Below are positions 1 to 64,000 of a DNA stretch of 64,000 nucleotides, in pieces; the first letter of the stretch is position 1, and every line of letters starts with the position of its first letter. Below the pieces are notes generated by a model. That model did not search any database and had not been told where the DNA came from. It worked only from the letters and a program-made list of their open reading frames with translations. Both the position numbers and the translations under genes were made by a program. Source of the DNA: Nitrospirota bacterium (GTDB lineage Bacteria > Nitrospirota > Nitrospiria > Nitrospirales > Nitrospiraceae); NCBI GenBank assembly GCA_963703955.1, contig CAVPGK010000013.1:64001-128000 (forward strand), given 5' to 3'.

Positions 1-444
1 CCCGCTGAGAATATCCTCTCTCTGCTCCTGGTGTTGAGTGTCTGTTTCCTCGTCGGTGTCGCCGTCCGCGCCCCAACGGGGCGAGCGATTCGGGAGCGCA
101 TTGAGAAATCTCTGTTCGAAAGAATCCCCGGCTACGCACTCTTTCGGAGTTTGACCCAACGCCTGGCCGGCGAGAGTGACGAGAACGTGTGGCAGCCGGC
201 GCTGGCCGAGATTGAGGATGCCCTCGTGCCGGCCTTCATCATTGAGGAGTTAGAGGACGGGCGCTTCACCGTCTTCGTCCCCTCGATCCCCACGCCCCTG
301 GCTGGCGCCGTGTATGTCCTGAGCCGGGACCGCGTGCATCCCTTGGACGTCCCCTTCACGCAGGCTATCCAGACCGTCTCTCGGTGGGGGTCAGGGGCCA
401 AAGATCTCGTGGCGGCGATGCAAACGGAGAAGACCGTAAAATAG
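1..444 (+). CDS. DUF502-family membrane protein (5' end truncated by window edge)
   Basis: ORF 31..444 is open from the window start; motifs ERIPGY and TVFVPSIPTPLAG are typical of DUF502. Confidence 0.75.
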   Translation, partial: PAENILSLLLVLSVCFLVGVAVRAPTGRAIRERIEKSLFERIPGYALFRSLTQRLAGESDENVWQPALAEIEDALVPAFIIEELEDGRFTVFVPSIPTPLAGAVYVLSRDRVHPLDVPFTQAIQTVSRWGSGAKDLVAAMQTEKTVK

Positions 445-597
445 GACTCTAGTCGACTGTGTTCGGTAGTCCTTACGGAGTTGATCCAAAACGAAAGAAA
501 TGTTGATACAGAATGGCATTGTCAATGCTGATCCCTCGCAAATCGAAATCGCAAATCTTCAACCGTCAATCAGTCATTCGAACGAAAAGAGGCGGTC

Positions 598-2001
598 ATG
601 GTGAAATTTGCAGGGCGGTTTCGGGCATTGGCATTGCTGCTCTGTTGCATGGCCGCATGGGCGGGACAGGCGGCGGGGCAAGTGAAAGGAACCGCCACGT
701 ACCGGGAGCGCATGGCACTCCCGCCCGACGCGGTGTTTGAAGCCACGCTGGAAGATGTCTCGAAAGCCGATGCCCCGGCCGAGGTGATTGGCCAGGCTCG
801 CATCGAACGGCCCGGCAATCCGCCGATTCGGTTCGAGATCACCTACGACCCGTCACGCATCAATCCGCGCCACCGCTACGCGGTGCGGGCACGCATCCTC
901 GTTGGCGGGAAGCTGTTCTTCACCACCGACCAGAGTTACCCAGTGCTCACCGGGGGGCAGGGCAACGAGGTGGCGCTGCTGTTGCGCCGGGCGGGCTTCT
1001 TCGGAGCCGGTTGGTGGAGGTGCTGGGCCCTTGGGGACACTGCCGGCGACGCTTTGCCGGCGATCTGCCCTGCGCCGATTGCCCCGGCATTCGCCATCAG
1101 TTGGAGCTGTTTCCAGGACCAGGCTTTCTTCCTGCGAATGACTTACCTTGGCAAGGGCGATGACGCCAGCTTCGATGACATCGGCAGCTGGACGGTTGCG
1201 AGCGATCGGCGCACGTTGGTGCTCTTCGGCGGCCGGGAGGCGCCGCTAAGGTTTGCCATCAAGGATGCCAACACGCTGCGCAAGCTGGACTTGGAGGGCC
1301 GCGAGATCGTCTCGTCCCTCAACTACGATTTGAAAAGGACCGAGGACCAGCAGGCCGCTGGAACCGCGGCTGCTCATGCGCGGGATGTACAAGTACTTCG
1401 CTGATGCCGGCCGGTTCACCGAGTGCCTGACCCGCAAGAACTGGCCGGTGGCACAGGAGCAGGACAACGCCGCGCTGGAATCCGCCTATTCCAAGGCGCG
1501 GCGCCAGCCCGGCGAGGAATTGCTGGTCAACCTGGAAGGTCGCGTGGCGATGCGGCCCAAGATGGAGGGCGAAGGGCAGCAACCCACGCTGGTGGTCGAG
1601 CGGTTCATCGGCGTCTGGCCCGGGGAAACCTGCGGGTCGCGGTTCTCCACCGAGCCGCTGGAAAACACCTACTGGAAGCTGACCCGCCTGGGCGACGCCG
1701 CCGGTAATTGTGGCTTCGCAGCAACGGGAACCGCATTTCATCCTCAACCCGGAGTCTCGGCGCGTAGCGGATCGGGTGGCTGCAACCGGCTGATGGGCAG
1801 CTACGAGCTGAATGGCGACAAGCTGACCTTCGGCCAGATGGCCGGCACCATGATGGCCTGTCCGGAAGGCATGGACACCGAGAAGGCATTCCTGGAGGCG
1901 CTGAAGCAAGTGAACAAGTGGAAGATCGTAGGACAACACCTCGAGCTGTTTGACGCGCCGGCAACCTGGTGGCCCGCTTTGAAGCCCGTCACATGAAGTA
2001 A
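598..2001 (+). CDS. YbaY + NlpE-N-like + META (HslJ) multidomain exported protein, split by several frameshifts
   Basis: Signal peptide, then YbaY motif GTATYRERMALPPDA...DVSKADAPA; NlpE-like LPCADCPGI in an alternate frame; META motif GSGGCNRLMGSY...TMMAC. Pieces lie in ORFs 598..1404 and 1376..1996; stop TAA at 1999-2001. Confidence 0.75.
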
Positions 2002-2050
2002 CCGCTTCACTTGTTTTCCTACGATCCTGTCATCGCGAAGGAGGGCACGC

Positions 2051-2200
2051 ATGAGTCCTCAGGCGCCGGTGTCTGCCTGGGTTTGGTGGCATTGGCGACG
2101 GTCGGATGCGCCGGACCCTTGCTCGGGCCGCTGAGCATTCCCACCGCCCGCTTCGACTACAACGAAGCGATCTCGCACTCCTAAGACGAGCAGTTGCTGC
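2051..2200 (+). pseudogene. Truncated lipoprotein N-terminus
   Basis: Reads ...ATVGCAGPLLGPLSIPTARFDYNEAISHS*DEQLL, then breaks off before a new promoter. Confidence 0.45.
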
Positions 2201-2253
2201 GACGAAGTTCGACCTCCGAACTATCAGGCGGCAGGAGTCCCGCGAAATGTCTA

Positions 2254-2287
2254 CTTGACAAGTTTTCGTAACTGAGTGATAGTCCGC
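2254..2287 (+). promoter_or_regulatory. Sigma70-type promoter, paralogous to 4557..4590
   Basis: TTGACA-N17-GATAGT; 28/34 nt identical to 4557..4590. Confidence 0.6.
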
Positions 2288-2346
2288 CCGCGCTGCGGTA
2301 GGAGGTTCCCCCTGGAATCAATCCACAGGATTGGAGGTCATCAAAC

Positions 2347-2766
2347 GTGGGAATCCCGACGCATGAGCAGTTGGATAAAGTCGTCAACGACCACTTCATC
2401 TACGAGATAACCGACGACATCGACGGCGTGCTTCGGACGTTTACGGACACTGCCGAGCATGAAGTCATCGGTGGACCGGATGGCCCTCTGCGGGGGAAGG
2501 CTGCGCTGCGCCGCTTCTACGAACGCCTATTCCCGGACCTCAAGGGAGAGCGCGTTGAGCCCGTGATGCGTCTCTACGCGGACGATTTTGTCATTGACGA
2601 GACCATTTGGATCGGCCATGTGGTCGATGGACGTCCGTTCAAACTGGACGGCAGGAGCGGAAAGGTTCGTGTCCGACTCCTGCACGTCTTTAAGGTGCGC
2701 AACGGACTTATTGCAAAGGAGAATGTTTGGTTCGACTTCGATGCGCTCAAGCGTCAGCTCGTCTAA
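2347..2766 (+). CDS. SnoaL/NTF2-like (ester cyclase family) protein
   Basis: GGAGG RBS and GTG start; DIDGVLRTF...GKAALRRFY...LHVFKVRNGLIAKENVWFD. Confidence 0.8.
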   Translation: MGIPTHEQLDKVVNDHFIYEITDDIDGVLRTFTDTAEHEVIGGPDGPLRGKAALRRFYERLFPDLKGERVEPVMRLYADDFVIDETIWIGHVVDGRPFKLDGRSGKVRVRLLHVFKVRNGLIAKENVWFDFDALKRQLV

Positions 2767-2784
2767 TCGGGCCGGAGCCTGACA

Positions 2785-3736
2785 ATGGCCGATGCATTTT
2801 TTACCTTTCACGGCCAGACGCGCGCTGTTACATCTATTCGCCGTGATGCGAACGGTCAGGCACAATCGCTTAATGCTTCCATCTCCGACGGCGATACGAT
2901 CGGTGTTCATGTCGAGGGTAGTGGATCTGTCCGTTTTCTCGGCATCGACAGTCCCGAAAAATCTTTCCAACTGCCTGGCTCGTCAGCGACTCGCCGTCTC
3001 GATTCAGCGGAATGGGAAACCTATCTCACCGATCCGTTTCTCCCGCACTTTGGCCCATTTGATCTCGACGAGCATCTCGTCGGCCACTTGCGCAGCCGCA
3101 TCGGACCTGGGGCGGGCGTGAACCATCGGCTCTTCGCCGACAATGCCGAGCAAGCGCTGATCGCGCTGGTTCAGTCCGACATGACCGCCCTCGGACAGAA
3201 CCTGAATACGTTCGGGTACTTCCTTGCCTTCTCGTTCGAGGTATTCGATGGGTTCGGGCGCTTCCTTGCTTTCATTAACAGAAACCAACCTGACGCCAAT
3301 ACACGGGCCCCTTTCCTACAATGAGCGGATGCTCGAAAAAGGCGCGGCTCTGCCGTATTTCATCTGGCCGAACATCGATCCATTCCGTGCCTCGTCTCTT
3401 CTCGATGCGGTCATGGCTCCCGGAACTGCGAATCAAGTTGCCGAGGCGACTCCGGCTCTGAGCCGGGCTCGCAACTTCGTCCGCCAAGCCCGCACGAACG
3501 GACTTGGCGTCTTCAGCCCAGCAAATCCGCTCCGCTTTGAGGCTTTCGAGGTGCGCTATTTGGGTCGGCGCGAGCCGCCCAATCGGGCCGTTATTGATTT
3601 GAACCGCAATGACGACGTGGTTCGTCGACCGCAGAGCTACTTTCGCATTCCCAATCCGGAAGACAGACTGTTCATCCCTCTTCCATTCGTTCCGCTCTTT
3701 GTCTCTCGTGGATGGCGACTCGAAGGTTGGTTCTAA
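2785..3736 (+). CDS. Thermonuclease (SNase-like) protein, frameshift near 3300-3315
   Basis: SNase motifs ISDGDT and VRFLGIDSPE, plus FDGFGRFLAFI; continues in ORF 3224..3736 (YNERMLEKGAA...ARTNGLGVF). Confidence 0.7.
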
Positions 3737-3858
3737 GTAAGCTAGCTTGGGGCCTAGGAACGAGTCGCGGAGGAATCTCCTCGAGGACCCTTCCGTGCCT
3801 AACAAAACGCTGTTCCCGGCGAGTTAGCTTGCTCGTCTAACCGGGGCAGGGAGCTTTT

Positions 3859-4404
3859 TCACTCCTTCCGTTCTTGGTGATCTCCTCCACGATACAGGTG
3901 TTGAGGCATCCTGCTGCATGAAACTTCGCACCTTGTTGCCACATCTGAGCTAAGAGCGCCTTGCCTTTCAGGGTCGATGAAGGTCACCCCTGTGAGATCG
4001 ACCAGCAAAAATAGACAGGCGGACTGGACACCGATGTCTCTGAGTGCCGCCATCCCCATCGTGAACCGAGTTTCCTCGGCTAGAGACGGAATAATCAACG
4101 GTTGTTGGTGGGCCCATACCCAGCCACTAGAGGACTCCTCGATCGGGAGTTCGAGCCCATCGAGCCGGATCGCGAGGCGGTGCGCCGCTACTGTTTCCAA
4201 TACGTGGACCTTCATCATATTCCTTGCGGGATCATGAAGGATCAAGCCGATAAAGTCGAACGCAGCGACGGCAGGAAGGCACTGTGCGAGATCCCGAAAC
4301 AGCGATGAAAGGTCGCGGCTGGTTGCGATGGATTCCGAGACCTCCAGCAGAGCTTGATACTGCTCTGCTAGAGTCTCAGAGAGAGGCACAGAATGTCTAT
4401 TCAT
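3859..4404 (-). pseudogene. Chimeric remnant: FhlA-like GAF N-terminus joined to a STAS-like C-terminal fragment
   Basis: EQYQALLEVSESIATSRDLSSLFRDL...SACL (GAF) switches abruptly to LVDLTGVTFIDPE (STAS-like). Confidence 0.55.
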
Positions 4405-4556
4405 AGGGTCCTCAGTATGCGCCTTTGGTCGTGCCCGCTCAAGTGGGGCCCGGCCTCCGATTCGGACTTGAAAGGCTGTTTGCTCAAGATAGTCGTCGAG
4501 CAAGTCCAAAATCGACCAGGGTTCTCCCTGGCACAGCGGGCTGAGGGAATAAAATC

Positions 4557-4590
4557 CTTGACAATATTTCGTTAGCGAGTGATATTCCGC
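4557..4590 (+). promoter_or_regulatory. Sigma70-type promoter upstream of the TIR operon
   Basis: TTGACA-N17-GATATT; paralog of 2254..2287. Confidence 0.6.
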
Positions 4591-4862
4591 GCAGAATAGG
4601 GTTTCGCTTGGATAGGCGAGCTGCCGTGTCTAGGCTGGTAGGATCATGGTCGCCCCAGCCGACCGCCGTCAGTGACGGTTGGCGGCATGGCGTTGGGCAG
4701 CATTGGCTCAGCTCGCAGTATTCTACGCCTGCTTGATCCAGACGCCGCTACACGATTACCCAATCACTCGGCATGGTCTGCCCAGCATGGACAGGTACGA
4801 TGTGTGAAGCAGTACTCCCACCGCTGCCGCAGAATGGAGCAGCAAGATGAATTGCGCCTAAC

Positions 4863-6164
4863 ATGCATGATCATGCACCCAGGTCTGTGCTCATGGTCTT
4901 GGCTTTGTCAGCCTGCTTGACCGTTTTGACCGCCGACTTGTCCTCCACTTGGGCGGCAACGACGCTCGGAGACATTACGTTTCCAGATATCCCACCCCGA
5001 CCACTTCCCTTGCGTTCGGTTTCGTCTGAGCCTGGATCCTTGAGATACCTATGGGAAAATGCGGGCGTTAGCTTCGGTGCCATTGCTCAGCCCGAGGATG
5101 GCATCGCTGTGGCGAAGCTCGAATACCGGCCAACAGCTCCGAACGGGGAGCGACTAGCTGTCCACCTTCGTACCGCACAGGGAACAGAGGCGACAGCTAC
5201 TGCCCGACTTTATGATTGGCAACTCATTCCAATTGCCAACCTGGTAATGGATGATGCCAACGGACTGGTCACACTATTTGGAAAACTCGAGGATGACAAG
5301 AAGACGAAGGAAGCCCGTGAAAGGGGCGACCTCATCGTAAACTTGCATCCCAATCTTGCCGATACGCTCCTCGGTCTGCGTCTTATTCAGGCGGATATGC
5401 TGATGCTTTTTAGTAACGATCCTGAAAAAAGAGATAGAATTGCTCGCGCCATCTGTTTCGATTTGCCCAAGGAGAGCGGGAAGTATCTGTTAGGGGAAGG
5501 AGAGGCTGTCCCGGATCAAGCGGCAAATCAGACCAACTACATGCGGCTCAAACAACAGGTAAAGAAGCTCGAAGATCAACACGGGCCGTATCGGTCTTTT
5601 CTTATCTCAGATGAGTTTCAGACCGTTTCCTTTAGCAATAAGAGCGGATATCTAGAACTGACAGGATACCCGCGTTGGTGGTTCTGGCGTTTGCCTTCCG
5701 ACAATGAGGCAACACTGTCACGTCTAGCCAAGGACCTGTCAGAAAAGGCTGTAGCCCAACTCGATGAGCAGCTTAAGAGGGATATTGATGGGCATTTCTC
5801 CGGCAAGTATACCCCGACCAACAAGCGCAAGCGGGTTTCGGAAATCTATGAACGGTTGTGGGATCAAGCTGTCGCTCCTGGACCCCACACCCTGCCCGAG
5901 TTTCTGAATGAATGGACGGCCGAAGTTTCGAAGGGTATGCGCGATGCAGATGGTATCAACCCTGCAGTTTATCGAGCTCTGGTCAGCACGATGCGCTATC
6001 GAGCGTTCTTTCGTTACGTCAAGAACGTTTCGCCCGAAACCTATGCGACCTTTGTACGTTCGCTGCCAAACCAAAAGACGACCAAAACACTTGTAACACC
6101 AACTGTCATACCACTGGGAGATATTTTGAGAAAGGCCGCGGGTTCATTAGAGAGAAGCAAATGA
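4863..6164 (+). CDS. Hypothetical exported protein (433 aa)
   Basis: Long ORF with a hydrophobic N-terminal signal-like segment; its stop overlaps the next ATG (ATGA at 6161-6164). Confidence 0.75.
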   Translation: MHDHAPRSVLMVLALSACLTVLTADLSSTWAATTLGDITFPDIPPRPLPLRSVSSEPGSLRYLWENAGVSFGAIAQPEDGIAVAKLEYRPTAPNGERLAVHLRTAQGTEATATARLYDWQLIPIANLVMDDANGLVTLFGKLEDDKKTKEARERGDLIVNLHPNLADTLLGLRLIQADMLMLFSNDPEKRDRIARAICFDLPKESGKYLLGEGEAVPDQAANQTNYMRLKQQVKKLEDQHGPYRSFLISDEFQTVSFSNKSGYLELTGYPRWWFWRLPSDNEATLSRLAKDLSEKAVAQLDEQLKRDIDGHFSGKYTPTNKRKRVSEIYERLWDQAVAPGPHTLPEFLNEWTAEVSKGMRDADGINPAVYRALVSTMRYRAFFRYVKNVSPETYATFVRSLPNQKTTKTLVTPTVIPLGDILRKAAGSLERSK

Positions 6165-7751
6165 CTCCGGATTAGGACCTTCGTGAGTTTCTCGAGTAAG
6201 AATCATCCCTTTATTCGGCGCTTGCTTGCGAGGTTGTCCGACCAAGGATTGAATCCGTGGGACTATTCCGCGGAGGGACAGGAAATTCCCGCGGGAAAGG
6301 CCATCGCGCACGCGCTGGTCGAAAAGATCGCTCAAGCGGATCTGTTTCTGCCCGTCGTGTCTTCTCAAAGTTGCTCATCTCGTCACTGTCGAGATGAAAT
6401 AAAGCATGCATTGGATCGGCTCCAACATGCGCCTCTCGTCATTGTGCCGTTAGTCGATGCTGTTGTGGCACAAAAGAAATGGCCAGCGGAATATAACCGG
6501 TTACAGAGGTTGGGTTTGCGATACTGCCTCGTTCACCTGGAAGAGCCGCTACAGGTCGAAGGGCCATTGCAGGAGATCTGTCAACAAATCAATACGCCGT
6601 ACCACCCTCCGCTGAACGAGGTGGAAAACTTTCCATTCATGTTGAGGCTCCACCAGGAGTTAAAGGATAAGATACCGAACAGAAAGGGAAGAGAGGGACG
6701 AGAGAACAGCGTTTTTCGCCAGCTCATGAGTGCCCAAAACGAGTTTGTGAAGGCGATGAAGGGCAGGAGCTTTGACAAAGCCTCGGAATATGTGGAGCAT
6801 ATCATCCAGACGTGCAAATTTGAGTTCCCCGACACCCATTTCTACTTTCCCTATATTGCGAAGGCTGTTTGCCAGATCTCTTGTGGGCGGCTCGACGAAG
6901 CGGAAGCGACTCTGGTGCCTCTGCTCCATAGCCCACTGCTGGACGAAAACGTCTTCGGAGCCTTAGGTCACATCAGGAGTCGGCAAGGTCGATATCGGGA
7001 GGCAATGCAGGCCTACCAGGAGGCGTTCCGGCGAGATCCGCACGACCTGGCTGCCTTGTATGGGGAAGTTATGAATGCTTTATTTTGCGGGGAAACTCGA
7101 GACTATGAAATAATGCGTGCTCGAATTGAGTCGTTATCGCCTGATGAAAAATACCCGCACCACAAATTGAAGGCCTTGCTCGCACTTCTTCTGATTACTA
7201 AGGGACGCCACGAAGAAGCCGAGCGGCTATTTCATGAGATCACCGACAGGCCGGAGGCCATGGTTGGTGCAGTCGTGCATTGGGCGGAGAGCCTTGTAAG
7301 GCAGGGCAAGGCTGGTGAGGCCTTAACAATGTTGGATGGGTTCTGGGACCGGCTCAACCATGACGCTGCCTATCTTGAGGAAGTGGCCTTAGTCGCACAT
7401 TCTGTTAAAAACCTTGAACGGTCTCTGCAGGTACTGGATATTCTCGCAGCTCGATATCCAACTAACCGGAGACACGTTGCCAGTAAGGCGGCCGTGCTCT
7501 GGTATCTAGGAAGAAGGGAGAGTGCCCGTGCGCTAGCAGAGCAAGTCCTGGACAACCGCCGGTATCCCCCGCCAAGAACGCAACAAGACTTCTACTACAA
7601 TGGCCTGGCCAATTGGTTTCTCAAACGGCGTGACAGAGCCAACTATGATTTTGATTTTTCCGGAAAAGCTCAAAACCATCATTACTCATGCATGTTTCCC
7701 AATGGTGCCCCAGCGAAGTCGACAAAGAGCAGGGTAGCAAGGAGGCGGTGA
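6161..7751 (+). CDS. TIR domain + TPR-repeat protein
   Basis: TIR features FVSFSSK...ADLFLPVVSSQSCSSRHCRDEI with the candidate catalytic Glu; TPRs such as ALGHIRSRQGRYREAMQAYQEAFRRDP. Removing one base near 6170 joins ATG 6161 (MTPIRTFVSFSS) to ORF 6183..7751. Confidence 0.85.
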
Positions 7752-8146
7752 TGATAAGTTTTTTCGAAGAGGGTCGTCATGCTGGTCGCTCGCCCACCCT
7801 TGTGGGCATTCTCGCCACAATGCTCGTTAGCTTGGTGGTGGAAATTCCCATGCCGAGGGTTGTGGAAGCCGCGGGGGCACCGTCATCACGAGGGGCGCAG
7901 AAAGGTAAGTTTTCCGGGCCTGGACAGGGAGGTCATCCTGGGCCGATAGGTCATCCAATTGGGCCGATAAGTCATCCAAATCCTTCGGTTCGATCCAACG
8001 TGAAAGAGATGCGGGGATTCTATAGGGAGATGGGCTTAAAGGAAGCGCAGAGAAAAGTCATGGGCGCGGGCTATAATGAGCTCATGGCCGGCCTCTTCGA
8101 TCCGCCCAAGAGCATTCCTCACGAATATGATTACATATTCAAGTAA
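7751..8146 (+). CDS. Hypothetical protein with hydrophobic segment and Gly/Pro/His-rich stretch; may extend to 8375 across a frameshift
   Basis: GGAGG RBS; ATG overlaps the TIR-TPR stop (TGATG); GHPGPIGHPIGPISHP repeat. Confidence 0.5.
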   Translation: MISFFEEGRHAGRSPTLVGILATMLVSLVVEIPMPRVVEAAGAPSSRGAQKGKFSGPGQGGHPGPIGHPIGPISHPNPSVRSNVKEMRGFYREMGLKEAQRKVMGAGYNELMAGLFDPPKSIPHEYDYIFK

Positions 8147-8410
8147 ACCGGTGTTCAGGAGTCACAATGAAATGTTCGCTCAACCGACGCTCCAGAGACC
8201 GCCGTTCCGGCTCCTGCTGCGTGATGGTCAGGGCGCGCTGGTAGGAGCTTCGGGGTTGAGACAGCGGATTACTGATCATCAAATCAAGATTGCGCTCGAA
8301 CATCAACGTACTATTCCTGATCAGCCTCATCCGGCATTGGGAAGTCGAGATCAAAGCTTGGGAGTACACTGTTAAGAATTTGGAGCGACGGCTGAAGAAA
8401 GGGAAACGCC

Positions 8411-8683
8411 ATGATTAAGAAACGAGGGCAGTCAACTGTTGCTGAAGCGCGTTCCTTCCTCATGCCATCGAATTCTCTACTGGATAATCACTTTGATGAA
8501 ATTCTTGAGACGATCGAGGAGATTAGGGGACTTGTCGCGATCTTGAAATCTCTTTCGTCTGGGGATGAGAAACGAGACGAGTATGAAGGACGACTCTACG
8601 TGGCTCTGACCCACCTCGACCACCATGTTAAACCGGCCATCAAGGAGTGGGGCGGCGTCGTAGATCGTATGCCCAATGACTGA
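8411..8683 (+). CDS. Small hypothetical protein
   Basis: 90-aa ORF with a purine-rich RBS. Confidence 0.5.
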   Translation: MIKKRGQSTVAEARSFLMPSNSLLDNHFDEILETIEEIRGLVAILKSLSSGDEKRDEYEGRLYVALTHLDHHVKPAIKEWGGVVDRMPND

Positions 8684-9017
8684 TGACCTCAGCGCTTCCT
8701 CATTCTATCCATAGTTCCACGTTGATCTTTGCAAGGTCGGCCATCATCGCTTGATCGACGACTTTGAGCCATTCCCCTTGTGATCCAGCCTAAAGCCGCT
8801 TTGCTCTGAGTAGGCAGGCTTCAATCAGGTTTCGGGGTATGCTTGATAGCTGGCTGTCGACGGCTGAACGCATTCTCTCTATGTCAACGTCTGTTGAAGG
8901 AGGGATGACCTATTCTCTGCGCGGGTCCGAGTCCGCGAACTCAGCTCGAGCGCGATCCGTTAGACCTCGACCACCTGTCATGATGACAAAAGGCACACGC
9001 TGGGTTATCATCTTGGC

Positions 9018-9299
9018 GTGAGCACGTACCGATGGAGCGAGAAGAAGAACGAGCAACTGAAGCGGACGCGGGGTATTTCGTTTGAAGACGTTATTCTGGC
9101 GCTTGAATCCGGCGGGCTCCTTGATGTCCTAACGCACCCGAATCCGAGGCGATATCCGAACCAGAAGGTGCTCGTTGTGGCGGTGATGGAGTATATCTAT
9201 CTCGTTCCTCACGTCGAGGAACCCGACCACGTACTTCTCAAGACCATCATCCCAAGCCGAAAAGCCATGCGGGACTACGGAAAAAGAGGTGAAAAATGA
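9018..9299 (+). CDS. brnT: BrnT-family toxin
   Basis: WSEKKNEQLKRTRGISFEDV...LKTIIPSRKA. Confidence 0.8.
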   Translation: MSTYRWSEKKNEQLKRTRGISFEDVILALESGGLLDVLTHPNPRRYPNQKVLVVAVMEYIYLVPHVEEPDHVLLKTIIPSRKAMRDYGKRGEK

Positions 9300-9619
9300 A
9301 GGGACTTGATCAGTACGAGAAGCGGATTCTCTCTGCGTACGAAAGGGGCAGGCTCAGATCAGTCGTGACATCAGAGGCCTCGTTGCGTCGATACCGGGAA
9401 TATGCGCGCGCTACTCTTATCAAGAACCGACGGGTGAATATCCGCCTATCTACGCTGGACCTGGCGGATATCCAGGCACGAGCGGCAGAGGAAGGCATAC
9501 CGTATCAGACCCTTATGGCGAGTGTACTGCACAAATTCGTGACTGGCCGTCTCCAGGAGCGAAGGTCAAGTCTAACCTCGCGTTCAAGACGCACGGCCCG
9601 CAAGCGCACCGCCGCATAG
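9296..9619 (+). CDS. CopG/BrnA-like antitoxin
   Basis: RVNIRLS...AAEEGIPYQTLMASVLHKFV (ribbon-helix-helix); ATGA overlap with the toxin. Confidence 0.8.
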   Translation: MKGLDQYEKRILSAYERGRLRSVVTSEASLRRYREYARATLIKNRRVNIRLSTLDLADIQARAAEEGIPYQTLMASVLHKFVTGRLQERRSSLTSRSRRTARKRTAA

Positions 9620-9632
9620 CGTAGCGTTAGTC
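9570..9632 (+). repeat. attC recombination site
   Basis: R'' GTCTAAC, L''-like CGCGTTCAAG, internal imperfect palindrome, R' GTTAGTC; 63 bp. Confidence 0.7.
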
Positions 9633-9773
9633 GATGGCGAAGGACATCCAATCCAACCTGAGACCGCAGCGAGGTCACGCCAGTTTACGAGCGGCCCGAC
9701 CGGGACCTGATGCCTAACTAACAGGGAGGATTCGCTTACCATCTTCACGGTATCTGGTGTAGAGGAGCGGTGT

Positions 9774-10577
9774 ATGAGGGAGCCCACTTTGCAAGGTCAA
9801 GTCGATGCTGCGAGGGCATACGAGGCGCTGTTTGTCCCGGCCCTCTTCGGGCAGTGGGTCTCGATGGTGGCGGATATCGCGCAGATCCAGCCTGGTCAAA
9901 GAGTGCTCGACGTAGCGTGCGGGACTGGAATCCTCGCCCGCACAGTGAGCTCGCGAACAGGTCCAAGCGCATATGTCGCCGGGCTGGACCTTAGTCCCGG
10001 AATGTTGGCGGTGGCCAAAGAGCTTGCGCCCGCAGTCGACTGGCGTCGGGGTGCGGCCGAGTCGATACCCTTCGAGGATCGGTCCTTCGACAGGGTCGTG
10101 AGCCAGTTCGGCCTCATGTTTTTCGCGGATCGGGGCCGAGCACTCCGCGAGATGCTGCGCGTATTGGCCCCGGGAGGTCGTTTGGTCGTTGTTGTTTGGG
10201 ACTCTCTTGACAACATACCCGCGTACGCGGCCGAGGTGGCGCTCCTTGAACGGCTCGCGGGAACGCGAGCTGCCGATGCTCTCCGTGCGCCATTCGTTCT
10301 CGGAGCTCGGCAGAATCTTGCCTCGTTGTTTAGGGAGGCCGGCGCGGCCTCAGTCGAAATGACAACTCATCACGGCACGGCGCGATTTCCGAGCGTTCGC
10401 GTCATGGTCGAAGCCGACCTGAGAGGATGGTTGCCGTTGGTGGGAGTGATCCTGACCGAGGAACAAATCGAACGCATCCTGCAAGAAGCGGAGCCTGCTC
10501 TTAGCTCCTACGTTACTGCGGAGGGGCGGGTCGCTTTTGAGTTACCGGCACATGTCGTCACGGCCACGAAGTCGTAG
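9774..10577 (+). CDS. Class I SAM-dependent methyltransferase (UbiE-like)
   Basis: VLDVACGTG; FDRVVSQFGLMFF; GAGGAG RBS. Confidence 0.9.
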   Translation: MREPTLQGQVDAARAYEALFVPALFGQWVSMVADIAQIQPGQRVLDVACGTGILARTVSSRTGPSAYVAGLDLSPGMLAVAKELAPAVDWRRGAAESIPFEDRSFDRVVSQFGLMFFADRGRALREMLRVLAPGGRLVVVVWDSLDNIPAYAAEVALLERLAGTRAADALRAPFVLGARQNLASLFREAGAASVEMTTHHGTARFPSVRVMVEADLRGWLPLVGVILTEEQIERILQEAEPALSSYVTAEGRVAFELPAHVVTATKS

Positions 10578-10914
10578 CGTGGGGGAAATGCGCCTATAAC
10601 ACGCGCTGCTGGGGACGGGCGCACGCGGCAATATTATCCGTGCATGAAATGCCGCATCGCTCTGCACAAATCCGAGCAAGCTACGCAGCATCGGTTCCTG
10701 GCCCCACGGGTTTTACTCTTAAGGCGCCAATGGAATCACGAAGGCAGCCGCGCAAGTTGACTGCACGGCGCCGATCCCATTACCATCTCGACATCGCGCC
10801 GCCGAGAGGGACTTCACCCGCGCTGCTTCTCAACAGACGACCACACCAAAAGTCGCCGCGTCGTGCGGTCGAATGACGTTCAATAGGTTCAGTCATCCCA
10901 AAGGAGGTCCAATC

Positions 10915-11415
10915 ATGTCCAACAAAGCGAGCTTTGACCCTGACGAATGGACGAAGGTCCTGCAGAGCGTGATGATGGCAGGCATTGCCGTTTCTGCGGC
11001 CGAGCCTAGTGGATTGTGGGGAACGCTGAAGGAGAGCATGGCTACCGGCCGCACGCTTTTCGAGGCCAAGAGCGACGCCGGATCGAACGAATTGATCAAG
11101 GCCGTGGTCGCCGACTTCGAGACCTCCGAGGGGCGGACCATTGCGCGCGAGGGGCTGCAGGCCAAGCTCATGGGGAGCAAACCAAGCGAAATCAAGAGCA
11201 AGGCGATCGACGCGGTCCGTGAAGCGTCGTCATTGATCGACGCGAAGGCGCCCGGTGACGCGACGGCTTTCAAGGCCTGGTTGCGCAGCACCAGCCAAGC
11301 CGTCGCTGAGGCTGCAAAGGAGGGCGGATTTCTCGGCTTCGGCGGCGTCCGAGTCAGCGAGGCCGAGAAGGCGACGCTCGCCGAGATCTCGAGCGCACTC
11401 AACCTGAAGGGCTGA
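10915..11415 (+). CDS. Conserved hypothetical protein
   Basis: AAGGAGG RBS; C-terminal motif VAEAAKEGGFLGFGGVRVSEAEK. Confidence 0.75.
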   Translation: MSNKASFDPDEWTKVLQSVMMAGIAVSAAEPSGLWGTLKESMATGRTLFEAKSDAGSNELIKAVVADFETSEGRTIAREGLQAKLMGSKPSEIKSKAIDAVREASSLIDAKAPGDATAFKAWLRSTSQAVAEAAKEGGFLGFGGVRVSEAEKATLAEISSALNLKG

Positions 11416-11528
11416 GGGTGTACGGCCTCGCAAGGTCGCGGCATGATGTAGGTGGATAACTTTACCTCGCGGCGTGGGGCGGCGCGCAGGGCAGCAAGGT
11501 GTTGCTCATCCACCGGGGTCGTCGGTGC

Positions 11529-11883
11529 CTACGGCTTGGACTGCACCGCCGTGCCATGGACCTGGGTGCAAACCTGTGACCAGAGTATCCAGTATTCCCA
11601 GTATCCATCTGCAGTCACTTCAATGAGCGCATCCGCCTCCACTTTCTCCTTGAGCGCGCCTTCGAGACAATCTCGATACCAGTGACCTGCCAGTGTCGCG
11701 CGGCCAGCTCGACTGACCAGATCCCGGTGCCACAACCGAGGTCGAGCGCCGGCCCAAAGGGAGCCCGCGCTCGACCTCTTCACGGTCAAAGAGCACGGCG
11801 ATTTGATCGCGAATCAGTAGCGTCGCCATAAGTTCCCAAGGCCTGAAGCCGACCGCGTAGGCGAGCGTGTAGAACAATCGCAT
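11529..11883 (-). pseudogene. Truncated, frameshifted SAM-methyltransferase remnant
   Basis: MRLFYTLAYAVGFRPWE..., then ALDLGCGTG in another frame; joins unrelated sequence afterwards. Confidence 0.5.
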
Positions 11884-12004
11884 GGGATCCTCACGCGCAC
11901 TGCCGTGAAGCGGATCGTTGGAATCTGGCGTACGCTGCGATTCCACAATGCACTACAATCATATGTAACTTTCTCCTTCCTAAATTTGGTCATTCGCCGC
12001 GCCT

Positions 12005-12845
12005 TCATTTCGTCCCGACGCCGATGTTGATCGGGTTCGTTAGCTTGGCAGCGCCGCTGCCGCCAGCGCGCTCGCGGACCATCTTTTCCAGCTCCTGCTG
12101 GATCACACCTCTCTCGTCGTGCGTCAGGTTCAGGCTCGCCGAGCACCTCCTCGACGAGGGGGTTGCTCCACACCAGCCAGTCCCACAGTTCCTTCCCGGT
12201 CTGGAACCGCGTGGTCTCGGTAATGGTCTCGACCTTGATGTCCTTCAGTCCGGCGATAACGAACTCCTTGCGCAGCCTCTCTGGATCCTGCAACTGGAAA
12301 GGAAGCGGAGGAGGATCCATCGGGGGGCCATTGAAGTCGGGGCGGACCGACTGGATGGCACCCACGAAGAAGCCGAAGAACTCGATCTTGTGCGGGTCGC
12401 CGTAGACATTCATCAGCACACGGCCACCTGGCTTGACGACGCGCACCGTCTCACTGATGCCCTTTGACATGTCAGGAAACAACATGACGCCGAACTGCGA
12501 TCCGGCCATGTCGAAGCTGTTGTCATCCAGTTCGAGCGCATGGCCGTCCATGACGCGGGTCTCGATGTTGAGCCCCTCCCGACGCGCTCGCGCCCTAAGC
12601 AACTCGAGCATGACGGGAGACTGGTCCGTCGCCAATACCTGCGCGCCGAGGCGCGCCGCCGGGATACTGAGGGCGCCGCTGCCCGCCGCCACGTCCAGGA
12701 ACCGCATGCCGGAACTGAGCTCGGCACGGCGGAGCCCTTCGTTCCCCAACCACATCTGCGTGGGAGTGTTGGTCTTGTCATACCCTGGCGCGATGTTGTC
12801 CCAGGCGATGCGCGTTTCGTTTCTTTCCGACGTAGTAGTGGTCAT
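12005..12845 (-). CDS. Class I SAM-dependent methyltransferase (frameshift near 12135)
   Basis: FLDVAAGSG; FDMAGSQFGVMLF; AAGGAGG RBS; C-terminus LTNPINIGVGTK* in an alternate frame. Confidence 0.85.
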
Positions 12846-12994
12846 AGCTTCCTCCTTTGGTGGCTGGGAGATATCCTTGCTCGTACAATGACCCATAGTC
12901 TAGACTCGAATGGACTCGCACTCTTTGCCGGAAATCCGTGTTTCTTTGCAGAGGCTTTTCGTACCCTGTATCTAGCTCAGTGTGAGAGCGAGCG

Positions 12995-13990
12995 ATGGAT
13001 GCACTGTCAGAAGCGTTGAACTCCGTGCGCATGACCGGCGCCATCTTCTTCGATGCGATCTGCACCGCACCCTGGGGCTTCGCGGTGCCTGCCATGAAAC
13101 AAGTTGCGCACGTGCTGTCTCCCGGAACCGAGCGGCTTGTAGGGTACCATTTGGTCGCGGAGGGAACGGCTCTGGTCAGGCTCGAGGGCGCGGCAGACGT
13201 TCCCATCGCAGCTGGGGATATCGTGATCATTCCGCACGGCGATGCCCATACGGTCACCAATGGTGAGCCGTCGACGCTGATCGACAGCGGTGCCTCCCTT
13301 AGCAGTTTCCTTGCGGGTGATCTCAGCACCATGCGGCTGGGCGGTGGAGGTGACCCGACACGCTTTATCTGCGGCTATTTCGGGTGCGAGCGTCATGCAG
13401 ACCGCCTGTTCCTCGCCGGGCTCCCGCCCATGATCAAAATCAACATCCTGGGGGATTCCGCCGGCGAGTGGCTGGGCGGTTCGATTCGGCATCTGGTCGC
13501 TGAAGCAGGGTCGGGGCGTCCCGGACGAAAGGTTCTCCTTTCGAAAATGGCCGAAGCGCTCTTCATCGAGACGTTGCGACGATACATGGAGCAATTGCCG
13601 CCGGAGCAGACCGGCTGGCTTGCGGGAGCGCGAGATCCGATCGTCGGTGGTGCGCTTGCCTTGTTGCATCGGCTGCCTTGCCACCCTTGGACCCTCGCCG
13701 GACTTGCTGAGGAAGTGGGGGCTTCACGCTCCGTTCTGGCGGAGCGGTTCGCACACTTTCTTGGTGAGCCCCCGCTGACCTACCTGGCGCGCTGGCGCCT
13801 GCAGCTTGCGGCGAGAAGGCTCCAGACAACACGACACACGGTCCTGCAGATCGCAGTGGACGTCGGTTACGAATCCGAGGCCGCGTTCAACCGTGCGTTC
13901 AAGCGCGAGTTCGGTCTTCCTCCAGCGCAATACCGCAAGAAGCTTGCCGGAAACGATGTCGGGCTTACGAGGGAGAGATCGTTGGCTTGA
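12995..13990 (+). CDS. AraC-family transcriptional regulator with cupin_6 domain
   Basis: MDALSEAL...APWG; C-terminal HTH VGYESEAAFNRAFKREFGLPPAQYR; divergent from the methyltransferase. Confidence 0.92.
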   Translation: MDALSEALNSVRMTGAIFFDAICTAPWGFAVPAMKQVAHVLSPGTERLVGYHLVAEGTALVRLEGAADVPIAAGDIVIIPHGDAHTVTNGEPSTLIDSGASLSSFLAGDLSTMRLGGGGDPTRFICGYFGCERHADRLFLAGLPPMIKINILGDSAGEWLGGSIRHLVAEAGSGRPGRKVLLSKMAEALFIETLRRYMEQLPPEQTGWLAGARDPIVGGALALLHRLPCHPWTLAGLAEEVGASRSVLAERFAHFLGEPPLTYLARWRLQLAARRLQTTRHTVLQIAVDVGYESEAAFNRAFKREFGLPPAQYRKKLAGNDVGLTRERSLA

Positions 13991-14020
13991 ATGAGGTGAG
14001 GGACCTCACTACCTCATTCA
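13988..14020. terminator. Hairpin between convergent genes
   Basis: Inverted repeat TGAATGAGGT ... ACCTCATTCA. Confidence 0.5.
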
Positions 14021-14147
14021 CAGGGTGAGCCCGGCTTTGCCGAACGCAACGATTTATTCCGCCTTTGTGTCGACTATGAATGGCATCGTTGTATGGCCTT
14101 GCTTCCACCGTTCAACCCAGTCACCGGCAGAGGTCTGCCCGCACCGA

Positions 14148-15254
14148 TCAGGGCACAACGGCTAGGAAGAGAAATGCGGCGAATAAGACAAGGTGCACCG
14201 CTCCCTGCAGAACTGTCGAGCGACCACTGGTCAAGGTCATCACGCTTATGAGCAGCGTCAGCGCCAATAGCACCGTCTCTTTTGGCGGTAGGCCGAGCAC
14301 CAGCGGCAGTTCGAGTAGTATCGAAACGGCAGCCACGACCGGTATGGTGAGGCCGATAGTGGCGAGCGCAGAGCCGAGTGCGAGGTTGAGGCTCGTCTGC
14401 ATGCGATTGCGCGTGGCAGCGCGCACAGCGGCCCACGTTTCAGGCAGAAGGACAAGGAGGGCGATGGCGATACCGACGACAGCCGCCGGCGCTGATGCTG
14501 CCTCGACGCCGGCTTTAATGCTCGGGGCAAGCGTCTTGGCGAGGCCAACGACGGAGACGAGACAAACCAATAGCAAGACAAGGCTTGTGAGCGCAACAGA
14601 CGTCGATGGGGGCGGTGCGTGCTGCTCCTCGTTCTCGATCCCGACTGGGAGAAAGTAGTCCCGATGGCGCATGGTCTGCACGAAAACGAATACGCCGTAC
14701 AACACGAACGACATCACGCCCGCGAAAACAAGTTGTGCCGGTGAGAATGTCGGTCCGGGAGTCGTCGTGGTGAGAGTTGGCAGTACCAGCGTTAGAATGG
14801 TGAGGGCGGCAAGCACCGATAGGGCAGGGCTGGTCCCATCGACCCGAAAAACGAGCACGTGGTGGCGTAGGGTCCCCATCAACAGGCACAGCCCCACGAC
14901 GCCATTGCACACGATCATCACGGTCGCAAACACCGTATCGCGAGCTAACGCGTTCGCCGCCGTCCCGGCGGACACCATCATCGACACGATCAGTGCGACC
15001 TCGATAACGGTAACGGACATTGCGAGGATCAGCGTGCCAAAAGGTTCGCCAACGCGATGCGCGATCACTTCAGCGTGGTAGACAGCTGCGAAGACCGACG
15101 CTATCAGCGCGGCAGCGACCAACGAGAGAAGAATCCAGCTCAGCGGACGTCCCCATGCCGTAGCGAGCATGCTGCAGGCCGCCAACGGAACGCCCAGACT
15201 CCAAAGCGGCACGCCGAACAAGAATCGTCTGCTGTGGTCAAGTCCAGCAATCAC
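14148..15254 (-). CDS. chaA: Ca2+/H+ antiporter (CaCA family)
   Basis: HAEVIAHRVGEPFGTLIL; NLALGSALATIGLTIP; multiple TM helices. Confidence 0.9.
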   Translation of the reverse strand: MIAGLDHSRRFLFGVPLWSLGVPLAACSMLATAWGRPLSWILLSLVAAALIASVFAAVYHAEVIAHRVGEPFGTLILAMSVTVIEVALIVSMMVSAGTAANALARDTVFATVMIVCNGVVGLCLLMGTLRHHVLVFRVDGTSPALSVLAALTILTLVLPTLTTTTPGPTFSPAQLVFAGVMSFVLYGVFVFVQTMRHRDYFLPVGIENEEQHAPPPSTSVALTSLVLLLVCLVSVVGLAKTLAPSIKAGVEAASAPAAVVGIAIALLVLLPETWAAVRAATRNRMQTSLNLALGSALATIGLTIPVVAAVSILLELPLVLGLPPKETVLLALTLLISVMTLTSGRSTVLQGAVHLVLFAAFLFLAVVP

Positions 15255-15394
15255 CTATTGCCCTCCTTCGTTTTCATTCAACAATGCCCAGAGGCTCAGA
15301 AAACCTCACCTTGCGTTTCTCATCCATGTAAGAGCAGTCAATCCCAAAGACATGACCATGGAGAGAATTGGAATCATATGCCTCAATGCATGTG

Positions 15395-16660
15395 TCACTC
15401 TTGTAGCGTGGCCAGTCGTCGCTTGAGAAACCGCCGCTCCGGTTCCTGCTGAGTCAGGCTCAGGGCGCGCTCGTAGGAGGCTCGGGCTTCCACCGTTCTC
15501 CCCAGTCGCCGGCAGAGTTCTGCCCGCGCCGCGTGCGCCAGGTGATAATTCGCCAGATCGCCCCGGGCGAGGATGGCGTCGATGAAGGTCAGTCCTGCTA
15601 ATGGGCCGTCGCGCATCGCCACCGCGACGGCACGGTTCAACTCGACCACGGGCGATGGATCGGACCGCATCAGCACGTCGTAGAGTCCGACGATCTGGGC
15701 CCAGTCCGTTGCGGCGGCGCTGGGGGCCTGAGCATGCACCGCTGCGATCGCCGCTTGTAGTGTGTAGGGACCGATTCGCTGTGACGAAAGCGCCCGTTCC
15801 ACCAGCGATACCCCCTCCGTGATCTGATCCCTGTTCCACAATGACCGATCTTGGTCCTCCAGAAGTATAAGATCGCCCGTCGGCGAGGTGCGGGCAGCGC
15901 GCCGCGAGTCGTGCAGCAACATCAGCGCCAGAAGTCCCAGCGCTTCAGGCTCCGGGAGTAACTCGATCAGCAACCGTCCAAGGCGGATCGTCTCAGCAGA
16001 GAGATCGTGCCGCGTGACAGAGCCGCCCGATGTGGCGGAGTACCCCTCGTTGAACACGAGGTAGATGACCCGGAGGACCGCATCCAGGCGGTCCGGCAGA
16101 TCGCTCTCCGACGGCACCTCATACGGAATGCGCGCGTCGCGGATCTTCGCCTTGGCCCGCACGATCCGCTGGGCGATTGTGGGTGGAGTGGCGAGGAAGG
16201 CGCGCGCGATCTCATCGGTCGTCAGGCCGCAGACTTCGCGCAGCGTCATCGCCACTTGGGCCTCCGGGGACAGGGCCGGGTGGCAGCAGGTAAAGATCAG
16301 CCGCAGCCGGTCATCCTCAACGCTCTCCTCGCTCCACTCCTCGGCGTCAATCGTGGTGCTGCATTCCAGTTGTTTGGCGAGTTCCGTCAGTGACGCGTCG
16401 TACCGAGCGCGCCGACGCATACCGTCGATGGCTTTGAAGCGGCCGGTCGACACAAGCCACGCCCGCGGATTGGCCGGCACGCCATCGCGCGCCCATTGCT
16501 CCACCGCCGCGGCGAAGGCATCGTGCAGAGCCTCCTCGGCGGCCTCGAAGTCGCCGAGCAGGCGGATTAGAGTGGCCAATACTTGGCGGGATTCGGAACG
16601 GTAAACGGCGTCCATCAAGTCACGCGCCTGTTTGGTTGCATCCTCGCTCACTGTCGACAA
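15395..16660 (-). CDS. ECF sigma factor with C-terminal TPR/DUF6596 extension (ECF42-type)
   Basis: [47 protein letters not shown]. Confidence 0.9.
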
Positions 16661-16700
16661 CCCCTGGCGTTGAGATGGTCCAGAAAAGCCAATGTGGCAA

Positions 16701-16748
16701 GCAGCGCATTAGACGAGTCGATTAGAAAAGTAGAATGTTCCTGTTTTC
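16701..16748 (+). repeat. Junction motif copy (degenerate)
   Basis: GCAGCGCATTAGACGAGTCGATTAGAAAAGTAGAATGTTCCTGTTTT resembles the copies at 18228, 30950 and 34113. Confidence 0.7.
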
Positions 16749-16777
16749 TCGTTCAAGAATAGATATTCCTCCCGCAC

Positions 16778-17995
16778 TCACTTGGGTGCCGTGATCGCAT
16801 CCTGGGCCACGTGGCCTCTCATGGACTTTTCGATGATGTTGTTTTCAATTTCCCAGGCGATGACGCGAGCAAGCTGGTCAGCCGAGAGTGCGCCCATGGG
16901 CAGTCCCTTCGTTTCCGCATAAAACGGGTCGTCCGGAGCGGCCGTCCGATACGTATTCACCAAAATCGTGGCCGGTTGAATTGTTTCACTGCGTTCCCCC
17001 ACCAACACAGATTTGTCTTCAGGGAGCACTCGTGTTCGGGTGGCCCAATCCCGCTGATCGATTTTGACAAACGACACGCTCCAGATTTTTCCATTGAGCA
17101 GGCTTCTGACCGCTTTCGGGGTGTGTTCCCAAAAATAAGGCTCCCGCACGATCCTCTGCAGGGCTTCACGGACCCGAATATCATAAAGCTTGATCGTGGA
17201 ATCCGGTTGAGTCGACGGAACCCGTGTGGTGGTTCCAACTTCGTAAAACGATTGACCCTCCAGGCTCTTCTGGTCATCCACGGTTCTCAGATAGGTGTCG
17301 AACAATTGTTGAAGGTTTTGGACACGTTCGTCCCCCGACATCCCCCGAATTCCTGTGTCTGTGCGTATCGGGGCCTGCTTGAGATCTCGTTCGACCACGA
17401 CGGTTTTGGATTTTTGGGTAGTATCTGCTTTACTGACGACCCATTGGAACTCTCTGGCCAGAACCGGGACAAGTTGTTCGGGATGGCGCAGATACCCTTT
17501 CTCCTTCAGAGAAGAGGCACTGATCAGTAGTTTGACCCGGCCTTGGTCTTTCGTTCTGGCGACCAAAAACGGGAATTCCTTCCCGTCCCGATTGACGACT
17601 GTGGGTTCAATGATGATCTTGTCGAGCACACCTTTCTTCACGGCTTCTTCGAATCGTGGATAGTCGGTCCGATGTTCCAGCATGAAGGTGAAGGCATCAA
17701 TGACGGTCTGGACGGCCGCCTCGGTCTGGGTCTGGTCCAGTCCCCCGCCTTCCGCCGTTTCTTTTCCTGTATCCAGGAATACTTGAAAGGATGCGCCCGG
17801 GATCGGATATCCTGGTCCGGTTGTCTCATGGGCCTCTTCACCCGCATGACTTTCATGTCCTTGATGGCTTGCGCTCGCCAGTGGCACGAGAACGGCCAAC
17901 CACCCGATCACCAAGACGGACAATCCTGTGTGTCTGATCCAAGAGCCGACATCATCACCAGTTACCTGATGTTGCTCTCTAGCGACCTTCTCCAT
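16778..17995 (-). CDS. Hypothetical exported protein with internal duplication
   Basis: 405 aa; GGAGGAG RBS; TM/signal segment followed by a His-rich stretch; repeated motifs QLVPVLAREFQ and QLARVIAWEIE. Confidence 0.75.
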   Translation of the reverse strand: MEKVAREQHQVTGDDVGSWIRHTGLSVLVIGWLAVLVPLASASHQGHESHAGEEAHETTGPGYPIPGASFQVFLDTGKETAEGGGLDQTQTEAAVQTVIDAFTFMLEHRTDYPRFEEAVKKGVLDKIIIEPTVVNRDGKEFPFLVARTKDQGRVKLLISASSLKEKGYLRHPEQLVPVLAREFQWVVSKADTTQKSKTVVVERDLKQAPIRTDTGIRGMSGDERVQNLQQLFDTYLRTVDDQKSLEGQSFYEVGTTTRVPSTQPDSTIKLYDIRVREALQRIVREPYFWEHTPKAVRSLLNGKIWSVSFVKIDQRDWATRTRVLPEDKSVLVGERSETIQPATILVNTYRTAAPDDPFYAETKGLPMGALSADQLARVIAWEIENNIIEKSMRGHVAQDAITAPK

Positions 17996-18227
17996 GTTCT
18001 CCTCCTTCGACGAAGAGACCCATCCCCAAAGAGAGACCGACCGGTCTCCTGTTGTGATTCTATACCTTCTCGTATCGCTTTGAGAGAAGGAAGAAAAGGG
18101 AGTGGGCAGCTGGCGGGGTTGGGGCGAACGGAGGTGAGGCGGCTTCAGAGCGAAACGAGTTCTGACACCGTTTCATCTTCCGGAAGTGAAAGACCGCCCT
18201 CGCTACCGGAAGTAATTTCCAGAACCT

Positions 18228-18273
18228 GCCGCGCGCGGACGAGTCGAACGAAAAAGTAGAATGTCCCCGTTTT
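18228..18273 (+). repeat. Junction motif copy
   Basis: GCCGCGCGCGGACGAGTCGAACGAAAAAGTAGAATGTCCCCGTTTT. Confidence 0.8.
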
Positions 18274-18338
18274 CTGGTCCGCGCTGTCGTCATGCCCGGC
18301 CTCTTCGATCACGCGACGCGCTTCGAGCGCCGAAGCTG

Positions 18339-18808
18339 TCAGGCCGCGTAGCCGCCATCGATGGCTAAGCTTGCGCCGGTGATGAAGCTCGCGCCCGGAC
18401 TGGCCAGGTAGGCCACGAAGTCGGCGATCTCATCCGCATGTGCGTAGCGCTGTAGGGCGATGTATTCCCTGGCCTGCTTCGCGAATGCGCCCGAAGCAGG
18501 GTTCATGTCGGTATCCGTGGGACCCGGTTGCACGTTGTTGATCGTGATGCCGCGCGGGCCCAGATCGCGCGCCAGGCCTTTGGTCAGCCCTGCGACGGCG
18601 GCCTTGGTCGCGCATAGAGCGTAGATCCCTAGTGCTTGCCTCCCGCTACCTCAATGGCGCGGACGACTTCGTCGGCCTTGTCGGGCGACGCGCTGTAGGT
18701 CAGCGCCACCGCCGCGCCGTCGGCCGCCAGCCGCTTGGCGATAGCCGCGCCGATGCTGCGCGATCCGCCGGTGACCAACGCGACCTTGCCTGTCAGTGTC
18801 TTTGACAT
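18339..18808 (-). pseudogene. SDR oxidoreductase with internal deletion
   Basis: N-terminus LTGKVALVTGGSRSIGAAIA and C-terminus YATKAAV...NVQPGPTDT...FITGASLAIDGG are separated by only about 30 nt; the central part is missing. Confidence 0.8.
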
Positions 18809-19204
18809 GGTCTTCCTCCCTCCCGCCCTTCGCCATTGTTTATTACCGGATGCGCCTTCTCAACCGGCAAGTTCAGACCTATCCACAATTGCTTTCATTT
18901 GGGTCAACGTTATCAAAGAGGATACGCGATGTATCCCTTTCGATAAGAGGAAAATGCCCTCATTTCCGTCGTCTTTTTTCTTAATCTGTTCCCGTACACT
19001 CCTCATTACACAACAAATCAAGATGATAACTAATACTGCCATTACCATAAATATGCTCACCGTTTACGCGGCATTCGAGTTGCACTTTCTGAATGACAGG
19101 TAGCACAGCAGCGAGGCAACAAGGCCTTCGCTGTACGAGCCGCGAGCCGGCCATGACTGAGAACCTGAGGAACCCAGCACTCACCAATGGAAAGGGGTAC
19201 GACT

Positions 19205-20056
19205 ATGAAACTCACGGAAACATCATTCATCGTTGACGCCAATCAGTCGGACACATTCCAGGCATTCGAGAGTTCTGGTGCACACGACTGCAATGGCAGC
19301 GTGATCATCACAGAGGTGCAGTTGGCCTCCGGTACCGTTCTCAGATTTGTGGATGAAGGCCGCAGCATCGGCAGCGACACGGACGAGGGTGGGGTTGGGG
19401 TGATAGAAGTGACCGCGCCCCAAGCCCAAGCTATTCTACCCACAATGCTTCGTGAATACGGCCCTTCACCCCTGGAAATATTTATGGCCGCGGCCCCAGG
19501 GACCAGCGCACCGGACAGACTTGTCAAAGACCACCGCCAAGCTGCAAAGCTTCGTCAGACCCTCTCGCCGACGCCGCGTACGCTGAAGCTCGTGTCCTCC
19601 CTAGACCACGCAAAAGCCTACGTGCCGGCGCACATTGTGGCGGATCTGTCTCCCAAGCATGGATTGGAAGTCGACTACTGCCTTGGTCTTGCCGGCGACT
19701 ACCATTTCGACTTCCGATCGATGGAAGCCGATGTCTTCGGACTGCAGCTCAGCGAGCATGGCCATGGTCACAATCTGGATCATTCGCACTATGGCGTGAC
19801 GGGGGTTTCCTCTCGACGCGCACTGGGCGTCTGTAATGCTGGTGGATACGTCAAGATGGTTAACATCCAGTACCAATGGATCCAGGGAGTGTGGATCGAT
19901 GTCCCCATCGCACAGAACGGTTCCAATACTCTTTTTCCGCATGTGAGCCTGTTCTATTACTCCGATAGCTGGCCGGCGGCCTACCGATACCGGATCAAAG
20001 TCGCCTTCACGGCGATTGTGGACGGGAACATTGTCCACACTGAAGGCAGCTGGTAA
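19205..20056 (+). CDS. Hypothetical protein
   Basis: Long ORF (19187..20056) with an AAAGGGG RBS before ATG 19205; no family recognised. Confidence 0.65.
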   Translation: MKLTETSFIVDANQSDTFQAFESSGAHDCNGSVIITEVQLASGTVLRFVDEGRSIGSDTDEGGVGVIEVTAPQAQAILPTMLREYGPSPLEIFMAAAPGTSAPDRLVKDHRQAAKLRQTLSPTPRTLKLVSSLDHAKAYVPAHIVADLSPKHGLEVDYCLGLAGDYHFDFRSMEADVFGLQLSEHGHGHNLDHSHYGVTGVSSRRALGVCNAGGYVKMVNIQYQWIQGVWIDVPIAQNGSNTLFPHVSLFYYSDSWPAAYRYRIKVAFTAIVDGNIVHTEGSW

Positions 20057-20316
20057 GAGAGCTTTGGACTGTGAGATGAATGCGGAGCACGACGCCACTT
20101 ACAGCCCTGGTTTCCTCGGGGAGCGGGTGAAAACATTCGGGGTAGGGGCAATGGTCACCAATGGTGATCAGACCCTCACCCCGCCTGGCCTCAGCGCCGC
20201 CGGGCACCAGCCTCATGGCTATCGGCTGCTCGCACCGAGCTGCCGGAGATCGCCGACGTGATGTCCGTCCTTAGATATGAGGCTTCTTGGGTGGCCCCGG
20301 TGAGGAGAAAGGGATT

Positions 20317-20715
20317 ATGAGCGCAAGAGCGGATTTCAAAGTTTTTCAATTCACCGAACATCTCGGTGACAAGGAAGGCGATATCGATACCGACTTTACC
20401 TTCATGGGTACGTTGTCGTCGGAGAAGATATTTGAAATTAACCAGCAGCCATTTGACGCTGGCTTTGTCGAATATCATGTCTCCCATGTCGACGACCTCG
20501 CCCATGAAATATTAATCAACGGAAAGCCACTTCCCGGAGTCGACGTGATCAGAACCGGGCAAGGTACACACGCCGGCCATCAAACTCATACAGATGTCAT
20601 TCCGTCCAGCTTCTTCAAGAGAGGCAAGAACACCATTCGGTTTCAAAGAAAAGGCGGAGACAACTTCCTCATTCATCATGTCATTGTCCACTGGCGGGAA
20701 CTCGATCCTTCGTAA
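20317..20715 (+). CDS. Hypothetical beta-sandwich protein
   Basis: RBS-like GAGAAAGGGA; HEILINGKPL...KRGKNTIRF...DNFLIHHVIVHWRE. Confidence 0.65.
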   Translation: MSARADFKVFQFTEHLGDKEGDIDTDFTFMGTLSSEKIFEINQQPFDAGFVEYHVSHVDDLAHEILINGKPLPGVDVIRTGQGTHAGHQTHTDVIPSSFFKRGKNTIRFQRKGGDNFLIHHVIVHWRELDPS

Positions 20716-20857
20716 AACCCACGCATTGATACTGGAGTAAAGTCTGGACCTGCCAGTCCTCTGTCGCAGCCCAGCGGGATTTGCACGCGCCTTCGAATCA
20801 CGAAAGACATTCTATGAAATCATGATAGGCGAAGATCCCAGGGCCAACCAGTCCGTG

Positions 20858-21307
20858 TTACCCGGCTTCGACCGTGACCTCTGTGGTCACTGAGTTGGCA
20901 ATAAAGCATTCGCTGTGGGCCCGCTCATGGAGTGCGGCAATCTGCTCAGGAGTCGGACGTGTCGTCCCACCGAATGCAACCCGAGGATGCAACACGACGC
21001 GCGTGATGGCGAGCTTGCCCTTCTGATTCTTCTCCAGAAATCCAACGGCATGATCACTGTAGTGATCCACGACAAATTGCTTCTTGGCCGCCACCGCCAA
21101 GAAGGTCAGCATGTGACAGCTCGATAAAGCCGCGACGAGACCTTCCTCAGGGTTCACATGAGCAGGATTCCCACGATAGGCAGGTGCCGCTGATGCAGGC
21201 ACTCGCACACCACCTTCAAAGGTCACCATGTGATCTCGATTGTAGGACTCGTACGAAAAGCTTTCTGATTCTCTCTTCCATTCGAGCGTGATCTTATGTT
21301 CAGACAT
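20858..21307 (-). CDS. OsmC/Ohr-family protein
   Basis: NPEEGLVAALSSCHMLTFL; AHSECFIANSV. Confidence 0.9.
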   Translation of the reverse strand: MSEHKITLEWKRESESFSYESYNRDHMVTFEGGVRVPASAAPAYRGNPAHVNPEEGLVAALSSCHMLTFLAVAAKKQFVVDHYSDHAVGFLEKNQKGKLAITRVVLHPRVAFGGTTRPTPEQIAALHERAHSECFIANSVTTEVTVEAG

Positions 21308-21385
21308 CGGTCGAACCTCCTCTCAAGATTACAATGCGCTAATCAATCGAACGCGCCTGGGGGACGAGGCGAACGAGTCCGGGGA

Positions 21386-21766
21386 CTAGTCGGGCTCGCG
21401 GCAACAGATTTCCAGACGATTGCCGCTGGGATCTTCGAAGAAGACGGCATAGTAGTCCGCGTCTTCGTACGCCGGTCCTTCGACATTCCGCGCACCGGCC
21501 ACGACGGCGATCGCGGCCAATCGATCGACCTCGCGGAGGCTGTCGGCTCGAAACGCAATCCGGCACTCGTTGGCGACATGCTGCGGCGACTCCGTCACTC
21601 CGACAAACTCGGTCGCACCATCGATGCCGGCAACCTCATACTGTAACCACCCCTCAACCTTGGCATCTCGCGTGAACCCGAGCGCGGGCAAGAGCATCTC
21701 ATAAAACGGTCGCGCCTCGGCGAGGCTACGCACCCGGAGATCAACGTGATCGAAACGACGTCGCAT
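21386..21766 (-). CDS. VOC/glyoxalase-family protein
   Basis: FDHVDLRV...YYAVFFEDPSGNRLEIC. Confidence 0.9.
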   Translation of the reverse strand: MRRRFDHVDLRVRSLAEARPFYEMLLPALGFTRDAKVEGWLQYEVAGIDGATEFVGVTESPQHVANECRIAFRADSLREVDRLAAIAVVAGARNVEGPAYEDADYYAVFFEDPSGNRLEICCREPD

Positions 21767-21801
21767 CAGAGGAACATCAATTCAGATCGCCCGACGAAGG
21801 C

Positions 21802-21831
21802 TAGGCTACTGCTGGAGTTCTACAGTGTCAA
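21802..21831 (-). promoter_or_regulatory. Sigma70-type promoter, paralogous to 30880..30910
   Basis: Minus strand TTGACA-N17-TAGCCT; shares CTCCAGCAGTAGCCTA with the 30.9 kb copy. Confidence 0.65.
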
Positions 21832-21930
21832 CGAGAGCGATCCTGGCCGCGTGCAAATGAGGAACGTGTGCCACTGGAATGGAAGAACTGATCAGAAAAC
21901 CTGAACCCCCTATTTCCCTGATCAGGCGTG

Positions 21931-22521
21931 TTAGCGCACCGCATTAGCTTGGACAAAGAGGGCTTGTTCGAGGGTGCGGAAGAAGTGCTGGTAGGGGCCG
22001 GGCTCTTCGATTGCCCGAAGATAGAATTGCGCGCTGGCACGGACGATAAGTTGGGACTCTCCGCGTGCGCGGACCGTCACAGTGAACCGCACGAGATCAC
22101 TGCGGTGCCAGAATGGCCCCCACGTTCGGTAGTTGCGTGTGAGGAAGAGCAGCGTATCCGGACGGTACAAGAGATAAGACGGATCTACGCCCTGCGGCTG
22201 TTCCAAATCCACGAATTTCTTGCCAGAGACGATCCCTAGATCTTCATCCAGCACTTCGACCTTAAAATCCAGGTCCTGCATGGTGGATACGATGACTTCG
22301 AGCATTCGCCTGCGGTCGGCGGTGTCAAAAATCCGCGTTTGGGCCGCCCGCACTTTGACCTGGCTTGCTTCCGACAACCAGATCTGCTCACGAGCGTTCC
22401 ATTGGTTCTCGTGCCGCCACTCGTAGGGGGAACAGCCTTGGAGCAGGAGCGCATAGATGAATGTGACCCCTATATAGAAGGAAGTTGCGACACGTCGCAG
22501 CGTGCGGGTCAGAGCGCTCAT
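21931..22521 (-). CDS. Hypothetical lipoprotein (paralog 3)
   Basis: Lipobox LLQGC; QTRIFDT...MQDLDF...YQHFFRTLEQALF. Confidence 0.75.
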   Translation of the reverse strand: MSALTRTLRRVATSFYIGVTFIYALLLQGCSPYEWRHENQWNAREQIWLSEASQVKVRAAQTRIFDTADRRRMLEVIVSTMQDLDFKVEVLDEDLGIVSGKKFVDLEQPQGVDPSYLLYRPDTLLFLTRNYRTWGPFWHRSDLVRFTVTVRARGESQLIVRASAQFYLRAIEEPGPYQHFFRTLEQALFVQANAVR

Positions 22522-22534
22522 GGTGGTGGATGAT

Positions 22535-22987
22535 TTACTCCTTTGTCAAGAACAGTGAGCGTTCGAGCGCCGCAAAGAAATTCTGATAGACTTTGGGATC
22601 TTCGATCGGCTTGTTGTTGTAAATGGCGTTTACGCGGACGGTCATCCGATCCCCCGTGTCCTGACGTACGGTGGCGGTAACACTGATGACATCGTAGTAG
22701 TTCGGCTCGGCAAATCGCGCAGCCGTCACGAGGCCGAGCGGTTCATTAGCCCGTTCGATGATGAACCCGAGGTCTTGCAGCGACGCGATGACTCCGCGCA
22801 TGGCAAAGTTTCGGTCTCTGACGTCGAACGTGCGCGTCTGTACGCTGCGAATCTTCAGTTGCGCTTCGTTCAACGCCAGGAGGTCCTCCTTGGGCTGAGG
22901 CATGGTACACCCGCACAGCAGGAGGCCTCCGACCATCATCAGCACGGCCCCCCACACCGATCTCTTGTCAATCATGAACCCTCGCAT
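22535..22987 (-). CDS. Hypothetical lipoprotein (paralog 2)
   Basis: Lipobox LLCGC; QTRTFDV...LQDLGF...YQNFFAALERSLF. Confidence 0.75.
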   Translation of the reverse strand: MRGFMIDKRSVWGAVLMMVGGLLLCGCTMPQPKEDLLALNEAQLKIRSVQTRTFDVRDRNFAMRGVIASLQDLGFIIERANEPLGLVTAARFAEPNYYDVISVTATVRQDTGDRMTVRVNAIYNNKPIEDPKVYQNFFAALERSLFLTKE

Positions 22988-22994
22988 TCGTTAA

Positions 22995-23609
22995 TCAAAT
23001 CTCATGTGCTTCCAAGAATACCGCTTTTGAGAGTTTGGCAAAAAACTGCTGGTAGATCTCGGGATCGCGAATCATTTCCATATATTGCTCTCCCGGCGGG
23101 AGGTACTGTTGATTGGTCTGGCCGTCTCCTTTCCACACGACGCGGTAGAAGATGATGCGGACCTCCTGCCGAGTGATCTCAGGGCTGAGGGGCCTCGTGA
23201 TCAAAGCCGCCGCGATTTTTTGGTGCAGATCGACAGGAGTGAGTAGCTTCCCGAGTGAAAGTATCAAGAGCAGGCCCCTCTTGATGTCCTGCCCGTACTC
23301 CCGCGCGCTACGTTCTTTCGTCGCCCGTAGAAACCCGACCTGGTGCACGCTCTCCTCAACCTGAAATCCCAGATCTTGAAGAACCGCAGCCGACGCCGAT
23401 AGCAACTCCTTTTCGTTGGCCGTTTCGAAGAAACGGTTCTCCATCGCCCGATGCCTTGGCGCTTCCGCCGTCAACTGAAACAAATCCGCCGGCTGCGTTT
23501 CAGGGATGCACCCGGCCAGCAGCGCCAGCCATACCACGCAGAGACCAATCAGTGTCCAACTGCACCGGAGAGGGGAGAGCTCTTCAGAACTGCGTATAGT
23601 TGTAGGCAA
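22995..23609 (-). CDS. Hypothetical lipoprotein (paralog 1)
   Basis: Lipobox LLAGC; ENRFFET...LQDLGF...YQQFFAKLSKAVF. Confidence 0.75.
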   Translation of the reverse strand: MPTTIRSSEELSPLRCSWTLIGLCVVWLALLAGCIPETQPADLFQLTAEAPRHRAMENRFFETANEKELLSASAAVLQDLGFQVEESVHQVGFLRATKERSAREYGQDIKRGLLLILSLGKLLTPVDLHQKIAAALITRPLSPEITRQEVRIIFYRVVWKGDGQTNQQYLPPGEQYMEMIRDPEIYQQFFAKLSKAVFLEAHEI

Positions 23610-23976
23610 AGTCTCGGATCTTCTTCTCTTCGTCGTACTTGATGATGATGGTGAGTGTGCGCTGTCGCTGCGAGCTGGAACTGTCGCGCGAGTTGGCGCC
23701 CAAGATGATCAAAGTGCCAAAGGCGGAGCTGCTGGTATCGACGCGGTCGGTTGAGACTTTGTCGTAAATCCAGACTTCACGGCGTTTCTCGTCTGTCGTC
23801 ACGATGTTCGGCGAGCCGAGGATTTCGGCGACTTGGGACGCCGGCATGCCGACCTTGATTTCACCCTGAACTTTCCCGACGGTTATTCGGTCCTCCTTAA
23901 TCTCGGCTTTTTCGCCCCCGCATCCTGCCGCAGCTATGGACAGACACAGCCACAGTGTAACCCACGTTCCTTTCAT
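23584..23976 (-). CDS. BamE/SmpA-like lipoprotein
   Basis: Lipobox AAAGC; IKVGMPASQVAEILGSPN...EVWIY...LTIIIKYD. Confidence 0.7.
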   Translation of the reverse strand: MKGTWVTLWLCLSIAAAGCGGEKAEIKEDRITVGKVQGEIKVGMPASQVAEILGSPNIVTTDEKRREVWIYDKVSTDRVDTSSSAFGTLIILGANSRDSSSSQRQRTLTIIIKYDEEKKIRDFAYNYTQF

Positions 23977-24179
23977 CGTTTGTCTCCCTTCTACAATTCC
24001 TCATGAGGGTTTCACGAAAATTATGGCCGAATATTACCTTTTTGTCGCCAAACAATCACAGTCAACACGAATTGCAGCTCCTGTCTATAGGCATGGGGTG
24101 AGGGATAGACTGGTCGTAATCCAGATGGACGATTTGGTCTTGGAGTCCCTCATACGCGCCGCTGGCGCAGGCTGCTCGA

Positions 24180-24292
24180 AACGCTGCTTTCTTCAGTAAC
24201 TCGTGAATGAGCGTTTGATATGCCTTCCCTTGCTCCCGCCGACTCGCTTGTCTCGCGCTGATGATCCGGATCGTTTCTTTCTCATGCTCCAA
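24180..24292 (-). pseudogene. Fused BrnT/BrnA remnant
   Basis: TIRIISARQASRREQ (BrnT C-terminus) runs straight into YQTLIHELLKKAA (BrnA C-terminus). Confidence 0.6.
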
Positions 24293-24311
24293 CCGTCATG
24301 AACAATGCTGG

Positions 24312-25531
24312 CTACCGACCGTCCTCAAGGGTCTGCGGGGGATGTACGCGTTGTTGCTGCTCTCGGGTGAGGAGTTGTCGCGCTTTGAGATATCCGAGCG
24401 CCTTCACCTGGGTGATCCGGCTCCGGACCTGTTCCATGGGTTGAACGGCGGTCGTGATCTTGTCCTCGGACACCGGCGTCTCCCCATTCTGATGGCGAAG
24501 AAGGTTCAGGAGCTGCAGTTCGGCCCCCTTCAGTTTCGCCTGCTCGATCAACACCGTTTTTCTCGTCTCGTTCTTCGCGGCCACGAGGCCGGCGACCTGT
24601 TCTGCCGTTAGCCCGAGCCGCCCGGTTTGATCGAGGAAATAATCGAAGGCAGGGGAGGCTGGGGACGCTCTCCATGCCCGCCGCTCGCATGGCCGGCCCG
24701 CTCCTTGTCCGCCGCATGGCGCTGGCGGTTCTGTTTCAGCTCGGCGAGCTTCTTTCGCTGCTCCTCCGTCAATTGCGCGTCGATCTGGTCCGAGACCGCA
24801 AAGAGCTTGTTGAAGAGCACACCTTCCGTTTCACCGGTCTTCTGCATCTTGGCGCGGATGACCTCGGGGTCCACGTCCGGCCGCATCACCAGCTCATCGG
24901 CCTCCACGCGGCTGAGATCGATTTCTGTGCCCAACCGAAGCACGTCGCGCCGCGCGCCTTCCAGCAGCGACTGCATGGCTTGCGCCTGCGCATCGGTCAG
25001 GCGCAGGTCGTCGCGGTAGCCGTTGTAGACCCGTCCAATGCCCTCCAAGGACATCAAGCCGATTTTCGTATTGAACCCTTGCGATAACCGAAACGCCATG
25101 GTCGGATGGGAAGACTCGCGAAGCTTGGCCTGCTGATCGGCAGTGAGCACCCCACGCAGTTGAGCAAGTGTGTCAATGAAGAGATTGAGCTCATCAGTCT
25201 CTATTCCTCCGGTCAGCGTATTGGCGATCCGGTATTCGTTGTCCTGCAGCAGGCCGTGGCGGCGCTTCTCCTCCAGTTCCTGGAACATCCCGACCAGCAC
25301 CGCCTCCTTCATCCACATCTCGGTCTTGATCCGCTGAACGAGCGCCGCCATGGCCTCCTTCTGCTGCGTCGTCAGTCCAAGACTCTGGCTGAGATGCACA
25401 TAGGAGCCGGCGATCTGCTCAATGGCATGGATCATCCGTGGGCCCGGCGTGAATTCCATGTCGGGCGACTGGGCGGCCACGTGGCTCGACATACAACCGA
25501 CCATCAAGATCGCCAACATCAGTTTCTTCAT
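24312..25531 (-). CDS. Periplasmic Spy/CpxP-like (LTXXQ) repeat protein, frameshift near 24640
   Basis: Signal peptide MKKLMLAILMVGC...; three units with LTTQQ/LTADQQ, LTDAQ/LTEEQ and LTAEQ/LTREQQ. Confidence 0.7.
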
Positions 25532-25641
25532 GGGTGAACTCCTTGATGACTTCGGATGCTGAACTTTTTGGGAATCTCCCTTTCGGAAACAGCGTAGGTC
25601 ATCGGAAGGGGTGAGTGCTAAGAGTGTATCGAAGTTTTGGT

Positions 25642-25914
25642 TCACTTTTCATATGGCTCATTCGTTCGCGGGGCGGTTGGCGCCTGCTCGTCCAGCGACT
25701 GCCGGTATCTCACGCAGCCTCTGATGAACTCGGGCCATTCCGGTACCACAGGGATCGGATCAGTCTTTTCCGGTAACAATCCCCACAGCGAAGGATGGTG
25801 CCAACACAATTCGTGTCGGCTGCTGTCACGATGCTCACGAATGCCCTGCCGTAGCTTCCTGACTTCGAGGATCAGTTCCTCTCGTGTCATCTGATTCAGG
25901 TCTTCATCCATCAT
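25642..25914 (-). CDS. Conserved hypothetical protein
   Basis: GGAGG RBS; HRDSSRHELCWHHPSLWGLLPE...FIRGCVRYRQSLD. Confidence 0.7.
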   Translation of the reverse strand: MMDEDLNQMTREELILEVRKLRQGIREHRDSSRHELCWHHPSLWGLLPEKTDPIPVVPEWPEFIRGCVRYRQSLDEQAPTAPRTNEPYEK

Positions 25915-25996
25915 GTTCCTCCGCGCTATCTTCGACGAAATCAGCAGGTGCCGCTCGGCCGAACCCATCGTCACCAATACGCGACGTGCTTCTCGG

Positions 25997-26755
25997 CTAG
26001 CCGGCGTTGTCGATGGTCCTCACCGCCAACGACAGACAGACCACCGTGAACGCCATGAACCCGGCAAATTCCAACAGGGCAGTGGCGGCCGAGCCGACGC
26101 CAAGGAGACTGAACCGTAGCACGTCCACCTGCCAGGTCATAGGGTTCAGCCAGGCCAGGGTCCGGAACCATGCCGGCAGTTGATCGATGGGATAGAACAT
26201 GCTGCTCAGGAACATAAGGATGATGTAGGCGGCACTGGTCAGTGTATTGAACGAATCCATCCGAGCCAGCCGGATGGCCAGGATGCTGAAAAGGAAAAAC
26301 CATCCAGCGGTGGTGCATATCACCACGAGGAGTGTCACGGGAAGCCACATCCACCGAACCGTGACGTTCATAATCCACGCGGCCAAGACGATGGCAAGCA
26401 ACGACCCAAGGGCACTGAGCAGGACGTTGAAACAGATCTTGCCCACCAGGAATTGGCGACGGGTGATGGGATAGGTGAGCAGTTCGTAAAAGATGCCGGA
26501 ATCCTTGTCCATGAAGATGCCCCACGACGTATTCATGGCGATCCCATAGGTCGTCATGGCCAGCACCCCCGCCAGAAAAAACTCGGCGTAACTCATGCGC
26601 AGGCCTTCTATGGAGAACTGGCCGATGGTACGCTCGAACCCGAGACCGAAGAGCATGAGATAGGCGATTGGAACAAAGAGGTCCCAGAACACGAACCCGA
26701 TATTGGTGATCCGCTGCCGGTAGTCCCGGTAGAAGACGGCCGCGACCCCGCTCAT
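25997..26755 (-). CDS. ABC-2 transporter permease
   Basis: Six TM segments; LSSMFYPIDQLPAW...LNPMTW. Confidence 0.9.
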   Translation of the reverse strand: MSGVAAVFYRDYRQRITNIGFVFWDLFVPIAYLMLFGLGFERTIGQFSIEGLRMSYAEFFLAGVLAMTTYGIAMNTSWGIFMDKDSGIFYELLTYPITRRQFLVGKICFNVLLSALGSLLAIVLAAWIMNVTVRWMWLPVTLLVVICTTAGWFFLFSILAIRLARMDSFNTLTSAAYIILMFLSSMFYPIDQLPAWFRTLAWLNPMTWQVDVLRFSLLGVGSAATALLEFAGFMAFTVVCLSLAVRTIDNAG

Positions 26756-27711
26756 GATCCCGCCTCTGGTTCCCAGCGAGGGTTTTTCTCACCCACCAGT
26801 TCCACGAAAATGTCCTCCAACCCCGCCCCGCGCACTTCAAAATGCCGAATCGGGACGACGCGTGACAGCTCGGCCAACCTGCCTAAGAGCAAGGCTTCTT
26901 CGCCCTTGAAGAGCAACTCCGCCCGTTCGCCTTCTACGCGGAGATCAACGGGACGGAGGGAGTCAAGCTGGTCCCGCACATCGTGGTCGCGCTCGAACGT
27001 GAGACTGACCCGAAACATCCGCGTGGACAGACGCCGCAGCTCCTGCAGGTTGCCGGCGGCGAGCGTTTTGCCGTGATGAATGATCATGATTCGATCGCAC
27101 AGTTCCTCTGCTTCGCTCAGTACCTGGGTCGTAAGCAGCACGGTGCGCCCGTTTCGGGCCTCCAGGCGGATGCGGTCCAGCACCCGCCTTCGCATCAGTG
27201 GATCCATGCCTGTTGTGCTTTCATCCAGGAAGATCACCGGTGAATCCACCATGAAGACTTTGGCCACCTGTACCCGTCTCTTGGTGCCTAGGCTCAGGTC
27301 CTGCACCGTCTCACGTGCCTTCTCTCGCAGGTCGAATTCGTCCAGGATCGCATCCATTCGCTTCCGGACTTCGGTTGCGTCCATGCCGTGGAGGTACGCG
27401 TAGATGCGCAGATTGTCTTCGACGGAAAGGAGAGTCTCGACCGCGGGCTGTTGCAAGACCACGGCGATCTGCCGTCGCACCTCCAAACCCTGGCCGACCA
27501 CATCGAACCCACAGATATGCGCATGGCCGGAAGTCGGTGCCGTGATGGTGGTGAGGATCTTGACGAGCGTGGTCTTCCCGGCTCCGTTCGGACCAAGCAG
27601 GCCGAAGATCTGCCCTCTTGAAACCTGAACGAAACTCCATCGACTGCCTGCACTGGTTCCGACGTGCGTCCGGAGTAGACTTTCCGCACATTTCGACTGT
27701 GATGGCATTCA
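26752..27711 (-). CDS. ABC transporter ATP-binding protein (frameshifts at the 5' end)
   Basis: Walker A GPNGAGKTT, signature LSLGTKRR, Walker B IFLDE. Confidence 0.9.
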
Positions 27712-27752
27712 TGCGATGCGGTGCAACCCTTGACTCATTTCCTTGCCGCTTC

Positions 27753-28820
27753 CTAATCCTCGCCTTCCACCCGCCTGACGACTTGCCGCTCGTGTTCGAG
27801 CAGCCACTGCTTACGCCAAACACCGCCGCCGTAGCCGCACAGATTACCGTCGGCGCGGATTACGCGATGACAGGGGATGACGAGGGCGAGACAGTTTCTT
27901 CCGTTTGCCCGCCCGACGGCGCGTGTCGCCGTCGGGCGGCCGAGTGCCTGCGCGACCTGCGCATACGACCGCGTTCCGCCGGGCGGAATCCTTCTGAGTA
28001 GTGCCCACACGTCGCGTTCGAACGCCGAGCCTCGCGTCACCAGCGGCACGCTGAAGTTCGTCATCGTCCCCTCGAAATAACCCTTCAGTTCTTCGCCAAT
28101 CTTCACGAGATGCGGATTGTTGCCGGGAACGACGGCGAATTTTGTACGCTTTGCGAGGCCGGCGATTTCGCGCTCCAAGCCGCGACGATCCACGAACTCA
28201 AGCAGGTGCAAACCTTCTTCATTCGCCAGAGCGAGCATCGCGCCGAGCGGCGTCTCAAACCAACGCGCATATAGGCAGTTGACTTGTTCGGCTCTGCTCG
28301 GGGGGACGCCGAACACTGTCTTGAACGCCTCCCAGAAACCGCTCGCCGACTCGAATCCGTTGTTCAGTTGGGCGTCAATCACCGCGCTGCCGTGGCGCAC
28401 TTCGCCGAGTGCCAAGCCAACGCGGCGCGCGCGCTGGTAAGCGTGGAACGTCATTCCTTAGTGGCGTTGAAACTGACGCCGCGCGGTCGAAGTATCAATC
28501 CCCTCCGCTTGCAGTTCCGTACCGGACACCCGCCTGGTGGGCGACCGTTCGACCGCATCGCGCAGACGTTCGACGAGTTCGGACGCTTTCTTGTCTTTGT
28601 CGAGCGGAGAACAGCGCAGGCAAGGGCGATAGCCGCCGTACAAAGCCTCTTGCGGGGAACTGAAATACTCGACGTTCTCAGGTTTGGGTTTCTTGGCCGG
28701 ACACGTCGGGCGGCAGAATATCCCCGTCGTTTTCACCCCCACGTAGAACACGCCCTCGAAGGTCGTGTCTCGATTCAACAGCGCACCGTGCATGATCTGG
28801 GTGGAAGGGAGTTTATTCAT
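27753..28820 (-). CDS. ada: Ada bifunctional regulator / O6-methylguanine-DNA methyltransferase (frameshift near 28457)
   Basis: Ada Zn finger GVKTTGIFCRPTC...YRPCLRC; AraC HTH; IPCHRV active site. Confidence 0.9.
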
Positions 28821-28997
28821 AGACGCATTGTAGAAGTCCTGCTTCCTCCGCGCATCCGCTTTTGAGGCAGCGAATTTTTGTAACGCTTGCTTCGGTCTGT
28901 GACCGCCCCACTTAGGTTTCCCAGGGCGCGCCGGCATCGGCCGCCACGGGAAAACCTGCGACGGTCGCAGAATGCTCCTGAGCGTTTGGCCTGGCCT

Positions 28998-29384
28998 CTA
29001 CTTCCCGCCTTGGACAGAAAGTTCCCAGCGATAGCCGTCGGGATCGTAGAACCATAAGCCCATGTGAGGTGAGCCGGGCGCCTCCGGACCGATTTCGTCG
29101 CCCGGATCTTCCACCTTGACCTTGTGCTTCTTCAGGTGCGCAAGCGCCTTTCGTAGCGTGGTCATGTTCGGCAGATGAAACGACATGTGCCCAATCGTTT
29201 TCGGTGACGGCTTCCCCCTCAACAAGACGATCGTCACGTTATCGTTGCCGACGGCGACACCTTCTTCAAATTCGAACTCTTTGCGCAACCCCAATACCCG
29301 CATGAACCATTCCGCGCTGCGCCGCGGATCCCGGACTGCGAGTCCGAAGTGGCCGACCGTACCGATGGTGAACGGTGTTTTCAT
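28998..29384 (-). CDS. VOC-family protein
   Basis: GHFGLAVRD...HMSF...DPDGYRWEL. Confidence 0.85.
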   Translation of the reverse strand: MKTPFTIGTVGHFGLAVRDPRRSAEWFMRVLGLRKEFEFEEGVAVGNDNVTIVLLRGKPSPKTIGHMSFHLPNMTTLRKALAHLKKHKVKVEDPGDEIGPEAPGSPHMGLWFYDPDGYRWELSVQGGK

Positions 29385-29389
29385 GGCTG

Positions 29390-29806
29390 CTACCTTCCGC
29401 GATCGAGTGACTTGATCGGCATCTTGATCATCTCACCTTCTTGCGAGAGCAGGAACACCAGCAGCTTGGCCGGTTCCGCTGTACTGGCGTTCTTCGACGC
29501 GACATGAGGCTTCTTGGGAGGCTCATACCAGCTCTGACCTTTTGTATAGGTCATAGGTGGCTCACCCTCTAATTGAGTGACCACAGTCCCCTCCAAGACG
29601 TAGGCGAACACCGAACCTGGATGGACATGCGGGGCGGATGCCGCTCCCGGCGCATAGTCCACCGTCAGAACCGTGGCCACTTTTCCGGCCATATCGGTCA
29701 GGCTCTGCTTCATGAGCACCGACACGGAATCTTCTGCCAGCACAGGCGTCTGACCCAGCACGAGAATCGCTCCAGCCAGTGTGATCGGTGTCCGTGACTG
29801 TCTCAC
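29390..29806 (-). CDS. Exported cupin-domain protein
   Basis: YAPGAASAPHVHPG...YVLEG...WYEPP..PH. Confidence 0.85.
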   Translation of the reverse strand: MRQSRTPITLAGAILVLGQTPVLAEDSVSVLMKQSLTDMAGKVATVLTVDYAPGAASAPHVHPGSVFAYVLEGTVVTQLEGEPPMTYTKGQSWYEPPKKPHVASKNASTAEPAKLLVFLLSQEGEMIKMPIKSLDRGR

Positions 29807-29875
29807 CAGCCTCCGGGCAGCGAATGCGATCGTGATCAGGGGACTATTCCTTTCTCGCTCAGATCGTCGTGTCCA

Positions 29876-30799
29876 TCATCGCTCGGCGATGCGCAGCACA
29901 TGCTTTCCGCGCAAAGCCTTCTGTTCATAGGCCTGCCGGAAATTCTCCATAGAGAAGACCGCTCCCACGATAGCTCGCAGGACACCCTCATGGATAAGAC
30001 GGCCGATGTCGATCAACTGAGCCCGGTTTGGTTCAACGATGAAAAAGGCCTCGCGCACCCGGGGATCGCTGAATCGTTCCGCATCAGCCGCAATGGTCAC
30101 CAGCCGACCGCCTTTGCTGAGAACGCCCCATGAGCGGGCTCTCGTCTCCCCTCCGACAGTATCAAGCACCACATCTACGTCCCGAATGACCGTCTCGAAG
30201 GCGGTCGTCCGATAGTCAATGACTTCGTCCGCACCGAGCGTCTTGACAAAGTCGGCATTCGTCGCTGAAGCCGTGGCGATCACATGAGCGCGCTTGTAGT
30301 GGGCCAACTGCACGGCGAAGCTGCCGACACCACCGGCTGCACCGTGGATCAAGACCCGCTGCCCTTTCGAAAGCTGTGCACGATCGGTGAGGGCCTGCCA
30401 GGCGGTCAGAGCCGAGATCGGGACGACTGCCGCATGAGCGTGGTCAATCGTCGTGGGCTTCGGCGCGATGTTGGCGGGAACGGTTAGACAGTAGTCCGCC
30501 TGAGCACCGTTGATGAACCAATCGCTCAATCCATAGACCGGATCCCCGACCTGGACCCCGGTGCAAGCCGCTCCGATCGCGTCGACCACGCCGGAGAACT
30601 CGTGGCCGAGAATAATGGGAAACGGCCTCGTGCCACCGTCAGGACTATGGAATGTGGGGTGCCACGCGAACTCGGTTGGCGTGATCGCGGTAGCAGAGAC
30701 CCGAACGAGCACCTGATGGTCCGTCGGACGGGGTTTCGGCGCCTCCTCGTAGCGAAGCGATTCCGGTCCACCAACCTGATGCAACTGTATCGCCTTCAT
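29876..30799 (-). CDS. NADP-dependent oxidoreductase (MDR/quinone reductase-like)
   Basis: ILGHEFSG; VLIHGAAGGVG; GADEVIDY. Confidence 0.9.
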   Translation of the reverse strand: MKAIQLHQVGGPESLRYEEAPKPRPTDHQVLVRVSATAITPTEFAWHPTFHSPDGGTRPFPIILGHEFSGVVDAIGAACTGVQVGDPVYGLSDWFINGAQADYCLTVPANIAPKPTTIDHAHAAVVPISALTAWQALTDRAQLSKGQRVLIHGAAGGVGSFAVQLAHYKRAHVIATASATNADFVKTLGADEVIDYRTTAFETVIRDVDVVLDTVGGETRARSWGVLSKGGRLVTIAADAERFSDPRVREAFFIVEPNRAQLIDIGRLIHEGVLRAIVGAVFSMENFRQAYEQKALRGKHVLRIAER

Positions 30800-30879
30800 A
30801 GCAAAAGCCTCTCTGCCGGCGATCAACATGACTAAAACGACATTGCATGGGAGGAACAACGATTCACGCTGACCAAGGA

Positions 30880-30910
30880 TAGGCTACTGCTGGAGATGTC
30901 GCGAGGTCAA
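30880..30910 (-). promoter_or_regulatory. Sigma70-type promoter, paralog of 21802..21831
   Basis: Minus strand TTGACC-N18-TAGCCT. Confidence 0.55.
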
Positions 30911-30949
30911 CGAGGGGAAATCCGGATCGTGAGCCGGTGAAGGCCACCA

Positions 30950-30998
30950 CCGCCGCGCGCGGACGAGGCAATTAGAAAGGTAGAATGTCCTTGTTTTT
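30950..30998 (+). repeat. Junction motif copy
   Basis: CCGCCGCGCGCGGACGAGGCAATTAGAAAGGTAGAATGTCCTTGTTTT. Confidence 0.8.
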
Positions 30999-31004
30999 GG
31001 TCCA

Positions 31005-31622
31005 TCACTCGTCGAGACTCGGGCGAAGGAGAAACGGTCCGTAGACCACAGCGAACAGCAGATAGGCGCCGCTCCACCCAGCCACAGCCAACCCGAGTAC
31101 GAGATTCGTCGGGAGGCCAGTCGTCGGCCCGATAACCCTCAGGAGCGCACCGAGAGTGACCAGCAGACTGATCAGCCCTCCCATCGGCGCATGGAGCCAG
31201 CTCTTTCCTGCTGCAATTTCTCGCCAGACGACCCCCGCCACCGCGACAAGAAAAGACGCGTCCACGATGGCAGACACGAGAGGCGTGAGCCGCGGGATGG
31301 CGATGAGCACGCGTCCGGCCATCCACAAGGTAAAAAGCAGCATCAGCTCATGTCCTCTGATCGGCGGACGATCGGTCCAGTTGGGAATCGCCGTGAGCAG
31401 GAAGCCAGTGATCACCGCGGGCAGAAATCCGAAGACCATCTCATGCACGTGCCAATCCCGCGCCGGGTAGAGAAATTCCAAGTCGCCGACTCCAGCAAGA
31501 GCGAGAACCCAGGCAGGGAGCGCCACGCCGGCAAACACCGCCGCACCGAGAAAGAACGGTCGAAATCCATACGAAAAGACCGCTGGTCCCTGGTAGCCAG
31601 TCTCGCTCGTGGCGTTGGTCAT
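31005..31622 (-). pseudogene. nnrS: nnrS duplicate with an in-frame 564-bp internal deletion
   Basis: Near-identical to 34159..35340 but lacks the equivalent of 34320..34883. Confidence 0.85.
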
Positions 31623-31950
31623 ACGATCGTCAGTCCTCAGTCATTGTGCGGAATGCCATCCTTGTCTCACCTCTGGCTTCCTGAGTCTTTCCGACTCTAT
31701 TCCATGTTCTCTGTACAGAGTCAATTCCTTGTCTTCAACCTGGCACAATCTCGTGATGCCTTCTCTCTCCGATCAGTATCAGCGCTTCTTGTCCGTATAG
31801 CTTGTCCCTCAGGGCCAGTTCGCCCGTCTGCGATCGGCACAAAGCAAGAGACGAGCACTAATGCTGCTGACGGCTGGCGCGCCCGAGGCCCCGGCAATGG
31901 AATCTGACACGCGCCTTGGATTCTGATACACAGTAGGGTATGCTGGCAAT

Positions 31951-32138
31951 GTGAAGGTCAGCCAGGTGCTGGAACGGTTACGGGAGGACAGCTGGTACCT
32001 GGTCGCCACGAAGGGAAGTCATCGACAGTTTAAACATCCGACGAAGCCTGGTCGAGTCACTGTTGCAGGCAAACCGAGCGACGATTTGCCTCCGGGGAGC
32101 TTGAATAGCATCTTCAAGCAGGCCGGTGGAAGAAGTAG
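31951..32138 (+). CDS. hicA: HicA toxin (1-nt deletion near its end relative to the second copy)
   Basis: TKGSHRQFKHPTKPGRVTV...GSLNSIFKQAG. Confidence 0.9.
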
Positions 32139-32148
32139 GGAATACGCC

Positions 32149-32361
32149 ATGCGCTACGCAATCGTCATCGAAAAAGCCGCATCAAATTATGCCGCCTATG
32201 TGCCGGACTTGCCTGGATGTGTGGCCACAGGCGCCACGATTCAGGAAACCGAAACCTTGATCCGCGAAGCGATCCAATTCCATCTGGAAGGTCTTCGAGC
32301 CGACAGCCTGCCCATCCCTCCACCCAGCAGCCAAGTGGAGTACATCGAGGTCTCCGCCTAG
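32149..32361 (+). CDS. hicB: HicB antitoxin (short form)
   Basis: YAAYVPDLPGCVATGAT...EAIQFHLEG. Confidence 0.9.
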   Translation: MRYAIVIEKAASNYAAYVPDLPGCVATGATIQETETLIREAIQFHLEGLRADSLPIPPPSSQVEYIEVSA

Positions 32362-32495
32362 ACTCATCTTTGCCTCATCTTATTCGCCCGAAAGACACAT
32401 GCGCATGCCATCAACCGCCGCGAGCGGACGAGCCGCATTGTGCGCTGTCCGCCGGCGTTCACTTTGACCTCGTCACTCTATACAATCACCACCTG

Positions 32496-33007
32496 ATGCG
32501 TCCACTTGTTTGCTTCATCGCCACGAGTCTGGATGGCTACATCGCCGGACCGGGGGGCGAGATCGACTGGCTCTTCACGGATCAGGACTACGGCTACACC
32601 TCGTTCTACGCCAACGTCGATACCGTCGTCATGGGACGGGAGACGTACGACCTCTGCCTCACGTTCGGCGAGTACCCGTATCCGGGGATTCCCAACTACG
32701 TCTGGTCACGCACCCGTCGCGGCACGGACGAACACGCCACCTTCGTGTCCGGCGATATTGCGGAGTTGTTGAAGGGATTGAAACAGAAGGAAGGACAAAC
32801 GATCTGGCTGGTGGGAGAAAGCCCGCTGGTCGGAGAAGCGATTAAGCACGATCTGCTCGATGAACTGATTGTGTCTGTCCACCCATCGTGCTCGGAGACG
32901 GCGTGCCGCTCCTCCCTCGCGGCCTGCCGAAGACACAGTTTCAGCTCGTGAAATCCGAACCATTCCCCTCTGGCCTGGTGCAGCTGACCTGCCGCAGGAC
33001 TCGCTGA
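32496..33007 (+). CDS. Dihydrofolate reductase / RibD C-terminal family protein (frameshift near 32885)
   Basis: FIATSLDGYIA...VMGRETY...IWLVG; HPIVLGDGVPL in an alternate frame. Confidence 0.85.
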
Positions 33008-33017
33008 TCACAATCAC

Positions 33018-33058
33018 CCGCCGCGCGCGGAGGGTCAAAAAGGTTCTGATACCTTTTC
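33018..33058 (+). repeat. Junction motif copy (TGAYACC-type box)
   Basis: CCGCCGCGCGCGGAGGGTCAAAAAGGTTCTGATACCTTTTC. Confidence 0.7.
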
Positions 33059-33085
33059 ATTCAACAAATTAACCTTGCCACCTTG

Positions 33086-33101
33086 GTAGCTTATAAGCTA
33101 C
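33086..33101. promoter_or_regulatory. Palindromic operator in the TA promoter
   Basis: Perfect palindrome GTAGCTTATAAGCTAC lying between TTGCCA and TACACT. Confidence 0.7.
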
Positions 33102-33110
33102 ACTGTCTGT

Positions 33111-33442
33111 GTGGAGGCGACGCCGAAAGAACTACACATCTACGTGACGGCAAGCGGCCAATCCCCGTTCAGCGACTGGCTGACACGTTACAAGATGGTA
33201 AGGCACGTGCAAAGATCCGGGTGGGGCTCGATCGAGTCAGTCTTGGAAATATGGGGGACTGTCACGGAGTCGGTGACGGCGTCCAGGAACTGCGGATCGA
33301 TTATGGCCCAGGCTACCGTGTGTATTTCGGCCAGCTTGGCTCGACCATCGTCCTGCTGCTTTGCGGCGGCGACAAGAGCACGCAGACCAAGGATATCGAT
33401 CTTGCAAAACAATATTGGAACGACTATCGGAGGCGCACATGA
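33111..33442 (+). CDS. RelE/HigB-like addiction-module toxin (frameshift near 33185)
   Basis: SPFSDWL...GNMGDCHGVGDGVQELRIDYGPGYRVYF...LLLCGGDKSTQ. Confidence 0.9.
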
Positions 33443-33732
33443 AAAAGAGCAAGGCCTATCAAGCGGGACTGATCGAGAGCCTGCGCAATCCCGGTGAGGC
33501 CGAACACTATCTTAATGCGGCGCTGGAAGAAGATGACCCGGAGCTGTTCCTTCTGGCACTACGGAATGTCGCAGAGGCCCAGGGCGGGCTCGCGCAGCTC
33601 GCCGACAAGACGAAACTCAACCGCGAGAGCTTGTACAAGATGCTCTCCGAGCGGGGCAATCCTGAACTGAGAAGCCTCGATGCTCTCCTCCATGCGTTAG
33701 GGTTCCGCCTCGCCGTAGCCAGCTCTCGCTAG
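33439..33732 (+). CDS. Addiction-module antidote (HTH)
   Basis: YLNAALEE...LNRESLYKMLSERGNP. Confidence 0.9.
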   Translation: MKKSKAYQAGLIESLRNPGEAEHYLNAALEEDDPELFLLALRNVAEAQGGLAQLADKTKLNRESLYKMLSERGNPELRSLDALLHALGFRLAVASSR

Positions 33733-33949
33733 CTCGATCGGTGCAAGTTTGGCCTCGTAGGGCAGGCGAAAATGGTTCCTAACACCTTATTCACAGCGCA
33801 TAGACTCAGGTTCGGCGCAGCTCGATCGACATAATCTCATCGCAGGGGCGGTTCGCAGCGCACGCGGGCCGATTCAAGAGCAGGCGATTGGTCGGACACC
33901 CGGGACAGCTCAGATGGCATTCAGCAAAAAAGTGTTTGTCTTCTCCCTA

Positions 33950-34110
33950 TCAAAGATCTGGAGAAGCGCCGCGCTTCGTATGCCAGAGCGCAAGGATCTC
34001 GACCGTCATGGGCTCGGAAATCACACGATAGTACAGATGGTAATGGAGGCGGAGAAATGAATGCAGCGGACACCGGCCAGCTTGACGTTTCGAGCCTGCG
34101 CGCTTGCCGT
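33950..34110 (-). pseudogene. 5'-truncated RelE/ParE toxin remnant
   Basis: ARNVKLAGVR...YHLYYRV...VEILALWHTKRG; cut off at the 34113 motif. Confidence 0.65.
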
Positions 34111-34112
34111 CT

Positions 34113-34152
34113 CGCCGCGCGGACGAGGTAAAGATAGAATGTCCTTGTTTTT
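34113..34152 (+). repeat. Junction motif copy
   Basis: CGCCGCGCGGACGAGGTAAAGATAGAATGTCCTTGTTTT. Confidence 0.75.
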
Positions 34153-34158
34153 GGTCCA

Positions 34159-35340
34159 TCACCCGTCGAGACTCGGGCGAAGGAGAAACGGTCCGTAGAC
34201 CACAGCGAACAGCAGATAGGCGCCGCTCCACCCAACCACAGCCAACCCGAGTACGAGATTCGTCGGGAGGCCAGTCGTCGGCCCGATAACCCTCAGGAGC
34301 GCACCGAGAGTGACCAGCATGTAGATCAAGACCGTCAGAGGACCTGCGTGCCGGGGGCGCCCCGTATGGCCCAAGCTGGCGCGGGTCATCACGGCCAGAG
34401 TCATTACGCCCACTGCGCCGGTTGTGAGCGCATGTACCGCATCCTCCTTCGGCAGACCAATCCCGAGAATCGAGCATCCCAATAAAAGCAGCGACAACAC
34501 CAGCCAGGCATACCCCAGATGCAGAATCAACACCAACGGCTCACGCCACGTGATCCACCCGTGCCAACGCAACAGGCGGCCCAGATTGACCAACCCACCC
34601 GCGATCAATATCCAACCTGTCACTATAGCCTGCGGCTGAACGATCCAGGCTACAGCAGCGAATCCCACCAGGACGACCGACAGAGCATCGTAACGAGAAA
34701 AGGGGGCAGGCTGTTCGGTCCTGCCCTGCTCAATCAGAAGGTCGCCGGTAAAGCTGGGCGTGACCCGCCCACCGATCAGTGCCAGCAGCACCATGACCAG
34801 CGCGAGAGCCATTCGCTCGGGGAGATCCGTGGCCGCGCCGCTCAGGGTCAGCACGTGGAACAGGATGTTGGCGCCGGCATACAGACTGATCAGCCCTCCC
34901 ATCGGCGCATGGAGCCAGCTCTTTCCTGCTGCAATTTCTCGCCAGACGACCCCCGCCACCGCGACAAGAAAAGACGCATCCACGATGGCAGACACGAGAG
35001 GCGTGAGCCGCGGGATGGCGATGAGCACGCGTCCGGCCATCCACAAGGTAAAAAGCAGCATCAGCTCATGTCCTCTGATCGGCGGACGATCGGTCCAGTT
35101 GGGAATCGCCGTGAGCAGGAAGCCAGTGATCACCGCGGGCAGAAATCCGAAGACCATCTCATGCACGTGCCAATCCCGCGCCGGGTAGAGAAATTCCAAG
35201 TCGCCGACTCCAGCAAGAGCGAGAACCCAGGCAGGGAGCGCCACGCCGGCAAACACCGCCGCACCGAGAAAGAACGGTCGAAATCCATACGAAAAGACCG
35301 CTGGTCCCTGGTAGCCAGTCTCGCTCGTGGCGTTGGTCAT
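34159..35340 (-). CDS. nnrS: NnrS-family membrane protein (NO response)
   Basis: GFRPFFL, WHVHEMVFGF, GFLLTAIPNWT, IGGRVTPSFT, MTRASLGHTGR. Confidence 0.95.
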   Translation of the reverse strand: MTNATSETGYQGPAVFSYGFRPFFLGAAVFAGVALPAWVLALAGVGDLEFLYPARDWHVHEMVFGFLPAVITGFLLTAIPNWTDRPPIRGHELMLLFTLWMAGRVLIAIPRLTPLVSAIVDASFLVAVAGVVWREIAAGKSWLHAPMGGLISLYAGANILFHVLTLSGAATDLPERMALALVMVLLALIGGRVTPSFTGDLLIEQGRTEQPAPFSRYDALSVVLVGFAAVAWIVQPQAIVTGWILIAGGLVNLGRLLRWHGWITWREPLVLILHLGYAWLVLSLLLLGCSILGIGLPKEDAVHALTTGAVGVMTLAVMTRASLGHTGRPRHAGPLTVLIYMLVTLGALLRVIGPTTGLPTNLVLGLAVVGWSGAYLLFAVVYGPFLLRPSLDG

Positions 35341-35396
35341 ACGATCGTCAGTCCTCAGTCATTGTGCAGAACGAGGTGTGAAACCGAAGCTTATGA

Positions 35397-35633
35397 TCAG
35401 GCAGCCTTGAGGATCGCCTTTCGGACGGACTGAGGCACTGTGATGGGGAGAAAGAAGCGTTTCGGATAGAGATAGTCATTGCCTGATTCATCGATCACCC
35501 GAACATGGCCATGTCTGGCGGCGCGAGGATCATGGAGAGAAACGTAGATCTTTCTCTTTTCTAGGGACACGGTATACCCTTTGTTCTCGACACAGATGAG
35601 CAAGCGAGCTGATGCGGCTTTAGTCTTTCTCAT
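35397..35633 (-). CDS. Small conserved protein (putative antitoxin/immunity partner)
   Basis: ICVENKGY..SLEKRKIY...RVIDESGNDYLYP..FF; follows a truncated partner gene. Confidence 0.7.
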   Translation of the reverse strand: MRKTKAASARLLICVENKGYTVSLEKRKIYVSLHDPRAARHGHVRVIDESGNDYLYPKRFFLPITVPQSVRKAILKAA

Positions 35634-35643
35634 GGCTGAGCCT

Positions 35644-35711
35644 CATAGAAACCTTTTGACCTTGTATTCCTTCCGACCGATTCCTGTCGCTTCGTACCAG
35701 TGGACTTCAGC
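35644..35711 (-). pseudogene. 3' remnant of the partner gene
   Basis: Translates AEVHWYEATGIGRKEYKVKRFL* and is joined directly to the truncated hicA. Confidence 0.6.
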
Positions 35712-35888
35712 CAGGTGCTGGAACGGTTACGGGAGGACAGCTGGTACCTGGTCGCCACGAAGGGAAGTCATCGACAGTTTAAACATCCGACGAAGCCTGG
35801 TCGAGTCACTGTTGCAGGCAAACCGAGCGACGATTTGCCTCCGGGGAGCTTGAATAGCATCTTCAAGCAGGCCGGTTGGAAGAAGTAG
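35707..35888 (+). pseudogene. hicA: hicA duplicate lacking its original promoter and first codons
   Basis: Matches the first copy from TCAGCCAGG onward; an in-frame GTG at 35700 comes from the neighbouring remnant. Confidence 0.75.
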
Positions 35889-35898
35889 GGAATACGCC

Positions 35899-36111
35899 AT
35901 GCGCTACGCAATCGTCATCGAAAAAGCCGCATCAAATTATGCCGCCTATGTGCCGGACTTGCCTGGATGTGTGGCCACAGGCGCCACGATTCAGGAAACC
36001 GAAACCTTGATCCGCGAAGCGATCCAATTCCATCTGGAAGGTCTTCGAGCCGACAGCCTGCCCATCCCTCCACCCAGCAGCCAAGTGGAGTACATCGAGG
36101 TCTCCGCCTAG
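35899..36111 (+). CDS. hicB: HicB antitoxin (duplicate)
   Basis: Same protein as 32149..32361. Confidence 0.9.
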   Translation: MRYAIVIEKAASNYAAYVPDLPGCVATGATIQETETLIREAIQFHLEGLRADSLPIPPPSSQVEYIEVSA

Positions 36112-36482
36112 ACTCATCTTTGCCTCATCTTATTCGCCCGAAAGACACACGCGCATGCCATCAACCGCCGCGAGCGGACGAGCCGAAGCGGATTCATGAT
36201 ACTTTTCCCAGCTCACGCCTTCCCTTTCTTTCTTAGCGGCTTCAACTCCGGACGTAGCGTATCAATCAGCTCGACTTTGGCGCGGCGGATCTGCTTCAGG
36301 AACTTTTGAATCGCCTTAATTTGTTCTGGGTGTTGCTCCCCGTGTACCGCACCCGGTTTCTTGGACATTTTCTGGTGCTAGTCAGCCCGACTTCTGGTCG
36401 GGTCGCTTGACGATCGTGGCTCCTAGGGCAAATATGAGCGTCGATTTTTGCGACATCGTGAACCATGCTGCCTCTCCTGCGA

Positions 36483-37374
36483 TCATGCCGCCCTAAACGG
36501 GTGCGCGTCGGCTCGAGCTTGCACGGGCGTGCGGTGACCCAATCGTTCAATCAACCACTGAGTGTTGTACCGCTCGATGAACTCCGCGATGAAGCCCCGT
36601 GCCTCTTCGAGACTCGGGAACTGATGCAGATACAGACACTGCTCCTTGAGCGTGCGCATGAACCGTTCGGCCACTCCGTTGCATTCGGGCTCGCCGACAT
36701 AGCTTGGCGAGATCGTGATGCCAAGCCATTTGACCTCGTTGATCCACGCCGCCGCGAGATACTGCGGTCCCCAATCACAGCGCAACCGCAGGCCCCGTGC
36801 CATCTCCTTGGCAAACGTCCCGTAGGCATAGCGGACTCCCTGGCGGATCGGCTCCAGCGCCGCCCACCGATCGCCGATCTTGGCCACATGCCACCCGACC
36901 ATTTCATCCGTATAGTGATCGACGGCCCCAAAGAACCAGCACCAGCCGTCCCGCTCCGTATAGAAGCGGGTCGCATCCGTGCCCCACAGGACGTCGGGAC
37001 GGTCCGTGGTGATCGTGCCGTCGTGCGCGGGGTTCCCATTGGGTGGGCCCAACCGCCGGGGCGCCAGCAAGCCCTGCTGGCGCATCAGCCCGCAAGACGC
37101 GCTTGCCGCCCACGGCGATCCCACGGTGCGCGAGGCGTGCTCGGACCTTGCGGTATCCCTCGCCATGAAACGGACAGCTCGCCAAGACCGTCCGGATCCC
37201 GGCGATGACCTCCGCATCACTCCACCGGGTCTGCGGACCGCGCTTCTGCAGGGGCCGCGTCGATGGCTGAGGGCGTCCCCCAGCGTACACGCTGGAGCGC
37301 GCTACCCGGTAGACCTCACAGATGAGCCGCAGCGGGTAGCGGCGTCCCGTGCCGGGGCTCACACCGCTTCTCAT
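36483..37374 (-). CDS. Transposase OrfB (rve/DDE), frameshift near 37090
   Basis: GEGYRKV; WGTDAT; RCDWGPQY; PECNGVAERFMRTLKEQ. Confidence 0.9.
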
Positions 37375-37729
37375 GGCTTGCGCTTCTTCCACTCGTCCAC
37401 GAGCCCCCTTCAATGAGGTCTTCCGCGAGCTCAAGCCGCATCGTCAACTCCCCGATCTTGGCCCGCGTGCGGATTAACTCCCGGTCTTCCGGCTCAAGGT
37501 GCCGCTTGAGCCCGCGCATGCCGGCATCCAGAAACGCGCGTTTCCAACTCTCCAGTTCATGGGCCGGCACCTGGCTGTCCCGTGAGACGCTGTCGAGGGA
37601 TTCCCCGCGCAGCACGCGGAGCACCAGCTCCATCTTGCGCGGGGCACTCCAGCGCTCCGGGAGATCCTTCGGCTCCGAGTTCGTTGCGCAGTCGTCTGCT
37701 GGTGTGGGCTTCTGCGAGGTGGTTTCCAT
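37371..37729 (-). CDS. Transposase OrfA (HTH)
   Basis: ERWSAPRKMELVLRVLRGESLDSVSR...AKIGELTM; GGAGG RBS. Confidence 0.85.
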
Positions 37730-38087
37730 GTCCGACCTCCTTGGTCACCGTATTGTGAGCTAATTCAGTGTCCAAAGAAACCGGGTCCGATTTACCCGTA
37801 CAACTCAGCGTGCGCATGGGCGATCGTAACCCCGTGAACAATGTCATGCGGTGTGGAACGGATGGGAAGTTTCTTGTCCTCGCTCATAGCCTTCCGTTTC
37901 TACTCTCAGAATACGAGCGCGTCAAGAACGAGCCAGCTATGTCTACCAAGAATCACGCCGGACGCGGTGGGCGGCTGGCGGGCTGGAGAGTCTGATCAGA
38001 TCGAAGGTCCTGACACCGTTTTCTTTCGCCCAGGCTCAAAATGGTTCTAGATACCCAACCTACATTGGGTCAAAACTCAATTATTTT

Positions 38088-38555
38088 TCAGAGAAGCAAG
38101 TCGTCTATTTTCTCTATAACAGCTTTGGCCTTGGCATGATACTCAATAACATCATTTAGTGTGAGGGTTACGGGATTTCCATGTGCTAATGCATTCTTGT
38201 TGGAACAGATGCTATCTAGAGCATACTTGGCATCCTGAGGGAGTGAGTTGATCGCGTTGTTCCACGAACTATTACCAAACTTCCCGAGCAAAGCCTTGAC
38301 ATTTTGAATATCAGGGTTTCTGAAACTAGTACGGACCGATTGTTCTATAAAATTGCTGACCTCTGGCTTCCCTAATTTTTGCGCCATTTCGTTGATTATT
38401 GTTTCAATGCTTTCTTCGTAGATACCTGAAATAAAGACAACCAAAAATCTTGCTAGATATGCCCGCTCGGCGGGAGAAGCAGAAGTAAAACTCTTTATCT
38501 CGGTTACTGCGGCATCGATTTGTAGAAGTGCCCTTTCCGCATCTCGCGATTTCAT
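38088..38555 (-). CDS. HEPN-domain protein (RiboL-PSP/MAE_28990-like)
   Basis: FLVVFISGIYEE, FRNP, and KNALAHG (R/K-x4-H motif). Confidence 0.8.
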   Translation of the reverse strand: MKSRDAERALLQIDAAVTEIKSFTSASPAERAYLARFLVVFISGIYEESIETIINEMAQKLGKPEVSNFIEQSVRTSFRNPDIQNVKALLGKFGNSSWNNAINSLPQDAKYALDSICSNKNALAHGNPVTLTLNDVIEYHAKAKAVIEKIDDLLL

Positions 38556-39619
38556 TCTGAAAATGTTGCGATGGCCATCTTGATTCTACCCTGCACCTGA
38601 TCAATATCTGTTGTCGAGTCTGAGACGGCCTCTTTAAAAGCTTCTTGCGCAACAAGCTTTTCATACTTTTTCTTAGCATCACTTATCTTATTGGAACCAA
38701 TATCCGCCACGGCAACCATTATTGCATCGAAAAGCGCTACATTAATTCCAGACTTTAACCGAAAAGCTTTTGGTCCGAGTTGCTGAAGAATAAAGTCCGT
38801 GGTGCTTTTGAAAATTGTCTCAAGCTTGGCTTTCTTCCTTCGGTGGGGTTCTTGTTTTCTCTCATAAACTCACTAATGAAGTCTTTCATGGGCTTCTTGT
38901 AGTGTACCCAACCTTCTTTTAGGGCAAAAAACCTTAACATCATCTCGATATCCTTCATTCGTGAATCAGGTGATGATTTATTTAAGAGGGTCCTCCAGCT
39001 TACATGGTTATTTAGATCTTCAAGAAATTTATTAAGGCTACCGCTAATTACACAATTTCTTATCTCTTGAAGGGTCAAAGCCATGCCGCCCGTATTGAGG
39101 CGCTCGAAAATTTCAAAAACACTCGAGTGGTCTTGCGGATCTGTTTGTTCGAATATCGTAGCTCTCAGAATTGAGTTTTTCAGTTTCCTCTTGTCCTGTT
39201 CGCTCAGGTCAGAATATGATTTCCCCTCCCATTCCTGCTTCACACTGGTTAACCGAAATGGAGTGCCATCCTCAAAAGTTCCTCGAAGGAAATAGTAAAT
39301 TGTTCGCAACCTTTGTTGGCCATCAACCACCATCAAGTCTTGAGTTTTTTCCTGCCTATATAGAAATATTTGGGGAACCGGTAGCCCAAGCAAGAAAGAC
39401 TCGATTAATTTACTGGCTTTTTTGGTAGTCCAGACATATCTGCGCTGAAAAGGGGGGATAACAATTTCATTGTCTTTTACTTTCAGTGCCAGTATTTCGA
39501 CAGTGAAATCTGTCCCGTAAGTATTGATTTTGTGGGAGAGCCAACATCTTCAAATCCTGGTCCTTTTCTTCCGAAAGAATATTTTCTAACTCGACAAAGG
39601 ACTCGTTTTGGTTTTCCAT
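38552..39619 (-). CDS. DUF262 (ParB/GmrS-like) protein, frameshifts near 39535 and 38830
   Basis: PPFQRRYVW, LIESFLLGLPVP, VVDGQQRL, IFERLNTGG; its stop overlaps the HEPN ATG (ATGA). Confidence 0.88.
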
Positions 39620-39900
39620 GTAATTATTCTACACTTGTAAATGAGAAATTGTCTTGGCCGATACTCCCCTCTTCCGAGATCATGATCGGATTGAGGGAAG
39701 GGGTGCGGGGACATTCTTCTTATCTGCTGATTACGATGAAAATTTCGGTTTCAGGCTACGACTCGCTGCGGCGGCTGTCAACTCACCGAATTGTCGAAAT
39801 ACAACCATTTCCGTTGTTCGGCATGCAGTCACCCGCTCACGCACCAAGGCCCGCAGGACTCCTGTCCTCCCAGGCCATATACATTGACCGAGCAATATAA

Positions 39901-40031
39901 ATGGTCCCTCCAAGCTTGCTCGTTTCGCCCCTAACAGGGGTGGCCTGGATTAGTCCCCAACTGGCACGTCGAACGACACCACAGCTTTATCGTGGGGGTT
40001 CCGTGCGCAAAGGGACTGACCAGGCCGCCCC
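39901..40031. repeat. Intergenic hairpin repeat (MITE/REP-like)
   Basis: GGGGTGGCCTGGATTAGTCCC (39937) pairs with GGGACTGACCAGGCCGCCCC (40012); resembles a repeat I associate with Nitrospira genomes. Confidence 0.55.
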
Positions 40032-40039
40032 ATCTCTTA

Positions 40040-40618
40040 CTAATTGGAGATTACCCCGGGCGCCTGGAGGCGGCTGAGACAGTCCAGCCAGAGTGTGGCC
40101 GGGTCCTTGTCAAAGATGCCGATCGAATCTGGCGGTAACACCGCCCACGCCCCCTGGCGCATTTCATATCCGAGCTGCCCCGGAGCCCACCCGGCAGATC
40201 CGGCAAAAGCCCTGAAGGTTTCGGTCGGTTTGGCCTGCGTAATGATGCGTTCCAGGAGCGTAGGCGTGCCCCCCACATAGACCCCATCGAAGACCAATCG
40301 CGCGTCTGCGGGAGGCTCCTTGGCTTTGAACAGCAAAAGAAGGCGGTTCGGCTCTACGGGCCCACCCGCAAACAGCCGGTAGCTGGTGCCCTTGAGCACG
40401 GTGACCTCCGGCAACGCCTCCGACAGGAGGACGTTGGTAGAGTGATTCAGAATAAGCCCGAGTGTTCCCTCAGGTCCGTGCTCCACAACGAGCACGACGG
40501 CTTGGCGGAAGTTCGGATCATCCAGCGTGGGGCTGGCCACCAAGAGGACGCCTTTCCCGACCGACGACGGCTCGAATTCCATCCCCGCCAGAGCCGGTAG
40601 GGCATGCAGGATGGTCAA
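40040..40618 (-). CDS. YqgE/AlgH-family protein (start uncertain)
   Basis: LLVASPTLDDPNFRQAVVL; GGPV; AGWAPGQL. Confidence 0.9.
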   Translation of the reverse strand: MTILHALPALAGMEFEPSSVGKGVLLVASPTLDDPNFRQAVVLVVEHGPEGTLGLILNHSTNVLLSEALPEVTVLKGTSYRLFAGGPVEPNRLLLLFKAKEPPADARLVFDGVYVGGTPTLLERIITQAKPTETFRAFAGSAGWAPGQLGYEMRQGAWAVLPPDSIGIFDKDPATLWLDCLSRLQAPGVISN

Positions 40619-40747
40619 GAGCGCCCCGAGCAGGAAGCTCGCGATGGCCCTCCGTGCACCAGCGGGACTCGGCGCGCTCGAGTACTCAAGACGGAGGCAG
40701 CATGGGGAAAGCGTATGAGGGACATTCTACATTTCATCCGGAACGGT

Positions 40748-41980
40748 TCAGTCCGCGTGAAGTATGTTCTTTGCCACATAAGCGGCAATCAGGCGATGCG
40801 TGAAGGCGTTCGGATGGCTGTCGTGCTGATGGAGCTCATACTTCGCATTGGGAGAGCTACCCTCATAATCCGGAATAATGTCCGAGACCAGATGAACACG
40901 CACGTGCTGGTTCCGGAAGCCTTCCAGTACGTGGGAAAGAAATTGGAGATAGTCATGGTCATGCTTGCGGAACATATTGTCCCAGAGAATGACATGGAAC
41001 TCGCTCCCTGGATACATCCGTGCTGCAGTGTCCTTGGCTTGGGACACGACGCCGAGAAACAGTTCGACGTCCTCGCTGGACAGGCTTCGCAATGGACTCA
41101 CCAGTTTGTTGTAGATGGATGATTTTCTCAAGATCTTGGACAGGGTATGACCGACTGGCCCGAGCGAGCGCCAGAACTGTTCGATCTGCGAATAGCGGGT
41201 CTCATCCGCTACGGTGTCAAAGTTACCCTCGGCGATCACGCCCCCACTGTCCGTTCGCCGGTATCGCGGTGCGTGTGGGAACCACGTCATGAGCCCCGCC
41301 ACTCGCTCGATGTGATAGGGGATTGCCTGGTAGATGAGGTGTTTGGGTGGCACCGTCACGACAGCATGGACCAGCCCTCCCTCCAGCGCCGCCAACATCT
41401 GCTGAGGACCATAGCCATGGAAGCCGAAATTGTAAATGGCATAGCGCCCATGCGTCAGCAGCCCAGTCATATAGGGCATGGCCTCATTGTCGGCAACCCC
41501 TTCACCGATTGTGTAGGAGCAACCGAAGAATAGGACCGATCCAAGGGCATTTCGGACATCGTATGGAGGAGCTATGCGTAACCCATTCACATCAAAGGTG
41601 TAGGTGGTCTTGTAGATGGGAACCGAGTTAATCCTCTTCACATGGGTCGCCGTATAGTTCTTCCGAGGGATCATCCCCAAGTCGTCGTCGGAGATCCAAT
41701 AGGGATCCTCGCAGCAATACGAGTTGGTCTTTTGCGGCGTGCTGTTCCATACATAGAGTTCACCCAATGCGAGGGCCAACACTGCGGCGCTCAGGTTTAG
41801 CCACACCGCCTTCGATACGGAACCTCTCGCGGTGAACTCAAGATAGAGCAGGGCCAAAAACCAAATCGTGCAGAACCATGCAAAAGGGACGGATGGTGCC
41901 TTGAGGGAAGCAAAAACGGACAGGATCGCGAGACCAAGAACGGCGAGAGGCCGAAATGATTTGCTGGTGCGCTCAGTCAA
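40748..41980 (-). CDS. Membrane-anchored SGNH/GDSL-like hydrolase
   Basis: FFGCSYTIGEG, YNFGFHGYG, DSHPN; N-terminal TM helices. Confidence 0.75.
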   Translation of the reverse strand: MTERTSKSFRPLAVLGLAILSVFASLKAPSVPFAWFCTIWFLALLYLEFTARGSVSKAVWLNLSAAVLALALGELYVWNSTPQKTNSYCCEDPYWISDDDLGMIPRKNYTATHVKRINSVPIYKTTYTFDVNGLRIAPPYDVRNALGSVLFFGCSYTIGEGVADNEAMPYMTGLLTHGRYAIYNFGFHGYGPQQMLAALEGGLVHAVVTVPPKHLIYQAIPYHIERVAGLMTWFPHAPRYRRTDSGGVIAEGNFDTVADETRYSQIEQFWRSLGPVGHTLSKILRKSSIYNKLVSPLRSLSSEDVELFLGVVSQAKDTAARMYPGSEFHVILWDNMFRKHDHDYLQFLSHVLEGFRNQHVRVHLVSDIIPDYEGSSPNAKYELHQHDSHPNAFTHRLIAAYVAKNILHAD

Positions 41981-42426
41981 GACTGGACTCCAGGCGGCGC
42001 CAACTGAACATGTGCGCCTACCCGCAGGAAGGGAAACGAGTTGAATCCAACTTCTTGCGGCGCGCGCTCGAGAGCAATTGGTTCATGCGAGTGCCCATCC
42101 ATCCATACGGCTGCTTCTATGGCACGGCGGCGATCTTGCGCGATCGAGCTGCCAGCGGGTTTCTCCTTTCCCCCGGAAACCACCTCGACGAAACGGACTC
42201 CGATCAACATTCCCACCTCAGCGAGACCGGCATCGTTTCTGTCATCCACGGATGCTTGCGCCTGCTCACCGAGCACATCAATTCGGCCGGAGGTGGATGG
42301 ATTCGTCGTTCACGCCCATCGGGCCGCCCTGACGATGATGAAGTCAACGTCGTCCACCGCCGGCAACGTTGTGTTCCTTAAAAGGCTCAGCCTCCGTTCC
42401 GTGGCGACGATCAGAAAGGTCGATTC

Positions 42427-42900
42427 TCAACTCTTCTTCAGGGCGTCAGGAAAACGATCCGATACGAGATTTAGGGTGATGTTGTGCTCAAGGAGCGCCT
42501 TTAATCCGGAGAGCACCAGCGTGAATCCTTCCGTTGAATCGATCGCTTGTTTTACGATCTCATCCCCCTCTCCGCTAAAGCCTGTGTTTGTAACACTGAC
42601 GAACGTCGTATTGTCTGCTCGAGGAGTGAAGATCCACTCCACCGTTGTGGGCGCATCATCATTCGACCATTCAATGAGTATTCGCTTTTTCTCTTCGATC
42701 GCCTTCACGCGAACTTGCACAGAAACATCGTACATTTCCCAATCCCAGCGTATTTGTTTACCCGTTTCTAACCGTCCGCTGCTTTTGGTGAACCAAAACC
42801 TGGAAGTGACGGCGGGATCCACAAAAGCCTCAAACACTTCGCCGGGAGGCCGGCGAATGAGCATTTCTGCCTTTGCGATGGGTGCATGTTGAAGCTTCAT
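42427..42900 (-). CDS. SRPBCC/Aha1-family protein
   Basis: MLIRRPPGEVFEAFVDP...FWFT...LKALLEH. Confidence 0.9.
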   Translation of the reverse strand: MKLQHAPIAKAEMLIRRPPGEVFEAFVDPAVTSRFWFTKSSGRLETGKQIRWDWEMYDVSVQVRVKAIEEKKRILIEWSNDDAPTTVEWIFTPRADNTTFVSVTNTGFSGEGDEIVKQAIDSTEGFTLVLSGLKALLEHNITLNLVSDRFPDALKKS

Positions 42901-42968
42901 ACTATCTCCACTGAATAGCGTGGTCCATCGTCTGGATGCCTTCTTTCATGAAGGCGGTCTTTACCCTA

Positions 42969-43568
42969 TCACTCCTTTCGCTTGTAGGTAATCTCCATCA
43001 TCTTCATGTTTTTGCTGTGCTTGCCGGTGCCGTACAGCTCAAAAACCTGAGTGTTCGCATCCACAACCTTCCAGACCGCGTGGTGCTCCATGCGGCCTTC
43101 AATCGGATCTTGGTGGCCGCCTTTCAGCTTGACGGTTTTTCCGTCAGGGCTGCCGGTTCCTTCCATGACGAAGATACCAGTCCCCATGGAATCCATCCAG
43201 GTCGAGACATACTTCTTCGTGTGGTTGTCGTAGCCGGTCACGCCGATGCCGGTGAATGGCTGTCCCATCATCTCGCCCGTACACTCCTGTTGGAGAAAGC
43301 GCCCGTCGAGCAGCACCTTTTCTTCGCAGGCGCCGGTCGATTCCATCGGAGGCTTATTGGGCTCCATCCAAGACTTGGTCTTGGTTGTCCAACTGCCTGC
43401 CAGACTTGCCAGCTGCTTGTGCGGCTCGCCGGGCGTCGCCAGGTTCTTATACACCTCCATCATCGCCTGCGGGTCCATCTGTTTTGCTTGTTTCTTTTCT
43501 TTGGCCATCACCAGCGATGCAGACATGACAAGACACAGACTCGTGAATGTAATGAGTGTGAGACGCAT
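42969..43568 (-). CDS. DUF1579 protein
   Basis: TPGEPHKQLASLAGSW; GYDNHTKKYVSTWMDSMGT. Confidence 0.85.
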   Translation of the reverse strand: MRLTLITFTSLCLVMSASLVMAKEKKQAKQMDPQAMMEVYKNLATPGEPHKQLASLAGSWTTKTKSWMEPNKPPMESTGACEEKVLLDGRFLQQECTGEMMGQPFTGIGVTGYDNHTKKYVSTWMDSMGTGIFVMEGTGSPDGKTVKLKGGHQDPIEGRMEHHAVWKVVDANTQVFELYGTGKHSKNMKMMEITYKRKE

Positions 43569-43639
43569 GGTTGCCTCCTTCAGGTTGAATGGTTTCGGAC
43601 AGGTCTGCTTCATTACATAAGACAGGAACAAAGGCGAAT

Positions 43640-44089
43640 TCAACCGCACTTCTGCTGCTTCATCCATACCTCGGCACGCTTCTTAATCTCCTCGGGCGTC
43701 ACATCTTCGATGTGCGTGTGAATCCACCACTGGTTACCGGCAAAATCTTTCACGCCGGCGCTGCGGTCGCCATAGAACTGATCGCTCGGTTCTCTGACGG
43801 ATGCGGCTCCGGCCCGCAGCGCCCGCTTATACCAGGCATCCGCGTCCTCTACGTAGAGTGCCACTGTGATCTGGATCGGCTTCCATTGATCGGTGGCTTC
43901 GCCCACCATCACCATCGAATCACCGATTTTCACCTCGGCGTGCATGACGCTGCCGTCCGGACCCGCCAGACGATAGGTCTCCTTCGCATCGAACGCCTGT
44001 TGCAGAAACTCGATCAGTTTCGCCGCCCCGTGAACGGTGAGGACCGGTGTCACGGTATGATAGCCATCAGGAATGGGTTTCACGGGCAT
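43640..44089 (-). CDS. VOC/PhnB-like protein
   Basis: IPDGYHTVTP; HAEVKIGDS; QFYGDRSAGVKDFAGNQWWI. Confidence 0.9.
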   Translation of the reverse strand: MPVKPIPDGYHTVTPVLTVHGAAKLIEFLQQAFDAKETYRLAGPDGSVMHAEVKIGDSMVMVGEATDQWKPIQITVALYVEDADAWYKRALRAGAASVREPSDQFYGDRSAGVKDFAGNQWWIHTHIEDVTPEEIKKRAEVWMKQQKCG

Positions 44090-44162
44090 GGGTGTGTCCT
44101 CCTCTGGGAGTTGTGTGGTTCTCTCTCTGTCTTCCGGCACGCTGATTTCAAGGCCCCTTTCA

Positions 44163-44513
44163 TTAGCTAAGTCGCACCGAGCCCTCCCGATCGTTCCATG
44201 CGGCGATTTCGGCCTGCGTCCGTTTCCTAGCGTGTTGTTGGATCCATCCCGCGACTTGATCGTCTGTCGCACCAGTGGCGACGAAGGCCCGGAATGCGTT
44301 GTAGTCAAGCTCGGCGAATTTTAACCACCGCTGGTCGAGCGGGCAGTTGGAAAAATATTCGCCCTGCCAGTCGACAAGTGCCGCGCGGCACTTATCCAGT
44401 GCGCGCGCAGCCAACGCATAACCACCGAGCTTTTCACGCGGGCTGCGCGGGGATGCCTTGTCCTCCCGTAGATCCCGGGCCAGCAGTTTGACCTTCTCGA
44501 TGTTCTCTTTCAT
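44163..44513 (-). CDS. DUF5069-like protein (possibly truncated)
   Basis: PRSPREKLGGY..AARALDKCRA...GEY..NCPLD. Confidence 0.7.
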   Translation of the reverse strand: MKENIEKVKLLARDLREDKASPRSPREKLGGYALAARALDKCRAALVDWQGEYFSNCPLDQRWLKFAELDYNAFRAFVATGATDDQVAGWIQQHARKRTQAEIAAWNDREGSVRLS

Positions 44514-44529
44514 GGATTGCTCCTACCAG

Positions 44530-45028
44530 CCCTCCCGCCCCGCCCCAGCGACGTGCACGTGCCGTCGAGTCAGCGAGAATGATAAACGTGATGTAATGCG
44601 TCACCAACAGGGCAGGTACCCAGAATGCAGGGATCCAGTGTCGCCGGCCCCATGAACGCTGATGCTCCGTAGACCGTGGCCAGTGTGACCGCTGCAATGA
44701 GATCCAGCGTTCCTTCAACATTAAATACCCATACGAGAATCCTAGCCCGGTTCATGCCTCTCGCCACAGCCAGAAGTGCAATGAGAGCGAGCGCTGCGGC
44801 GAGCAGATCTCCGAGTGCGGCGGGAAAGGCAAATTGCGAAGGGATGCCGGCATACGTGGCGCCGGGCGCCAGAAACATGAGCCCGAGGTGTCGGAACGAA
44901 TGCAGCAGAAGAATCGGCAGCAGCACGGTTTGAGGTCTCAGCTCTGAGAGTTTGGGCAGAACGTAGATCCTAGCGGCTACCCAAAACACAAGAGTGCTGC
45001 ATAAGAGATTGATCGTGAGAATATTCAT
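44530..45028 (-). CDS. Conserved membrane protein (frameshift near 44640)
   Basis: LLLHSFRHLGLMFL...GDLLAA; WIPAFWVPALLVTH in an alternate frame. Confidence 0.7.
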
Positions 45029-45055
45029 CTAGCCGAGCCCGGGTACCCCGCACGT

Positions 45056-45416
45056 TCAGGCTTCGACGAGGACCTTGAATCCGCCGTAGACCATGCGCTT
45101 GACGTCGAAGGGCATGTCCTTCGGTCCACCCATGCTTGCGATGCGCGGGTCCTTCATCACCTTCGCGTTGACGCGATCGCGATGCGCCCGCGACTTGAAC
45201 ACGATGTAGGAGAACACCACCGTCTCGCCGGGCTTCAACTTCATCATTCGCGGGAACGGCACCCCACCTTCGCCTTGAGGTCGTCGCCGACGCATTCCTT
45301 GTAGTCGAGCGCGCCGTGCTTCGCGCCACACTTTGCTCTCCCTTCTGCGCCATGCGGAGATAGGCCTTCAGGTTCTTCTTGGGTACGGGCAGGACATATC
45401 CATCGACGTATCGCAT
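45056..45416 (-). CDS. DUF1428 (YbaA-like) protein, frameshifted
   Basis: YVDGYVLPVP...ETVVFSYI...MPFDVKRMVYGGF. Confidence 0.85.
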
Positions 45417-45431
45417 GTGAACTCTCCTTTC

Positions 45432-45959
45432 TTACGTTTCAGTTATCGCTTTCAAGTTGGCGAGGCCTGTCTCGAAGTCTTTGCCGATCATTTTGTCGCA
45501 ATCCATGAAGAGGCTCATCAACTTCCCTATGTAGGGTTGAGGTCCGTGCATAGCCCATGTGACCTGGGTCGAGTCGCCTTTGGCGTCCAACTTGTATTCG
45601 ACGATGTTGTGGGCATCGAATGGTTCGATCATATCCAGCGCGATCGTGATCTTGGAAGGAGGAGCGGTGTCCGTAATCGTCAAGCGTCCCTTGCCTACTT
45701 CCTTGTTGCCATCGAATTGATAGACGGCACCCTTGCCGTTTGGTGCACCGCTGATAGCTCTCTTCATCGCGGGGTCTTTCTTCTCATAGGGCGACCAGGA
45801 CTCCGACTGATGGAAATCGCTCAGGATCGCAAAGATCTTCTCCGGCGGTGCTTTGATGCTGGCCGAGCGCTGGACACGGAAGGTGTCAGGCTTGGTGGCG
45901 GCGTATGCGAGCAGCGCGGCGACCAGACCGAGGGTAATGAGAGCGAGTGTCTTGACCAT
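45432..45959 (-). CDS. SRPBCC polyketide-cyclase-like protein
   Basis: FRVQRSASIKAPPEKIF...WSPYEKKDP...DFETGLANLK. Confidence 0.9.
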   Translation of the reverse strand: MVKTLALITLGLVAALLAYAATKPDTFRVQRSASIKAPPEKIFAILSDFHQSESWSPYEKKDPAMKRAISGAPNGKGAVYQFDGNKEVGKGRLTITDTAPPSKITIALDMIEPFDAHNIVEYKLDAKGDSTQVTWAMHGPQPYIGKLMSLFMDCDKMIGKDFETGLANLKAITET

Positions 45960-46016
45960 GGGTTCCTCCGTTACGATGTAAGATTATGGGATAGCAGTGA
46001 CCCGGGCGCAGCACGC

Positions 46017-46433
46017 CTAGTTCGGCTTCTTGACCCCCATGTCGCGGAAGCGTTCGATCTCTTTACTTGGACCGAAGTCCTCCAGTTCGAACAACTGACG
46101 CACTTCGATCTCGGCTTCCTTGCCGTCGACCGCGGGGTTGGGAAAGCGCTTCGTCCACTCAATCGCCTCTTGCCTCGACTTCACCTGGATGAGGGTATAG
46201 CCCGCGATGAGCTCTTTCGTCTCGGCGAACGGCCCATCGATCATGGCGTGTTTCTTTCCGGAGTACTTGATGCGCCAGCCCTTCGAGGTTGCTTGAAGCC
46301 CGGAGGCATCGACCAGCACACCGGCCTTCTGCAACTGCTCATGGTACGTTGCCATATCCGCAATGAGTTGTTCGCTCGGCATCACGCCGGCTTCCGAATC
46401 CTTGGTGGCTTTGACAATAATCATGAATCGCAT
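46017..46433 (-). CDS. YciI/DGPF-family protein
   Basis: DGPFAETKELIAGY. Confidence 0.92.
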   Translation of the reverse strand: MRFMIIVKATKDSEAGVMPSEQLIADMATYHEQLQKAGVLVDASGLQATSKGWRIKYSGKKHAMIDGPFAETKELIAGYTLIQVKSRQEAIEWTKRFPNPAVDGKEAEIEVRQLFELEDFGPSKEIERFRDMGVKKPN

Positions 46434-46506
46434 GACGCTCTCTCCATTGGTTTCGGCTTCAGAGCCGGGCTTCCGGCCCGACTGGCTGCCCCGGGTTCTA
46501 CTACTT

Positions 46507-46532
46507 GTCGAACGAGGGTCCCGAAATCGACA
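46507..46532 (-). promoter_or_regulatory. Putative ECF42-dependent promoter
   Basis: Minus strand TGTCGA-N16-CGAC upstream of the DGPF gene; matches the ECF42 consensus (-35 TGTCGA, -10 CGA/TC). Confidence 0.7.
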
Positions 46533-46638
46533 GGGGTTATGAACCGGGACAGACTATTTTTCCTATCCCTTACCGCTTATCTGGAGCGTCGTTCTTACAT
46601 CGTGAGAAGGTTGCCTGTCCTATTTCTCTTTCCAACCA

Positions 46639-47004
46639 CTAGACACGCGTCATCAGCTCGAGAAGGTGTCCGTTGGGATCGCGGAAGTAGACGCCCCTGC
46701 CGCCGTTCCAATCATTGAGCTTTCGGTTCTCCACATTCCAAGGCTCGCTACCATACGTGAGTCCCGCCTCTTGTATGCGTTTGAAAATCGCGTCGAATTC
46801 CGGGTCACTCACATGGAAGGCGTAGTGATGGATATCGAAACTGTCGGCATTGTCGAAATCAAGGGTCAGGGTCTCGTTGACGCGCACCGGAGCAAAGTGT
46901 CCACCAGGCCCCTCGTATGTCAATCCAAAGATGTCCGCGAAAAACCGAGCCGAGGTTTCCTTGTCATGCGCCGGCACGATGGTATGATTCAGAACGATAG
47001 CCAC
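46639..47004 (-). CDS. VOC-family protein
   Basis: LNHTIVPA...HHYAF...GRGVYFRDPNGHLLELMT. Confidence 0.9.
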   Translation of the reverse strand: MAIVLNHTIVPAHDKETSARFFADIFGLTYEGPGGHFAPVRVNETLTLDFDNADSFDIHHYAFHVSDPEFDAIFKRIQEAGLTYGSEPWNVENRKLNDWNGGRGVYFRDPNGHLLELMTRV

Positions 47005-47077
47005 TCAGCCTCCTTGTCGGATCCTTCCGCACTGTCTTCCGTTCGGTTCCTCTCTCACAGAGGAGGGGAAGCCGCCT

Positions 47078-47476
47078 TCATTTGGTAGAGGGTCTGGATG
47101 GCGCCGCTGAGATCGCATCGACCCTATCGGGGTAGAAAGCCAGGTGATCTTTGATGGCGATCACCTCGTCGTAAGGCTTTTCATAGCTCCAGACCGCGTT
47201 CTCTGCCGTGCGCCCGCTCGACAACGTGAAGTACGACGCATCCCCTTTGAAAGGACAGTATGTGTGGTGTTCGGTACGGATGAGGCGATCCATTCTGACG
47301 TCTCGGCGTGGCAGGTAATAGACCGGCGGGTAGTCGGCTTCGCGAAGGCGGATGGCATCGGTGGTGTCGGCGATGACATCCCCGTTGAACGTCACCTTGA
47401 CGCGCTCGTTCGCCCGCTCGACCTCGACGCGATGCTCGGGATGTCTCTTGTATCCCGGTCCGCTGTTTGACATCAC
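47078..47476 (-). CDS. DUF427 protein
   Basis: PVYYLPR; TYCPFKGDASY; AVWSYEKPY. Confidence 0.9.
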   Translation of the reverse strand: MMSNSGPGYKRHPEHRVEVERANERVKVTFNGDVIADTTDAIRLREADYPPVYYLPRRDVRMDRLIRTEHHTYCPFKGDASYFTLSSGRTAENAVWSYEKPYDEVIAIKDHLAFYPDRVDAISAAPSRPSTK

Positions 47477-47483
47477 TCACCTC

Positions 47484-50400
47484 TTACGAGGCTTCGATCG
47501 GAGCGCCATGTGGCCTTCCGGCCGGTCGAGCGATCAGCAGCCTCTCTTGTTCGATCTCCTCATGCGCCGGGCTTGGCTGGCGCTGGGCCGCGATGAGCGA
47601 GTAGAACACCGGCACGATGAACAGGGTGAACAGAGTCCCGATGGTCATGCCGGTGACCAGCACGGTCCCGATACTATTGCGGGCCGCGGCTCCTGGACCG
47701 GACACCAGCACCAGTGGGAGGTGCCCAAAGACAGTCGCCGCCGAGGTCATCAGCACCGGTCGCAGCCGCGTGAGCGACGCCTCGCGCAGCGCGGCCGCCT
47801 TCGAGAGACCGCGGGCCTGCAGCGTGTTCGCGAACTCTACGATCAGAATACCGTTCTTCGCGATCAATCCCACCAATGTGATCAGCCCGACCTGGGAGTA
47901 GATGTTGATCGTAGTGAGATCCAGGAAGCTGAACACCAGCGCGCCGGAGATCGCAAGCGGAACCGAGCCCAGCAGGACAATCAGCGGGTCGCGAAAGCTC
48001 TGGAACTGCGCCGCAAGAACCAAATAGATGAGCACGAGTGCGAACCCGAGCGTGACGGTCAGCGCCGATCCCTCGTGCCGGATCTGCCGCGACTCCCCTC
48101 CGTAGTCGAGGATGACGCGCGGGCCGCCCGCCGTGGCCGCGGCGGCCTCGAGCACGCGCAAGCCCTCCTCCTTTGTGACGCCGGGCTTGACCCCGCCGAA
48201 GACCCGCGCCGAGTTGCGCTGCTGGAAGCGGTTCAAGGTGCGGGGCGCGGTGCTCGACTCGATGTGCGTGAACGTCGACACCGGCACGAGCTGCCCACCT
48301 GGCGTCTTGATCTTGAGGTCGAGCAGGGGGTCGATGGTGGCGCGGTCCTTGTCGCCGATCTGTGGGATGACCTTGTAGCTGCGGTCGAAGAAGTTGAAAC
48401 GATTCACGTACGCGCCGCCGAGCAGCGTCCCGAGCTCTCGGCCGACGCCGGCCAAGTCAAGGCCGAGGTCGGCGAGACGCTCGCGGTCGAGCACCACGCG
48501 CGCTTCGGGCAGGTCGATCTTCAGATCGGTGTCCACATACAAGAACTTGCCGCTTTGCCATCCGGCGCCGAGTACCGCGGCCGTCGTCTCGAGCATCTGC
48601 CCGACCGGCGCATCGCTCTGCAGCACCAGCTCGACGTCATATTGACCGGCGGTCGGTAGTGGCGGGTCGAGACGGGGGAAGATGCGCAGGCCGGGCACCT
48701 GCGACACCGCGCCGAACACCTCACCGTAAATCTCCTCAGTGGAGCGAGTGCGCTCGCGCCAGTCCTTCGCGACCATGCCGCCGAAGCCGCCCCACGCCGT
48801 GGTCAGCGACCACATGAACCTGGCCTCGGGGAATGACCTGATCGCGCCGACGACCTTCAGCGAGTCCCGGTTGGTTGCCGCTAATGTAGAGTCCGGCGAT
48901 GCCTCGAGGAAGAGACTGATGTGGCTCTGATCCTCCACAGGCGCCAGCTCCTGCCGCGAGAACATGTACAGCGGCCACGCCGCGACCATGATGAGCAGCG
49001 AAGCCGTCACGATCGCCCAGCGCATCTCCAGCGCACGGTCGAGCAGCCTGGCGTACGCGCGGCGCACGAGCTCGAAAGCGCGGTTGACCAGCGAGGTCAG
49101 CCTGCCTTCCTTACCCTGCGGGTGCACGAAGCGCGAACTCATGACCGGCGAGAGCGTCACCGCGACGATACCCGACAGGACGACCGCGGCGGCGAGCGTG
49201 ATCGCGAACTCCAGGAACAGCGAACCGGTTAGACCCCCCTGGAAACCGATCGGCGCGTAAACCGTGGCCAGCGTGATCGTCATGGCGATGATCGGACCGA
49301 TCAACTCGCGCGCTCCGGTCAGCGCCGCCTCGATCCGTGACTTGCCCAAGCGCACGTGCCGCTCGACGTTCTCAACGACGACGATCGCGTCGTCGACGAC
49401 CAAGCCCACCGACAGCACGATCGCGAGGATCGTTAATAGATTGAGGCTGAAGCCGAACGCGAACATGAAGATCGCCGCCCCGATCAGCGACACCGGCATG
49501 GCGACGAGCGGCACCAGCGCGGTGCGCATCGAGCCCATGAACAGGAAGACTACGATCGCGACGATCAAGATCGTCTCGGCGAGCGTCTTGGTGATTTCCT
49601 TCAGCGCGTTCTCCATGAACATCGTCCCGTCCCAGACGAGCCGCATGTCGATGTCTTTCGGCAACGTCGGCCGGATGCGCTCCATCTCGCTGCGCAGCCG
49701 GTGCGCGACCTCGATCTCGTTCGAGCCGACAAGCGGCCACACTCCAAGGTACACACCCTCCAGGTCGTTGTACTTCGCGACCATGTCGGCTTCCTCCGCG
49801 CCAAGCTCGACCCGCGCCACATCGCTTAGACGCACGATGGCGCCTCCGCGATCGGCGACGATCAGCTTCTCGAACTCGTCGGCCGAGCGCAGGTCGGTGT
49901 TCGCAAGCAGGTTGACCTGCACGAGGTTGCCTTTCGTCCGGCCGACGGCGGCCAAGTAGTTGTTGCGCCGCAGAGCCGCCTGCACGTCGCCGGGCGAGAG
50001 GTTGTACACGGCGAGGCGATCCGGGTCGATCCAGACGCGCATGGCGATCTGGCGACCGCCCTCGATAGTCACGCGTTGGACGCCGGACAGCGTCGACAGT
50101 TGCGGCTGCAGCGTGCGCAGCAGCCAATCGGTAATGGCCGGCACGCTCCGCTCTGTGGACGTGAAGCTGAGGTAGAACGAGGCGTACGGCCGATCGGCGC
50201 GTTGCACCTCGATCGCGGGCGGCTCGGCTTCCGCCGGCAGCTCCGACCGCACCTGTTGTAGGCGCGCCGTGACCTCGGCGAGCGCCGCCGTGCTGCTGTG
50301 GTTCAACTTCAGGTGCACTGTCACGGTGCTGACGCCGGCGCGGCTGGTCGACTCGACGTAGTCGACGCCGCCGATTGCCGACACGACGCGTTCGATGGGG

Positions 50401-50597
50401 GTGGTCAGGAAACCGCGAACGGTCTCGGCGCTGGCGCCGTAGTAGACCGTTGTGATCACCACTGACGAACTCTCGATCTTCGGGTATTGCTGAACGGGGA
50501 GGGTCGTCAGCGCTCGCCAACCAACGAGCACGATCACGAGATTCACGACCACCGCCAGCACGGGGTGCTTGATAAACACGTCGGTGAATGAGCGCAT
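47484..50597 (-). CDS. RND efflux permease (AcrB/MexW-like)
   Basis: 1037 aa; GLVVDDAIVVVEN; KNGILIVEFA; RLRPVLMT. Confidence 0.95.
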   Translation of the reverse strand: MRSFTDVFIKHPVLAVVVNLVIVLVGWRALTTLPVQQYPKIESSSVVITTVYYGASAETVRGFLTTPIERVVSAIGGVDYVESTSRAGVSTVTVHLKLNHSSTAALAEVTARLQQVRSELPAEAEPPAIEVQRADRPYASFYLSFTSTERSVPAITDWLLRTLQPQLSTLSGVQRVTIEGGRQIAMRVWIDPDRLAVYNLSPGDVQAALRRNNYLAAVGRTKGNLVQVNLLANTDLRSADEFEKLIVADRGGAIVRLSDVARVELGAEEADMVAKYNDLEGVYLGVWPLVGSNEIEVAHRLRSEMERIRPTLPKDIDMRLVWDGTMFMENALKEITKTLAETILIVAIVVFLFMGSMRTALVPLVAMPVSLIGAAIFMFAFGFSLNLLTILAIVLSVGLVVDDAIVVVENVERHVRLGKSRIEAALTGARELIGPIIAMTITLATVYAPIGFQGGLTGSLFLEFAITLAAAVVLSGIVAVTLSPVMSSRFVHPQGKEGRLTSLVNRAFELVRRAYARLLDRALEMRWAIVTASLLIMVAAWPLYMFSRQELAPVEDQSHISLFLEASPDSTLAATNRDSLKVVGAIRSFPEARFMWSLTTAWGGFGGMVAKDWRERTRSTEEIYGEVFGAVSQVPGLRIFPRLDPPLPTAGQYDVELVLQSDAPVGQMLETTAAVLGAGWQSGKFLYVDTDLKIDLPEARVVLDRERLADLGLDLAGVGRELGTLLGGAYVNRFNFFDRSYKVIPQIGDKDRATIDPLLDLKIKTPGGQLVPVSTFTHIESSTAPRTLNRFQQRNSARVFGGVKPGVTKEEGLRVLEAAAATAGGPRVILDYGGESRQIRHEGSALTVTLGFALVLIYLVLAAQFQSFRDPLIVLLGSVPLAISGALVFSFLDLTTINIYSQVGLITLVGLIAKNGILIVEFANTLQARGLSKAAALREASLTRLRPVLMTSAATVFGHLPLVLVSGPGAAARNSIGTVLVTGMTIGTLFTLFIVPVFYSLIAAQRQPSPAHEEIEQERLLIARPAGRPHGAPIEAS

Positions 50598-50629
50598 GGG
50601 GATGTCCTTGTTGCGTCGTCGCAGTTCGC

Positions 50630-51757
50630 TCAGGGTTTGTCGATCGTCTGACTTTGTCCTCGCTCACCCTCGGGCTCAGTGGCGGTTGCGACGAGCACGG
50701 ATTCGCGCAGCTTGAAGGACCCCGAAGCGGCCACCCGCTCTCCGGAGGACAGCCCGGCGTGGATCACGACCTCGTCGCCGATCATCGCGCCGCTCTCGAC
50801 CTGCCGCACGTGCGCGCGAATCCGGCCGTCCTTGTCCGGCGTGATCACGAAGACCTGGTCGCCGCCTGGGCCCTTACGCAGCGCACTCACGGGGACGGCG
50901 ACGGCCTTGCGCGGCGGTCCGACTGGAACCCTGATACGCACTGAGGCGCCCGGGGCCGGCGCGGTGGCAGCCCCCTCGATCCTGGCGCGCACCATGGCAT
51001 TGCGGGTTGCGGGGTCGATGCGCGCGTCGAGCGCGACGATCGTGGCGGCGATCGGGGAGGATTCGCCGGCGACGAACACATCGACGCTCTCGCCCTCCCG
51101 CAGACCCGCGGCGACCTGCTGGGCGACCGTAAAGTCCACGTGCACGGCGTCGTCGACTCCTTGCAGCGTCGTAAGCTGAGTGCCTTCGTTGAGGTACTGG
51201 CCAGGGTGCACGTCCGCGATACCCACGCGTGCGCGGAAAGGCGACCGGATCATCTTGCGGGCGATGATCGCTTTGGTGCGTGCGATCTGAGCCAGCGCGA
51301 CATCGCGGTCTGCGCGTGCACGATCCACCTCTTCCTCGGCCGTGGCAAGATCCTGGCTCAAGGCCCGCCTGCGGTCGAGCACCGTCTTCGCGAGGACGGC
51401 CTGCGCCTCCTGCGCCTTCAGCTCGGCCTCCTCGACGGATACGTCGAGCGCAACGAGTACCGTGCCTGCCTCGACGACTTGGCCGGGCGTGAGCCTGACC
51501 TGGCGGACGGTCCCGGGGAGCTCGTTGCGCAGGGTGATCGAACGCAGCGCCAGGACGGTCCCGATCGACGTGGTGGTCTGGCGGTGCTCGACCTCCTTCG
51601 CGACGGCGATCATCACCGACTCCATCGGCTCGGGCTGTTTCGCGGAGGCCGCGTAATTTTCCTGGATGGACTCGTACTTCCACGCAGCCAGGCCAAGACC
51701 AACCGCGACAACCATGACGACCAGCAGAGAGGATCCGATCCAGCCACGTCGATGCAT
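50630..51757 (-). CDS. RND periplasmic adaptor (MFP)
   Basis: N-terminal TM; IRSPFRARVG; GLSSGERVAASG. Confidence 0.92.
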   Translation of the reverse strand: MHRRGWIGSSLLVVMVVAVGLGLAAWKYESIQENYAASAKQPEPMESVMIAVAKEVEHRQTTTSIGTVLALRSITLRNELPGTVRQVRLTPGQVVEAGTVLVALDVSVEEAELKAQEAQAVLAKTVLDRRRALSQDLATAEEEVDRARADRDVALAQIARTKAIIARKMIRSPFRARVGIADVHPGQYLNEGTQLTTLQGVDDAVHVDFTVAQQVAAGLREGESVDVFVAGESSPIAATIVALDARIDPATRNAMVRARIEGAATAPAPGASVRIRVPVGPPRKAVAVPVSALRKGPGGDQVFVITPDKDGRIRAHVRQVESGAMIGDEVVIHAGLSSGERVAASGSFKLRESVLVATATEPEGERGQSQTIDKP

Positions 51758-52417
51758 GAGCGACACCCTCCCAAGCGTTTGCCGATAAGGCAGGTGATTC
51801 GACAACTCGATGGTTCCGTTTCAAGCTGGAAAGCAGGGACCGTTCCAGACCGCCGGAAGTGACGATGGGCAGCGTAACTGCTCAGACTAAAAGGGATAAG
51901 CGACTAGAAGTCGTGGCTCTCAGATGCAATCGAACGGAGTGATGCCGAAGGCTTTCCCGCCGAGCCATCGGCGCGGTGCCGAAACCTCGGCGCTACTGCG
52001 GGCGAGATAGTCGTTTCCGCATCTTGGATTGACGGGGCATGGGCTTAGTTTTTCGCTTGCCGTCGTTTCTTCCTGTTTAGCCCCACCATGTTGGGGCTAT
52101 TCGATCATGCCGATGCCGCGGGCCATGAGCGGAGCACAGAGAATCATTCATGGTGGACTATCATAGACCGTCGTAAGTTTCGTCAAATGTCATGACATAT
52201 GACGGAATAGTCGTCATAACAAAATAGACGATCGCATATGCAAATGATCTGGCATGAGCGCATCGGCGATCTTCGTCAGGCGGTTATACGTGGATTCGTA
52301 CTGAAGACGCACGTCATGTTGGCCCATAAGGAATTCGTAGCTTTCAAAGCCATTCAGAGGATCTTTAATTAGGACAACAGCATAGCGCATTCTTGCGAGT
52401 CGCCCAATTTTTTATTG

Positions 52418-52455
52418 TTGACAGGCCTTCGGCTGGTGTGTAACCATCGGATACA
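52418..52455 (+). promoter_or_regulatory. Promoter and operator of the XRE-S24 repressor
   Basis: TTGACA at 52418; near-palindrome TGTAACC-ATC-GGATACA at 52439-52455 overlaps the ATG; no obvious RBS. Confidence 0.55.
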
Positions 52456-53003
52456 TGCGACCGCTTGATCTGAAAAAGGCTCGCGAAGCGCTCGGTCTCA
52501 CACAACAGCAGCTCGCTGAGCAGCTACGAACCACCCGCATGACCGTAACTCGTTATGAGTGCGGGACACGGCGTATCCCTGGACTTGTCGAAGTGGCGAT
52601 CAACCAACTCAGCAATTCATCTCTGATACAAATGGCCGGGATCGTCGCTGCGGGAATGCCGATTGAGCCACTTCCCCAGAGCGAAGTAGTCGAAGTACCA
52701 CGATCGATGTTGAGCCGAGGACCCGGCGGACATTTCGCCTTGAGAGTCAGGGGCAACTCCATGCGGGACGAAGGCATCCTTCCGGGTGATCTCGTTGTCG
52801 TTCATAAACAGGTCTTAGCCCGAAATGGGCAAACGGTGATTGCCGTCGTGAATCAGGAAGCCACGATCAAGAAATACTATCGCAGAGGAGAGCGTATTGA
52901 GCTGGTCCCCGCGAACGCGACAATGCGACCAATCGTTGTGAAGCCTCATGATGATTTCCGCATTGAGGGCGTGGTGGTAGGGGTTATGCGCCATTTGCGG
53001 TAG
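52455..53003 (+). CDS. LexA/CI-like repressor: XRE HTH + S24 peptidase
   Basis: REALGLTQQQLAEQL (XRE); AAG cleavage site; GNSM serine; ATIKK lysine. Confidence 0.88.
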   Translation: MRPLDLKKAREALGLTQQQLAEQLRTTRMTVTRYECGTRRIPGLVEVAINQLSNSSLIQMAGIVAAGMPIEPLPQSEVVEVPRSMLSRGPGGHFALRVRGNSMRDEGILPGDLVVVHKQVLARNGQTVIAVVNQEATIKKYYRRGERIELVPANATMRPIVVKPHDDFRIEGVVVGVMRHLR

Positions 53004-53368
53004 CTATGCTATGACGAAGGATCAGATGGAGCCGGGTCGTTCCTGTTCGGGCGCTCAGTAATTTTCTGGACGTGCCCGCGGGGACGGTGGGAAAGATTGA
53101 TGACCGTCAACCACCGGGGTTGCCTTCTGACCCGTGGCGGTTCTCAATCGAATGGTTCCCTCCCGATCGTTCTAAGAGGAAGGGCGGAAGAGTGTGGAGT
53201 TTCGGGCTGATGCTGGACGACTTACCACGGCTGGAGTTGATCGATGAGACGGAATTCAGGCGCGTCCTGTACAGTGTTACACCCAACGAGAACCACCATG
53301 AGACAACGGTTCCTGCTTCCCCGCAAACCGTCCTACCATTCGATGCGCCAGAGTCGATAGAATAAGGC

Positions 53369-54232
53369 ATGGAACCGAAGCCCGACCTGTTCAGCAGCAC
53401 CAATGCTGACGTCGCAGAGGAATGGCCTTCTATTCGAATCGGCACGAGTGGGTATTCCTACGACGATTGGCACCCTGCGTTTTATCCTTCAACTCTGAGG
53501 CCCAACCGTAGGCTCGAATACTATGCGACGCATTTCAATACCGTGGAAATCAATCACACCTTCTACCGACTTCCTGCCTTGCCTGCTGTGTACGGCATGC
53601 TGGGGAAAGTCGGCGATGGGTTCACTTTCTTTGTGAAAGCACACCGTGATCTCACGCATGTCACACGGAATGCTGCTGAGACGTTGCCACGGTTCCAAGA
53701 GATGTTGAAAGCGTACCAGCAGGAGAAGAAGCTTGCAGGTGTGCTCTTACAGTTCCCTGCCAACTTTGAGTATACAGGGAAGAACGAGGATTATCTTCGG
53801 TGGGTCGTTGAATCACTAAACGACGTTCGAACCGTCGTAGAGTTTCGGCACGTGCGGTGGATCAAAGACAAGACCATGGACCTCTTGAGAGAATTGAATG
53901 CCGCGTACTGCATCGTTGACATGCCACAGGTCCGGGGATTCCCTCCCAGTCGAGTCGAGGCGACGGCAGACATCGCGTACTTCAGGTTTCACGGTCAAAA
54001 CCGGGAGAAGTGGGCAGAAGCGGCAACACGGGACGAACGCTATGATTATTCCTATACTGATGACGAGTTGAAAGAATGGGCGGAGTCGATCATCACCCTC
54101 TCGTACAAGGTCAAGCAGGAGTACGTGTACTTCAACAATCACTACCAAGGCGCGGCCGCGAAGAATGCACACACCCTTGAAGGATTTCTAAAGTCGTATG
54201 TCAAAGGCTCAGGAATTTCTCGGGTCCGGTGA
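53369..54232 (+). CDS. DUF72 (YecE-like) protein
   Basis: IGTSGYSYDDW; VEINHTFY; LLQFP; YFRFHG; YFNNH. Confidence 0.92.
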   Translation: MEPKPDLFSSTNADVAEEWPSIRIGTSGYSYDDWHPAFYPSTLRPNRRLEYYATHFNTVEINHTFYRLPALPAVYGMLGKVGDGFTFFVKAHRDLTHVTRNAAETLPRFQEMLKAYQQEKKLAGVLLQFPANFEYTGKNEDYLRWVVESLNDVRTVVEFRHVRWIKDKTMDLLRELNAAYCIVDMPQVRGFPPSRVEATADIAYFRFHGQNREKWAEAATRDERYDYSYTDDELKEWAESIITLSYKVKQEYVYFNNHYQGAAAKNAHTLEGFLKSYVKGSGISRVR

Positions 54233-54886
54233 TACCTTCCCGAAAGCGAACCCACGCTAGCTAGGATGTCGTCACCTGTCATGGGACGCCGTCAATGTGC
54301 TTTGCAGCTGGGATGCCCACATGGGCACTTTGCTCCTGCGCCTGCTTTAGCCGATGCGCATCTGTCGCTGCAATACGCCTTATCCGCGGCAACCTGACAA
54401 GAACATGCCGAGTGACCGCATTTCTTCGTTGCCATGATCATGCCTCCGTGCCTGGTGGGTCAGATGGGACACATTTCAGACCCATCGTAGCACAGAGCAG
54501 AACGGGCGAATACAGCCATGGGCGAGGCGTTCTATTGCGAAGGCAGTGTTTGTGATCTGCCCCGCATGAACAAGGCGATGACGTAGACCACCGTATAGTA
54601 GACGTAGTGCATGTGGTCTTCCTCCTCCGTTGAGTATGCCGTGAGTCACTGCATTGCCTTCCTCTGCAGCAGTCATTGACTGGCTTTGACAGGATACCGC
54701 CTGGCGCGGGAGCCGCCTATTCTTCAGAAGGCACGCGGCCGCTCTGAAAGGACTACCTCAACCCCGCACCGCACAATGCGACTGTTGATGAAGCGATTCT
54801 CCTTTCGGAGCATTGTGCGGCGTGTTCGATCGGGCGTAAGTAGCTCTCCACATCTCAACGTTCCACCGGCAATAGGGAGGTGGCCC

Positions 54887-55069
54887 ATGAGTCTCACTCT
54901 CCGACGTTGGACAACTTGGCTGATGCCAAGCATACATGCGGTACCCAGAGCGGAGCACACGGGGACAGGCCTCTTGTGGGTGACCGGTCTCCTGATCTCA
55001 GTGGCCTTTCTGTGGCCCTTCGTTTTTATTGGGTTTTTGGTGACGTTTTACTGGCCACGTCTGTGGTAG
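54887..55069 (+). CDS. Small membrane protein; paralog at about 56035..56239
   Basis: GGGAGG RBS; C-terminus TGLLWVTGLLISVAFLWPFVFIG..TFYWPRLW is duplicated. Confidence 0.5.
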   Translation: MSLTLRRWTTWLMPSIHAVPRAEHTGTGLLWVTGLLISVAFLWPFVFIGFLVTFYWPRLW

Positions 55070-55086
55070 GAAAGGATCGCGGGGTC
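54954..55086 (+). repeat. Direct repeat, copy 1 (copy 2 at 56125..56256)
   Basis: About 130 bp, near-identical. Confidence 0.9.
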
Positions 55087-55246
55087 GTCAGATAGGCGGA
55101 GGAATTAAGGCATGGCTCGCTTCTTGACCGGCTTAGATAAACAGGTATTGGGATCTATTACTGTTGCTCGATAAGCATCCCGTCCAGCAACGAGACGTGT
55201 GAACGCGACTTCCGCACTGATCACAATCCGGACCTTCGTCCCGCTG

Positions 55247-55786
55247 TTATCGAATCTTTTTCAAAGGCACCTCACCGGCGAAAGAGACCTTGGCGAGGAC
55301 GGGATGATCGGCCATGGCGGCCTGGAGTGCCTGTAGCATGGTCACCGGCGTGGTGTCGTCGGACCCAACTAAGGTTGCGTACTTCTCCTGGACCAGAGCA
55401 AAGAAGTCCGGCTGTGCGTCCTCCGGTACCCCCAGCAACGTGGCCAGGGACGCTAGATGTTCGCCTCGCCCTTGAGCCATTTCTTGTGCCAGACTCTCGA
55501 ACGCGTGGCTCGCCAGATTGATGTGCTTGTTCTTCATGACCACGCCATCGTTCGTGCAGCCGGAGGTACCGGAAGAGATCCCAAAGGTTTGGCTGCCGAA
55601 GGTGCCGTTGGTGGTCGCCATCATGACCTGGGGCGCAATTTGTTTTGGCTTCCCGTAATCCATCCAGGCGAGTTTTCCCAGGCCACAGCCAGGGCCATTG
55701 TCCGGAATTGCGGCCGCTCCTATCGCAGCGACCTGAAACACAACCAAACAGCCTGCAAACTGCAGAATTACCCCGAGTCGAGTCAT
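55247..55786 (-). CDS. DUF3015 protein
   Basis: GPGCGLG...ATTNGTFGSQTFGISSGTSGC...EMAQGRGEHLASLA. Confidence 0.9.
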   Translation of the reverse strand: MTRLGVILQFAGCLVVFQVAAIGAAAIPDNGPGCGLGKLAWMDYGKPKQIAPQVMMATTNGTFGSQTFGISSGTSGCTNDGVVMKNKHINLASHAFESLAQEMAQGRGEHLASLATLLGVPEDAQPDFFALVQEKYATLVGSDDTTPVTMLQALQAAMADHPVLAKVSFAGEVPLKKIR

Positions 55787-56124
55787 AGCCCCTCTCCTTT
55801 GTTTCTCCAATGTATTATTCCTAGCCTCGGTTAAGCCTAGCGCACGCGTCGGGTGTGTCAAGACGAGGGACGAATGCGCGCATCTCGTCCCAGCCGTTTG
55901 TGGCTCGGCGAACTGTTCGAGATGGTTACCAGGTGGCGACCGTCATTATGATCGGTCTTGATCCTTAACGCGCTGACGCGCTAGGGGCGGAACCGGCGGC
56001 GGTCTCCTTCGCGTTCTTTCGTGTCCCGTGCGTCATGGAAACGCTCTTGATCTGTCTACCTTCTCAGAAGCCCGACGCCCCGGCGTTGGACAACTCCCAA
56101 CCATGCATCCGGTCTCCAGACCAC

Positions 56125-56256
56125 AGCACACGGGACAGGCCTCTTGTGGGTGACCGGTCTCCTGATCTCAGTGGCCTTTCTGTGGCCCTTCGTTTTTATT
56201 GGGTTGTTGGTGACGTTTTACTGGCCACGTCTGTGGTAGGAAAGGATCGCGGGGTC
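56125..56256 (+). repeat. Direct repeat, copy 2
   Basis: Matches 54954..55086. Confidence 0.9.
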
Positions 56257-56279
56257 ACCGAGGGATCATCTGTATCGGT

Positions 56280-56561
56280 TCACCTTCTTCCCCTTTCGCG
56301 CCGGGAAATGGGCTTCAGCGTCTTGATTCTCCCGCCCCGGAGACCGCGCAACTTTGGGGTCGTCCTCGACGAAGACAGCCTGTCGGCCTGGTCTGAAGGC
56401 GAGGTGTTCGCTGTGTCGGCCACCGATAGGAGTAGCTGAGCCTGAGTAATGGCTTCGTTAAGAGCTTGGCGTTCTCTCTCAATCCGTTTGTGATGCGCAG
56501 CCTTCGCTTCGAATTGCGCTGCGGCTTTTAGAAGCGCTCGCAATGTGTCGTCCATTTTCAT
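56280..56561 (-). CDS. Small hypothetical protein
   Basis: GAGGTG RBS; its 5' region is duplicated at 57461..57528. Confidence 0.5.
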   Translation of the reverse strand: MKMDDTLRALLKAAAQFEAKAAHHKRIERERQALNEAITQAQLLLSVADTANTSPSDQADRLSSSRTTPKLRGLRGGRIKTLKPISRRERGRR

Positions 56562-56662
56562 CGCTCACCTCGGTCGAGACAGCGTAGCCTTTCTCGCAGA
56601 ATATAACCGTTGGCCGTATTCGGCCAACAGGGTTGCCATGGATGATTGGTCACCCTCCGTTC

Positions 56663-56974
56663 CTACCCTCCTTGCAAATAAGTAAGATATCGATGCAGCC
56701 GCTCCTGTTCTTGTGTCTGAACCGCGAGAAAGGCCACACCGAAGTCTTTTCCATGTGACCAACGGACCGCTGCGGAATTGATCTGAAGTGGCGTGGGATC
56801 ATCGGGGAGAAATACGCGTAACAAGAGGTAATCCCCTGGATGTCCCGGATTGTCACTTTCCATTTGGCAGCCACCCATGGACAGATTCCGTAAGGTCCCT
56901 TCTCGTTGTCCGGCAAACCCGACACGCGCTTGTACGGGAAGGCGCGGAGATTTGCGTCTGTTATCCACGTCCAT
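56663..56974 (-). CDS. Single-domain PilZ protein
   Basis: RRKSPR and NLSMGG c-di-GMP-binding motifs; VRW..G..FGVAF. Confidence 0.9.
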   Translation of the reverse strand: MDVDNRRKSPRLPVQARVGFAGQREGTLRNLSMGGCQMESDNPGHPGDYLLLRVFLPDDPTPLQINSAAVRWSHGKDFGVAFLAVQTQEQERLHRYLTYLQGG

Positions 56975-57117
56975 TTCCTCCTAATTCTGTGCCGGCGATG
57001 CGCCTGAGACCGAACCTGATTAGGCGATCCGTGGGGGAGTAACACGCTTCCATACCAGACCAGTCTTTGACGAAACGGATTGAACCACCGTCCTGCACGC
57101 GAGGATCCCGCTTCGGC

Positions 57118-57390
57118 TTATTTACATGAGTCCTTCAAGACAACGAGATTGCTGCTGGGGCTAGTGCCGGCCACAACAATGTAAGAGTAGATCAAGTTCC
57201 TGCGCTCTCGATCACAATAGACGTTAAAGACGGAATTATTTCCCTCCCTGTGCGTTCCAATGGGCTGGAAAAGCTTGAGGTCGGCCGTTTTCTCTTCAGC
57301 CGTCGCAGCTGACATCAATTTGGTCGTCAGGATTCCCATGATAATTCCTAGGATCAAGGCGAAAGTCAGACCAAGATTTCTTCCATCCAT
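57118..57390 (-). CDS. Small exported hypothetical protein
   Basis: AAGGAG RBS; N-terminal TM; two Cys. Confidence 0.55.
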   Translation of the reverse strand: MDGRNLGLTFALILGIIMGILTTKLMSAATAEEKTADLKLFQPIGTHREGNNSVFNVYCDRERRNLIYSYIVVAGTSPSSNLVVLKDSCK

Positions 57391-57657
57391 GGATAACTCC
57401 TTTCTGTATCTATCGTTGGCGCTGATCCCCGCGTTCGCGCTTTAGATACTATTGCACCGGGGCTTTTAGAAACGCTCGCAATGTGTCAACCATCTTCATC
57501 GCTCACCTCGGTCGAGACAGCATAGCCTATTCAGATACCTTATCCCAACCGCTACTCCTGATTTTCGGTATTGTGGCATCTGTTTTGTCTCAGAACATCA
57601 TGATGGAGAGAGACGAACAGAGAACAGTCGGGGTAAGCGCTGGGCGTCCGTCGGAGG

Positions 57658-58278
57658 TTACTTGCTGGGCTGAATATTGTGAAGATCGAATCGAACGTAA
57701 GAGGCGCGCTGCTTCTCCTTCTTTGAAAAGCAGACGCCGTTGCCCAAAATGTTTTCCCTTTCTAATTCCAAGCTCCATTCGAGAACGAGGGTTCGCACAC
57801 AATCCACAATCGCGTATACACGCGACTGATGAACAACGAGAGCGGGGGTCATGCCACTAGGAACATACGCGGCGTCTAATTGTTTTACACCGTTGGAAGG
57901 ATACGGAATATAAAGGAGATCTTGTGCGCGATACTTCTCAAGCAAATGCTCGATCTGTGCTACAGGTTGAGTGAAATATTTCCAGGACACGGTTTCAGCG
58001 GTCTGTGTGTCAGGAAATGTCAATGGGATCCATCCCTTGACAGGATCACGGGTCTTCATCTCTCCCTTGACATGTCGGTACTCCGGTATCACTTCTTCAG
58101 GTTTATACCCGTGCAGTTCCTTCTGAATCCACTCACGGCATTCCCCGGCATTGAGTTTGGTTGCAATAACCAACGCCTTGCGAAGCACATCGGTAAGTCT
58201 TGATTCGGTAGTCATGACATCCTGCTGAAGCTCCAACACCAAGGACGACATAAAAGATCTTTTTCCTAGGGTAGGCAT
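57658..58278 (-). CDS. AbiTii-domain protein (probable start 58251)
   Basis: SLVLELQ...VLRKALVIATKL...WIQKELHGY...PEYR...LEWSLELE. Confidence 0.8.
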   Translation of the reverse strand: MPTLGKRSFMSSLVLELQQDVMTTESRLTDVLRKALVIATKLNAGECREWIQKELHGYKPEEVIPEYRHVKGEMKTRDPVKGWIPLTFPDTQTAETVSWKYFTQPVAQIEHLLEKYRAQDLLYIPYPSNGVKQLDAAYVPSGMTPALVVHQSRVYAIVDCVRTLVLEWSLELERENILGNGVCFSKKEKQRASYVRFDLHNIQPSK

Positions 58279-58705
58279 TGTCTACGAATGAGGGTACAAC
58301 ATCCCCGCCTCTAAAAAAATACGGCGAGTTGTCTGAGACTTCGATCAGAAAAGGATAGCAGTTGATGGTAAGGCGTCAATCCGGGTCGCTGAATAGTCGG
58401 TACAAAGGGAAGTGATGGCGCTCAGACACCCGAGCTACTTAGCCATAGCGACGCCCGGGCTTAAGTCCTAAGGCAACCTTGCGCTCGTCGCAACGCAAAT
58501 TACACCCATCAGAAGCCGAATCCATCAGTTGAGCCCGAATCCAGTATAGGGTTCTCGTTCTCGCCCATCCTCGCGGCCTGGATTTAGGGCAAAAGTCTGG
58601 CATTCACCTACATCAAAAAAACAGTTTCACTGACAGCCGAATGCACGCGAGCCCTCGTATGTTATATGAGGGTTTCCATACCCCTCGAACGCCTTCTCCC
58701 TGTCC

Positions 58706-60064
58706 ATGGCGACTGATCCAAAACGCATGGCAAGCAGAATATTCTCTGGCCAAGTAGAACTCCTCTACAAGGGGGCGTTCGAGGCCTATCTCGCTACAAT
58801 TGTCAACGCCACCATTCTCGCTTATGTCCAAAGTCCTGTTATTAGAGCGTCAACCGTTATTTCTTGGTTAGTTTATGTGCTTGTCGTTACCGCCGCACGA
58901 GCCGCTTTGGTATACCGCTATTGGCATTCTCCAGATCGTATCAACAATAGCGGTCAATGGAACCTGGTCTATATCGCGGGAGTAGTCTTGGCAGGGATGG
59001 GATGGGGCCTAGGTGGGCTTCTGCTGTATCCACCCGAGGATATTTTTCATCAGGTCTTCTTGGTCTTCATGCTTGGGGGGATGGCAGCGGGAGCAGTGGG
59101 TGTCTTGGCCTCCCGCATGGAAGCCTTTCTGTCCTTTGTTGTGCCTACACTTCTGCCAGTGATGATTCTCTTATTCATGCAGCACGATAGTGCGCATGCC
59201 ACTATGGGCGTCATGGTCTTAATCTATCTGTTGGGTCTACTATGGACTGCCAAGCGCCTGCATCGGTCCATCGCCTATTCCTTGCATCTTGGAACCGAGA
59301 ATGCGGACCTCGTCAGCAACCTCCAGATTGCCAACGAACAGCTACAGAGTCTCAGTCAACTGAAGTCCTCCTTTGTGTCGACAGTGGCTCATGAATTGCG
59401 GACGCCGCTCACTTCAATCAAGGGCTATGTAGAGAATGTGCTCGATGGATTCTACGGGGCTTTAAATCAGCAGCAGGTCTATCATCTGGAGCGGGTCGCA
59501 TACAACGTTGATCGCTTTGCACGACTCATCAACGATCTCCTGGATCTGTCGCGAATCGAGGCGGGCCGCGTCGAATTGAATAGAAGCCCTGTCCTCGTTA
59601 CTCAGCTACTGGCCGATATTATGGATTTTTTTCAGCCCACGGCAGACCGCAAGGGTGTCGTGCTGCGCACAAATCACTTAGGCATGCGAATGATAGATGG
59701 CGACAGGGACAAGCTGATCCAAATCTTGACAAATCTCGTTCAGAATGCCCTGAAGTTTACATCACCTGGCGGTGAGATCCGAATAGAGATAACCGCAAGC
59801 ACCGGCGAAGGGTTTGTCCAATTCGGGATTCATGACACTGGATGCGGTATCCCGGTTGAAGAACTAGATAAGGTGTTCGATGGTTTCTATCGTGGCCGAT
59901 CCGTACCGTCTCAGCAAGGCGGGGCTGGATTAGGGTTGGCAATTACAAAAAGTCTGGTCGAATTGCACGGCGGGAAAATCTGGGCCGAGAGCCAGATAGG
60001 CCGTGGCTCTTCTTTTTTCTTCACCATCCCAACGGGAGGGGGCGGGCAGCAAGCTGATGCCTGA
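58706..60064 (+). CDS. Membrane sensor histidine kinase
   Basis: Multi-TM N-terminus; H-box VAHELRTPL; NLVQNALKFT; DTGCGI; GAGLGL. Confidence 0.93.
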   Translation: MATDPKRMASRIFSGQVELLYKGAFEAYLATIVNATILAYVQSPVIRASTVISWLVYVLVVTAARAALVYRYWHSPDRINNSGQWNLVYIAGVVLAGMGWGLGGLLLYPPEDIFHQVFLVFMLGGMAAGAVGVLASRMEAFLSFVVPTLLPVMILLFMQHDSAHATMGVMVLIYLLGLLWTAKRLHRSIAYSLHLGTENADLVSNLQIANEQLQSLSQLKSSFVSTVAHELRTPLTSIKGYVENVLDGFYGALNQQQVYHLERVAYNVDRFARLINDLLDLSRIEAGRVELNRSPVLVTQLLADIMDFFQPTADRKGVVLRTNHLGMRMIDGDRDKLIQILTNLVQNALKFTSPGGEIRIEITASTGEGFVQFGIHDTGCGIPVEELDKVFDGFYRGRSVPSQQGGAGLGLAITKSLVELHGGKIWAESQIGRGSSFFFTIPTGGGGQQADA

Positions 60065-60252
60065 GAAGGCATCCTTCCTTTCTCGTCGTTGACCACTCAC
60101 ACCTCCGTTTCCTTCCTGCCGTTTTCACGAGATTTCACAATGTACCTCGCGAGTTTTCGCAAATCGCGAGTGATCACGATTCGTTGTTTTCCGTTCTCCC
60201 ACTTTAACCCGCTGATATTTCATCGTCTCACTGGTCGCATGTGCGCGCCCAG

Positions 60253-61349
60253 TCATCGCATCAGCGGCTTGCCTCTTGCCCAGTAATAATAGAGGGACAA
60301 GTTCGGGTAGATGGCATCGATATTATTCTGCCCAGCAATCGTGAAGAGACAGCCGACCGCTCCAACCAATGCTCCGCTTGAGCTGTGGAAGAACTTGTAC
60401 TGGAGGGTCGGTTGGACGCCAACCAAGGCGTAACTTGTTGGGACAACGTTCACAGTCTTCCCATCCAGGCGCCAGGAGAGCCCGTTCAGCGTGACAAGCT
60501 CCACATTGTATCCGAATCCTCGGTTGTCATTGAGAATGTGCTCAATGACCAAGCGCCCATTAATGATATCTCCAGGATAGGTGTTCATACCGGCCGTGTT
60601 ACCGGGTGCGGTATAGGTGTAGAACACACCGCCGCTGATCCGGAAGGGCCGAAGGTTTTTCCGGAACATCACCCCTTCGGTGAACGAGAGCGCCCCGAAC
60701 CGTGTCGCGGGCAGACGCCCAAGCGGAGAAAAGCCGCCCGGAATGCCCTGTGTGCCCGCCCACTGGCTGCTGGGCAACGCGATCTGCGAATAAATGGTCA
60801 TCGCGAGGGGCGCCAGCCGTCCGGGTCCTGCACGACCGGGCGGTACTTCAGATAAATGGTCGTGTCACCGAGGCCGGTCTCAGACTGGGTTGTCTGTCCG
60901 CCGGAGCTATTCGCTTGGCTGGCTTCCCAGTAGATGCCGGAAAGGGCAACATTCAGTTCAACATGGTTGGTGATGCCGTAAGCAAAGATGCCAGTTGGCG
61001 CGACCGCCTTCAAATCGACCGGTGAATCCGACGAAGTGGTGCTGAACTGGTTACCAAACTTCTTATCGCCGATTTCGCCAAAGACAAAGGGTTGAAACAG
61101 AAATTGTCCTTTGGGCTGGATATCGACGCCGGAAAGAAGGATGGGGCCGTTTGCCATGGGGTTCCAACTCTTACGGTATTTCTGAATCTCCTCCTCGGTA
61201 GGAACCCAGTCCCACGCGTCAGCCGGGTATGGCCGCAGCGACAGAAGCGCCAAGAGCAGTAAGAACCCAGTCGATTGTGATTGAGAGAAAACCATGAACT
61301 TTCTCCTCCCGGAACGACACTGTCTGACGGCACGGATCAAAAGGCTCAC
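60253..61349 (-). CDS. Putative outer-membrane beta-barrel/transporter-like protein (frameshift near 60805; start uncertain)
   Basis: Signal peptide; AYGITNHVELNV; TGLGDT..YLKYR; ORFs 60798..61349 and 60253..60801 are contiguous. Confidence 0.65.
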
Positions 61350-61521
61350 CCAGTGATTCCAGGGAGACGATAGCAGTAGACCGCCTCGAGCTGGTGGTAC
61401 GGATCGACGATGCTGGAGTCCACTGCAAAGCGAGGGCCTTGAGTAAAACTGTTTTGGTCAAGGACAGTCTTGGAGTCAGAATGAACTAAATGAACTAATT
61501 GTGGAACACCCTCGATGCTCT

Positions 61522-61839
61522 CTAGGCCCTCCCAAACTTCAGAAAAAAAGCTGCTATCCACACCATTAATACACCCAAAATACGATTGAAGACAGCGACA
61601 TCAGGTGAAGTGCCAGGAGCAGAGTAGAGATAGCCCAGAATGATGAGTACTGTACACGCTCCCGCAACAACAAAGGTCAAATATCCGAGGGATGACCAGC
61701 GTGTGAGCCCAAGAGGAAGTATATACAGCGCCCACATTGCTATTCCCACGGGAGTCATCAAATCCAAGACGAACACAATCACGATCAGCGCCACGACCAC
61801 AGCCGTCAATGAGTGATCTGCGTTCTTCTGTTCGTCCAT
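61522..61839 (-). CDS. Small membrane protein (sensor-like TM domain)
   Basis: VFVLDLMTPVGIA..LYILP...FNR. Confidence 0.65.
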   Translation of the reverse strand: MDEQKNADHSLTAVVVALIVIVFVLDLMTPVGIAMWALYILPLGLTRWSSLGYLTFVVAGACTVLIILGYLYSAPGTSPDVAVFNRILGVLMVWIAAFFLKFGRA

Positions 61840-62137
61840 CGAAGAGTGGAGTCTAGTCGGTTCCCTAATTCTCCTGCCGGTAGACGAATCGTTTTCTACT
61901 TGTTCGAATACGAGGAGAAGTCTCTATTTTCAGAAATCACAATTGCTGAACATTCAGACCCCTTCTGCTCTCCTAAACGATTTGCTACCTGTTGCAACTA
62001 CGAACGCTTCATCTTCTACCTTTGAGATGACACTGCTTCGGCCATTGCCCCCGCTACCGATTCGGCGACAGCTTCCGCCCAAGATCATTGAGGTGATCAT
62101 CTCGTTCGCGTTCGCATGGTATCTCCTGCGTTGAAAA

Positions 62138-62203
62138 AAGGCGGGGAAGGATGCTGGGATAGTCGATCTCCGCTTGCATGACCTGTGGCACTGTGCGGCT
62201 ACT
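62138..62203 (+). pseudogene. Tyrosine-recombinase remnant
   Basis: KAGKDAGIVDLRLHDLWHCAAT resembles the HDLRH box with an R-to-W change. Confidence 0.6.
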
Positions 62204-62218
62204 GCGCGCTCTTACCGA

Positions 62219-62578
62219 CTATCGAACGGAGCTAGGAGGGCCCGGAAGGGTGATTCCGTAAGGGGCGATCCGCAAGGTGGCGCCCGGAAGCGTGATTCCG
62301 TAAGGGGCCATTGGCGAGCCGATCGAGGACCCAAACGGAGTCGGTGCCGGAATGAAAAAGCTCGGCCCTTCCCCTGGCCTCCAAATCGTCCCGCCGCCTG
62401 CTGTCGGAGCGAGGAAGGCTGGCGCTTGTCCCGGCCTGATTGCGATAGCTCCACCATTCGGCGTGGGAGTGACGACGGCCGGGGCTTGCCCCGGAGTGAT
62501 GAGCGTGCCTCCGCTGATCTGAGCATCAGCCACAGGGACGACAGCAAATAGGATAACAAGGAACAGCATGATGATCAT
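62219..62578 (-). CDS. Small secreted Pro/Gly-rich repeat protein
   Basis: Signal peptide; three PG(Q/E)xP units; APYGITLPG twice at a 42-bp period. Confidence 0.6.
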   Translation of the reverse strand: MIIMLFLVILFAVVPVADAQISGGTLITPGQAPAVVTPTPNGGAIAIRPGQAPAFLAPTAGGGTIWRPGEGPSFFIPAPTPFGSSIGSPMAPYGITLPGATLRIAPYGITLPGPPSSVR

Positions 62579-62951
62579 GGCTCTCTCCACTCGTTGCAAT
62601 GGCCCGAAGAAGGAGCGCAGGCGGGTAATAGTAGGGCGAGCACAAGAGGAAAGCCGACCTGCATGCACCACCATACCATCATAGATCATGGTGTGTCGGG
62701 GTGTTTTGGCACCAGGTTGGCACCAATTGCTATTGATTTTGGTTCTGGCGGAGCTTCTCCAGCTCCTCCACACTTAGAGCGCCAATTCCGTACTGGAGTG
62801 CGTGATCTGTCCTTTGCATCGTGTCTGATCCAAGTGCATAGGAATATTCGATAACATTAGACTTGAGAATCGTAAAGTTGGGTGCAATCGATAAGGACTC
62901 CCAATTCAGTCTTTGACTCGGGGGCGATACATAAACGAAAGACCATGACAC

Positions 62952-63887
62952 TCAGCGCATCTGCTTCTCCAGAGAGGGTATGACCTGGGGATCACCCATG
63001 ATGTCCAGGCCGAAGCGTGGGTTGTCGTCCATTTGATTGGCGTAGAGTCGTCCAGTCGGCGCATCAATATCAGCCATAAGCATGGTGGTTTCCTTCGACT
63101 TGATTGTCACCGCATACTCTTCGCCGCTTCCACCGCGGATCATGGGATGCCACACTACCACTTTGTATGTGCCCGGGGGTATGTCACCGATCTTGAAATG
63201 TCCCTCCTGATCCGTAACCGCATAGTAGGGATGGTCCACGACAAGCCCCCAGCTCTCCATGTACGCGTGGAACCCACATTGCATCACAAACACTCGCCGC
63301 CCCTTGTGCATCTCAATATTTTGCACCATCGCTTCCCCAGGGTGATGCTCCTGCTTTCCTGTTTTCGTCACATTCTCTTTCACGTAATCGGGATACATCA
63401 GCAGGGGACTATTGAACAAGACCCGCGGGCCAAACCGCGAGGTCTCGTAGGCTTGGATATCGTGAAAGACCGGGTCCATATTCACCACTTCAATCGGCCG
63501 CTTGTCCCAGACCACGGAGATAAACGGCTTGAAGGTGCAATCGATGGCTTCAATGCGGGGAGTCTGAAAGCTGATCGGCTTTCCTCTTGCCACTTCTTCC
63601 AGCATCACCACGACATCCCGAAGTGCTCCCTGGGCCTCAATATGGAACGGCTGCAGCAGGCGCCATCCCGCTCCGTTTGAAATCCTGCCACAATAGACCG
63701 CGTCCGGAAACGTGACCAGTTTGTACCCCATCGGCTTCGGCACGTCTCCAATAAGTTTCACACTACCGGTGAGGGTCCCGCCATTCGTGATAGGGACCTC
63801 TTCATACGCACTAGCAGCTTGTCCCACTGCAACACACAGAATCGGAACAAGAACAGCCATGAGAGTTCTTGGCAAACAGACAATCAT
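62952..63887 (-). CDS. Exported carboxypeptidase-regulatory-like domain protein
   Basis: GGTLTGSV; CTFKP; NMDPVFH; QCGFHAYM; IPPGTYKVVVWHP; AAGGAGG RBS. Confidence 0.85.
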   Translation of the reverse strand: MIVCLPRTLMAVLVPILCVAVGQAASAYEEVPITNGGTLTGSVKLIGDVPKPMGYKLVTFPDAVYCGRISNGAGWRLLQPFHIEAQGALRDVVVMLEEVARGKPISFQTPRIEAIDCTFKPFISVVWDKRPIEVVNMDPVFHDIQAYETSRFGPRVLFNSPLLMYPDYVKENVTKTGKQEHHPGEAMVQNIEMHKGRRVFVMQCGFHAYMESWGLVVDHPYYAVTDQEGHFKIGDIPPGTYKVVVWHPMIRGGSGEEYAVTIKSKETTMLMADIDAPTGRLYANQMDDNPRFGLDIMGDPQVIPSLEKQMR

Positions 63888-64000
63888 GGTATCCTCCTTG
63901 AATTACGCGAAGGCAGCAGTTGAGTCCCCCTTTGGCAGCTGAGGGCAGTCAAAATGCTCATTATCTCTACTGGCGGGCAAGGCGCTAGAGCTTCAAAACC

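Follow-up and report, generated by a model that had tools for sequence, protein, structure and literature searches.

What sets the borders of the gene modules that lie between 16700 and 46625 in a 64,000-nucleotide stretch of a Nitrospirota genome (hereafter, the window), and by what means did these modules come to stand side by side? The initial annotation had described a dispersed two-part motif at these borders and had proposed a cassette-shuffling system acting in trans. The motif is genuine: its first half is a GC core of 14–18 bp, and its second half, a box reading TAGAATGTCC or TGACACC, is a terminal repeat (TIR) of TIRtrons, in which an inverted pair of TIRs encloses a Y1/HUH transposase gene (TIRYT). 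The best explanation, to which we give about an even chance, is that the modules change neighbours at the GC core with its solo TIR and that a TIRYT transposase encoded elsewhere builds these junctions and moves the modules.

The pattern search of the window located the exact GC box at 18228, 30952, 32417, and 36167, and the box with three mismatches at 33020 and 34112. With up to three mismatches allowed, nine matches were obtained against 3.25 expected, three of which (42057, 48476, and 50208) are unrelated. A weight matrix trained only on the sites of relatives, with strong matches defined as at least 20 bits, found the core at four places in the 3.3-Mb genome, all of them inside the window; the cores at 18228 and 30950 reach 32 and 33 bits, respectively. 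Among the eight sites originally listed, those at 18228, 30950, 32415, 33018, 34113, and 36165 carry the box, and two need correction. The site at 16701 (−20 bits) is too decayed for the matrix but keeps the core-to-TIR spacing of 17 nt seen at 18228 and 30950, whereas that at 21846 (−3.7 bits, no TIR behind it) is rejected as a junction. At the place homologous to 16701, a soil contig carries a better core. Additionally, a decayed core at 21352–21372, overlooked earlier, ends the OsmC module exactly as in the relative G616.

As the initial annotation had stated, most GC boxes are followed by a second box. The sequence TAGAATGT(C/T)C is found behind 16701, 18228, 30950, and 34113, and a TGATACC-type box behind 33018; the version behind 36165 is decayed, and no second box lies within 20 nt of 32415. 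The lone boxes (18157, 33770, and 38004), the inverted boxes (39709 and 40720), and the decayed inverted pair (46546/46613) are all present. On the other strand, the A and B boxes of the window read GGGGACAT and GGTGTCAG, one letter off the published TIR consensus GGGG[AT][CG]A[CG], for which solo, dimeric, and grouped occurrences are known (PMC3733652). Both boxes match TIR families that flank intact Y1 genes in relatives, and the A box occurs in G050 as an inverted pair around a 217-aa PF01797 protein. The repeats at the window junctions are solo, all facing one way. A second cluster of solo TIRs, lacking the core, lies on contig C14 of the assembly.

The left end of the array adjoins an ECF sigma gene and is formed by a junction (16700–16747, plus strand) with a decayed GC core (16704–16717), a 4-nt linker, and an A-type solo TIR. 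The cargo that follows, between two junctions, is a 405-aa protein without a Pfam match (16778–17995, minus strand). Beyond it, a B-type solo TIR (18157–18173) stands after a second leader type (GTGGGC..GCTGGCGGG) from which the GC core is absent (18100–18175, plus strand), ahead of a junction with the full GC core (32 bits), linker, and A-type TIR (18226–18273, plus strand) that is spanned by an independent contig. The OsmC module (20858–21372) is also a cassette in G116, G214, G240, and G616; the glyoxalase gene (28998–29384, minus strand), a core-bounded cassette in several relatives, has no adjoining junction left here.

The motif had been placed at both limits of an nnrS–hicAB duplication, and cores do stand at 30956/34116 and 32435/36185; however, this is not a plain duplication, as the first nnrS copy lacks ~560 bp and the nnrS–hicA spacer of ~300 bp differs between the copies. 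Copy 1 (31005–32361), comprising nnrS (minus strand) with an internal deletion, the spacer, and hicAB (plus strand), is limited on the left by a full GC core (33 bits), linker, and A-type TIR (30950–30999, plus strand), and on the right by a GC core whose TIR is not recognisable (32415–32436, plus strand). Copy 2 (34159–36111), with a full nnrS (minus strand), a different spacer containing a 78-aa ORF, a 5'-truncated hicA, and hicB (plus strand), lies between a shortened core with an A-type TIR (34110–34153, plus strand), spanned without differences by an independent contig, and a GC core with a decayed B-type TIR (36165–36206, plus strand). Between the copies are found a frameshifted RibD_C/DHFR-like gene (32496–33008, plus strand), a B-type TIR after a decayed core (33018–33057, plus strand), a frameshifted RelE/HigB-like toxin gene with an HI1420-type antidote (33111–33732, plus strand), a B-type TIR (33770–33791) after a GGCGA linker with no recognisable core (33748–33791, plus strand), and a ParE-like 3' remnant (33950–34111, minus strand). 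The remnant stops at the core at 34110, as had been stated, although its Pfam match to ParE is weak (E 0.052, under cut-off). The cargo identities RibD_C, HicA/HicB, and Gp49-like toxin with HI1420 antidote were confirmed.

Further to the right, an IS3-like DDE element with an rve domain (36342–37788, minus strand) represents a later insertion, a second copy of which lies on contig C6. The window contains no recombinase of the kinds proposed. A B-type solo TIR (38004–38026) after the second leader type (37967–38026, plus strand) stands upstream of HEPN and GmrSD-like genes. It is followed by an inverted A-type TIR with a conserved inner stretch (39705–39810, minus strand), also found to the right of the arrays in G116, G213, and G265, by the algH/DUF179 gene (40040–40618, minus strand), by an inverted A-type TIR upstream of algH (40716–40736, minus strand), and by the decayed inverted pair of D-like TIRs, with no gene in between (46546–46625). 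The Rfam search of the window gave no match.

Core junctions from the window and 21 relatives (inferred Nitrospiraceae) amount to 135. In the relatives, the cores mark same-orientation junctions and stand at a fixed distance from the TIRs of four families that follow them. Of the matrix matches in the training set, formed by the first 10 regions, 98 have the same orientation and 4 the opposite one; the 14 held-out regions yielded 36 and 0, respectively. The A-type TIR lies at a single offset from the core in 15/19 junctions, and the offset is constant within 1 nt in 9/9 C-type and 16/18 B-type junctions. Strict TIR patterns were matched at 29/99 junctions and looser ones at 47/135, the core being better preserved than the TIR across junctions. 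Every module starts with a TIR that points into the cargo and extends as far as the following core; the bases left of the core go with the left module and those from about +18 with the right module, and core-internal variants show no clear co-travel with either side. The median module size is 846 bp, with sites left out of the module counts as far from the clusters (56883 and 59768 in G158, 29743 in G265, and 1157 in G116) or as weak (18053 in G213 and 48478 in the window). The algH gene, often the right-hand neighbour of the arrays and the only common flanking gene, is found in the flanks of 8/11 first regions including the window and of 2/14 held-out regions, many of which are short.

The expectation that synteny breakpoints would fall at the motif was borne out across the relatives, well above random. 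Homologous modules begin and end at the core and have new neighbours there: 104 of 293 cross-genome array alignments stop no more than 30 bp past the start of a core (against a mean of 7 and a maximum of 19 at random), as do 28 of 105 alignments in the held-out regions (random 3.4, max 10), and neighbour adjacency is kept in 29/313 comparisons at junctions, 45/103 at other intergenic points, and 123/147 mid-module, numbers in which genome comparisons are not independent, alignments are counted both ways, and regions were chosen for holding the motif. The sites are thus the crossover points of a cassette-like array, within a region that is unstable anyway, since only 44% of adjacencies are kept even at other intergenic points.

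The proposal of a RAYT/Y1 HUH enzyme in trans holds insofar as the transposase family to which the second box can be traced is a RAYT-related Y1 HUH family; however, no intact gene is present in cis or in the own genome. In relatives, TIRYT genes sit between an inverted TIR pair, and a relative of P0001 occurs in 111/201 family genomes. Of 100 full-length relatives whose flanks were available, 79 have the same TIR family on both sides (D 35, A 16, C 16, B 9, and E 3, some loci being the same element twice). The own genome G000 (82% complete) has no intact Y1 gene, only two short remnants; G158 and G265, which hold the longest arrays (95% and 92% complete), have no intact Y1 gene; and no TIRYT lies inside any array region, held-out regions included. 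The co-occurrence of core and enzyme that had been anticipated did not emerge within one genus, in which TIRYT is present in 13/23 genomes with the core and 25/62 without (p 0.22). The core was also considered as an insertion target of intact TIRtrons and rejected, as 0/100 loci reach 20 bits within 300 bp; likewise, no core of at least 20 bits occurs anywhere in 158 Y1 loci. The assembled contigs of four runs, which give patchy cover and are uninformative in the uncovered parts (the best run, like the others made up of contigs alone, contained 0.30 of the words), yielded no excision-circle back-join.

The chemistry proposed for TIRYT is based solely on analogy with E. coli TnpA-REP, whose cutting and rejoining of single-stranded DNA take place at a dinucleotide next to its repeat (PMC8266576). 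In this scheme, TIRYT would recognise the TIR in single-stranded form, make its cut immediately on the inner side, and join the TIR, together with the DNA beyond its outer edge, to the 3' side of a core. Cuts at two successive junctions would free a core–TIR–cargo unit, which may re-enter at another core, so that modules would be reordered and duplicated with no integrase involved. As a guess, new cargo might gain its far-end core through a target duplication produced by microhomology-primed repair. The enzyme may come and go, leaving behind decaying arrays such as that of the window; it is odd, if the TIR is still the binding site, that the core is kept better than the TIR. In a wider reading, to which we give somewhat less than an even chance, the arrays constitute a second, integrase-free cassette system, in which HUH transposases of several TIRYT families use one common attachment core and capture the DNA outside their end-repeat, core-bounded cassettes are excised and re-inserted, and accessory genes are traded in the family via a common pool.

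Several explanations compete with the TIRYT reading. TIRYT may have made the core–TIR joints only once, with later reordering, deletion, and duplication due to host recombination or slippage between direct repeats of 14–22 bp and no dedicated enzyme involved. This account is unlikely but deserves weight, given the conservation of the core while TIRs decay, the long arrays in genomes without a Y1 match, the tandem duplications ending at cores in the window and in G265, and the many broken cargo genes of the window. It is countered by the true order changes between G116 and G240, which are not deletions alone, by the near-identical modules common to different genera, which call for precise entry, and by the fact that repeats of 14–22 bp are poor substrates for homologous recombination. 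That another enzyme reads the GC core, be it a tyrosine recombinase, an IS110-type recombinase, or the mobiliser of a dispersed hairpin repeat with a core-like arm, and that the TIRs ride along, appears improbable. The core is common to four TIR families and to junctions without a TIR, it forms one hairpin arm at sites in G257, G623, G240, and G618, it has GCGCGCG..CGAG letters in common with a dispersed repeat family, and the own genome has 22 PF00589 matches. However, no recombinase gene is common to the arrays or to the regions beside them (a group II intron RT was seen once, as was an IS30), no IS110 or IS91/ISCR protein was named among the 143 array and flank proteins scanned, the integron integrase TIGR02249 exceeds the cut-off in 0/5 genomes including G000, and the fixed core-to-TIR spacing would be left unexplained.

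A graveyard of repeated TIRtron insertions in an unstable region, decayed to solo ends and involving no cassette system, is very doubtful. TIRtrons do cluster, several per few kb, contig C14 holds core-free solo TIRs, and the core and the TIRYT 3' ends (RPRGRP codons), of which the core might be a relic, resemble each other slightly more than shuffled sequences do (13.8 vs 11.3, with one good case, L071); yet random decay would yield neither a single orientation (134 vs 4) nor fixed spacing, neither a core absent from intact TIRtrons nor module ends at the core, and the adjacency comparison largely refutes this account. Finally, it is scarcely credible that the GC box serves the adjoining genes as operator or terminator, as had been raised against the recombination reading. 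The box is intergenic, often 70–290 bp upstream of a minus-strand gene, and several cargo genes serve stress or detoxification. However, it stands, in one fixed orientation, behind left-hand genes at their 5' end (59) as well as at their 3' end (39), is limited to one cluster, and cuts off a gene, and neither a terminator-like site nor a sigma-70 promoter was found at the junctions in the two scanned stretches (16400–22200 and 29500–41000).

Integrons consist of IntI, attI, and attC, with tandem co-oriented sites and cassettes in differing order. The arrays resemble them in their tandem co-oriented sites, modules of one to few genes, toxin–antitoxin and stress cargo, and common modules reordered at these sites. 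By contrast, the arrays have no IntI over the cut-off and no recombinase adjoining them, and their cargo genes are divided between the two strands (114 vs 57 predicted ORFs); the attC boxes RYYYAAC...GTTRRRY are paired at 0/135 junctions, in agreement with the earlier view that these are not attC sites. IS91/ISCR elements perform one-ended rolling-circle capture, in which an HUH enzyme moves the DNA adjoining a single end. An HUH enzyme moving DNA beside a single end would be the common feature; however, no such transposase is present at the array, and the far end of each unit is defined by the following core.

TIRtron/TIRYT (PMC3733652) corresponds to TnpA-Y1 subclass 2.1 (10.1101/279083) and to RAYT group 1. 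The second box agrees with a TIRtron terminal repeat near the published consensus, and a gene lies between the inverted pair in relatives. However, the TIRs described here are solo and co-oriented, belong to four families, each at fixed spacing from a separate conserved core, and bound gene modules reordered between genomes, and no Y1 HUH gene lies between inverted TIRs in the window or G000. REP/BIME repeats with TnpA-REP (RAYT groups 2 and 3) would have in common with the arrays a related HUH enzyme that works in trans, on repeats distant from the gene encoding it; they are, however, genome-wide palindromes in hundreds of copies without cargo (PMC8266576), whereas strong copies of the core number four, all at a single locus, and the core is in most cases not palindromic, with a clear hairpin only at few DUF1579-side sites. 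In prochlorosin clusters, an adjoining TnpA-REP of subclass 2.1 was proposed to diversify the gene cluster, and conserved distances were read as a trace of enzyme action; there, in contrast, transposase genes and fragments lie inside the clusters, no inverted repeats were detected, and the cargo is a single gene family, and the authors later saw no strong evidence for causation (10.1101/2020.03.09.984088).

TIRYT is among the largest RAYT-related subclasses, occurring in 14.9% of strains (10.1101/279083), and the accessible portions of its literature (PMC3733652, 10.1101/279083) describe no cassette array, no such core, no biochemical activity, and no demonstrated substrate or role. The array offers a precise candidate substrate (core, linker, and TIR) and a predicted zone of cleavage, and related genomes encode intact enzymes that match it, so that TIRYT function becomes directly testable. 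The row of accessory genes was probably built and reshuffled from elsewhere, much in the way that integron cassettes are handled by an integrase; should the proposed action of the enzyme be correct, integron-like shuffling arose a second time with HUH chemistry, and such arrays escape IntI/attC-based tools.

In a sample of the phylum, 14/401 genomes match the core at one mismatch; several copies occur only in four own-family genomes, and single matches elsewhere are about as frequent as in the control. Viral contigs were dismissed as core carriers after one chance-like match in coding sequence. A soil contig weakly supports a join of 16680 to 32432 through a stretch resembling the core (at depth 2, with 47 letters on its shorter side).

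The GC box that forms the first half of the bipartite junction (the core) occurs as exact copies at 18228, 30952, 32417, and 36167 and as decayed copies at 33020 and 34112, while the core at 16701 is decayed, yet correctly spaced. This agrees with the list in the initial annotation except for 21846, which fails the core weight matrix and was rejected; an extra decayed core at 21352 was absent from that list. The matrix was trained on relatives only, and at its threshold of at least 20 bits it finds four places in the source genome (3.3 Mb, 28 contigs, 82%-complete), all within the window (G000:C13:64001-128000). Boxes of the TAGAATGTCC type, one form of the second half, lie behind 16701, 18228, 30950, and 34113, with inverted copies at 39709 and 40720. 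Both limits of the nnrS-hicAB repeat fall at cores, as proposed for a duplication, but the interiors of its two copies differ; the ParE-like remnant, whose family match is weak, ends at the 34110 core, in line with the truncation point given in the initial annotation.

The second box is the end of a TIRtron, an element described by Di Nocera et al. (PMC3733652), whose Y1/HUH transposase, TIRYT, is equated with subclass 2.1 by Quentin et al. (10.1101/279083). In the relative G050, two inverted A boxes enclose a protein of 217 aa that has an HUH motif and matches PF01797; relatives of this protein are present in 111 of the 201 genomes of the family. The same repeat family lies on both sides in 79 of the 100 full-length loci with flanks, and the end-repeat (TIR) families of these 79 include A (TAGAATGTCC; 16), B (TTCCTGACACC; 9), C, D, and E. 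Both boxes described initially (A and B) match repeats flanking TIRYT loci, which bears out the suggested tie of the second box to a RAYT/Y1 HUH transposase. At the orientation of the junction, the DNA behind the TIR is the outside of an element; thus, each module consists of a TIR and its outer flank. The source genome contains no intact Y1 gene; it retains a pair of short remnants plus one A-type TIRtron with an internal deletion, which lies near the end of contig C28 (G000:C28:29560-29730) and resembles the ends of loci L123 and L124.

The G050 protein (P0001) and its relatives end in RPRGRP, an AT-hook-like motif that could bind the A/T tracts bordering TIRs; their stop codon often falls within the TIR. 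The outer TIR edge of intact elements at loci L066, L068, L112, L117, and L119 carries short tandem duplications, possibly a footprint of enzyme action there. Recurring foreign ends resembling insertion-sequence termini interrupt TIRs at almost the same position (genomes G616 at 18764, G213 at 19384, and G595 at 17436; loci L045, L129, L050, L106, and L113), so that TIRs seem to be insertion hot spots.

The full bipartite pattern was found at six places in the species-representative collection; four, in Nitrospirae, Nitrospira, or Nitrospiraceae records, show the same junction, from which the family of the source is taken to be Nitrospiraceae, and two are alphaproteobacterial and look unrelated. 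The core pattern matches 21 of the 251 genomes of the family, the source among them, with a few single matches that have no TIR behind them; within one genus it matches 23 of 85 genomes (control matches, 0); in the phylum sample, several copies per genome occur only inside the family. Regions were fetched from nine relatives (first set) and then from 12 more (held-out set). Together with the window they contain 135 junctions; of the 22 genomes represented, 14 have at least four. Core orientation is one-way (98 vs 4 in the first set, 36 vs 0 in the held-out set). The copies mostly sit together on a single contig, frequently to the left of algH, and in some genomes are spread over two or three contigs; four genomes have a hairpin form of the site upstream of a DUF1579 gene. 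The cargo lies on both strands and includes glyoxalases, OsmC, antiporters, toxin-antitoxin pairs, and dehydrogenases. That the core marks cassette arrays is well supported.

In the first set (99 junctions and 88 units, median unit 846 bp), of the 59 cross-genome junction pairs with a common left-unit end, 5 continue into the same unit, whereas unit pairs with a common start also share their end in 26 of 52. Of 293 alignments, 104 end no more than 30 bp behind a core start, against a random mean of 7; the held-out set gives 28 of 105, against 3.4 at random. Since gene ends fall in intergenic DNA in any case, junctions were compared with non-junction intergenic points of the same arrays: adjacency is kept in 29 of 313 comparisons at junctions, against 45 of 103 at such points and 123 of 147 mid-module, with a nominal p of 1e-13 that is overstated, since related genomes and modules in common make the comparisons interdependent. 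The sequence at -4 and leftward tracks the left unit and that from +18 onward the right unit, with variants in between following neither unit clearly. One soil contig links 16680 to 32432 by way of a core-like stretch, joining the left-end junction directly to the ribD-like module (weak, at depth 2 and 85% likeness); two others span the 18228 and 34113 junctions as in the assembly. The alignment ends and the adjacency loss at cores across relatives thus uphold the proposal that these sites are crossover points of a cassette-like array.

A recognizable TIR is present at 47 of 135 junctions, in four families, each at a fixed offset behind the core: family A has one offset at 15 of its 19 junctions, C (9 of 9) and B (16 of 18) keep theirs to within one base, and D occurs once. 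The terminal CCCC of families A, C, and D lies ~35 bases from the core start, and cores outlast TIRs at junctions. The core was never present in intact TIRtrons among the loci examined, which, together with the fixed offsets, indicates that several TIR families each had the inner edge of an end joined to the same sequence. Random decay would not give such joints, making it very unlikely that the array is debris.

The junctions are co-oriented, their TIRs are linked to the right-hand cargo, and reordering and duplication occur at cores; that the core is instead an operator or terminator seems to us extremely improbable. Acting in trans, TIRYT would bind the TIR on single-stranded DNA, cut just inside it, and join the TIR and outer DNA behind a core, and two cuts would free a unit able to re-insert. 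We give this testable proposal, that TIRYT builds the junctions and moves the modules, an even chance. An analogy is offered by E. coli TnpA-REP, described in PMC8266576 as cutting and rejoining single-stranded DNA beside its repeat. RAYT group 1 is characterized in PMC5581495 as the most IS-like among the true RAYT groups, in keeping with an enzyme that comes into a genome and is later lost. Counting against the enzyme, no TIRYT gene was found inside the array regions of either set, nor any Y1 match in genomes G158 and G265; in one genus, TIRYT accompanies the core in 13 of 23 genomes and occurs in 25 of 62 lacking it (p 0.22, not significant), and the assembled soil contigs, patchy in their cover, show no excision circle. 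Host recombination between cores, following capture by TIRYT, is the less probable but still plausible course, and action of a different recombinase on the array is rather unlikely.

The array works like an integron array, yet is not an integron: this identity was rejected on integron integrase and attC tests, the latter confirming that the junction sites are not attC. Nor is it a TIRtron, although its junctions carry TIRtron ends. The nearest published idea concerns subclass 2.1 transposases beside prochlorosin clusters, for which the authors later saw no strong evidence of causation (10.1101/2020.03.09.984088). The open-access literature, to which the search was confined, yielded no description of TIR-bounded cassette arrays. 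The feature is real, and its cassette architecture has good support; TIRYT action on it is a proposal open to test.

Several further features were noted. Contigs of two studies omit nearly all of nnrS, passing from 31031 to 31618/35336 with an identical 23 letters between (only 25 on the short side). At G000:C14:5300-8800, solo TIRs of the A, B, and D types form another co-oriented cluster, which lacks the GC core, and 3' fragments of an exonuclease III-like gene (named from reading the sequence) are repeated, ending near TIRs. B-type TIRs at 18100-18175 and 37967-38026 and in genomes G213, G265, G198, and G266 stand behind another conserved leader, GTGGGC..GCTGGCGGG..GAGGCGGCT..CAGATCGAA, and possibly form a second junction class with it; in G213, an exact duplication covers 111 bp around this leader. 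Directly behind a junction with a shortened TIR in G198 (L176:6491-7735) lies a group II intron reverse transcriptase, recalling the introns that target attC sites. Several arrays have on their right an inverted A-type TIR whose inner stretch is conserved (39705-39810; also G116, G213, and G265), and in which a leftward promoter-like pair is visible by eye; a promoter scan made no call. A dispersed long-hairpin repeat at 39895-40030 (~10 copies genome-wide), without an Rfam match in the window, is conserved in its inner part, varies in its outer arms, forms mosaics around algH in relatives, and has an arm resembling the GC core. Defence-type genes lie near arrays at 38088-39393 and 57658-58278 (HEPN with GmrSD-like, AbiTii), as do cGAS and SAVED genes in G213 (L179:9322-11706). 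Two further direct repeats (~180 bp and 78 bp, ~90% alike) lie outside the array at 54901-56256 and 56513-57528.
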